Of a stretch of DNA of 29,953 bases, positions 1 through 29,953 are shown in pieces. A program made the position numbers and the translations under genes. The notes under the pieces were generated by a model. It had not been told where the DNA came from, did no database searches, and saw only the letters and a list, made by a program, of their open reading frames with translations. The number at the start of each line of letters is the position of its first letter. Within the stretch, counting starts at the first letter, position 1. The DNA comes from an uncultured Bdellovibrionales bacterium. Lineage in GTDB: Bacteria > Patescibacteriota > Minisyncoccia > Moranbacterales > UBA1568. The stretch spans positions 3,828 to 33,780 of the forward strand of contig CAZHDL010000001.1 of assembly GCA_964531045.1 (NCBI GenBank). The letters are read 5' to 3'.

Positions 1-71
1 ATGAGGAAGGCGAAGACCAGAAACGCCTGGAGCCAATCTCGATGATGGGTACGCATGTGTCTCTCCCATGA
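1..71 (+). CDS. 3' end of an upstream CDS (partial, unknown product)
   Basis: Frame starting at nt 3 is open (EEGEDQKRLEPISMMGTHVSLP*) to TGA at 69-71, just before tatD; too short to identify. Confidence 0.3.
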   Translation, partial: EEGEDQKRLEPISMMGTHVSLP

Positions 72-97
72 GTAGGTGCCTCTACCATAGCAAGTGA

Positions 98-958
98 ATG
101 AGAAAATATCAAACTATGTACGATATCCATACCCATCTGTACTGGGGATCCTACGACGCCGATCGAGACGCCGTGATTGAGCGTGCTCATACTGCCGGTA
201 TCGACAAGTTGTTTGTCATCGGTTGTACGATAGAAGAAAGTCGACAGTGTGTAGCGCTTGCGGAACGGTACCCGGAGATCTCTGCGAGTGTTGGCATTCA
301 TCCGCAGGAATTTTTTGATGAATCCGGAATCTTGAATCTTGAATCTTGGATTGAGGAATTACGAGCGTTGGCCAAACATGAAAAAGTCGTTGCTATTGGA
401 GAGTGTGGACTCGAGTACTACTCTCATGATCCCAAGCAGTTGGTTACGGATGAACAAAAACAGTGGCAGAAGAAAGCTTTTTTGGCACAGATAGAATTGG
501 CACAAGAATTACAGCTTCCTCTGATCGTGCACTGTCGCCCCTCTCTCGGAACTGAGGACACGTACCACGATCTCTTTGCCATCCTACCAGCTACCAGCTA
601 CCAGCTACCAGTAGTCCTCCATTGTTACATGGGCGATACCGAGGTGACCAAGAAATTTCTGTCGCTTCCCAATGTCTATTTTTCATTTACTGGCAATATC
701 ACCTATCCCGTCAAAAAAACCGTCGTGGGAACGAAAGATGATCTGACCGAAACGGTGAAGCTGATACCGCTTGGACGCGTGTTTGCGGAGACCGACTGTC
801 CGTTTCTCTCGCCGCAGACGCATCGGGGAGAGCGCAATGAACCGGCCTATGCGAGAGAAGTGGCGGAAAAGATAGCCTCGCTCAAAGGGGTAGAGGGAGT
901 GCTTGTTGATCAGACAGTGATGGAAAATACTCGGAGGGTTTTTCCGCGTTCCGTTTAG
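98..958 (+). CDS. tatD: TatD family metal-dependent hydrolase/DNase
   Basis: Motifs DIHTHL, SVGIHP, AIGECGLEY, IVHCR, VLHCY, ETDCPFL, RNEP. True start may be ATG at 116 (MYDIHTH). Confidence 0.93.
   Translation: MRKYQTMYDIHTHLYWGSYDADRDAVIERAHTAGIDKLFVIGCTIEESRQCVALAERYPEISASVGIHPQEFFDESGILNLESWIEELRALAKHEKVVAIGECGLEYYSHDPKQLVTDEQKQWQKKAFLAQIELAQELQLPLIVHCRPSLGTEDTYHDLFAILPATSYQLPVVLHCYMGDTEVTKKFLSLPNVYFSFTGNITYPVKKTVVGTKDDLTETVKLIPLGRVFAETDCPFLSPQTHRGERNEPAYAREVAEKIASLKGVEGVLVDQTVMENTRRVFPRSV
584..611 (+). repeat. (CTACCAG)4 heptamer tandem repeat inside tatD
   Basis: Four exact copies at 584, 591, 598 and 605; encodes LPATSYQLP. Confidence 0.95.
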
Positions 959-995
959 GAGTATACTATGGGAGGATAATCAGTAGTGAAGGACT

Positions 996-1301
996 ATGAG
1001 CAGTCGCTTTGAAGGAGGTATCAACCAAGGAACACCTCATCGTCGTGAGGGGCATGCATCCACTCCACCGATGAGAAATTTTGATTATGAGAGCGCTGTT
1101 CAGCGTGCCAGGGATATCATGGCGACGCGAGAGAATATCGCACGTTTGGATAAGGAAATACGGGTGCTCGAAGATAGCTTGCATGTTGCTGGGGATACTC
1201 ATGATCATGAAGAACTTGTGCGCCTCCAGGGAGAAAAAGCATCTGCTGAAGCCCAATTGGCAGCCCTTATCCACCCGCCACAATCACCACAGAAGCACTG
1301 A
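996..1301 (+). CDS. Hypothetical protein, predicted coiled coil (101 aa)
   Basis: GAAGGA before ATG; charged heptad-like stretch ENIARLDKEIRVLEDSL...ELVRLQGEKASAEAQL; no recognised family. Confidence 0.6.
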   Translation: MSSRFEGGINQGTPHRREGHASTPPMRNFDYESAVQRARDIMATRENIARLDKEIRVLEDSLHVAGDTHDHEELVRLQGEKASAEAQLAALIHPPQSPQKH

Positions 1302-1372
1302 CCTGTGTTATACTAGGTGTGATTTTTGTTTGTCGTTAGGGGAGTGGTAAGTAATTCATTTCACATATCATT

Positions 1373-2050
1373 ATGAGTCCGTTTGAACAAGTATCGACAG
1401 AGGGGTCTAAAAAAGCAATGCCCCTTAAGAAAACCAGCGTTGAATCAGGCGGGAATCCCGATGCTATTATGGCTGAGTTATCACGAAAAAGTTGGAATGA
1501 TCGTAACGCTGAAGCGCTTGCTAAGTCATTACCAAACGAAGGGCGCCCACCAAAAGGCGTAGGAGTATATGCGTGGTCGAGCGGGGAAATTGAAAATGTG
1601 GTTGATCCGGATTTCGCACTTTTATCAAGCGAGGAGCAGATGAGGCAGTTTGAAGCGGCACAAATGGAGAAAGGAAGGGTGGATGATGTTGATTTAAAGC
1701 CCATAGCCAGAGCCGAAACCATATTAGAGCTTGATTCGGAAGAGATTGCCTCGGCGAGAGAGTCCGTGCGGGCGCTGGAAGCGGATTTAAAGAAGGCGCA
1801 TCAAGATGCGGAGGCTTCATTTAAAAAAATACAAGATTTACAGTCGCGTCATACGACTGCCGTAGCAAGGAATAGTCCAGATCTAGCGTCACTTGATAGT
1901 GAGCTTTCTGCTGAAGTGGAAGCGTATACAGTTTTAGAAGAATCGATTTTGAGAAATGAACAGGCTATAGCTGCTGCGAGAAAAGACTTTAAAGAAACCT
2001 TCGGTGTTCCATATGGGAACGATAGCCCGTCCCAGAGATTGGATTCCTAG
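1373..2050 (+). CDS. Hypothetical acidic coiled-coil protein (225 aa)
   Basis: Long ORF filling the gap; helical, charged C-terminal half; extended -10-like TGTTATACT at 1306-1314 upstream. Confidence 0.7.
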   Translation: MSPFEQVSTEGSKKAMPLKKTSVESGGNPDAIMAELSRKSWNDRNAEALAKSLPNEGRPPKGVGVYAWSSGEIENVVDPDFALLSSEEQMRQFEAAQMEKGRVDDVDLKPIARAETILELDSEEIASARESVRALEADLKKAHQDAEASFKKIQDLQSRHTTAVARNSPDLASLDSELSAEVEAYTVLEESILRNEQAIAAARKDFKETFGVPYGNDSPSQRLDS

Positions 2051-2062
2051 AATTTTATTGGT

Positions 2063-2091
2063 TTGACCTTTCGGGATTTCACTGATACAAT
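2063..2091 (+). promoter_or_regulatory. Sigma70-type promoter upstream of the atp operon
   Basis: TTGACC (2063-2068), 17 bp, TACAAT (2086-2091). Confidence 0.7.
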
Positions 2092-2259
2092 TGAGGCGCT
2101 TTAGCACCTATCTCTACATTTCCGTATTCTACTGCAAATCTGCTCTTTCGGCTGCAAATCGTTTAGGTATCGTCACGTTACTCTCCGAGTAGCCTTCCTC
2201 GTCCTGTACGATTTTCGCTCGAAATATCAGCTTTTCGTGACGAAAGAGAAATGAGAAAT

Positions 2260-2279
2260 AGGCGCCCTGCGCCTTTTTT
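2260..2279 (+). terminator. Terminator-like hairpin in the atp leader
   Basis: AGGCGC-cct-GCGCCT followed by a T run, 10 nt before the atpB start. Confidence 0.45.
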
Positions 2280-2289
2280 GTTACAAAAA

Positions 2290-3102
2290 ATGGAAATTTC
2301 AATTGCAGCCGAAAAACTATTCAGTCTGGGATTCTTACCCGTGACAAACGCCCTGCTCATCGGGGTGATAGTGAGTGCACTCCTCATCTTTTTTGTGACG
2401 CGCGTGACCAAGCATTTGGCGTTGGTACCACGTGGTATGCAGAACGTTCTTGAAATCGTCTTTGAGGCTTTGCTCGAGTTGGTGGAGAGTGTCACACAGG
2501 ATAAGAAGCAGGCACGTCAGTTTTTTCCTCTTATTGCCACGATTTTTCTGTTTGTGCTTTTTTCAAACTGGGCGGGACTGTTGCCAGGACTTGGAACAGT
2601 GGGGCTGGTACATGAGGGAGCGGAGGGACACGCCACCATCATCCCGTTTCTCCGGAGTACGTCGGCTGACCTGAATTTCACCTTGGCCTTGTCACTCATC
2701 ACCGCGACTTCCGCCGCCAGTTCCCAGAGCGACTTCACCTTGGCCTTGTCACTCATCACGGTGATTTCGGTACAATTTGCCGGCATTGCCGCTCTGGGCA
2801 TCGTAAAGTATGGGAAAAAGTTTTTGATCAGTCCTTTCCATAAGCCCTACGGTATCGGTACGCTCGTCGGGGTACTCGAGCTCGTTTCGGAAGTGGGCAA
2901 GATAATCTCGTTCACCTTCCGTCTCTTTGGTAATGTCTTTGCCGGCGAGGTACTCCTCACGGTTATGCTGCACCTGGTGCCGTATTTCCTGCCACTACCG
3001 TTCATGTTTTTGGAAGTCTTCGTCGGGTTTATTCAGGCTGTGGTGTTTGCTATGCTGACGCTCGTGTTTCTCAAGATGGCAACACTTGAGCCAGAACACT
3101 AA
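2290..3102 (+). CDS. atpB: F0F1 ATP synthase subunit a, with a 19-aa in-frame duplication/insertion
   Basis: PRGMQNVLE, FVLFSNWAGLLPG, SFTFRLFGNVFAGE (essential Arg), LEVFVGFIQAVVF. Start taken at ATG 2290 (MEISIAAEKLF) rather than 2251. Confidence 0.96.
   Translation: MEISIAAEKLFSLGFLPVTNALLIGVIVSALLIFFVTRVTKHLALVPRGMQNVLEIVFEALLELVESVTQDKKQARQFFPLIATIFLFVLFSNWAGLLPGLGTVGLVHEGAEGHATIIPFLRSTSADLNFTLALSLITATSAASSQSDFTLALSLITVISVQFAGIAALGIVKYGKKFLISPFHKPYGIGTLVGVLELVSEVGKIISFTFRLFGNVFAGEVLLTVMLHLVPYFLPLPFMFLEVFVGFIQAVVFAMLTLVFLKMATLEPEH
2677..2759 (+). repeat. 26-bp exact direct repeat x2 around a 31-bp spacer, inside atpB
   Basis: TTCACCTTGGCCTTGTCACTCATCAC at 2677-2702 and 2734-2759; period 57 nt = 19 codons. 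Confidence 0.95.
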
Positions 3103-3116
3103 CCACGAAGTGGTTA

Positions 3117-3158
3117 CCCTGAGTTTATCGAAGGGTAGGTCCTTCAACTCCGCTCAGG
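3117..3158. repeat. REP-like palindromic doublet between atpB and atpE
   Basis: CCCTGAGTTTATCGAAGGG (3117-3135) and CCTTCAACTCCGCTCAGG (3141-3158) are imperfect inverted copies (CCTGAG/CTCAGG and GAAGG/CCTTC stems). Confidence 0.6.
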
Positions 3159-3241
3159 ATGTCGCTTCGCTCCAGTTGGACAAAAATGAAAAATCGCTCT
3201 ATAATAGGTCAGCTTCATACATTCTGAAGAAGGTGAAATAA

Positions 3242-3490
<249 letters not shown>

Positions 3491-3504
3491 AAAACAACGA
3501 ACAA

Positions 3505-3537
3505 GGAACAGCAAAACGAATAGTTTTTTGTTCGTTG
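3505..3537. repeat. Short inverted repeat in the atpE-atpF spacer
   Basis: CAACGAACAA (3505-3514) / TTGTTCGTTG (3528-3537), within a roughly 7-nt-periodic AAC-rich tract. Confidence 0.6.
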
Positions 3538-3568
3538 CTTACTGCTAATAGTTGTCTGCCGATTGTCT

Positions 3569-4051
3569 ATGGAAGTCTTAGCAAAACTGGGTGTTGATGG
3601 GAAACTTCTTTTGGCGCAGGCCATAAACTTCGCGGTGCTCTTTTGGGTACTGCGTCGTTTTGCGTATCAGCCGATGCTTGATTTTCTTGAGAAGCGTACG
3701 GAGCGGATAGAAAAAGGTCTGCAGGATGCCGAGGCAGCAACGGCGAAATTGGGTGAGATGGAGGCCAAAGAAAAAGCCCTGTTGTCTGAAGCTCGAACGG
3801 AAGCCAAAAATATCATTGTTGCAGCAGAAGTTGCCGCCAAAAAGCGTGATGCTGAGCATATGCTTCTGACCGAAGCGAGAGTGCAGAAGCTTCTCGAAGA
3901 GGCACAAGCGAAGATAGCAGAAGAAAAAGACCGGGCTCTGACCGAAGCCAAGAGTGAGATTGGGGAGCTTGTGGTCTTGTCGGTAGAAAAGATTCTTCGG
4001 GAAAAAATTGATGTAGTAAAGGATAAAGAATTACTCGAGAAGCTGAGGTAA
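3569..4051 (+). CDS. atpF: F0F1 ATP synthase subunit b
   Basis: AQAINFAVLFWVLRRFAYQP, LEKRTERIEKGL, long charged helix; ATG at 3569 preferred over TTG at 3563. Confidence 0.95.
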   Translation: MEVLAKLGVDGKLLLAQAINFAVLFWVLRRFAYQPMLDFLEKRTERIEKGLQDAEAATAKLGEMEAKEKALLSEARTEAKNIIVAAEVAAKKRDAEHMLLTEARVQKLLEEAQAKIAEEKDRALTEAKSEIGELVVLSVEKILREKIDVVKDKELLEKLR

Positions 4052-4090
4052 TTCTCCCTTAGAAACTTTTGACTTTCTGACCATTGTTGT

Positions 4091-4489
4091 ATGCGTCCAA
4101 CCGTTTCACAATATGCCGAGGCGCTCGAGCTTCTTTCTCAGGAAGGGATGAGTACTCCTCACGTAATCAGAAATTTCTTGGGATTTTTGAAACGGCGCGG
4201 AGAGCTTACCAAGGCGAGTTCTGTAGTGGAACAGATGGAGAAAAATACCTTGGAGCAATCCGGAATTCTTCGGGTAGTGGTGACTACGGCGCATGAGGCC
4301 GGGGCTGATATGCGAGCACTTCTTCTTGGTCAGGCGGAGAAGATTTTTTCAGGCAAGTCGGTGGAACTTCAGTATGAAGTGAATCCGGCTCTTATTGGCG
4401 GGGCACGGTTTCGTGCTGATGAGACGCTCTATGATGCTACGGTTTCAGCTGAGCTCCGTGCACTTAAGAAAGTGATAATTCATACATAA
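4091..4489 (+). CDS. atpH: F0F1 ATP synthase subunit delta (short, 132 aa)
   Basis: Position between atpF and atpA; N-terminal QYAEAL; C-terminal VVTTAHE...VNPALIGG...LYDATV resembles the delta/OSCP C-terminal domain. Confidence 0.85.
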   Translation: MRPTVSQYAEALELLSQEGMSTPHVIRNFLGFLKRRGELTKASSVVEQMEKNTLEQSGILRVVVTTAHEAGADMRALLLGQAEKIFSGKSVELQYEVNPALIGGARFRADETLYDATVSAELRALKKVIIHT

Positions 4490-4504
4490 TCCGAATACTA
4501 CCCT

Positions 4505-6001
4505 ATGTCCAACCCACTGATTCAAGAATTGAAGAAGCATATCGCTGAGTTTCATCATGAGCCTAAGGCCGAGGCGGTAGGCACGGTACTTGAAATTGGT
4601 GACGGGGTAGCCCGTGTGGCTGGTCTCTCGGAGGTGATGGCTGGAGAAATGGTAGAGTTTGAAAACGGTGCGGTCGGTGTGGCCTTGAACCTGGAAGAGG
4701 GGGAGGCTGGAGTTATGCTCCTTGATGAAACCGGAACACTTGGTGAGGGAGCAACAGCCAAAAGTACCGGCAAGATTTTGTCAGTGCCCGTGGGAGAAGC
4801 CGTGATTGGCCGTGTTTTGTCGCCACTTGGTCTCCCGATTGATGGCAAGGGTGAAGTAATCGCTAAGGCCTACTATCCAGTGGAAAAAATTGCTCCTGGT
4901 GTTATTACTCGCCAGAGTGTCAATCAGCCGCTGCAGACCGGTATCAAAGCCATTGATGCGCTTATTCCGATTGGGCGCGGTCAGCGCGAGCTCATCATCG
5001 GTGATCGCCAGACAGGGAAGACCGCTATCGCAGTCGATACGATTATCAATCAGAAAGGTCAGGGAGTGATCTGTATCTATGTGGCCATTGGCCAGAAGGA
5101 ATCCAAGATTGCCCGTATCGTCGCTGAGCTCACGAAGAGTGGTGCTATGGACTACACGACGGTGGTGGTGGCTGGTGCTTCTGATCCTTCCGCACTGTCA
5201 TTTATCGCTCCCTACGCCGGGTGCGCTCTCGGCGAATACTTCATGGATCAAGGCAAAGACGTATTGGTTATTTATGATGATTTGTCCAAACATGCGGTTG
5301 CCTATCGACAGATTTCGCTCATCCTTCGTCGGCCACCAGGACGGGAGGCCTACCCGGGTGATGTGTTTTATGTTCACTCGAGACTCTTGGAACGCAGTGC
5401 CAAGTTGAATGCTGAAAATGGCGGCGGATCACTCACGGCGCTTCCTATCATTGAGACGCAGGCGGGTGATGTGTCTGCTTATATCCCGACCAACGTCATT
5501 TCCATCACGGACGGACAAATTTATCTGGAATCAGATTTGTTTTACAAAGGTATCCGTCCGGCACTGAACGTCGGTTTGTCGGTATCGCGTGTCGGATCGG
5601 CTGCTCAGATCAAGGCGATGAAACAGGTGTCGGGCACGCTGCGACTTGACTTGGCACAGTTTCGTGAGTTGGAAGCGTTTTCTCAGTTCGGATCTGATCT
5701 CGATGAAAAGACGCGAACCTTGATTGAGCGCGGACGACGTGCGGTAGAAATGCTCAAGCAGCCACAGTATGCTCCATTGCCGGTAGAAAAAGAAGTGGCC
5801 GTGCTCTATGCGCTTACTCGTGGGCATGTCGATGATATCGCGGTGGAGGAAATAGCTCGTTTTGAGCGGGAATTTTTGAGTTATCTTGAGAACGAGGGGA
5901 AGGGAGTCGGTGAAGCGATTTTGAAAGAACGAGCGCTTACTCCAGAAGTGGAAGAGTTATTGAAAAAGCATATCGCGACATTCAAGCAGGCATTTGTGTA
6001 A
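4505..6001 (+). CDS. atpA: F0F1 ATP synthase subunit alpha
   Basis: [25 protein letters not shown] (Walker A), [21 protein letters not shown]. Confidence 0.99.
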
Positions 6002-6110
6002 ATTTCTAATTTTCAATTTCTAATTTCTAAACAATTTCCAATGTCACAATTTCAAAATTAAGAAATTAAAGCATTGTTTGAAAATTGAGAATTAAAAATT
6101 GAAAATTCAT
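6001..6110. repeat. AT-rich 7-nt-periodic imperfect hairpin (atpA-atpG spacer)
   Basis: Left arm AATTTCTAATTTTCAATTTCTAATTTCTAAACAAT matches the reverse complement of right arm ATTGTTTGAAAATTGAGAATTAAAAATTGAAAATT at about 28/35 positions by my manual alignment. Confidence 0.85.
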
Positions 6111-6115
6111 TTGTT

Positions 6116-7039
6116 ATGGCTTCAGCACGAGACATTAGACGGCGCATCAAGGGAGTGAAAGGCACGGGTAAGATTACTCGGGCCATGGAGATGATTTCGG
6201 CTGTCAAAATGCGGAAGGCTGTACAGCGTGTGCTTGCTATTCGTCCCTATGCCGAGAATGCCATCAGGCTTTTGGAACAACTGAAAAGAGCAGTAGGAGA
6301 CGAAGAGCAGCATGTTCTCTTGACGAATCGCCCGGTCAAGCGGGAGTTGTACGTTGTCATCACGAGCAATCGCGGATTGTGTGGAGCCTTCAATGCTCAG
6401 ATCGTGAAGCGTTTGCGTCAGACGTTGAAAGATGATGCCGAGAGAGAACGGGTTTTTGTCACTGTCGGAAAAAAAGGAGAGAATGCCGTGCGGCGGATGC
6501 TTGCTACTCCCGGGAAGTGGGGAGGCATCATCGCTTCTTTTCCTGATGTGCTCACGACGCCGACTGCGGAAGGTATGCGAGCGCTTGCCAAGTTGATTAT
6601 CGAAGAATTTGAAACGGGTCGAGTGGATCGGGTGGTTATGGTGTATACCGACTATGTATCGATGCTCTCTCAGGAAGTGAAAGTGCGAGCACTCTTGCCG
6701 GTCGCTCTCAAGGATACCAGGAAGGCTATGCACGAGATGAGTGGGCACCCTTCGACAGGTTCGGGGTCTTTTGCGGTGAAAGAGTATGTGATCGAACCGA
6801 CGCCCAAGAAAGTGTTGTGGCAGATGATTCCTCGTTTGCTTGAGATGGAGCTCTACCATGCCGTCCTCGAAAGTAACGCCTCACAGGAGTCCGCCCGGAT
6901 GATGGCCATGCGCAATGCTACCGATGCGGCCAAAGATATGGTGTCGGACTTGACCTTGGCCTACAATCAGTTGCGCCAGGGCAAGATTACCCAGGAGATT
7001 GCTGAATTGTCAGCGGGCATGGCAGCAGTGCAAAAGTAG
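6116..7039 (+). CDS. atpG: F0F1 ATP synthase subunit gamma
   Basis: KITRAMEMISAVKM, ITSNRGLCGAFN, ARMMAMRNATD, RQGKITQEIAE. Confidence 0.98.
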   Translation: MASARDIRRRIKGVKGTGKITRAMEMISAVKMRKAVQRVLAIRPYAENAIRLLEQLKRAVGDEEQHVLLTNRPVKRELYVVITSNRGLCGAFNAQIVKRLRQTLKDDAERERVFVTVGKKGENAVRRMLATPGKWGGIIASFPDVLTTPTAEGMRALAKLIIEEFETGRVDRVVMVYTDYVSMLSQEVKVRALLPVALKDTRKAMHEMSGHPSTGSGSFAVKEYVIEPTPKKVLWQMIPRLLEMELYHAVLESNASQESARMMAMRNATDAAKDMVSDLTLAYNQLRQGKITQEIAELSAGMAAVQK

Positions 7040-7042
7040 AAT

Positions 7043-7099
7043 GTGGAATTTAGAATCTGGAATATTGGAAAAACCAAAATTTTAGATTCTAAATTCTAC
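7043..7099. repeat. 7-nt-periodic inverted repeat after atpG
   Basis: GTGGAATTTAGAATCT (7043-7058) vs AGATTCTAAATTCTAC (7084-7099): 15/16 complementary. Confidence 0.85.
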
Positions 7100-7122
7100 A
7101 CTCGAATTTAGAAAGTTGTTTG

Positions 7123-7155
7123 GAAAAAAAAGAGCCTCGGCGCAGTGCGACGAGG
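7123..7155 (-). terminator. Intrinsic terminator of the antisense cassette in the atp operon
   Basis: Minus strand CCTCGTCGCACTGCGCCGAGGCTCTTTTTTTT; related to the terminators at 13715, 14204 and 14706. Confidence 0.8.
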
Positions 7156-7176
7156 TTGGGTGGGTTCTTTTTGATA

Positions 7177-7389
7177 TCAGGAATCTTGTGGCGGTCCCAT
7201 CAGGATGATGATGCCAAGGACAACGATGGTAATACCAGCGACATCCAAAAGCGCATATTGAAATGGAGTGAGCTTTTTCTCCAGTAAGAAGATGGCAACC
7301 ATCCCTAGTACAACGAGTGCGATACCAAGCGAGAACCGGAGCAGCAGACTTTGGCTCAGGTGAGTACTCCAGCGGGAGAGACGATTCAT
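7177..7389 (-). CDS. Small two-TM membrane protein (70 aa), antisense within the atp operon
   Basis: MNRLSRW...FSLGIALVVLGMVAIF...VAGITIVVLGIIILMGPPQDS; own promoter and terminator; ATG at 7389 chosen because it lies downstream of the promoter. Confidence 0.72.
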   Translation of the reverse strand: MNRLSRWSTHLSQSLLLRFSLGIALVVLGMVAIFLLEKKLTPFQYALLDVAGITIVVLGIIILMGPPQDS

Positions 7390-7455
7390 GTTTGAGGAGT
7401 TTCTCTGAAAAATTCGTGCTCGTTGGCACTGATAGTGAAAGAACAGCGGGTATCC

Positions 7456-7484
7456 AGAGTAACAACAAAACGAGGAAGCGTCAA
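7456..7484 (-). promoter_or_regulatory. Sigma70-type promoter of the antisense cassette
   Basis: Minus strand TTGACG, 17 bp, TACTCT; followed by boxA-like CTGTTCTTTCACTA and a GTGC...GCAC hairpin (7416-7429). Confidence 0.65.
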
Positions 7485-7550
7485 TGAGGAGAGGAAATTG
7501 TTTTTCGGTTTGAGTGCCACAGAGTTTCATGGGACACTGAAACAGTATAA

Positions 7551-8960
<1,410 letters not shown>

Positions 8961-8962
8961 AG

Positions 8963-9075
8963 AAATTTTCAGTTTTCAATTTACAATTTTCAATCAATGA
9001 ACCAATGTTTCAATAACGCATTTGGAAAATTGAGGAATTGAAAATTCAATGAAAATTGATCATTGGTAATTGAAC
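8963..9075. repeat. AT-rich 7-nt-periodic imperfect inverted repeat (atpD-atpC spacer)
   Basis: TTTTCAA/TTTACAA units on the left, TTGAAAA units on the right; ACCAATG/CATTGGT pair. Confidence 0.75.
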
Positions 9076-9078
9076 ATC

Positions 9079-9525
9079 ATGAGTTCTATAAAGTTAAAGG
9101 TTGTTACACCAGAAAGAATTGTAGTGGAGCAGGACGTGTACCAAGTGACCCTGCCTGTTTTTGGTGGTGAAGTGACGCTCCTACCGGAACATATTCCCTA
9201 TATCGGTGCTCTGCATGCCGGCGAAATTGTACTACGTTCAGAACAGCATGGGGAAGAATTTAGTCTGGCAACGTCGGGCGGATTTGTTGAGTTTCATGAC
9301 AATACGCTGGTCATCTTGGCTGATACTGCGGAGCGAGCCGAGGAGATTGATCTGGCTCGTGCCGAGGAGGCCCGCAAACGAGCCGAGGAGCTGAAGAAAG
9401 AACGTGTCACCATGGATGATGAGGAGTATGCCCGCACGGCGGCAATGATTGAAAAAGAAATGGCGCGAGTGCGCGTGGCGAGACGGCACCATCGTCGTCA
9501 GGGTGTGTTGCCACAGAGTGAATAG
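9079..9525 (+). CDS. atpC: F0F1 ATP synthase subunit epsilon
   Basis: LKVVTPER, GEVTLLPEHIP, SGGFVEFHDNTLVILADTAERAEEID...AEEARKRAEE; ATG 9079 preferred. Confidence 0.97.
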   Translation: MSSIKLKVVTPERIVVEQDVYQVTLPVFGGEVTLLPEHIPYIGALHAGEIVLRSEQHGEEFSLATSGGFVEFHDNTLVILADTAERAEEIDLARAEEARKRAEELKKERVTMDDEEYARTAAMIEKEMARVRVARRHHRRQGVLPQSE

Positions 9526-9558
9526 AATGGAATTTTTGACGCAAAAGGAGTAGAATAC

Positions 9559-9591
9559 AGGCGAGGTGATATTCCTCGCCTTTTCTATTTT
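9559..9591 (+). terminator. Intrinsic terminator of the atp operon
   Basis: AGGCGAGG-tgatatt-CCTCGCCT followed by TTTCTATTTTT. Confidence 0.8.
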
Positions 9592-9605
9592 TAAAACAAA
9601 ACACT

Positions 9606-10607
9606 ATGCGGACGGCTTCTCATACATTTTTGCGGGCGCTTTCAGTCGGACTGATTGGCTTGCTGGCATTTTTTCTTCTGGCATTTTTTGCAGTGATGTT
9701 TTTTGCCAAAAGCAGCATGCATCAAGCAGGGAATGGCATGATGGATACTCTGGATTGGGAAAGAGGGACAATGGTATCTCAATCCGCACCGATGATGTTT
9801 GGAAAGGCTGATGGAATGCGGGAGGATGTCTGGAGGGGAGAGAATACGATGATGGTCAATATTGAAGCCAATGCCGAAAGTGTTTCTGAAAGAAAGCTGG
9901 CAAAAAATGGCAATCTTGATTTGCAGGTTGGAAGTGTCGATGAGACCCTGGTCAAGATAGACGGTATTGCAAAAGAAATGGGCGGCATGGTTTCGAGCTC
10001 TCATTTCAATCGTTCAGCCACCGGTACCAAGAGCGGTTCCGTGGAAGTACGGGTAGAAGTAGGGCGATTTGATGAAGCCTTTGCTCGTCTCAAGGAAGTG
10101 GCGGGAGTCGTCGTCTCGGAAGATGTGTCCGGTCGAGATGTCACCGAGCAGTTTATCGATCTCGAGGCTCGCATCAGAAACAAAAAAGCTGCCGAAGTGA
10201 CTCTACAGAGTCTGTTTGATCGAGCAGTGAAGATCAGCGACGTGATGGAGGTGACCGATAAGCTGGCGGTTGTTCGCAGCGAGATTGAGTTACTTGAAGG
10301 ACAGATGCGATACTTGAGCTCACAAACAGAATTGGCCACTATCTCGCTCTTTTTGACCGAAGATGTGACCGTCGTGGCTGATCAGAGTTTTCGTCCGACG
10401 CAAACAATCAAGCAGTCGGTGATGATGCTGTTTTCTCTGCTGGGAAGTTTCATCAAGGGTGTCATCATGCTTATCATACTGGGAGTGCCTATATTGCTTG
10501 CTTATGGGTTGGTGCTCTGGGTGTTGTATCGGATAGTCCGAGGTGCCCTGGTTCGCTACTGGCCTGGTATTCTTGAGGAGAAGCGTCGGTTGATTCGGAA
10601 GAAGTAA
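9606..10607 (+). CDS. DUF4349-like membrane protein
   Basis: N-terminal TM; ERKLAKNGNLDLQV...VRVEVGRFDEAFARL...DVTEQFIDLEARI...LATISL; C-terminal TM helix, as in DUF4349 proteins. Confidence 0.82.
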   Translation: MRTASHTFLRALSVGLIGLLAFFLLAFFAVMFFAKSSMHQAGNGMMDTLDWERGTMVSQSAPMMFGKADGMREDVWRGENTMMVNIEANAESVSERKLAKNGNLDLQVGSVDETLVKIDGIAKEMGGMVSSSHFNRSATGTKSGSVEVRVEVGRFDEAFARLKEVAGVVVSEDVSGRDVTEQFIDLEARIRNKKAAEVTLQSLFDRAVKISDVMEVTDKLAVVRSEIELLEGQMRYLSSQTELATISLFLTEDVTVVADQSFRPTQTIKQSVMMLFSLLGSFIKGVIMLIILGVPILLAYGLVLWVLYRIVRGALVRYWPGILEEKRRLIRKK

Positions 10608-10628
10608 AGAAGAGTCTTGTGGAAGAAG

Positions 10629-10663
10629 AAAACGTCTGAGAATTACTTCCTCAGGCGTTTTTT
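10629..10663 (+). terminator. Intrinsic terminator before leuS
   Basis: AAAACGTCTGAG / CTCAGGCGTTTT stem plus T tract. Confidence 0.75.
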
Positions 10664-10664
10664 C

Positions 10665-10693
10665 TTGAAAAAAAGGCTGGGATGCGCTAAGGT
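10665..10693 (+). promoter_or_regulatory. Probable leuS promoter, abutting the terminator T tract
   Basis: TTGAAA, 17 bp, TAAGGT; GAGGAGG downstream. Confidence 0.45.
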
Positions 10694-10714
10694 GAGGAGG
10701 TAAAACTGACCGAA

Positions 10715-13621
10715 ATGATCATGAAAAAGACCTACGATCCGAAGAAAATTGAGGGGAAGTGGCAGAAGGTCTGGGCCAAAGAGGGTATACCAAAAAAGAC
10801 CGGTACCAAAGGCAAAGGGAAATTCTATATTCTCGATATGTTTCCCTATCCATCGGGTGATGGTCTTCATGTGGGACACGTCGAGAATTTTACCGCCACG
10901 GATATCCTGGCTCGGTTCAAGCGATTTCAAGGGCACGACGTACTCCGGCCGATGGGGTGGGATGCCTTTGGCCTGCCGGCAGAGAATTTTGCTATCAAAA
11001 CCGGGATTCATCCCAAGATAAAAACGCTCCAATCTATCAAAAATTTCAAGCGGCAGATGCAGTCCATTGGGCTTTCGTATGATTGGAGTCGTGAGATCAA
11101 TACCTCGAGCCCAGAGTACTATCGCTTTACGCAGTGGATGTTTCTCTTTTTGTATAAAAATGGTCTGGCCTACAAGAAGAAGGCCAAAGTGAACTGGTGC
11201 GAATCCTGTCATACGGTACTTGCCAATGAGCAGGTGATTGATGGCAAGTGTGATCGCTCCGGCGACATCGTGATCCAAAAAGATCTGGAGCAGTGGTTTT
11301 TCAAAATTACTGATTTTGTCGAACCTACGACATCGCCAACAGGAAAAAAAGTGTCCGGGTTATTGTCCGGTCTCGACAAGATTGATTGGCCGGAATCCAC
11401 GAAGGCCGCGCAGCGGCACTGGATTGGTCGCTCCGAGGGGACAGAAGTCGTGTTCTATGTGGTTGATACAGAGGAAGAGGTGCGAGTATTTACGACGCGT
11501 CTCGATACTATCTATGGTTGCACCTATGTGGTCATCGCACCAGAACATAGCTTGATTGCAGATTTGAAATTGCAGATTGAAAATTGGATAGAAGTAGAAA
11601 AATATATTGCGACCACAAAGAAAAAGACTGATCTCGAGCGGACGGAGCTGAACAAGGACAAGACGGGTGTGTGTCTGCAGGGGATTGAAGTGGTGCATCC
11701 GTTTACGGGAGAACGTCTGCCGGTCTATGTCGCGGACTATGTTCTCGGAACCTATGGCACCGGGGCAGTCATGGGTGTGCCGGCGCATGATGAGCGCGAC
11801 TTTGCTTTTGCCAAGAAATATGAACTTCCCATGCTGCATACCATTGCTCCCTATATTGAAATGGGTGGAGCATGTACGCCAAGAAAGGATAAGAAAACTG
11901 CTTCTCGTGATTGTGCTACAGCTATCGTGTTGGACGAATCTGGTAAACGGATTTTGCTTTTGCGCCGCAAGAAAGGCGGTACGTATGTTTTTCCGGGTGG
12001 TGGTATTGAAGAGGGAGAAACCTCCGAAGAAGCTATTTTTCGAGAGATTAAAGAAGAGACTGGTTATCAAAATTTTACCTTGGAAGCATTGGCTATCCCG
12101 GTGCTATACGGACGAGGCTTTAAACCACATAAGGATGTGAATTGTTTTGATAGTGATAGAATCTTTGTGGCTCAGTTGATTAATCAGGAAAAGTTAGAGA
12201 TCGCTCAAGATGAGCATGAAACACACGAAATTTTCTGGGAGGAGACGTCGAAATTAGTAGGAAAACCTGATTTGGCTGAGCATCACGAATTTATTTGGAA
12301 GGTTTTTTCTGAGAAAGAAAAAGTATATACGGAAGATGGGATTTTGTATGATTCGAAAGAATTCTCAGGGTTGACGTCGAAAGAAGCTCGAGAAAAAATG
12401 ACGGCGTGGCTCCGGAAAGAAAAACTTGGCAAGAAAGTGGTGAACTACCGTCTGCGCGATTGGCTTATCTCGCGTCAGCGGTACTGGGGCGCGCCCATTC
12501 CGATTATCTCCTGTGACAGCTGTGGTACTGTACCGGTGACGGAGAAGGATCTCCCTGTGAAACTGCCAACGGATGTAGACTTTCGTCCGACCGGAGAGTC
12601 GCCACTCGTCCGTTCCAAGAGTTTCCATAAAGTGAAGTGTCCACAGTGCGGCAAGAAAGCCAGGCGTGAGAGTGACACCATGGACACGTTTGTCTGTTCG
12701 AGCTGGTACTATCTGCGTTTTGCTGATCCTCACAATGAAAAGGTGTTTGCCTCGAAAAAGGCTTTGGAAAAATACCTCCCGGTTGATTTCTATATGGGTG
12801 GTGCCGAACACACGGTACTGCACCTGCTCTATGCGCGCTTTTTTACCAAGGCACTCATGAAGTATGGGCAAGTGGAGTTCGACGAGCCGTTTCAAAAACT
12901 GCGTCACCAGGGGATGATTTTGGCGCCGGATGGCAACAAGATGTCGAAGTCCAAAGGGAATGTCATCAATCCTGATCAGATGGTCGCCGAATTTGGAGCG
13001 GACAGTCTCCGTCTCTATGAGATGTTTATGGGGCCACTGGATGAAATGAAGGCCTGGAATACGGGCAGTATTATCGGGGTACGACGGTTCTTGGAGAAGG
13101 TATGGAAATTGGAGTCAAAAGTGAAAAGTGAAAAGTTAAAAGGACAAATCAAAAGTGATACTTTGGAAAGTCTCGTGCATCGGACGATAAAGAAAGTGAC
13201 AGAGGATATTGAAGAATTGAAATTCAATACGGCTATCAGTGCTCTCATGATTCTCGTGAACGAGATGGAAAAGGCCCCTTCACTACCAGCTGCCAGCTAC
13301 CAGCTGCTCTTGATCCTTCTCAGTCCATTCGCTCCACATATCGCCGAAGAACTGTGGGCGCAGTCGGGAGAAAAGAAGTCTATTTTTCTTGCGCCATGGC
13401 CGAAATATGATGCCAAGAAAATCGTGGCTGAAACAGTGAATGTGGCGGTGCAGGTGAATGGCAAAGTGCGTGCTGTTATTGCTATACAGAGTGGCACGAG
13501 CGAAGAGGATGTAAAGACTCAGGCGCTTGCCGATACCAATGTTAAACTTCATCTTGCCGACAAAACCGTCCGCAAGGTTATCTACGTGCCTGGAAAAATC
13601 GTCAGTATCGTGGTGGGTTGA
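10715..13621 (+). CDS. leuS: Leucine--tRNA ligase with an inserted Nudix hydrolase domain
   Basis: MFPYPSG, HVGH (HIGH), CP1 editing region (FTTRLDT, GTGAVMGVPAHDERD), DWLISRQRYWG, KMSKS, C-terminal AVQVNGK. Nudix box GGGIEEGETSEEAIFREIKEETG at about 11996-12064. Confidence 0.98.
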   Translation: MIMKKTYDPKKIEGKWQKVWAKEGIPKKTGTKGKGKFYILDMFPYPSGDGLHVGHVENFTATDILARFKRFQGHDVLRPMGWDAFGLPAENFAIKTGIHPKIKTLQSIKNFKRQMQSIGLSYDWSREINTSSPEYYRFTQWMFLFLYKNGLAYKKKAKVNWCESCHTVLANEQVIDGKCDRSGDIVIQKDLEQWFFKITDFVEPTTSPTGKKVSGLLSGLDKIDWPESTKAAQRHWIGRSEGTEVVFYVVDTEEEVRVFTTRLDTIYGCTYVVIAPEHSLIADLKLQIENWIEVEKYIATTKKKTDLERTELNKDKTGVCLQGIEVVHPFTGERLPVYVADYVLGTYGTGAVMGVPAHDERDFAFAKKYELPMLHTIAPYIEMGGACTPRKDKKTASRDCATAIVLDESGKRILLLRRKKGGTYVFPGGGIEEGETSEEAIFREIKEETGYQNFTLEALAIPVLYGRGFKPHKDVNCFDSDRIFVAQLINQEKLEIAQDEHETHEIFWEETSKLVGKPDLAEHHEFIWKVFSEKEKVYTEDGILYDSKEFSGLTSKEAREKMTAWLRKEKLGKKVVNYRLRDWLISRQRYWGAPIPIISCDSCGTVPVTEKDLPVKLPTDVDFRPTGESPLVRSKSFHKVKCPQCGKKARRESDTMDTFVCSSWYYLRFADPHNEKVFASKKALEKYLPVDFYMGGAEHTVLHLLYARFFTKALMKYGQVEFDEPFQKLRHQGMILAPDGNKMSKSKGNVINPDQMVAEFGADSLRLYEMFMGPLDEMKAWNTGSIIGVRRFLEKVWKLESKVKSEKLKGQIKSDTLESLVHRTIKKVTEDIEELKFNTAISALMILVNEMEKAPSLPAASYQLLLILLSPFAPHIAEELWAQSGEKKSIFLAPWPKYDAKKIVAETVNVAVQVNGKVRAVIAIQSGTSEEDVKTQALADTNVKLHLADKTVRKVIYVPGKIVSIVVG

Positions 13622-13640
13622 AAGAAGATCATACAGGGTT

Positions 13641-13699
13641 AAAAGTTGAAAGTTATAAAGTTGAAAGTTTATAAAGTGGAAGGTTGAAAGTAGGAAAGT
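13641..13699. repeat. Left 7-nt-periodic arm flanking the cassette array
   Basis: GAAAGTT-type units; 13641-13661 AAAAGTTGAAAGTTATAAAGT is the exact reverse complement of 15466-15486. Confidence 0.85.
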
Positions 13700-13714
13700 C
13701 CTTAGATTCAGGAT

Positions 13715-13747
13715 AAAGAAAAAGCCCCGGCGCAGTTGTGCGCAGGG
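13715..13747 (-). terminator. Terminator of cassette C
   Basis: Minus strand CCCTGCGCACAACTGCGCCGGGGCTTTTTCTTT. Confidence 0.8.
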
Positions 13748-13775
13748 ACAAGAGTTATCGATGAGGTGTTCGTCT

Positions 13776-14114
13776 CTAGAGAGAGGGCGGGATGCTCACT
13801 CGGTGGATGAAACAGAGGTAGAAGGTCGTGGCCACGAAGGTGGTGAAGCCCACCTCGAATTGATGATCAGTGATCCACCCATCTGGTCGGCACTCAGAGA
13901 CCGCATCGGTCATCAAGAGGACACAGAGACTGGCACAGCCACCGAGCAGGCCAGTCACCATGAGCTTGGTCACGCCAATCCCGAGCAGATGCGCGAGAGG
14001 CGCTTGAGCACCCAATTCATGGAAGCCGACAGCAAGGATCATGAGAAGTGTCATCGTGGCAAAACTGCAGAACGATGGTTCGTTGCTGTTGCGAGCGAGA
14101 GATTGGCTGGTCAT
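13776..14114 (-). CDS. Small hydrophobic membrane protein (112 aa, about 3 TM), cassette C
   Basis: GGAG RBS before ATG 14114 (MTSQSLARN...); three hydrophobic stretches; own promoter and terminator. Confidence 0.65.
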   Translation of the reverse strand: MTSQSLARNSNEPSFCSFATMTLLMILAVGFHELGAQAPLAHLLGIGVTKLMVTGLLGGCASLCVLLMTDAVSECRPDGWITDHQFEVGFTTFVATTFYLCFIHRVSIPPSL

Positions 14115-14174
14115 GGCAGGCTCCAGGGTAAGTGTGCCATTGGGCACGGGTTTGGTAAGGCACTGTAACGAAAA

Positions 14175-14203
14175 ATGATAGCGCCTCTCTGTATAAAAGT
14201 CAA
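14175..14203 (-). promoter_or_regulatory. Promoter of cassette C
   Basis: Minus strand TTGACT, 17 bp, TATCAT. Confidence 0.75.
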
Positions 14204-14231
14204 GAAAAAAGCCCCGGCGTTGCGCGGGGCG
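14195..14231. repeat. 37-bp exact direct repeat, copy 1 (terminator fused to the next -35)
   Basis: AAAAGTCAAGAAAAAAGCCCCGGCGTTGCGCGGGGCG, identical to 14697-14733. Confidence 0.95.
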
Positions 14232-14241
14232 GGGTCTCGAC

Positions 14242-14382
14242 CTACCTCTTGGGGAGGCGCGAGGCGAGGAGGAGTCCTCCGATGACGACGAGGACCAGTC
14301 CCAAGATAAGTACTCCGGTGTCCGAAGTTTTGAGAATGGCCAGGCCTATCGAGGCAATGAAAAACCCCAGAGTGATTCTCAT
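14242..14382 (-). CDS. Small two-TM protein (46 aa), cassette B gene 2
   Basis: MRITLGFFIASIGLAIL...ILGLVLVVIGGLLLASRLPKR; ATGA start/stop overlap with the upstream gene at 14379-14382. Confidence 0.68.
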   Translation of the reverse strand: MRITLGFFIASIGLAILKTSDTGVLILGLVLVVIGGLLLASRLPKR

Positions 14383-14630
14383 AGGCAGCGTTTTCGTTTT
14401 GCTCGGTGAAAAAGGACAACGCCGGCAAGAGTCACCGCCAGTCCGACCAGGGTACCGAAGCCGTTGATGGCCAGGATGGGAGATGTCCCTGCGAGGGCAA
14501 TCATCTTGAGGCCAAGCAGGCTGACGGCAATCCCAAGAGCGAGGGAAAGGCACAGCCTTAGGGTGGTTAGGATGGTGAGAAGCATCCTTTTGATCTGACA
14601 CCGGCAGTGTACCGGCCGACCGCTAGACAT
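14379..14630 (-). CDS. Small two-TM protein (83 aa), cassette B gene 1
   Basis: GAAGGG RBS before ATG 14630 (MSSGR...LALGIAVSLLGL...VGLAVTLAGVVLFHRAKRKRCL). Confidence 0.68.
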   Translation of the reverse strand: MSSGRPVHCRCQIKRMLLTILTTLRLCLSLALGIAVSLLGLKMIALAGTSPILAINGFGTLVGLAVTLAGVVLFHRAKRKRCL

Positions 14631-14676
14631 GGTGGTTCCCTTCGTGTTGAATTGACAAAGATCTTGGTAACGCGGA

Positions 14677-14705
14677 ATGGTAGCGTCTCTTGGTGCAAAA
14701 GTCAA
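14677..14705 (-). promoter_or_regulatory. Promoter of cassette B
   Basis: Minus strand TTGACT, 17 bp, TACCAT; boxA-like GATCTTTGTCAAT follows (14651-14663). Confidence 0.72.
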
Positions 14706-14733
14706 GAAAAAAGCCCCGGCGTTGCGCGGGGCG
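14697..14733. repeat. 37-bp exact direct repeat, copy 2 (terminator fused to the next -35)
   Basis: Identical to 14195-14231, 502 bp apart. Confidence 0.95.
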
Positions 14734-14757
14734 AGGGTTGAGGTCGGCCAACTTGAG

Positions 14758-14949
14758 TCAGTGGCCGTGGAAGCCCCTGAAGAAGAGTTTGGCTCCGCCC
14801 CAGATGAGCACGATACCAGCGACAACACCGGTGATATTCCAGGGAAAGTCAGGAATCAGTGCGAAGAGGGCAGTGGCAAGACCAGAAAACCAGATTAGTC
14901 CGCCAATGTACATGTATGCGGCATAGCGCGCAGCAGTTCCGTTGTTCAT
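14758..14949 (-). CDS. Small two-TM protein (63 aa), cassette A gene 2
   Basis: AAGGAG RBS; MNNGTAARY...IGGLIWFSGLATALF...VAGIVLIWGGAKLFF. Confidence 0.75.
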   Translation of the reverse strand: MNNGTAARYAAYMYIGGLIWFSGLATALFALIPDFPWNITGVVAGIVLIWGGAKLFFRGFHGH

Positions 14950-14979
14950 GTTGACTCCTTGCTCTGAAGAGCGTTGGGT

Positions 14980-15195
14980 TTAGGGCTTCTTGGGGAAGGC
15001 GTAGGCAATGAGGGCGCTGCCGGCTACCATCACAACCAGACCAAGAATGACGAACAGGTCCTGGCCAAGCGTGTCGGTACTCGTTGGTTGAGCAATCTTT
15101 ATCAGGATCGCCAAGCGACTGATATTGCCAGTTATGGTCACCGAGAGGCCAACGGAAAAAAGCATCAATCCGAAGGCAAACTTATTGCGGTTCAT
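14980..15195 (-). CDS. Small two-TM protein (71 aa), cassette A gene 1
   Basis: GAAAGG RBS; MNRNKFAFGLMLFSVGLSV...ILGLVVMVAGSALIAYAFPKKP. Confidence 0.75.
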   Translation of the reverse strand: MNRNKFAFGLMLFSVGLSVTITGNISRLAILIKIAQPTSTDTLGQDLFVILGLVVMVAGSALIAYAFPKKP

Positions 15196-15258
15196 GAAGA
15201 ACCTTTCGTGGTTGGTGTGCCAGTGGCACGGGATTGGTAAGGCAACTTGTAACCGTCC

Positions 15259-15287
15259 ATTATAGCAGAAAATACAGAAAAAGTCAA
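15259..15287 (-). promoter_or_regulatory. Promoter of cassette A (near consensus)
   Basis: Minus strand TTGACT, 17 bp, TATAAT. Confidence 0.85.
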
Positions 15288-15415
15288 TACCGCACCATTT
15301 CTGGCTCTATCTGGGTACATCTGTGTGCTGAAGAGTATTTGCCTCCGGCTTTCGTCTGCGGAATATCGCAATCTCTACTTGAAAAGGGTACGGGACAGGC
15401 GAGATGAATAAACAG

Positions 15416-15424
15416 TGCTAGAAT
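15416..15424 (+). promoter_or_regulatory. Extended -10 element upstream of glmS
   Basis: TGCTAGAAT about 105 nt upstream of the glmS ATG. Confidence 0.45.
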
Positions 15425-15455
15425 AGAGGTATCGGTCTAATTCAAAATTCGATAT

Positions 15456-15524
15456 TCAACTTTCCACTTTATAACTTTCAACTTTTCACTTGTTACTTTT
15501 AACTTTCCACATTTTTAACTTTCA
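15456..15524. repeat. Right 7-nt-periodic arm flanking the cassette array
   Basis: AACTTTC-type units; 15466-15486 is a perfect 21-bp inverted copy of 13641-13661. Confidence 0.85.
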
Positions 15525-15529
15525 CCCCT

Positions 15530-17398
15530 ATGTGTGGCATCGTTGGCTATATCGGCAGACGTGAGGCAAATGATCTGCTCATCGAAGGGCTTCATCGGCT
15601 GGAGTATCGGGGGTACGATTCGGCTGGGATTTCCATTCTTCACTCTGGAGAGAATCTAAAATCTAAAATCAAAAATCTAAAATCAAAGAATCATCTTGTG
15701 ACGGTACGGGCTCTTGGAAAAGTTGAGAATCTTGAAAAAAAGGTGGGAGAAAAAATGAAAGGGTCTGTGGGCATCGCTCATACTCGGTGGGCCACCCATG
15801 GCAAGCCGTCGGAGAAGAATGCTCATCCGCATACGGACTGTGCCGGTCAAATCGCACTCGTTCACAACGGTATTATCGAAAACTATAACGAGCTGAAGGA
15901 GGATCTCGTGAAACAGGGGCATCTCTTTGCGTCTGAGACGGATACGGAGGTAATCGCTCATCTGATCGAAGAACATTTGAAAGAGAAGGATGATTTTGAG
16001 GCGGCATTTACGGAGGCGCTCAAGCACCTGCGTGGGACGTACGGGATTGCAGCGGTGGCACTCTCTCAACCGAACAAACTCTTTGTGGCTCGGATGGGGA
16101 GTCCGCTTTTGATCGGAGTAGGGAAGGATGAGTATTTTGTCGCGTCCGATGTTTCTGCTGTACTCGCTCATACGAAACGCGTCGTGTATTTGGAAGATGG
16201 TGAACGAGCCGTCATCACTCGCGATGGCTATGTGGTCAAGTCCGGTAAGATCATTCAGAAAAAAACAGTTTCGGATGTGGAGTGGTCAGAAAAAGAAGCC
16301 AAGCGCGGTGGGTACCCACACTTCATGCTCAAGGAAATTTTTGATCAACCAGAGAGCTTTGCTGATGCTTTGCGGGGCCGATTGCTTCCGGATGAGGGTA
16401 CAGCTCGACTTGGCGGTTTGCGTGAAGTGGAGAAGCGTTTGGAGGGTATACGACGCATTGTGATTGTGTCGTGTGGTACGTCGTCGTATGCCGGCCTGGT
16501 GGGGAAGTACATGCTCGAAGAATATGCCGGGATTCCGGTCGAGGTCGAGGTGGCTTCAGAGTTTCGTTATCGTAAAATGATGCTCGATAAATACACGGCC
16601 GTGCTCGGTATTTCTCAGTCGGGTGAAACGGCTGATACACTGGCGGCACTGCGTGAGGCGAAAAAGAAAGGAGCGCTCACACTTGGTATTGTGAACACGG
16701 TCGGTTCGACTATCGCACGGGAGACCGATGCCGGAGTGTACAACCATGCCGGGCCGGAAGTGTCGGTGGCCTCGACAAAGGCGTTTACCTCGCAATTGGC
16801 CATTCTCGCTCTCCTCACCCTCTATCTGGGACGGAAGCGTGGGATGTCGCTCGTCACGGGACAGCGTATAGCGCGTGAGCTTTTGAAACTGCCACGACTG
16901 ATGGAGCGAATCTTTGTGCAATCGGGGACGATAAAAAAGCTGGCCAAGAAGTATGCTCATCGGAAAAACTACCTCTATCTGGGACGCAAGTACAATTTTC
17001 CTATCGCCCTTGAGGGGGCTATCAAGGTGAAAGAGATTGCCTATGTGTCAGCACAGGGGTATCCGACGGGCGAAATGAAGCACGGGCCAATTGCTCTGGT
17101 GGATAAGGATGCCTTGGCGCTCTTCATCATGCCGCTTGATAGCGTGTATGAAAAAAGTGTTAGTGGCCTTGAGGAAATCAAAGCCCGAGGAGGAACGGTG
17201 CTCGCCATTACCACCGAGGGGAACACGGCGCTTGAAAAAAAGGCGGATGCAGTGGTGTATATCCCGAAGACGCTCGAAATGCTGACACCGATACTGTCCG
17301 TCATTCCGCTCCAGCTCTTTGCGTACCATATGAGCGTAGCTCTGGGCTATGACGTGGATAGGCCACGGAACCTGGCGAAAAGTGTGACGGTGGAGTAG
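15530..17398 (+). CDS. glmS: Glutamine--fructose-6-phosphate aminotransferase (isomerizing)
   Basis: MCGIVG, LEYRGYDSAG, HTRWATHG, VHNGIIEN, SETDTEV, SQSGETADT, GEMKHGP, PRNLAKSVTVE. Confidence 0.99.
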   Translation: MCGIVGYIGRREANDLLIEGLHRLEYRGYDSAGISILHSGENLKSKIKNLKSKNHLVTVRALGKVENLEKKVGEKMKGSVGIAHTRWATHGKPSEKNAHPHTDCAGQIALVHNGIIENYNELKEDLVKQGHLFASETDTEVIAHLIEEHLKEKDDFEAAFTEALKHLRGTYGIAAVALSQPNKLFVARMGSPLLIGVGKDEYFVASDVSAVLAHTKRVVYLEDGERAVITRDGYVVKSGKIIQKKTVSDVEWSEKEAKRGGYPHFMLKEIFDQPESFADALRGRLLPDEGTARLGGLREVEKRLEGIRRIVIVSCGTSSYAGLVGKYMLEEYAGIPVEVEVASEFRYRKMMLDKYTAVLGISQSGETADTLAALREAKKKGALTLGIVNTVGSTIARETDAGVYNHAGPEVSVASTKAFTSQLAILALLTLYLGRKRGMSLVTGQRIARELLKLPRLMERIFVQSGTIKKLAKKYAHRKNYLYLGRKYNFPIALEGAIKVKEIAYVSAQGYPTGEMKHGPIALVDKDALALFIMPLDSVYEKSVSGLEEIKARGGTVLAITTEGNTALEKKADAVVYIPKTLEMLTPILSVIPLQLFAYHMSVALGYDVDRPRNLAKSVTVE

Positions 17399-17427
17399 TT
17401 GATTGAGGCTTTGAAATGGGGTAGAAT
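17399..17427 (+). promoter_or_regulatory. Promoter for the exonuclease-PAP2-folD cluster
   Basis: TTGATT, 17 bp, TAGAAT. Confidence 0.55.
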
Positions 17428-17440
17428 GAGATAACTTGAA

Positions 17441-17535
17441 GAATTTTCAATTTTCAAAAAATGTATTAATTTCTCAATTTTGAAATTGTAACATTTGAAA
17501 TTGTTTTGAAATTAGAAATTGATACTTCGAAATTT
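17441..17535. repeat. AT-rich 7-nt-periodic imperfect inverted repeat
   Basis: AATTTTCAATTTTCAA...AATTTCTCAATTT on the left; TTGAAATTG/TTAGAAATTG units on the right. Confidence 0.7.
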
Positions 17536-17539
17536 ATTT

Positions 17540-18211
17540 ATGCGCTCCACTATTCCCGACTATCTCCCGCTTGATCGGCCGCTTATCATTTTTGACCTGG
17601 AAACGACCGGACTATCGACCGGTGAAGACAAAATTGTCGAGTTGGCCTATGAGAAAATCATGCCGAGTGGCGAGGTGATAGCCTACTGTGAGCGTATTGA
17701 TCCTGGGATGCCGATGCCTGAGGATGCGAGCCGTATCAATGGTATTTACGACAAGGATCTGGTGGGATGTCCCAGCTTTGCCAAGTTGTCCTACGAATTG
17801 TGGAATATGTTTGAAGGTTCGGATGTCGGAGGATTCAATATCACTGGTTTTGACCTACCCTTCCTTCGTGGTGAGTTTTCGAGTGTTGGGAAAAATTTTG
17901 ATTTTACCAAGAAGCGTGTGCTTGATGCGAAGATCTTGTATCATAAAATGGAGGCTCGCAACATGTTTGCTGCTCGCAATCTGTCCGCTGCCTACAAATT
18001 GTACTGTGGAAAGGAACACAATACCGCTCATACCGGAGCGGGGGATGTTCGAGTGACAGTTGAGGTACTGGAAAAGCAGTTGGAGCGCTATCCGGAATTT
18101 CGGAATTGGGAGTACTTGGCAGAGCTGCACGGGAATAAGAAACTTTTGGAATCAGCGAAGACGGAACACAATCCGATGCCGGCAGCGAAGCCGATGGGAA
18201 CGTTGTTTTAG
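17540..18211 (+). CDS. DEDDh 3'-5' exonuclease (DnaQ/epsilon-like)
   Basis: ExoI FDLETTG, ExoII GFNITGFDLPFL, ExoIII AHTGAGDV; ATG 17540 preferred. Confidence 0.9.
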   Translation: MRSTIPDYLPLDRPLIIFDLETTGLSTGEDKIVELAYEKIMPSGEVIAYCERIDPGMPMPEDASRINGIYDKDLVGCPSFAKLSYELWNMFEGSDVGGFNITGFDLPFLRGEFSSVGKNFDFTKKRVLDAKILYHKMEARNMFAARNLSAAYKLYCGKEHNTAHTGAGDVRVTVEVLEKQLERYPEFRNWEYLAELHGNKKLLESAKTEHNPMPAAKPMGTLF

Positions 18212-18246
18212 AAGGCATCGTCTCGTATCAAGGAACAAACAAACAT

Positions 18247-18741
18247 ATGGACGCGATTATTCTTTTTGGAGCTGAGTATCTGTATCTGGCGATTGTGATT
18301 TTGGCACTGGCCTATCTGGTTGTTGTGCCGAAGAAACAGTCTTCAGAGGTGCTGGTAGCTGCTTTGTTCACCCTGCCACTGACCTACTTGGTGGCCAAGG
18401 GTATGAGTGCACTCTATTATGATCCGCGCCCCTTTGTGGTAGGAGGCTTTGCCCCGCTGTTGCCACATGCTCCAGATAACGGCTTTCCTTCAGATCACAC
18501 GCTGCTTTCGGCGGCTATCGCCATGGTCATCTTTTCTTTTGAGCGTCGCTTGGGAGTATTGTTGATGGGCATAGCTTTTACGGTGGGGGTGGCCCGTGTA
18601 TTGGCCGGCGTCCATCACCTGACTGACATAGTGGGAAGTATGGTGATCGCTTCTCTTCTTACGTATGTGGTTGCGCGGTTTTTGCTTCCACGGGTGTGGC
18701 AGCACATGCCTCGTGCGCTCTATAAATTTTTTGTACACTGA
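18247..18741 (+). CDS. PAP2 family membrane phosphatase (undecaprenyl-diphosphatase-like)
   Basis: K...PRPF, FPSDHT, ARVLAGVHHLTD motifs; four TM segments. Confidence 0.9.
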   Translation: MDAIILFGAEYLYLAIVILALAYLVVVPKKQSSEVLVAALFTLPLTYLVAKGMSALYYDPRPFVVGGFAPLLPHAPDNGFPSDHTLLSAAIAMVIFSFERRLGVLLMGIAFTVGVARVLAGVHHLTDIVGSMVIASLLTYVVARFLLPRVWQHMPRALYKFFVH

Positions 18742-18744
18742 TTC

Positions 18745-19590
18745 ATGGCACTCCTCTCTGGAACATTGATAGCGGAACGCATACTGACCGAAACAGGGGA
18801 TCGTATTCGTCAATCCTCGGTGACGCCGGGACTGGCGGTGATTTTGGTCGGAGACGAACTCGAATCACAGAAGTATGTCGGTCTCAAGGAAGCGCGCGCT
18901 CTGGAGGTGGGTGTTGCTTTTGAAAAATTTCTTTTTTCGACGGACGCAGCGCCAGAAGAAGTGATGCATTGTATCGAAACCTTGAATACACGAGCGGATA
19001 TTCATGGCATCATCGTGCAGCTACCCTTACCACAGGGTTTTCCGACGGATGACATCATTGCCCATATCAATCCCAAGAAGGACGTGGATGGATTTCATGA
19101 AAAAACACTGGAGCGCTTCTTGGGTGGTGACAAAACTGCCTGTCCGGTATTTCCTCGTGCCATCGTGGAACTTTTGAGAGCAACAGGACTGTCGTTTCAT
19201 GGGGAGAAAGCAGTCGTGGTCGTCAATTCAAATATTATCGGGCGTGTACTTTGTTTCGCGCTTTCTCTCGAAGGACTGAGTGCTGAATATGTGCTGAGTG
19301 CGGAGGGTCGGGATAGTATACAGGCTGAAACGAAGACGGCTCGGGTCGTGGTGACGGCTTGTGGTATCCCGGATTTGTTGACAGCGGATATGTTGTCGGC
19401 GGATGCAGTCATCATTGATGGGGGTAACGTTCATGTGGATGGCAAAGTGCAGGGTGATGTGAAACGTGATGAAGTGGAGGAGAAAGTAGCCTTTTTGTCG
19501 CCAGTACCAGGGGGAGTGGGCCCGGTGACGGTGGCGACGCTCCTCGCCCGGGTCACGGACGCCGCGTTGGCAATTTCTGGAGTTATATAA
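18745..19590 (+). CDS. folD: Methylenetetrahydrofolate dehydrogenase/cyclohydrolase (divergent dehydrogenase motifs)
   Basis: PGLAVILVG, YVGLK, GIIVQLPLP, KDVDGFH, SPVPGGVGP. Confidence 0.92.
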   Translation: MALLSGTLIAERILTETGDRIRQSSVTPGLAVILVGDELESQKYVGLKEARALEVGVAFEKFLFSTDAAPEEVMHCIETLNTRADIHGIIVQLPLPQGFPTDDIIAHINPKKDVDGFHEKTLERFLGGDKTACPVFPRAIVELLRATGLSFHGEKAVVVVNSNIIGRVLCFALSLEGLSAEYVLSAEGRDSIQAETKTARVVVTACGIPDLLTADMLSADAVIIDGGNVHVDGKVQGDVKRDEVEEKVAFLSPVPGGVGPVTVATLLARVTDAALAISGVI

Positions 19591-19610
19591 TGGAAGAAAA
19601 TGAAATAATA

Positions 19611-19650
19611 CATTTAGCATATATCCACGACCGTGGATATATGCTAAATG
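19611..19650. repeat. Perfect 19-bp inverted repeat with 2-nt spacer
   Basis: CATTTAGCATATATCCACG-ac-CGTGGATATATGCTAAATG, between convergent folD and tRNA-Leu. Confidence 0.95.
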
Positions 19651-19687
19651 GTAAGCAAAAAACAGCTGATTAAAGCTGTTTTATGTG

Positions 19688-19770
19688 TGCCGAGGGAGGG
19701 ACTTGAACCCTCATGATATTGCTATCGCGGGATTTTGAGTCCCGTGTGTCTACCATTCCACCACCTCGGC
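19688..19770 (-). tRNA. tRNA-Leu(CAA)
   Basis: Minus strand GCCGAGGTGGTGGAATGGTAGACAC-ACGGGA-CTCAAAA-TCCCGC...GAGGG-TTCAAGT-CCCTC-CCTCGGC-A; long variable arm; CCA not encoded. Confidence 0.95.
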
Positions 19771-19814
19771 ATTTTCCTTTGAATAAGCCAAAGCCAAAAA
19801 AAGGGCACAGAAGC

Positions 19815-19854
19815 AGGATAGAAAATTGATAATCATTTGTCAATGGACTATAAT
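19815..19854. promoter_or_regulatory. Overlapping divergent promoters (tRNA-Leu and parAB)
   Basis: Plus: TTGATA (19826-31), 17 bp, TATAAT (19849-54). Minus: TTGACA (19843-38), 17 bp, TATCCT (19820-15). Confidence 0.7.
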
Positions 19855-19959
19855 AGAGGAGCTTCTTAGGAAGTATCTTTTTAGCTTATTAGAAAATAAA
19901 AATCTGGTGCGGCTTGTCTTTGTGCTACAAGCTAATACGCTACCAGCTACCAGCTGTGT

Positions 19960-20751
19960 ATGGCCAAAGTTATCGGATTCGTCAATCAGAAAGGCGGAGT
20001 GGGAAAAACCACTTCGACGATTAATGTTGCCACGTATTTGGCGCAGGCTGGCAAGAAAGTGCTCTTGGTTGATCTTGATCCGCAGGGGAATGCCTCCTCG
20101 GGTCTTGGTATTGATGCCAGGCGTCTGGAAAAAAACCTCTACCATGCCATGATTCTCGGATTGCCAACGCAGGAAATCGTCCTTCGAACAGAGACAGAGG
20201 GGCTTCATATTGTACCGGCAGCACAAGATTTGGCTGGGGCGGAGATAGAAATGGTTCATATTGAAAATCGCGAATTTCGACTCCATACAGCACTACGTCA
20301 GGTACGACCATACTACGACTATATTTTGATTGATAGTCCGCCATCTCTCGGGCTACTCACTATCAATGGTCTCGTCGCCTCAGATGAAGTGATTATTCCG
20401 GTGCAGACGGAATACTATGCGCTCGAGGGACTATCGCAGCTCTTGGGCACTATCGAGCTGGTGCGTGAGCATCTGCAACCAAATTTGAAAATTGGTGGAG
20501 CACTCCTCACGCTGTATGATCGGCGCAACCGCTTGGCACGGCAGGTCGTGTCAGAGGTGCGGTCACACTTTCCTGGGCCGGTATTTGAAAATGTCATCCC
20601 TCGTTCGGTGCGTTTGGCGGAAGCCCCTTCTTTTGGAAAGTCTATTTTGGACTTCGATGCTTTTTCCAAAGGAGCCCGGGCGTATCGGGGCGTCGTGAAA
20701 GAGTTGATCGCTCGTGAGGAAGAAGAAAAGAAAAAACCAAAAGTACTTTGA
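19960..20751 (+). CDS. parA: ParA/Soj chromosome partitioning ATPase
   Basis: NQKGGVGKTT, DLDPQGNA, DSPPSLG, PVQTEYYALEG, PRSVRLAEAPSFG. Confidence 0.97.
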   Translation: MAKVIGFVNQKGGVGKTTSTINVATYLAQAGKKVLLVDLDPQGNASSGLGIDARRLEKNLYHAMILGLPTQEIVLRTETEGLHIVPAAQDLAGAEIEMVHIENREFRLHTALRQVRPYYDYILIDSPPSLGLLTINGLVASDEVIIPVQTEYYALEGLSQLLGTIELVREHLQPNLKIGGALLTLYDRRNRLARQVVSEVRSHFPGPVFENVIPRSVRLAEAPSFGKSILDFDAFSKGARAYRGVVKELIAREEEEKKKPKVL

Positions 20752-20872
20752 AATAATTTCCAATTTACAAATCCCAATTTACAATAAATTTAACAATGAC
20801 TAAATTTTCAATTGTGAAACTGAAACATTGGAATATTGATTGAAAATTGAAAACTGATAATTGAAAATTACA
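20752..20872. repeat. AT-rich 7-nt-periodic imperfect inverted repeat (parA-parB spacer)
   Basis: CAATTTA/AATTTTC units on the left; ATTGAAA units on the right. Confidence 0.75.
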
Positions 20873-20877
20873 AACAT

Positions 20878-21834
20878 ATGGCTTCACAGCAATACGGATT
20901 AGGTCGGGGGCTAGCATCGCTCATCCCGCCCAAAAAGATGGCGCAGAACGTTCCGGAAGGAGCCCATGCTTCCCCGTCTCCGTTTGTCATCAATCCAGTG
21001 TCGCAACCAGCACATGAGCCTATGGCTGCTCCGGCAGTTGCTCCGTCTGCTCCCGCTCTTTCTTCTGGGCTGGCGGAGATTGCGGTTGGTAGTATTGTAC
21101 CCAACCCACACCAGCCACGACTGCATTTTGATGAAGCGAAACTTACGGAATTGGCGAATTCAATCAAAGAACACGGTATTTTGCAGCCGCTCGTTGTGAG
21201 CAAAAACGGTGATCAGTACGAGCTTATTGCCGGAGAACGTCGTTTTCAGGCAGCCAAGCGCATTGGTCTTGCGACTGTTCCGGTGATCATTCGCGATGTG
21301 ACAGAACAAGAGAAATTGGAATTGGCTATTATCGAAAATGTGCAGCGGCACAACTTGAATCCAATTGAAGAAGCCAAGGCGTATTTGCGTCTGGTAGATG
21401 AGTTTGGTCTTTCTCAGGAAGGCGTAGCGGAAAAAATGGGGAAGAGTCGCAGTGTGGTAGCCAATACGCTACGTCTCCTCAATCTGCCTATAGAGATTCA
21501 GCGTGCCGTAGCCGAAAACAAAATAAGCGAAGGACATGCTAAAGCGCTACTTTCTATTGAAAATCCGGAGAAGCAACGAGCGGTCTTTGACCTTATTATC
21601 AAGGAGGAATTGACCGTGCGAGAAACGGAACAGAAGGTACGGAGTATCTCGGTCAAGCCATACGTGCGGAGTGCTGTCGCGCTCAATCCGGAAATTTTGG
21701 AACGCACCGAGCATCTGACGCAGATTCTGGGCACCAAGGTGAAAATCGCTCCATCTGGTAAAGGCGGCAAGGTACTCATCGAATACTATTCCCCAGAAGA
21801 TTTGGATGGACTATTGAAGAGACTCGAGGAGTAA
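20878..21834 (+). CDS. parB: ParB/Spo0J partitioning protein
   Basis: GLGRGL, PNPHQPR, GILQPL, IAGERRFQA, ENVQRHNLNPIEEA, HTH region, SEGHAKALL. Confidence 0.97.
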   Translation: MASQQYGLGRGLASLIPPKKMAQNVPEGAHASPSPFVINPVSQPAHEPMAAPAVAPSAPALSSGLAEIAVGSIVPNPHQPRLHFDEAKLTELANSIKEHGILQPLVVSKNGDQYELIAGERRFQAAKRIGLATVPVIIRDVTEQEKLELAIIENVQRHNLNPIEEAKAYLRLVDEFGLSQEGVAEKMGKSRSVVANTLRLLNLPIEIQRAVAENKISEGHAKALLSIENPEKQRAVFDLIIKEELTVRETEQKVRSISVKPYVRSAVALNPEILERTEHLTQILGTKVKIAPSGKGGKVLIEYYSPEDLDGLLKRLEE

Positions 21835-21881
21835 CTCTCGAATTTTCAATTTTCAAACACCAATTTTCATTGAATGTTTCA

Positions 21882-22247
21882 ATGATACAATCCAACAAAC
21901 AAAAAGAATACGATCTTGAGGAGAGAACAGCGAAGTTCGGTGAGTCAATTGTTTCTTTTTGTAAGGATGTGAAGCGTGATACCGTTGCGGCACCGCTCAT
22001 CAATCAACTCATTCGTTCTGGTACCAGTGTCGGCGCTAACTACTGCGAAGCAAATAATGCGTCTTCAAAAAAGGATTTCCGAAACAAGATATTTATTTCC
22101 AAAAAAGAGGCCCAGGAGACCAAATACTGGCTTCGAATGATGGCTCAAGCGGTACCGGATAAAAAAGACAAACTAAAGGTTTTATGGAAAGAATGTCAGG
22201 AACTCACGATGATTTTTCAGAAAATTTGTTCTTCATTGGATAAATGA
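21882..22247 (+). CDS. Four-helix-bundle protein (23S rRNA intervening-sequence protein / Avd-like family)
   Basis: DLEERTAKF, QLIRSGTSVGANYCEA, SKKDFRNKIFISKKEAQETKYWL; flanked by 7-mer arms at 21836-21880 and 22245-22340. Confidence 0.9.
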   Translation: MIQSNKQKEYDLEERTAKFGESIVSFCKDVKRDTVAAPLINQLIRSGTSVGANYCEANNASSKKDFRNKIFISKKEAQETKYWLRMMAQAVPDKKDKLKVLWKECQELTMIFQKICSSLDK

Positions 22248-22345
22248 AAATTGAAATATTGGAAATTTATTGTAAATTGTAAATTGATGCTTGGAAATGG
22301 AGTTGTGTTTTTAAGCAAAGATTAGAAATTGAAAATTGTTTTATC

Positions 22346-25300
22346 ATGTCTTACGAAGTAACCAAGTCTCGGATCTTTCAATGGATAGGCATTATCCTCA
22401 TCATAGGGGTGTTTGCTGGTGCGTACTGGTACTTTCAGGTGTTTGCCGGGTATAAGACCAACGTCTCATCGACGGGGTCGCTTACGAGTGGACTGGTGGG
22501 GTATTGGACGTTTGACGGTGCGGATGTCAGTGGTACCACAGCCACTGACCGTTCTGGGAGTGGCGACAATGGCACGCTTGTGAACGGCCCGACGGTAGTT
22601 CAAGGGAAAGTTGGTCAGGCGCTGAATTTTGATGGAGTAGATGATAAGGTCACTACGGGTTCTATTATTACCAATGATATTTTCACCTATTCAGCTTGGA
22701 TTAAATGGGCTACGGGAGGGTTAACAATTATAGGGAGTTCAGCTGATTCTGCAATACAATTCCGGGTAAATTTGATGAAAATTGAATTGCTCAACTCTGG
22801 CGCTTTAAGTGTTGGCACTTCAACCGGAACAATAACTGCCGGGGTGTGGACACACGTAGCAGTAACTAATGATGCTTCCGGCAACTTTACATTTTATATT
22901 AACGGCGTTAATGCTGGGGGGAGCGGAACAAACCTTCTAAACTATGGTAATAATCCGATCACAATAGGTTCACGGAATGGTTCCGCTGAATTTTTCAATG
23001 GTGCTATCGACGAAGTGCGTATCTATAACCGTGCCCTTGCTGCTACCGAAATCCAGTCTCTCTATGCTACGGGGCAGAGTGATGAAGTGAACACGGGGGC
23101 CTCGCAGGCGCAGGGAGGAGGGCGACTGGACAGTGGCCTTGCCGGCTACTGGAAGCTGGATGATGGTGCCGGTACCAGTGCCACGGATAGTAGTACAAAC
23201 GGCAATACCGGAACGCTGACCAATGGTCCCACCTGGACCACGGGACAGATCGGGGGAGCGGTTTCGTATGACGGAATTAATGATTACATTACTACCGGTG
23301 CTACTATTCCTAGCAAGGGCACCGTATCAGTCTGGGTAAATCCGAATTTTTCATTGGATCCATCAGCACTGTATGATATTTTTAATTCTGGGTCAGATGG
23401 AAATTTGTTACGCTTGCGATTAAACACTTTTGCAACGTTCGATACGTTTCAATTAACGGTTCGTGGAAATTTCGGAACATATATCGAAGTTCAAGGTCCA
23501 ACCTACACGAGTGATACTCAGATTCAGGGGTGGCACCATATCGTGGCTACCTGGGATACTGCACTCGGTGCGAATCTCTATGTTGATGGAGCACTCATTG
23601 GATCAAGCAGTACTGCTTCAAATAATTTTACTACGACAACATTGAACATGGGTGGGACTTTGGATTATTGGAAGGGATCTCTCGATGAAGCACGCTTGTA
23701 TGACCGAGTCCTTTCTGCCGATGAAGTCTCTCAGCTCTCTCGTTTGAATACTCCTAGCAGTGTCGATACGGGCCTCAAGGGCTACTGGAGTTTCAACGGG
23801 AAGAGCGTAAGCGGTACGACAGTGTATGACCGGAGTGGTGCTGGCAACACTGGGACGCTCACCAATGGCCCGACCGTCACCCCGGGAAAAATCGGCCAAG
23901 CGTTGAATTTCGATGGCACAAATGATTATGTGAGCGTGGCATCAGCCACTTCCATCCACCCAGCGTTACCATTCTCGTTTTCATTTTGGGTAAAGCCTAC
24001 AACTGTATCAAGTGCTCAGGGAATTTTTGGATCACGCGAAGCGGTTCAGCACGATGGGTACTGGTCGAGTATCGGTTCCGACGGATCGGTAACAATAAAT
24101 TATGGTGATGGTGCGGGTTGTGATCCAGCCGACCGGAGAACAAAAACGAGCCCTGCCTCGACACTTGTTGCGGGGCAGTGGCAACATGTCACTGGTATTA
24201 TCAGTGGCGCTACTGATATGAGTATTTATGTGAATGGTGTTGATGTCGGAGGTACATATTCTGGGACGGGTGGCAGTATTAGCTATGGGTCCTTATCTAT
24301 TCTCAGATTAGGAAGCGTTGGAGGGAGCGGAGGCTGTCCTGCTGCATACTTCAATGGTTCCATGGATGAAGTCCGTTTGTATAATCGTGCCTTGTCGACC
24401 ACTGAAATCCAAGCGCAGTATGCCGCGGCTCAGAGTGATGAAGTAAATACGGGAGCCTCTCAGGCACAGGGAGGAGGACGATTGGACAGTGGCTTGGCTG
24501 GCTACTGGAAGCTTGATGATGGGAGTGGTACCAGCGCTACTGACAGCAGTACCAATGGGAGCGCAGGAACACTCACCAATGGCCCGAACTGGACCACGGG
24601 ACAGATTGGGGGGGCGGTTGATTTGGATGGGACGGATGATTATGTGGATGTTGGTCTTTCTGCTATCAGCTCGCCAAATGCCTTGACACTCTCTGTTTGG
24701 GCGAAGTTTGGTTCAAATAGGGATGCCGTGGGACATCCTCTTTTCGGTAATGTGAATGGACAGAGCGGCTCGGGTGGACAAGCGTTTTATGTTGACAACG
24801 CTGGAACATATAATATTGGTGGTTTTGCCGGGGTTTCCGCACTTTCAACAAATACGATTACTCCATCGCTTGATACCTGGTATCATTTGGTAGATACATT
24901 TGATGGTGTGACGGAAAAAATTTATGTGAACGGGGCATTGATTGCTAGTGGTGCTGGCAGTACGACACAGGCATCAGAAAATAATGTGATGCTTGGGAGA
25001 CATGTTGGTTCATCCGGATCGACCTACCTTGATGGCACAGTAGACGAAGCTCGTGTCTATAAAAGAGCTCTTTCAAGTGATGAAGTCTCGCAGCTCTACC
25101 GACTAGCGACACCCACCGGTACGGATACTGATTTGAAAGGCTACTGGAGTTTTAATGGCAAAGATGTGAGTGGTACCACAGCCTCTGATCGCTCTGGTGC
25201 GGGAAACAATGGTACCTTGACCAATGGTCCGGCGGTTACTCCCGGGAAGATTGGTCAGGCTCTTTTGTTTGATGGAGTTGATGATTACGTCACTATCGGT

Positions 25301-25780
25301 GATCCGGCCAGTCTTCGTTTTGGTGCGGAATCGTTCTCGGTATCGACCTGGTTTAAAACAACCGCAACGAGTTTTGGATATATGCTTGGTGACTACGCGG
25401 TTAACCCTACCATCATTGGTCTGGGAGTGAATAATACTGGACACTCTGGCAAGGCGATGTTTTTTTTGAGGGATACCGCGGTCAGTCAGACTTTGGATAT
25501 TTACTCGACAACCAACGTCAACGATGGTCAGTGGCACCATGCCGTTGGTGTGCGTAATAGCTCAACGAATCGGATGAAACTGTATGTGGATGGTGTCGAA
25601 GAAGCATCCGGGGTCTATTCTGGAGCGGTCTTATTTACGACAAACAACAGCTGGTCCTTCGGTCGGGCTGGATCTCAACCAGTCTCAGGATATTTCTCAG
25701 GAGCAGTTGATGAAACCCGTGTGTATAAACGAGCACTGACACAGGAGGAGATTAGCTCGCTCTATAATGCGGGAAAGTAG
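22346..25780 (+). CDS. Membrane-anchored surface protein with five LamG/concanavalin-A-like jellyroll domains (1144 aa)
   Basis: N-terminal TM; five repeats of GYW..D...GTL.NGP...G..G.A..FDG..DY...W.H......Y.NG...F.G..DE.R.Y.RAL. Confidence 0.9.
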   Translation: MSYEVTKSRIFQWIGIILIIGVFAGAYWYFQVFAGYKTNVSSTGSLTSGLVGYWTFDGADVSGTTATDRSGSGDNGTLVNGPTVVQGKVGQALNFDGVDDKVTTGSIITNDIFTYSAWIKWATGGLTIIGSSADSAIQFRVNLMKIELLNSGALSVGTSTGTITAGVWTHVAVTNDASGNFTFYINGVNAGGSGTNLLNYGNNPITIGSRNGSAEFFNGAIDEVRIYNRALAATEIQSLYATGQSDEVNTGASQAQGGGRLDSGLAGYWKLDDGAGTSATDSSTNGNTGTLTNGPTWTTGQIGGAVSYDGINDYITTGATIPSKGTVSVWVNPNFSLDPSALYDIFNSGSDGNLLRLRLNTFATFDTFQLTVRGNFGTYIEVQGPTYTSDTQIQGWHHIVATWDTALGANLYVDGALIGSSSTASNNFTTTTLNMGGTLDYWKGSLDEARLYDRVLSADEVSQLSRLNTPSSVDTGLKGYWSFNGKSVSGTTVYDRSGAGNTGTLTNGPTVTPGKIGQALNFDGTNDYVSVASATSIHPALPFSFSFWVKPTTVSSAQGIFGSREAVQHDGYWSSIGSDGSVTINYGDGAGCDPADRRTKTSPASTLVAGQWQHVTGIISGATDMSIYVNGVDVGGTYSGTGGSISYGSLSILRLGSVGGSGGCPAAYFNGSMDEVRLYNRALSTTEIQAQYAAAQSDEVNTGASQAQGGGRLDSGLAGYWKLDDGSGTSATDSSTNGSAGTLTNGPNWTTGQIGGAVDLDGTDDYVDVGLSAISSPNALTLSVWAKFGSNRDAVGHPLFGNVNGQSGSGGQAFYVDNAGTYNIGGFAGVSALSTNTITPSLDTWYHLVDTFDGVTEKIYVNGALIASGAGSTTQASENNVMLGRHVGSSGSTYLDGTVDEARVYKRALSSDEVSQLYRLATPTGTDTDLKGYWSFNGKDVSGTTASDRSGAGNNGTLTNGPAVTPGKIGQALLFDGVDDYVTIGDPASLRFGAESFSVSTWFKTTATSFGYMLGDYAVNPTIIGLGVNNTGHSGKAMFFLRDTAVSQTLDIYSTTNVNDGQWHHAVGVRNSSTNRMKLYVDGVEEASGVYSGAVLFTTNNSWSFGRAGSQPVSGYFSGAVDETRVYKRALTQEEISSLYNAGK

Positions 25781-25789
25781 CGGTATCGA

Positions 25790-26893
25790 TTACAAGTATG
25801 ACTGTTGACCGTCTGTTTTGAGTTTCTCAATCAGTGTTTTTATTTCGCCGGACACCTGATCACGACGCGCCACGAGAAGAGCATCGTCGGTATCGATGAT
25901 AACCAGGTCTTCGAGGCCAAGAGTGGCTACAAGACGTTTTTTGCTGTGAATAAAGACGTTTTTACTCCCTACGTCGACGTTATTTCCATGAATAACCGAA
26001 GAGGTGCCTGATTTTTCCGTCAGAAAGTCATAGAGAGTCCCCCAGCTGCCAACATCACTCCACTTGAGAGCGCTTGGAATGACCAGGCGCTGTTCGGGGG
26101 CGAGTTTTTCGATGATGAGAGGTTCAATCGGGTCCTTATCCGCTTTTTGGTAGAGTGTGGCGAGCGTGGTGGTGTCGAGTGACCCCAATCGAGCCGCACC
26201 GGCTACTTCTTCCATCAGTGCATGGAGGGCAGGAGCAAGTGTGCGGGTCCATGTTGAAAAAGCACGAACGGAAAAGATAAAGTAACCGGCGTTCCACAGG
26301 TATTCAAAACTGCGCAGGTAGGTTTCGGCTGTGGCAGCATCCGGCTTTTCTTTGAAAGCGGCGACCTCAAAAATACGCTTCCCGGAGAGTGTTTTTCGTT
26401 CCTGACCCATCTTGATATAGCCGAGCCCCGTATCGGGCTTGGTGGGGTTAATTCCGACGGTTACAAGTGCTTCTGGATACATGGAAACTGCGTCAAAAGC
26501 AGCACGGAGAGTGGCATGGAATTCATCGGGATTTTCGATAGCATGATCTGAAGCAATAGTGGCAATAATGGCGTCAGAATCGAGGATGGAAAGGGTGGTG
26601 GAGACCAGCGCGATGGCTGGCGCCGTATTGCGAGCTTCCGGTTCCAAGATGATGTTTTCTTCCTTTATTTGAGGGATTTTTTCAAGAACCAAGGCATGAT
26701 ATTCGTCTGTGGTGGAGATGAAAATATGACCCTCTGGCACAAGGTTTTTGACCCGATCATACGTCTCCTCAATCATGGTTTTTTCGGAGAGAAAAGACTG
26801 AAATTGTTTGGGTTTCGACTTGCGAGACAGGGGCCACAAACGGGTCCCGGAACCACCGGCCATGATGACGATATAGTGATGAGAATCAGACAT
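25790..26893 (-). CDS. manC: Mannose-1-phosphate guanylyltransferase
   Basis: IMAGGSGTRLWPLSRKSKPKQF, EPEARNTAPAI, SDHAI, TGLGYI, FKEKP, WNAGYF, WSDVGSW; ATG 26893 (MSDSHH) preferred over the longer ORF. Confidence 0.92.
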   Translation of the reverse strand: MSDSHHYIVIMAGGSGTRLWPLSRKSKPKQFQSFLSEKTMIEETYDRVKNLVPEGHIFISTTDEYHALVLEKIPQIKEENIILEPEARNTAPAIALVSTTLSILDSDAIIATIASDHAIENPDEFHATLRAAFDAVSMYPEALVTVGINPTKPDTGLGYIKMGQERKTLSGKRIFEVAAFKEKPDAATAETYLRSFEYLWNAGYFIFSVRAFSTWTRTLAPALHALMEEVAGAARLGSLDTTTLATLYQKADKDPIEPLIIEKLAPEQRLVIPSALKWSDVGSWGTLYDFLTEKSGTSSVIHGNNVDVGSKNVFIHSKKRLVATLGLEDLVIIDTDDALLVARRDQVSGEIKTLIEKLKTDGQQSYL

Positions 26894-27011
26894 AGGATTT
26901 ACTGTTTCACGGATCAATTTTTGAACAAAAAGTGGTGATTTTTTAACTGAAAATATTTCTATCAAGAGACATATCGTACGCTGCAAAAATGAATCTTTTT
27001 CAGATATTTTC

Positions 27012-27040
27012 AGTATAGTTTCTTGCTTAAAAAAGAGCAA
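27012..27040 (-). promoter_or_regulatory. Probable manC promoter
   Basis: Minus strand TTGCTC, 17 bp, TATACT. Confidence 0.5.
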
Positions 27041-27118
27041 TTTTTTTCCGAAAAAATATGGCGGTGGATAACTCATTTTTCCTCATTCCATTCGTGGTGA
27101 ATTTGTGGTATATTAAGA

Positions 27119-27892
27119 GTGGAGAAAAAAAGAAAAAGAAGGCTCCATTCAGAGCTTATTTCCGAGACAAAATCGTTTATGGGAGCCGGGGAAAATCAAG
27201 ATATTTTTGCCCCTGAAAAAAAGGAAAACTTCATTCAGAAAATCAGGGGGAGAAAAAGTATAATTATTGCGGTGATACTCATGCTTCTTTTGGGGGCAGG
27301 GGGGTATGTTTTTTTTGCGAGAACTTTCGATTCAACTACAACTGATGTGACTCCGCTGCCGGAGTCCTTACCGGGACAAAAATCTTCCGTTCTGAAGGAG
27401 ACGGAGACAACCGTGGTGGAAAATCAAATTCCGCTGTTTGGTGATACGAATTACCAGAGTGAAAATTTTCGCGTGGGGGATATTTCTATTGGTGGTGAGG
27501 CAGAATTTTTACTGTCTGAGGATAGTCCGGAGCCGCTTGAGGTCAGCTCGATTCGGGGCGAGGCCTTTACGGAAAAGAATAAGCAGGAAGTGAAGCTCGT
27601 AGTGAGCTGGCGTACCAATAAGTTGGCCAAGTCGGTTATCTCGTACTCGAAGGGTGTTGGTCAAGCCAAGAAGAGCATAACAGAGGAGGATTACAGTCTC
27701 AATCACAGCGTGATCATCCCAGGGCTTGATCAAGCCTCGACGTATGTCTATGACATTGTGAGCAGCGATCGTTTTGGCAATGAAATTGTAAGTGAATCTC
27801 ATGCTGTGTATACCGGTTCTCGAACGGTTTCTTTGTTTGATCTGATTGCCAATGCTGTGGGAGACGTTTTTGGGTGGGCAGTAAAAAAATAA
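27119..27892 (+). CDS. Single-TM protein with a C-terminal fibronectin-III-like domain
   Basis: TM IIIAVILMLLLGAGGYVFF; VVSWRTNKLAKSVISY...HSVIIPGLDQASTYVYDIVSSDRFGN; extended -10 TGGTATATT at 27106-27114. Confidence 0.8.
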   Translation: MEKKRKRRLHSELISETKSFMGAGENQDIFAPEKKENFIQKIRGRKSIIIAVILMLLLGAGGYVFFARTFDSTTTDVTPLPESLPGQKSSVLKETETTVVENQIPLFGDTNYQSENFRVGDISIGGEAEFLLSEDSPEPLEVSSIRGEAFTEKNKQEVKLVVSWRTNKLAKSVISYSKGVGQAKKSITEEDYSLNHSVIIPGLDQASTYVYDIVSSDRFGNEIVSESHAVYTGSRTVSLFDLIANAVGDVFGWAVKK

Positions 27893-28053
27893 GAAAAACG
27901 ACAACTGGTTGTATGAAAAATATATGGAAAAAAAGAGACATGATACGAACAAGAAAGAAAAAGAGAAATTTGCTTTTGATGTGAGGAGAAGAAGTATTTC
28001 TGGTATAGAGGAAAGTGTGGTAAAATAAATGAGATATTGGGTGTAAAAAGTAC

Positions 28054-29953
28054 ATGCCGTTATATGTAAAAAATAAAAATAAAACAGTATATAAATCCTT
28101 GTTATCCGCACTCGCGGTAGGGATGCTCGTGTTGGGGTGGTTTGATCTACGACCCAGTTTTGCGCAGTCTACAACGAATGAAATCGAACAAATTAGCCTT
28201 TCCGCATCGTTGTTTGGAAGTGATGGACGGATTATTACCAATGGCACGTACCCGGTACGGTTTGGTATTTACCGGATAGATCGAGCGGTGGCTGATGCAT
28301 ACCCATCAAACAGCGATGCAGGCAGTCGTATTTGGGAAGAGACACAGGAGGTGACAGTCAAGGGTGGTATGTTCCGGGTATTCCTCGGATCGGTAACAGC
28401 ACTTCCGGCAACGCTGAATTTTGAAACCGGGAGTTACTATGTGGGCATCCGGATTGGTACTGATTCGGAAATGGTACCTCGTAAAAAACTGGGCTCAGTG
28501 CCACGAGCTATCAATTCACAGTTTTTGCGAGGAGCGACCACGGGTACAGCCGCGGGCGATATTCCACTGCTTGGTAAGGGGGGAAAAGTGAATATCAAGA
28601 ATCTCCCCACTGGTACGGGCGCAAAGCAGTTGGTATTGGGAAATGACTCACGATTGAGTGATGCGCACCAGCAAAATACCGATACGGGTACGGATGCGGA
28701 TGTTTTCAATATCGGTTCGGGAAGTGCATTGACCGGCACGAATTTTGACCTGACAGTTTCGAGTAGTGCCACGGCGCCGGCGCTGCGTTTTAATGGATCG
28801 ACACAGACTTGGCAATTTTCAAATGATGGTGCGACATTTTCCAATATTTCCAACGGCACCATTGGTGCGATAACGCTTGGTACGGATACTGCCGGGAATT
28901 ATGTGGAGAGCGTGGCAGATGGCAATGGTATTACCGGCGGTGCAGCGGGCAGTGAAGGTGCTGCCCTCACGCTGGGTCTTGATTTGCTTGATTCGGCTGA
29001 TGGTACTGGTGGGACATCATCAAATTCCGGCTTTGAGTTTGCGGGAGCAGGGGCAGATGAGTTGGCATTGCTCCAGGGGTGTGCCAATGGTCAGGCCTTG
29101 GCTTGGAATGATACGACCAATGTGTGGGAATGTACGAGTTTCTCTGCCGGTTTGGGTGGTGCTGGAACAGCTGGGTACGCCACGTTCTGGAGTGGTATTT
29201 CATCACTTGGTTCGGAACAGTATTTGGATGAAGTGCGAGGCGGTACAGGATTGGATGCGTCAGCCGCGAGCAATGGATCACTCCTTATCGGTAATGGGAG
29301 TGGTTTCACCCTCAACACGCTGACTGCTGGAAATGGCATGTCGGTAACGAATGGTGTGGGTCTGGTGACGCTCGCTATCGATGCGACGACCAGCGGTACA
29401 ACTGCTGTAACCTCTTCAAATTCCGGTATCGAATCCACGGCAACGGGTATCCGCATGCTTGGAGGTTGTGCCAACGATCAGGTCTTAGCTTGGAACTCAG
29501 GATCAAGTCTCTGGGTGTGTTCCAATAAGAGCGGTGGTACGAGTGACTGGACCAGTACGGGTGCTCTGACCTATCTGACGGATGTGACCGATGATCTCGT
29601 GATTGGTGGAACAACGACGGGTGAAGGGTTTACGTTTGATGTTTCAGCTGGAACACTTTCTTTCGAGGGGGCAACAGCTGACGGGTTTGAAACGGCGCTG
29701 GCTGTAGCTGATCCAACAGCTGATCGAGTGATTACCTTACCGAATGTGACCGGAACAGTTATTACCAGTGGTAATCTGACGGATATTACTGCTGTCGGAA
29801 CCATTGCCTCCGGTACCTGGAATGGTTCGGTGATGGATGTGGCGTATGGCGGGACGGGGGCATCGTCACTGAATAATCTTATTACTTTGGCGACTCATAC
29901 CACCGGCAACTACGTCCAATCCCTTGCCAATGGCAACGGTATCACCGGTGGGG
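28054..29953 (+). CDS. Giant secreted surface/fibre-like protein, N-terminal part (runs off the window; absent from the ORF track)
   Basis: Manual translation from ATG 28054 is stop-free to the end (>630 aa): signal peptide (...SFA/Q), then RIWEETQEVTVKGGMFRVFLG...YYVGIRIGTDSEMVPRKKLGSVP, then G/T/S/N-rich repeats. Confidence 0.88.
   Translation, partial: MPLYVKNKNKTVYKSLLSALAVGMLVLGWFDLRPSFAQSTTNEIEQISLSASLFGSDGRIITNGTYPVRFGIYRIDRAVADAYPSNSDAGSRIWEETQEVTVKGGMFRVFLGSVTALPATLNFETGSYYVGIRIGTDSEMVPRKKLGSVPRAINSQFLRGATTGTAAGDIPLLGKGGKVNIKNLPTGTGAKQLVLGNDSRLSDAHQQNTDTGTDADVFNIGSGSALTGTNFDLTVSSSATAPALRFNGSTQTWQFSNDGATFSNISNGTIGAITLGTDTAGNYVESVADGNGITGGAAGSEGAALTLGLDLLDSADGTGGTSSNSGFEFAGAGADELALLQGCANGQALAWNDTTNVWECTSFSAGLGGAGTAGYATFWSGISSLGSEQYLDEVRGGTGLDASAASNGSLLIGNGSGFTLNTLTAGNGMSVTNGVGLVTLAIDATTSGTTAVTSSNSGIESTATGIRMLGGCANDQVLAWNSGSSLWVCSNKSGGTSDWTSTGALTYLTDVTDDLVIGGTTTGEGFTFDVSAGTLSFEGATADGFETALAVADPTADRVITLPNVTGTVITSGNLTDITAVGTIASGTWNGSVMDVAYGGTGASSLNNLITLATHTTGNYVQSLANGNGITGG

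Follow-up and report, generated by a model that had tools for sequence, protein, structure and literature searches.

The hairpin-forming spacers in the stretch of DNA analysed here (29,953 nucleotides in length, hereafter the window) are best explained as copies of a single type of insertable DNA cassette, a reading that we consider probable. The host is a tiny, uncultured, Moranbacteria-like CPR bacterium with a genome of 1.07 Mb (G000). A cassette would comprise two inverted arrays of tandem heptamers around either a short loop (~100-125 nt in the gene-less form) or a PF05635 gene and, judging from sequence comparison, the elements appear to behave like rRNA 'intervening sequences' (IVS) that have spread into ordinary operons. 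How rRNA intervening sequences arose and spread has gone unanswered since about 1990, and so has the question of what proteins of the very large PF05635/TIGR02436 family do. The genus constitutes a natural experiment, in which the same junctions are found empty, with a gene-less hairpin and with a gene-bearing hairpin, and in which one element is nearly identical in species whose flanks differ at a quarter of bases; mobility, RNA processing and the role of the protein are thereby directly testable.

The gene-bearing element of the window consists of three parts:
21836..21881, plus strand: 5' arm, AATTTTC units followed by CCAATTTTCATTG and CAATG (arms fold)
21882..22247, plus strand: four-helix-bundle gene, 121 aa, PF05635 / TIGR02436 (profile matches)
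22248..22345, plus strand: 3' arm, an inner ATGAAAATTG block, an extra small hairpin and an outer GAAATTGAAAATTG block (arms-only fold)

The gene spans the loop exactly from start codon to stop codon. Its ATG is contained in the terminal CAATG of the 5' arm and base-pairs with a CAT just 5' of the stop codon, and the outer block of the 3' arm stops 1 nt short of the ATG of the next gene. A preliminary description of this DNA, made from the sequence alone, had proposed that the gene is enclosed by arms of the kind seen in the spacers. This was borne out by the fold of the two flanks (21836-21885 / 22241-22345), with a z of -3.2 and 1 of 500 shuffles as good. Likewise, an exact reverse complement of the 17-mer at 20775-20791 lies behind the gene, at 22263-22279, within 1-2 bases of the position implied earlier and with a chance expectation of 0.00.

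The encoded protein matched Pfam PF05635 (23S_rRNA_IVP; E 1.4e-15, 57.9 bits, cut-off 33.8), TIGR02436 (E 5.9e-22, 78 bits, cut-off 24) and PDB 2RLD (E 6e-14). The reading frame is intact, without internal stops, and the family core Q..R...S...N..E is kept, with Q42, R45, S49, N53 and E79 (window-protein numbering) invariant in an alignment of 27 sequences. A second PF05635 gene was found on contig C4 (83.3 bits with TIGR02436). Both PF05635 genes of the genome lie exactly in the loops of heptamer hairpins, the window copy beside parB and a LamG-repeat gene and the second copy beside ABC transporter genes.

The proposed tie between arms and four-helix genes also held outside this genome, the gene lying in a heptamer hairpin at ~25 of 30 loci from relatives. 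Among 75 PF05635 loci from CPR, Bacteroidota, Acidobacteriota, Firmicutes, Planctomycetes and others, a sample skewed to the PF05635 subfamily nearest the query, lag-7 runs were present upstream at 41 loci and downstream at 40, no other lag exceeding 7, and the flanks showed inverted complementarity with a z above 3 at 47 loci.

Seven is the outstanding short period in the host genome. With at least 17 of 21 matches there were 26 lag-7 runs genome-wide and 0-6 at each of the other lags between 4 and 12; with at least 16 of 21, the counts were 44 at lag 7 and 0-18 at the other lags. No single heptamer word accounts for the window, in which GAAAATT, GAATCTR, AAAGTTG, TAAAATC and CTACCAG types occur. 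The five short spacers singled out in the preliminary description are indeed inverted repeats of tandem heptamers, and all of their coordinates hold:
6002..6115, no strand assigned: gene-less hairpin, GAAAATT type, filling the atpA/atpG spacer (fold and comparison with congeners)
7042..7101, no strand assigned: near-perfect hairpin of 22 bp plus, GAATYTR heptamers, directly 3' of atpG (fold)
8961..9069, no strand assigned: gene-less hairpin, GAAAATT type, in the atpD/atpC spacer (fold, full-length match to the family query)
17441..17535, no strand assigned: gene-less hairpin, GAAATTG type, between glmS and an RNase T-like exonuclease gene (fold, family query)
20752..20877, no strand assigned: gene-less hairpin, AATTTMC/GAAAATT type, filling the parA/parB spacer (fold, congeners)

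The atpA/atpG element has arms of ~4 heptamers each and an inner CAATG...CATTG pair, and the hairpin between glmS and the exonuclease gene (G000:C1:21269-21360) matches the family query at 88%. The heptamer of the 7043-7099 hairpin is unlike that of the other four spacers; an antisense small-membrane-protein cassette follows this hairpin, outside its arms.

Each spacer fold was compared with 200 dinucleotide-preserving shuffles. Two of the five were strong singly, 7040-7110 (-30.6 kcal/mol, z -9.7) and 6001-6115 (z -3.3), with 0/200 shuffles as good in either case. The other three, 17430-17540 (z -2.3, 5/200), 20752-20877 (z -2.2, 6/200) and 8961-9069 (z -1.6, 12/200), were individually marginal because AATT-rich sequence pairs easily; jointly, the five spacers are far beyond chance. 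Those z values of -1.6 to -2.3 are what would be cited for chance pairing of AT-rich, low-complexity spacers, an explanation that is hardly credible, being contradicted by a period of 7 far above all other periods, by the exact 17-mer complement and a 21-mer complement described below (0.00 expected), by GC-rich versions of the arm design in other phyla and by presence and absence that vary between species. Rho-independent terminators (a short GC-rich stem and a T tract) do not fit either: the stems are long, have 18-26% G+C and are without T tracts, and a terminator scan of the arms gave no call except a weak match at the parB stop. A heptamer run is not always part of a hairpin cassette, as partnerless single arrays were seen 5' of genes and, in frame, within coding sequences.

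A further pair of arms brackets a minus-strand array of small-membrane-protein genes:
13622..13715, no strand assigned: AAAGTTG-type array 3' of leuS, left partner of the pair (arms fold)
15441..15529, no strand assigned: CAACTTT-type array, right partner of the pair (arms fold)

This pair, also reported in the preliminary description, folds with a z of -6.9 (0/500 shuffles as good) and contains an exact 21-bp complement (13641-13661 / 15466-15486), so that in cargo arm pairs as in spacers the arms are more complementary than shuffled sequence. The leuS/glmS spacer measures 28 nt in the sister species G001. The right array sits between a promoter-like box (TGcTAGAAT) and the glmS ATG and is probably the glmS 5' UTR; as this arm lies 3' of the box, the two arms may never share one RNA. 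Candidate loop cargo other than PF05635 was found at one locus here and at one in two near-identical relatives.

Comparison with ~50 congeners showed that the sites are not vertically fixed. The parA/parB spacer measures 0-17 nt in 14 species, holds a hairpin with other heptamers in ~10 and carries a PF05635 gene (441-443 nt) in two, G041 and G023. At atpA/atpG, 7 species have a spacer of 3-30 nt, hairpins of six or more heptamer types occur, and G020 has a PF05635 gene. The fewest gains and losses on a 30-species tree were 8 for parA/parB and 7 for atpA/atpG. Absent, gene-less and gene-bearing states thus alternate at orthologous junctions, and it is these filled, gene-less and absent alleles at the same sites that this genus contributes.

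Mobility, as inferred earlier from the window, gains support from the 114-nt atpA/atpG element, which is identical at 113/114 positions (99.1%) in G000 and G002 when the flanking genes are 75-77% identical; in the sister species G001 the element is absent and the spacer is 3 nt. Moreover, the empty forms are MITE-like, as had been suggested: a dispersed GAAAATT family was found in 28/50 congeners (none in the other 22), with 17-30 matches in some, and its gene-less termini match those of the gene-bearing form at 33/35 bases at the right end and 32/40 at the other. G000 itself has 18 family loci, of which ~8 are full hairpins of 98-123 nt that mostly abut stop and start codons; nearly all loci are intergenic, with two short fragments inside crudely called ORFs. 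At atpA/atpG, where G016 has an empty-site allele, the one filled/empty comparison (G000 or G002 vs G016) shows AATT on both sides of the element, a candidate target-site duplication, although AATT is also part of the repeat unit. A 105-nt hairpin distinguishes the near-identical species G009 and G055, and the final ~50 nt of atpA have diverged along with it, suggesting import by recombination.

The same observations bear on an origin in place, whereby arrays built in spacers by polymerase slippage and inverted by fold-back or template switch would have been selected by the host as operon punctuation (mRNA processing or stability, control of the downstream start codon), with the four-helix gene a passenger that lands or is tolerated in such loops. 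Consistent with this, heptamers are particular to a site or species, right arms stop a few bases before start codons and, in several congeners, solitary arrays lie 5' of genes, among them hsp20 and glmS. In addition, the atpA/atpG hairpin of G006/G017 is non-periodic and GC-rich, with a left arm resembling an inverted copy of the resident spacer of G044. According to work cited in PMC4679880, the long simple repeats of many bacteria are most often heptanucleotides, for which slippage has been put forward. However, an origin in place leaves unexplained the 99% identity of a whole element including its loop, the dispersed family, with its conserved loops, that occupies many loci in some congeners and is missing from 22, and the common termini of gene-less and gene-bearing forms. 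Stem mismatches showed no sense-strand G·U excess (61 vs 81, 37 vs 38, 13 vs 21), hence selection on a sense-strand RNA hairpin is not visible; this counts against the insertable-cassette reading as well, and the RNA-level selection invoked for an origin in place is without this support. We regard in-place origin as unlikely.

The insertable-cassette reading is strengthened by the link to rRNA intervening sequences drawn in the preliminary description. The host's own rRNA genes are not in the assembly; in the congener G041, a gene-less insert with heptamer arms lies in 23S rRNA after model position 583, in helix 25, the classic IVS site. Intervening sequences carrying an ORF are known from helix 45 of Coxiella burnetii (the S23p ORF) and from Leptospira, and Salmonella has IVS in helices 25 and 45. 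Like the window elements, 23S rRNA IVS have complementary terminal inverted repeats that form a long enclosing stem, a PF05635-family protein in the loop and a sporadic distribution suggesting transfer. The Coxiella IVS is reported to have tandem heptamers of variable copy number just before the S23p ORF, as in the gene-bearing element here, and to be cut by RNase III at the first of these repeats (PMC4990558). In contrast to 23S rRNA IVS, the window elements lie between protein-coding genes of operons rather than in helices 9, 25 and 45, and form a mostly gene-less, multi-copy family.

Like MITE and REP-type elements, the gene-less hairpins are small, AT-rich and intergenic with inverted-repeat ends, multi-copy and patchy among close relatives, and their termini match a longer form. 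Unlike a MITE parent, this longer form encodes a PF05635 protein rather than a transposase, and unlike MITE or REP elements the arms are internally 7-nt periodic and differ between lineages. Intergenic heptamer arrays have been described as GGGAATC in Xanthomonas (70-75 convergent pairs), GGGGAYT in Nostoc, TAACTGA in Beggiatoaceae, Cyanobacteria and Bacteroidetes, and the cyanobacterial STRR (PMC4692102; PMC4679880). These are also tandem 7-mers, mostly intergenic and often near gene ends or start codons, and those of Xanthomonas are often inverted pairs; the papers mention neither a gene family enclosed by the arrays nor a connection with rRNA IVS (PMC4692102; PMC4679880). The window arrays differ in bracketing a defined gene or conserved loop and in having filled and empty alleles.

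No transposase, of the Y1/RAYT kind or other, was found in G000. The relationship of the four-helix family to the DGR accessory protein Avd, noted earlier, is correct, fold and family being related (PMC10053308). A role as Avd was rejected for the window protein, as neither four-helix gene adjoins a reverse transcriptase or a template/variable repeat pair; the one RVT_1 match of the genome is frameshifted, on the separate contig C119, and has no Avd-like neighbour.

As for mechanism, cassettes would settle where a self-folding insert harms little, namely in the stop/start gaps of co-transcribed genes and at rRNA helix tips. In the transcript the arms would snap into a long stem, which may be cut by RNase III; excision without religation is a trait of 23S rRNA IVS and is proposed here by analogy, an RNase III gene being present (G000:C7:18060-18446). 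The gene-less forms most likely arose when gene-bearing elements lost the ORF that lies between the inner CAATG/CATTG pair. Within a genome, some copy-and-paste route would have to act without an encoded transposase, and between species the element would spread, in part at least, through recombination of short patches that carry it. Slippage would turn over the arrays fast, so that each lineage or site acquires its own 7-mer and the arms stay complementary.

Alternatively, the arrays could primarily be binding sites, with one protein per 7 nt (the four-helix protein or a single-strand binder of the cold-shock/S1 type) and inversion secondary. A period of 7 kept while the sequence changes, single arrays that also occur in 5' UTRs, and the binding of nucleic acid and reverse transcriptase by the related Avd would suit such a role. 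Furthermore, CspB has been reported on heptamer direct repeats with one protein per heptamer (PMC4679880). We nevertheless judge it quite improbable: a heptamer that differs at every locus is hard to square with a sequence-specific binder, a simple binding array needs no mutually complementary arms, and genomes such as G003 hold many arrays (19 family matches) and no PF05635 gene, a finding that also counts against the insertable-cassette reading.

Within the insertable-cassette reading, a bolder version is possible, though we hold it only tentatively. PF05635 gene and inverted arrays would form a previously undescribed kind of self-propagating cassette, in which the four-helix protein, related to the nucleic-acid-binding Avd, recognises the heptamer stem and draws on the host's replication, repair or reverse transcription to place copies of the hairpin in gene junctions and at the tips of rRNA helices, leaving rRNA IVS, MITE-like hairpins and in-frame arrays such as that in glmS. 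The matter also bears on annotation: a single cause may underlie AT-rich long 'spacers' in CPR operons, extra rRNA pieces and inserts of 7 or 14 residues in conserved enzymes. The glmS array is the following feature:
15648..15690, plus strand: in-frame array of six TAAAATC-type heptamers inside glmS (congener comparison)

It adds 14 residues in a surface loop and is missing in the sister G001 and three other congeners; at the same surface loop, the glmS of G002 carries a different heptamer array.

The heptamer hairpins observed in the window are real, and the reading offered in the preliminary description is judged the best one, namely a family of insertable hairpin cassettes with heptamer arms, occurring in empty, MITE-like forms and in forms that bear a PF05635 gene (23S_rRNA_IVP/TIGR02436, a four-helix-bundle family). 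The window spans C1:3828-33780 of the source genome (G000; 1.07 Mb, 128 contigs, 48% G+C), whose relatives in a protein search belong to Candidatus Moraniibacteriota. Nearly all genes of the window lie on the + strand:

+ strand: tatD, then the atp operon, atpB-E-F-H-A-G-D-C
3' of the atp operon: a DUF4349 gene, and leuS with a Nudix insert
minus strand, 1.9-kb stretch from leuS to glmS: small membrane ORFs
glmS, an RNase T-like exonuclease gene, a PAP2 gene and folD
minus strand, between folD and parA: tRNA-Leu
parA, parB, a 121-aa PF05635 gene and a LamG-repeat gene

The Nudix domain lies inside LeuRS (10715-13621) at residues 399-519 (Pfam E 4.8e-16); frames of 958-985 aa versus 809-849 aa suggest that this insert is limited to some congeners.

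Five spacers (6001-6110, 7043-7099, 8963-9075, 17441-17535 and 20752-20872) had been described as inverted repeats of heptamers, which was upheld both by their folds and by the genome-wide periodicity. Their left arms carry AATTTYC-like units and their right arms GAAAATT-like units, with GAATYTR as the unit at 7043-7099. Against dinucleotide-preserving shuffles the folds gave z-scores, in the same order, of -3.3, -9.7, -1.6, -2.3 and -2.2; the first two are decisive singly, and the other three are marginal because AATT-rich sequence self-pairs. Across the genome, 26 period-7 runs were found at 17/21 matches versus 0-6 for periods 4-12. Spacers of 40-220 nt folded at z < -3 in 102 of 429 cases (mononucleotide shuffles), and about a dozen of the 102 form clean hairpins of period 7, with several heptamer types among them.

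Arm complementarity was measured by Smith-Waterman comparison against shuffles and by arms-only folds. The same arm type was confirmed around the four-helix gene (arms-only z -3.2), and the further arm pair reported around the membrane-protein array was recovered with an exact 21-bp complement (arms-only z -6.9). Homology of arms across sites likewise held, the 17-mer named in its favour being matched at 22263-22279 by its exact reverse complement, against an expectation of none. Scanning the arms for promoters gave only weak 9/12 matches, not above shuffle expectation. On the sense strand, G·U mismatches in the stems were not in excess of A·C (61/81, 37/38 and 13/21), and the pairing of the stems seems to reflect a property of the DNA or recent copying, rather than long selection on one RNA strand.

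Both PF05635 genes of the source genome lie between co-directional operon genes (parB and the LamG gene; an ABC ATPase and a permease gene), and both are flanked by inverted heptamer arrays. The start codon of the window copy lies within CAATG, which is paired to CATTG six bases 5' of the stop, so that the ORF is exactly the loop. Within the order, 28 of 41 genomes had matches to the family, at 0-13 per genome, as did 14 of 24 congeners. Inverted heptamer arrays likewise flanked the ORF at about 25 of 30 fetched loci; the heptamer differs at each of these loci, and the arms within a locus remain complementary. A broader set of 75 loci (CPR, Bacteroidota, Acidobacteriota, Firmicutes, Planctomycetes, Omnitrophota, Elusimicrobiota and others) was gathered with an 11-sequence subfamily alignment and is biased to the subfamily nearest the query; a 27-sequence family alignment had no stretch conserved enough to serve as a locus-search query. 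In this sample, lag-7 runs occurred upstream at 41 loci and downstream at 40, with other lags at no more than 7 each, and inverted complementarity exceeded z = 3 at 47 of the 75 loci and z = 5 at 33. Heptamer arms are thus associated with the four-helix gene at all three scales.

The sites are also not fixed. The parB, atpG and leuS neighbourhoods were compared in 30 congeners each, and absent, empty and gene-bearing states were found at orthologous junctions. Between parA and parB, 14 species (G009, G043 and G055 among them) have 0-17 nt, about 10 have a hairpin of 75-141 nt built from at least five different heptamers, and in two (G041 and G023) the junction measures 441-443 nt, with GAATCAA or GGTATCR arms on either side of a PF05635 gene. 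The atpA-atpG junction measures 3-30 nt in seven species, carries at least six types of heptamer hairpin among congeners, and in G020 reaches 461 nt and carries a PF05635 gene. A tree of 30 species, based on ParB, AtpG and the LeuRS C-terminus, places the source genome as the sister of G001; on it, the minimum number of changes between occupied and absent was eight for atpA-atpG (26 species) and seven for parA-parB (21 species).

Hairpins of other build share the atpA-atpG junction. In G014 and G041 (L088, L089) the arms have period 8, not 7, with GTTAACNN units, and G006, G017, G051 and G019 (L064, L065, L068, L072) carry a second family, a GC-rich, non-periodic hairpin of ~140 nt. The left arm of this hairpin in G006 and G017 resembles an inverted copy of the resident spacer, which stands by itself in G044 (L063), which hints at a fold-back duplication upon insertion. 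Congeners have anywhere from 16 to 1212 nt at the neighbouring atpG-atpD junction (L062-L091); in the window it holds the hairpin at 7043-7099 and, at 7102-7568, an antisense small-membrane-protein cassette whose GC-rich terminator is of the type seen in the cassettes at 13720-15290.

The proposed mobility was supported by the 114-nt atpA-atpG element of the window, which agrees with the element of G002 at this junction in 113 of 114 positions, ungapped, despite flanks (400 nt each side) that are 75-77% identical, and which is absent from this junction in the sister G001, where the spacer is 3 nt. In G056, of the other main clade, the element is 93% identical and two heptamers shorter, with flanks at 68-74%. 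The insertion point is defined by G016, which retains both edges of the filled site, namely the atpA end and the last 11 bases before atpG; AATT stands on both sides of this point and is also part of the repeat unit. The almost identical species G009 and G055 differ by a 105-nt hairpin and by divergence over the final ~50 nt of atpA, with identical sequence beyond, indicating that this copy was gained or lost through recombination of a short patch.

Searched as DNA against 50 congeners, the 114-nt element of the window had matches in 28 and none in 22 (17 in the source genome, 24 in G002, 30 in G056 and 27 in G050), many of them full-length, at 80-88% identity and at unrelated loci. The source genome has 18 loci of this family, about eight of which are full hairpins, most touching a stop or start codon; nearly all are intergenic, with two short fragments inside crudely called ORFs. 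The gene-bearing element of G001 matches the empty element at 33 of 35 positions of the right terminus, including the sub-terminal ATTGTTTG, and at 32 of 40 of the left, which fits a full/empty pair. A dispersed family with termini shared with the gene-bearing form agrees with the description of the empty forms as MITE-like.

That the loop may accept other cargo is suggested at one junction of the window. The leuS-glmS spacer is 1.9 kb in the window versus 28 nt in G001, and its arms flank three antisense small-protein cassettes; different arms surround the same kind of cassette at this junction in G009 and G055. However, the right arm lies downstream of TGcTAGAAT, a promoter-like box, and in several congeners the right-hand array occurs alone, so the two arms may not function together as a single hairpin. 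An extended -10-like box, TGNTAGAAT, is conserved 5' of glmS in several species (15415-15440; L100, L109, L110, L112, L113), and the heptamer array 3' of it, reaching the start codon, is probably a heptamer-repeat 5' UTR of glmS. A GAAAATT array pair on contig C77 was rejected as a second cargo site, the arrays sharing one orientation and flanking hsp20 with no hairpin.

Since the assembly of the source genome lacks rRNA genes, the link to rRNA intervening sequences (IVS) was drawn from congeners. In the 23S gene of G041, model position 583, at the tip of helix 25, is followed by an insert of ~150 nt with CAAAATK/ATTTTGA heptamer arms (fold z -3.3); helix 25 is a classic IVS site. Neither heptamer arms nor PF05635 were found in the 23S inserts of G042 and G029. 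The 23S spans of G042 (3726 nt) and G041 (4595 nt) exceed the 2925-position model (L093, L094), implying a number of additional insertions beyond the hairpin at helix 25. The elements share the build of ORF-bearing rRNA IVS but sit at operon junctions. In Coxiella, the IVS is reported to have a 28-bp terminal stem and three to four tandem heptamers, strain-variable in copy number, immediately 5' of the S23p start, and to be cut by RNase III at the first repeat (Warrier et al., 2016; PMC4990558). When CPR rRNA insertions were surveyed, 23S_rRNA_IVP ORFs turned up within 16S and 23S inserts, and Xanthomonas is reported to have GGGAATC arrays in inverted arrangement with no named gene (PMC4692102). 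Our literature search for a general account of PF05635 genes in heptamer hairpins found the Coxiella case alone.

Processing of the hairpins as RNA, and the mechanism by which the elements would spread, are steps that we infer. The source genome encodes an RNase III (C7:18060-18446), but no Y1/RAYT transposase was found in it. Its sole reverse-transcriptase gene (C119:439-1367, minus strand) is broken into two frames and lies on a contig of 2.2 kb (L092), and the 127-aa ORF upstream is not like Avd, the related DGR accessory protein (hhalign probability 0.4%).

Single heptamer arrays are also present 5' of genes, and, from crude ORF calls, 20 of the 44 strong period-7 runs fall within ORFs, versus none for period 8. 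In glmS (15648-15690), an essential gene like leuS and tatD, an in-frame array of six heptamers encodes 14 residues as a clean insertion lacking in G001, and the corresponding loop of G002 holds another heptamer array. The runs in leuS (13109-13149, 13285-13305) fall within hypervariable loops whose length is normal and were rejected as clear insertions, leaving the glmS run as the only clean one. Further in-frame arrays occur in tatD (316-359, 578-617), and the CTACCAG unit is common to the tatD and leuS arrays.

Follow-up and report, generated by a model that had tools for sequence, protein, structure and literature searches.

Integrons are characterized by IntI, attI, and attC, and their cassettes are promoterless, being expressed from a common Pc. 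The vsp, vlp, and vsa loci of Mycoplasma consist of single-gene units that are nearly identical in their 5' regions but divergent in coding sequence, and recombination and strain variation are concentrated there. Type I toxins typically have one transmembrane helix, and the ldrA-C loci of Escherichia coli are long direct repeats of roughly 500 bp. Chromosomal type I toxin-antitoxin loci are typically tandemly duplicated (Fozo et al. 2010, PMC2887945), and type I toxins are typically shorter than 60 amino acids (PMC11264685). Repression mediated by boxA has been documented for a toxin gene, that of a ParE-like toxin (PMC5725501).

We analyzed a 29,953-nucleotide stretch of DNA (the window) from an uncultured freshwater bacterium, whose genome is 1.07 Mb. 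The window contains an array of small units between leuS and glmS, which we compare here with these systems.

Organization of the array

The minus strand of positions 13715–15287 carries three head-to-tail units (A, B, and C) between leuS and glmS.

14706–15287, minus strand: unit A, consisting of promoter, leader, A1, A2, and terminator
15287–15282, 15264–15259, and 15253–15249, minus strand: -35 box, -10 box, and GTTAC of the unit A promoter
14732–14713, minus strand: stem of the A terminator, GCCCCGCGCAACGCCGGGGC followed by T6
14204–14705, minus strand: unit B, consisting of promoter, a leader unlike that of A, B1, B2, and terminator
14230–14211, minus strand: stem of the B terminator, GCCCCGCGCAACGCCGGGGC followed by T6
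13718–14203, minus strand: unit C, consisting of promoter, an A-type leader (boxA-like motif and hairpin), C1, and terminator (13747–13719)
13747–13724, minus strand: stem of the C terminator, CCCTGCGCACAACTGCGCCGGGGC followed by T5
14696–14732, minus strand: A/B junction, a 37-mer made up of the terminator stem (14732–14713), T-run, and -35 box of unit B
14194–14230, minus strand: B/C junction, the identical 37-mer, made up of the terminator and the -35 box of unit C

The promoters of units A, B, and C are TTGACT-17-TATAAT, TTGACT-17-TACCAT, and TTGACT-17-TATCAT, with -35 boxes at 15287, 14705, and 14203, respectively, and GTTAC occurs 5–6 nt past the -10 box in each. Both junctions consist of a 6-bp GC stem and T-run fused to TTGACT, and are located inside a 70-nt repeat (86% identity) that contains the exact 37-mer. 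The 36-nt core of the junction has only two copies in the 1.07 Mb genome, while three of the four genomic occurrences of the full promoter and GTTAC pattern are in the array. Similarity among the units at the DNA level is restricted to their ends. The C terminator has a predicted folding energy of -17.9 kcal/mol (z -3.25) and the A terminator one of -16.2 kcal/mol (z -1.2). The GC content of the array is 0.545, as compared to 0.481 genome-wide, and its GC3 is 0.61–0.70, as compared to 0.52 ± 0.07.

An earlier note on this DNA had claimed three minus-strand units, each starting with TTGACT-17 bp-TA(T/C)(A/C)AT and GTTAC after the -10 box, joined by two identical 37-bp fusions of terminator and -35 box, and differing in cargo. 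We recovered the units at 14706–15287 (A), 14204–14705 (B), and 13718–14203 (C), observed the promoter and GTTAC pattern in all three and the exact 37-mer at both junctions, and found A1/A2, B1/B2, and C1 to be unrelated in coding content. That the units are transcribed and translated is inferred from these sequence signals.

The five ORFs

14980–15195, minus strand: A1, 71 amino acids, predicted two-helix membrane hairpin of the MNRxxLAxG...AFPKKP family
14758–14949, minus strand: A2, 63 amino acids, two predicted transmembrane helices
14379–14630, minus strand: B1, 83 amino acids
14242–14382, minus strand: B2, 46 amino acids, in ATGA overlap with B1
13776–14114, minus strand: C1, 112 amino acids

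All five ORFs are hydrophobic and have a coding-like excess of GC3. They are 46–112 amino acids in length, with B2 alone below 60, and contain two or more hydrophobic helices. The composition of B1, B2, and C1 follows the order GC3 > GC1 > GC2, and B1 and C1 have Shine-Dalgarno (SD) sites at proper spacing. The five had previously been described as small, hydrophobic, and unrecognizable. This held for Pfam, PHROG, and PADLOC, none of which gave a match above threshold for any of the small ORFs, but not for A1, which is a member of a small conserved family.

A profile search with A1 against 1.84 billion representatives yielded 14 matches, all 54–92 amino acids in length and with conserved ends. 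Those with flanking genes always have the context glmS<-|A1->...|<-leuS, and two contigs of ~0.5 kb carry A1 alone. A1 is thus a genuine conserved gene family tied to the glmS-leuS site. Orthologues of unit A occur in genomes G069, G009, and G021 and in metagenome contigs. In the AlphaFold model of A1 (pLDDT 88), helices span residues 3–31 and 39–66, and the protein is modeled as a two-helix hairpin whose predicted cytoplasmic ends (MNR...AFPKKP) are conserved and whose predicted outer loop is variable. A search of the model with Foldseek against AFDB clusters gave only generic helical hairpins (E ≥ 0.1), and a search of the ESM Atlas gave unnamed archaeal clusters at 0.89, which is under the reliable range. 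A word-based protein search with A1, B1, and C1 and a scan of genome contigs with A1 gave no matches.

A2 has homologues in G069, where it is first in the unit, and in G072, where it is the sole ORF; in addition, the first 57 residues of A2 are identical in contig L092, at which point the contig ends. No homologue of B1 was found in 49 congeners or in a large protein database. For C1, the 49 congeners gave two marginal matches (E 0.002 and 0.009) but no credible homologue, and the large protein database gave none. When C1 and B2 were looked up in assemblies as exact sequences, no record was returned. B1, C1, and B2 may be nonfunctional genes, because B1 and C1 lack a detected homologue and B2 was searched in family libraries only. 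B2 has a weak hydrophobic match to the C-terminus of A1. A single divergent family spanning all five ORFs was rejected as unproven; the families that have support are A1, A2, and S.

Leaders and regulatory signals

15217–15242, minus strand: core of the unit A leader, with boxA-like CCTTACCAA at 15242–15234, followed by the hairpin GTGCC-ACU-GGCAC at 15229–15217
14955–14972, minus strand: inter-ORF hairpin, GCTCTTCAGAGC with the SD AAGGAG, kept across species whichever ORF comes next

The unit leaders carry CCTTA(A/C)CAA, which matches the boxA of the rRNA leaders of this lineage, followed by a hairpin; the leader of unit B lacks the boxA/hairpin motif common to A and C. In an alignment of 10 leader sequences, CCTTA is invariant and the hairpin is 6 bp, and the unit A leader has a predicted folding energy of -16.5 kcal/mol (z -3.2). 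The boxA-like motif is located within 50 nt of the start codon and resembles the rRNA leader of the organism itself. The rRNA leaders of the source genome (G000, contig C34), G023, G025, and G026 have the form (C/A/T)(C/T)TTAACAAT, with boxA being CCTTAACAAT in G000 and G025, ATTTAACAAT in G023, and ACTTAACAAT in G026. The match to GYTCTTTAANA, which is a gamma-proteobacterial consensus, is 8–9 of 11. A NusB gene is present in the genome, and the Rho RNA-binding domain was not found in it. The boxA assignment is based on a match of 8–9 nt, and the motif could instead be a translation element, because it adjoins the SD in other leaders of the promoter class described below.

SD sites occur at 8.9% of 664 long ORFs, as compared to 8.6% of random positions. 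The 16S end of congeners is CACCTCCTTTCT, despite the absence of SD enrichment in long ORFs; the G000 assembly itself has no 16S. Rfam and tRNA scans of the window identified only a tRNA-Leu (19687–19770), and no glmS ribozyme or other family.

Related promoters, solo units, and flanking arms

The sequence TTGACTTTT occurs at ~25 sites in G000, most of which have a consensus -10 box downstream. The 39-nt promoter class was found in 18 of 50 genomes, where it drives SPFH-like and other operons whose leaders have a hairpin and CCTT(T/A)ACAA; the same pattern read backwards had no match in the 50 genomes. The array promoter belongs to this genus-wide, generic class. A related unit occurs singly between atpG and atpD.

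7123–7484, minus strand: solo unit, with promoter, hairpin leader, ORF, and a related terminator (CGCACTGCGCCGAGGCTC followed by T8)
7177–7389, minus strand: ORF of the solo unit, 70 amino acids, two predicted transmembrane helices

Further related solo units are present in G000 on contigs C53, C38, and C39. A model of the leader had matches in 6 of 50 congeners, at the leuS-glmS site only, save for the solo copy on C53, and matches to the related terminator sequence were confined to orthologous loci. A phage origin is without support, because viral contigs gave no match to the terminator or the promoter.

The array is bracketed by AT-rich arms.

13638–13669: leuS-side arm of AT-rich heptamer repeats, 94% complementary to 15458–15489
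15458–15489: glmS-side arm, in the glmS 5'UTR, downstream of the glmS -10 box (TGCTAGAAT, 15416–15424, plus strand)

Such inverted arms bracket the array in G000, G009, and G072, and fall outside the model that we favor. AT-rich arms of this kind are a genome-wide spacer feature, and the AACTTTC-repeat glmS UTR also occurs in G002, which has no array. Insertion of the array into the loop of a spacer palindrome was rejected as a general rule: the palindrome of the leuS terminator is intact beside the unit in L083 and L085, and G002 has the arm without the array.

Cargo turnover at the leuS-glmS site

Several species have one to three units at the leuS-glmS site, with ORFs that are different, reordered, or swapped. 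G069 has an A2-like ORF followed by an A1-like one, the reverse of the order in G000. In G009 and in metagenome contigs, A1 is accompanied by an unrelated soluble ORF, and the two meet at the conserved inter-ORF hairpin and SD. The sole ORF of G072 is A2-like, G021 has a short A1 and another transmembrane ORF, and G011 has a single different ORF. The boundaries of cargo exchange coincide with ATG and stop codons, and the shell is conserved. In L092, a contig of a near-identical strain, whose flanks are 97.7% and 98.8% identical to those of G000, the glmS 5'UTR is replaced, the promoter and leader are 80% identical, and A1 is unalignable; the right-hand breakpoint lies within the conserved C-terminus of A1. 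These mosaic patterns point to recombination.

In six congeners, the gap between leuS and glmS is 22–123 bp, and the array appears to have been inserted into an ancestrally tight junction. On the GlmS gene tree, which may differ from the species tree, sites with and without units are intermixed within one 12-species subclade, with 5 changes, at least 3 of them forced. The cargo turns over between constant ends, because ORFs are swapped in relatives, L092 is mosaic, and presence is patchy. The gain, loss, and shuffling of variable cargo put forward in the earlier note is therefore supported at this site (G069, G009, G072, G021, G011, L092, and patchy occupancy), and the interval is not invariant among relatives, as unit number, ORF identity, and ORF order all vary.

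Origin of the array

We consider it reasonably likely that the array is a locus of genes for small membrane proteins that is specific to its lineage, evolves fast, lies on the strand opposite to leuS and glmS, and recombines at shared regulatory segments without integron-like machinery. In the founding unit, a strong sigma-70-type promoter would have been followed by a short leader with boxA-like CCTTA(A/C)CAA and a 5–6 bp hairpin, then by A1 with its SD, usually a second small ORF behind the conserved hairpin and SD, and finally a C-rich 3'UTR and its GC-rich intrinsic terminator. In G000, the shell of terminator and promoter would have been duplicated twice in tandem, resulting in three independently transcribed units. 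This paralogy is deduced from ~40–70 nt of similarity, part of which could reflect function rather than descent. ORFs would be gained, lost, reordered, and replaced by ordinary homologous or illegitimate recombination, with crossovers in the shared noncoding segments and the conserved C-terminus of A1, and with dedicated site-specific recombination playing no part. The promoter and leader shell would represent a genus-wide class common to SPFH-like membrane operons. The boxA-like motif is predicted to recruit NusB/NusE, probably modulating elongation or translation, and SD sites would distinguish the array genes in a genome that has no SD enrichment in long ORFs. The products would be membrane-inserted microproteins, their function being the weakest step of the model. 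In view of their variable loop, the replacement of alleles, and their patchy distribution, they may be under diversifying selection at the cell surface, such as through contact with phage, host, or competitor. A further reading, which we think unlikely, takes the shell (genus-wide promoter, boxA-like leader, inter-ORF hairpin with SD, C-rich 3'UTR, and terminator) as a vehicle of recombinase-free cassette exchange, by which small ORFs are swapped, duplicated, and moved between strains or loci through homologous recombination at the shells, and the array as a Nus-controlled contingency array of surface microproteins in a reduced genome that seems to be without Rho.

Another explanation is that only unit A is functional, with B and C being decaying duplicates of its shell and their ORFs chance frames in GC-rich sequence with T at position 2. 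The absence of credible homologues of B1 and C1 from the 49 congeners and the large protein database (B2 having been searched in family libraries only), the -10 boxes of B (TACCAT) and C (TATCAT), which are weaker than that of A, and the B leader, which lacks the conserved motif, agree with decay. However, the GC3 > GC1 > GC2 coding pattern of B1, B2, and C1, the properly spaced SDs of B1 and C1, the ATGA overlap of B1 and B2, which is typical of translational coupling, and the perfect preservation of terminators and -35 boxes make it unlikely that B and C are mere remnants. We regard as quite improbable that the units are tandem type I toxin-antitoxin-like loci, comparable to the ~500-bp ldrA-C of E. 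coli, whose hydrophobic peptides are membrane toxins restrained by RNA. Tandem units of ~490–580 bp with small hydrophobic ORFs and structured leaders fit such loci, as does tandem duplication, which Fozo et al. 2010 (PMC2887945) give as typical of the chromosomal ones, and boxA repression of a toxin gene has a precedent, albeit a ParE-like one (PMC5725501). But a consensus scan of 13000–16000 found no plus-strand promoter-like site scoring at least 9/12, and plus-strand terminator-like sites amounted to two weak ones, of which 14960–14973 is merely the complement of the inter-ORF hairpin. Moreover, the ORFs are 46–112 amino acids with two or more helices, as against the typical <60 amino acids of toxins (PMC11264685), their SD sites are not strongly sequestered, the shells of some relatives hold soluble ORFs, and A1 is kept as a single-copy syntenic gene.

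The earlier note had proposed an integron-like array of cassettes with autonomous promoters, in which mobile modules are taken up and rearranged through site-specific recombination at constant ends. Cargo that differs among species and strains between constant ends, patchy occupancy of the site, the related solo units of G000 (7123–7484, C53, C38, and C39), and the inverted repeats around the array in G000, G009, and G072 are all consistent with this mechanism. Nevertheless, we hold it to be very improbable. The 30 kb yielded no integrase, transposase, or other recombinase: Pfam searches of most window ORFs of at least 100 amino acids identified none of these and no invertase, in agreement with the note's own observation that no integrase, transposase, or attC is adjacent. 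The boundaries consist of a plain terminator and -35 box, there is no attC-like imperfect palindrome with a conserved core, and GTTAC, with C at an R position, does not fit GTTRRRY. Of the two sequences that the note had suggested looking for elsewhere, the 37-mer is unique to this array, and the leader motif is confined to six of 50 congeners and to one site, apart from the solo copy on C53. Finally, viral contigs have no matches, the promoter is generic, and the bracketing repeats are of the genome-wide spacer type, with the glmS-side arm present in the array-free G002. Our favored account is the duplication and homologous recombination at shared segments proposed above.

Reduced-genome uncultured bacteria have many unexplained small membrane proteins, and this locus supplies a site-bound family of these, A1. 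The locus clearly records gene turnover: the shell has been duplicated, ORFs have been swapped exactly at their start and stop codons, alleles have been replaced between near-identical strains, and loss or gain has recurred. It also presents a candidate regulatory class that combines SD sites with a boxA-like leader and a 39-nt promoter that hardly varies, in a genome without SD enrichment in long ORFs. If the boxA assignment is correct, Nus-factor control extends to membrane microproteins in a lineage in which Rho was not found. Constant ends with variable cargo, lastly, can arise without integron-like machinery.

Comparison with known systems

The array resembles the leaders of BoxA/Nus systems (rRNA antitermination, lambda nut boxA-boxB, and the suhB 5'UTR; PMC5725501) in having a boxA-like motif beside a short hairpin and an encoded NusB. 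It has no boxB of the lambda N type, since the loop of the array hairpin varies in length and sequence, and Rho, on which Nus factors usually act, was not detected in this genome. With ldr/rdl, ibs/sib, and zor/orz of E. coli, the array shares tandem repeats of ~0.5 kb, each with a small hydrophobic peptide, its own promoter, a structured leader, and a terminator. Unlike these, it has no signals of an antisense RNA gene, its peptides are longer and have two helices, and some orthologous units encode soluble proteins.

Similarly, Mycoplasma vsp, vlp, and vsa share with the array a small genome, conserved 5' regions with divergent coding parts, and strain variation. The five array ORFs, in contrast, have no lipoprotein signal or lipobox and no in-gene tandem repeats; features of phase switching are also absent, as T-runs in the promoter spacers are ≤5 and there is no homopolymer tract or invertase. 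The array products are predicted to be tiny helical hairpins. Integron cassette arrays are alike in their head-to-tail small units, repeated boundaries, unrelated cargo, and fixed chromosomal site. The array has none of IntI, attI, or attC, and in contrast to the promoterless cassettes of integrons, each of its units has its own promoter and terminator, with variation that is explained by homologous recombination.

Architecture of the array

Three head-to-tail units occupy the minus strand of 13715–15287, matching in position those described earlier; each has its own promoter and terminator, and a 37-mer marks both internal junctions.

14706–15287 (−), unit A: ORFs A1 (71 amino acids) and A2 (63)
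14204–14705 (−), unit B: ORFs B1 (83) and B2 (46, ATGA overlap with B1)
13718–14203 (−), unit C: ORF C1 (112)

Each unit starts with TTGACT, 17 nt, and TATAAT, TACCAT, or TATCAT, with GTTAC 5–6 nt past the −10, and ends in a GC-rich hairpin and T-run (unit C terminator, −17.9 kcal/mol, z −3.25). Both internal junctions lie within a 70-nt repeat (86% identity) that includes an exact 37-mer, consisting of the terminator and the −35 box of the next unit. In the source genome, G000 (1.07 Mb, 128 contigs, 93% complete, GC 0.481), a 36-nt core of this junction has only two copies, and the promoter–GTTAC pattern has four, three of them in the array. DNA-level similarity among the units is confined to their ends, except that A and C have a common leader, from which that of B differs.

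Each of the five ORFs encodes a hydrophobic product for which at least two helices are predicted, and GC3 > GC1 > GC2, a coding pattern, holds throughout; none reached a family in family libraries. The array exceeds the genome in GC (0.545 vs 0.481) and GC3 (0.61–0.70 vs 0.52 ± 0.07). Shine-Dalgarno (SD)-like motifs are not enriched among long ORFs of G000 (8.9% of 664 vs 8.6% at random positions), yet congener 16S rRNA ends in CACCTCCTTTCT, keeping the CCUCC tail. Of the array ORFs, four in five have a clear SD, as do the orthologous units. Given these SD sites and the higher GC and GC3, the array genes thus constitute a distinct expression class or have had a partly foreign history. SD sites in G000 are found on small-gene units and on genes behind a special promoter class.

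Genomic setting

The window (G000:C1:3828–33780) is DNA present in freshwater metagenome runs. Its gene content is housekeeping only (TatD, ATP synthase operon, DUF4349 protein, leuS, glmS, DnaQ-like exonuclease, PAP2, folD, parA/parB, 23S-IVP-type protein, LamG-repeat protein, and nucleotidyl transferase), and a search of most of its ORFs of 100 amino acids or more gave no domain of an integrase or transposase. The LamG-repeat protein (1144 amino acids, 22346–25780, plus strand) has five concanavalin/LamG-type repeats and is probably a surface protein. LeuS of G000 (968 amino acids) contains, at residues 399–519 (11909–12271), a NUDIX domain (E 5e-16) that follows the editing domain; since congener LeuS proteins are only 799–813 amino acids long, this insert is specific to G000 or close kin.

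The array is bracketed by real inverted-repeat arms (13638–13669 and 15458–15489; 32 nt, 94% complementary). In G000, intergenic spacers in general contain AT-rich palindromes of heptamer repeats (in the window at 6039–6115, 7033–7109, 8956–9077, 20756–20874, 21841–21905, and 22263–22298), which bracket ordinary genes too. The heptamer type is specific to each arm pair; arms may lie side by side or enclose whole genes (parB; atpG to atpD). The glmS-side arm is the glmS 5′UTR, 3′ of the −10 TGCTAGAAT (15416–15424), and is present in G002, a congener without the array. Arms in G009 and G072 are 17 nt and of different sequence, and G011 has no bracketing arms.

The leuS–glmS interval in relatives

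The leuS–glmS gap is 22–123 bp in six congeners; others have co-directional nucleotidyl-transferase and HAD-like genes there, and a third group has opposite-strand small-gene units like those of G000.

Unit content in relatives (G, genome; L, contig; parentheses enclose a unit)
G069: A2-like, then A1-like (G000 order reversed); contig ends in terminator
G009: (A1-like + soluble S1) (S2, S1 paralogue)
L029: (short A1 + S1)
L083, L085: (A1 + S-family ORF)
L082: (A1 alone)
L087: (A1 + another two-TM ORF)
G072, likewise L024: (single A2-like ORF)
G021: (short A1 + 81-amino acid TM ORF)
G011: (single 70-amino acid TM ORF)

Across these loci, ORF content switches exactly at start and stop codons, and four shell elements stay: promoter and leader; hairpin GCTCTYCRGAGC with AAGGAG, 3′ of A1; C-rich 3′UTR (CCAACCCC); and terminator (...GCGCACAACCGCGCCGGGGC-T6). 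The proposal of constant ends with variable cargo is thereby borne out at the leuS–glmS locus only. Chance matches in GC-rich genomes aside, the terminator pattern found only orthologous loci among all species genomes and metagenomes.

Several relatives have, in or beside the same intergenic region, a short sequence bounded by the inverted ends TGTCATCCCG...CGGGATCCAG, which looks like a miniature mobile element (L014:4627–4980 in G021, where it encloses a small ORF; L029:60–95; 5′ of glmS in G019, contig L051).

A1 represents a genuine family linked to the leuS–glmS site. When 1.84 billion proteins were searched with a profile built from five A1 sequences, 14 representatives emerged. All are 54–92 amino acids long and share the conserved ends MNRxxLAxG and AFPKKP as well as two Gly-bearing helices; the loop has two sizes, short or ~16 residues longer. 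In all recovered contexts with flanking genes the order is glmS←, A1→..., ←leuS; two ~0.5-kb contigs carry A1 alone. The AlphaFold model of A1 is a helical hairpin (pLDDT 88), with generic matches only in a fold search.

Cargo turnover

Alignment of glmS and unit A to contig L092, from a near-identical strain
15957–15529, glmS coding: 97.7% identity
15528–15295, glmS 5′UTR: unalignable
15294–15188, unit promoter and leader: 80% identity
15187–15023, most of A1 (short-loop allele P0019): unalignable
15022–14779, conserved A1 C-terminus through A2: 98.8% identity

This mosaic is what import of an allele would leave, one crossover lying within the conserved end of A1. In the GlmS tree, array-bearing genomes all fall within one 12-species subclade, interspersed with empty sites; parsimony gives five occupancy changes, at least three forced by well-supported branches. 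The mosaic and the tree therefore indicate that cargo turns over and that the site has been repeatedly filled or emptied.

Promoter class and leader

TTGACTTTT occurs at ~25 G000 sites, mostly with a consensus −10 downstream. A near-invariant 39-nt promoter, TTGACTTTT-N6-TTTTMTGCTATAAT-RGAMN-GTTAC, has 1–3 copies in each of 18 of 50 genus genomes; the reversed control pattern had no match in the 50. In genomes without A1, it drives proteins of 300–400 amino acids, some SPFH-like, whose leaders have a variable hairpin, followed by CCTT(T/A)ACAA and an SD (L098–L104, L106, and L109, in G023, G035, G066, G018, G010, G033, G019, G031, and G070; SPFH-like in G035 and G033). These loci may constitute a boxA-linked regulon of the genus, and use of the shell is not limited to cassettes.

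Among 50 genus genomes, a covariance model built on A1-type leaders matched in G000 (units A and C, plus one solo unit, on contig C53), G009 (twice), G011, G021, G069, and G072 only. Solo units built alike are also present in G000 on contigs C53, C38, and C39 and at 7123–7484, the last with a terminator related to that of unit C. This unit (minus strand, antisense between atpG and atpD) comprises promoter, leader, ORF, and terminator, and its 70-amino acid two-TM protein has a weak, sub-threshold NfeD membrane domain match (E 0.004).

In an alignment of ten leaders, CCTTA is invariant and is accompanied by a 6-bp hairpin, GTGCC(N2-12)GGCAC. The hairpin has one compensatory change and two wobble changes, and its loop differs in length, which favours a hairpin in the RNA over an operator in the DNA. 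The motif CCTTA(A/C)CAA corresponds to the boxA position in rRNA leaders of the lineage (CCTTAACAAT in G000:C34 and G025, ATTTAACAAT in G023, ACTTAACAAT in G026). An rRNA-operon leader with boxA CCTTAACAATTGAG lies at a contig end (G000:C34:11161), the rRNA itself being unassembled. Two more small membrane ORFs (G000:C4:24874 and G000:C62:1024) have C(C/T)TTAACAAC immediately 5′ of the SD.

Origin and control of the locus

The earlier note's integron-like array holds for constant ends and variable cargo at this one locus, but is not supported as a mechanism: nothing points to dedicated exchange machinery, and site-specific recombination of units is highly improbable. For B1 and C1, the ORFs of units B and C taken as queries, neither 49 congeners nor a large protein database gave a credible homologue; that units B and C are dead duplicates is rather unlikely, and their ORFs have coding composition. 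A toxin-like role for these small membrane proteins is quite unlikely; our leading guess is a surface-exposed role under diversifying selection.

The best explanation, which we consider fairly probable, is a lineage-specific small-membrane-protein locus. It would have expanded in G000 by tandem duplication of the regulatory shell, been reshuffled by ordinary recombination at conserved noncoding segments, and probably be under boxA/Nus-type control. G000 encodes NusB; at 93% completeness, the genome yielded no Rho RNA-binding domain. Near start codons, boxA can repress translation via Nus factors (PMC5725501), and such repression may operate at the array leaders. The leader motif fits 8–9 of the 11 positions of the boxA consensus GYTCTTTAANA, which is gamma-proteobacterial (PMC5725501).
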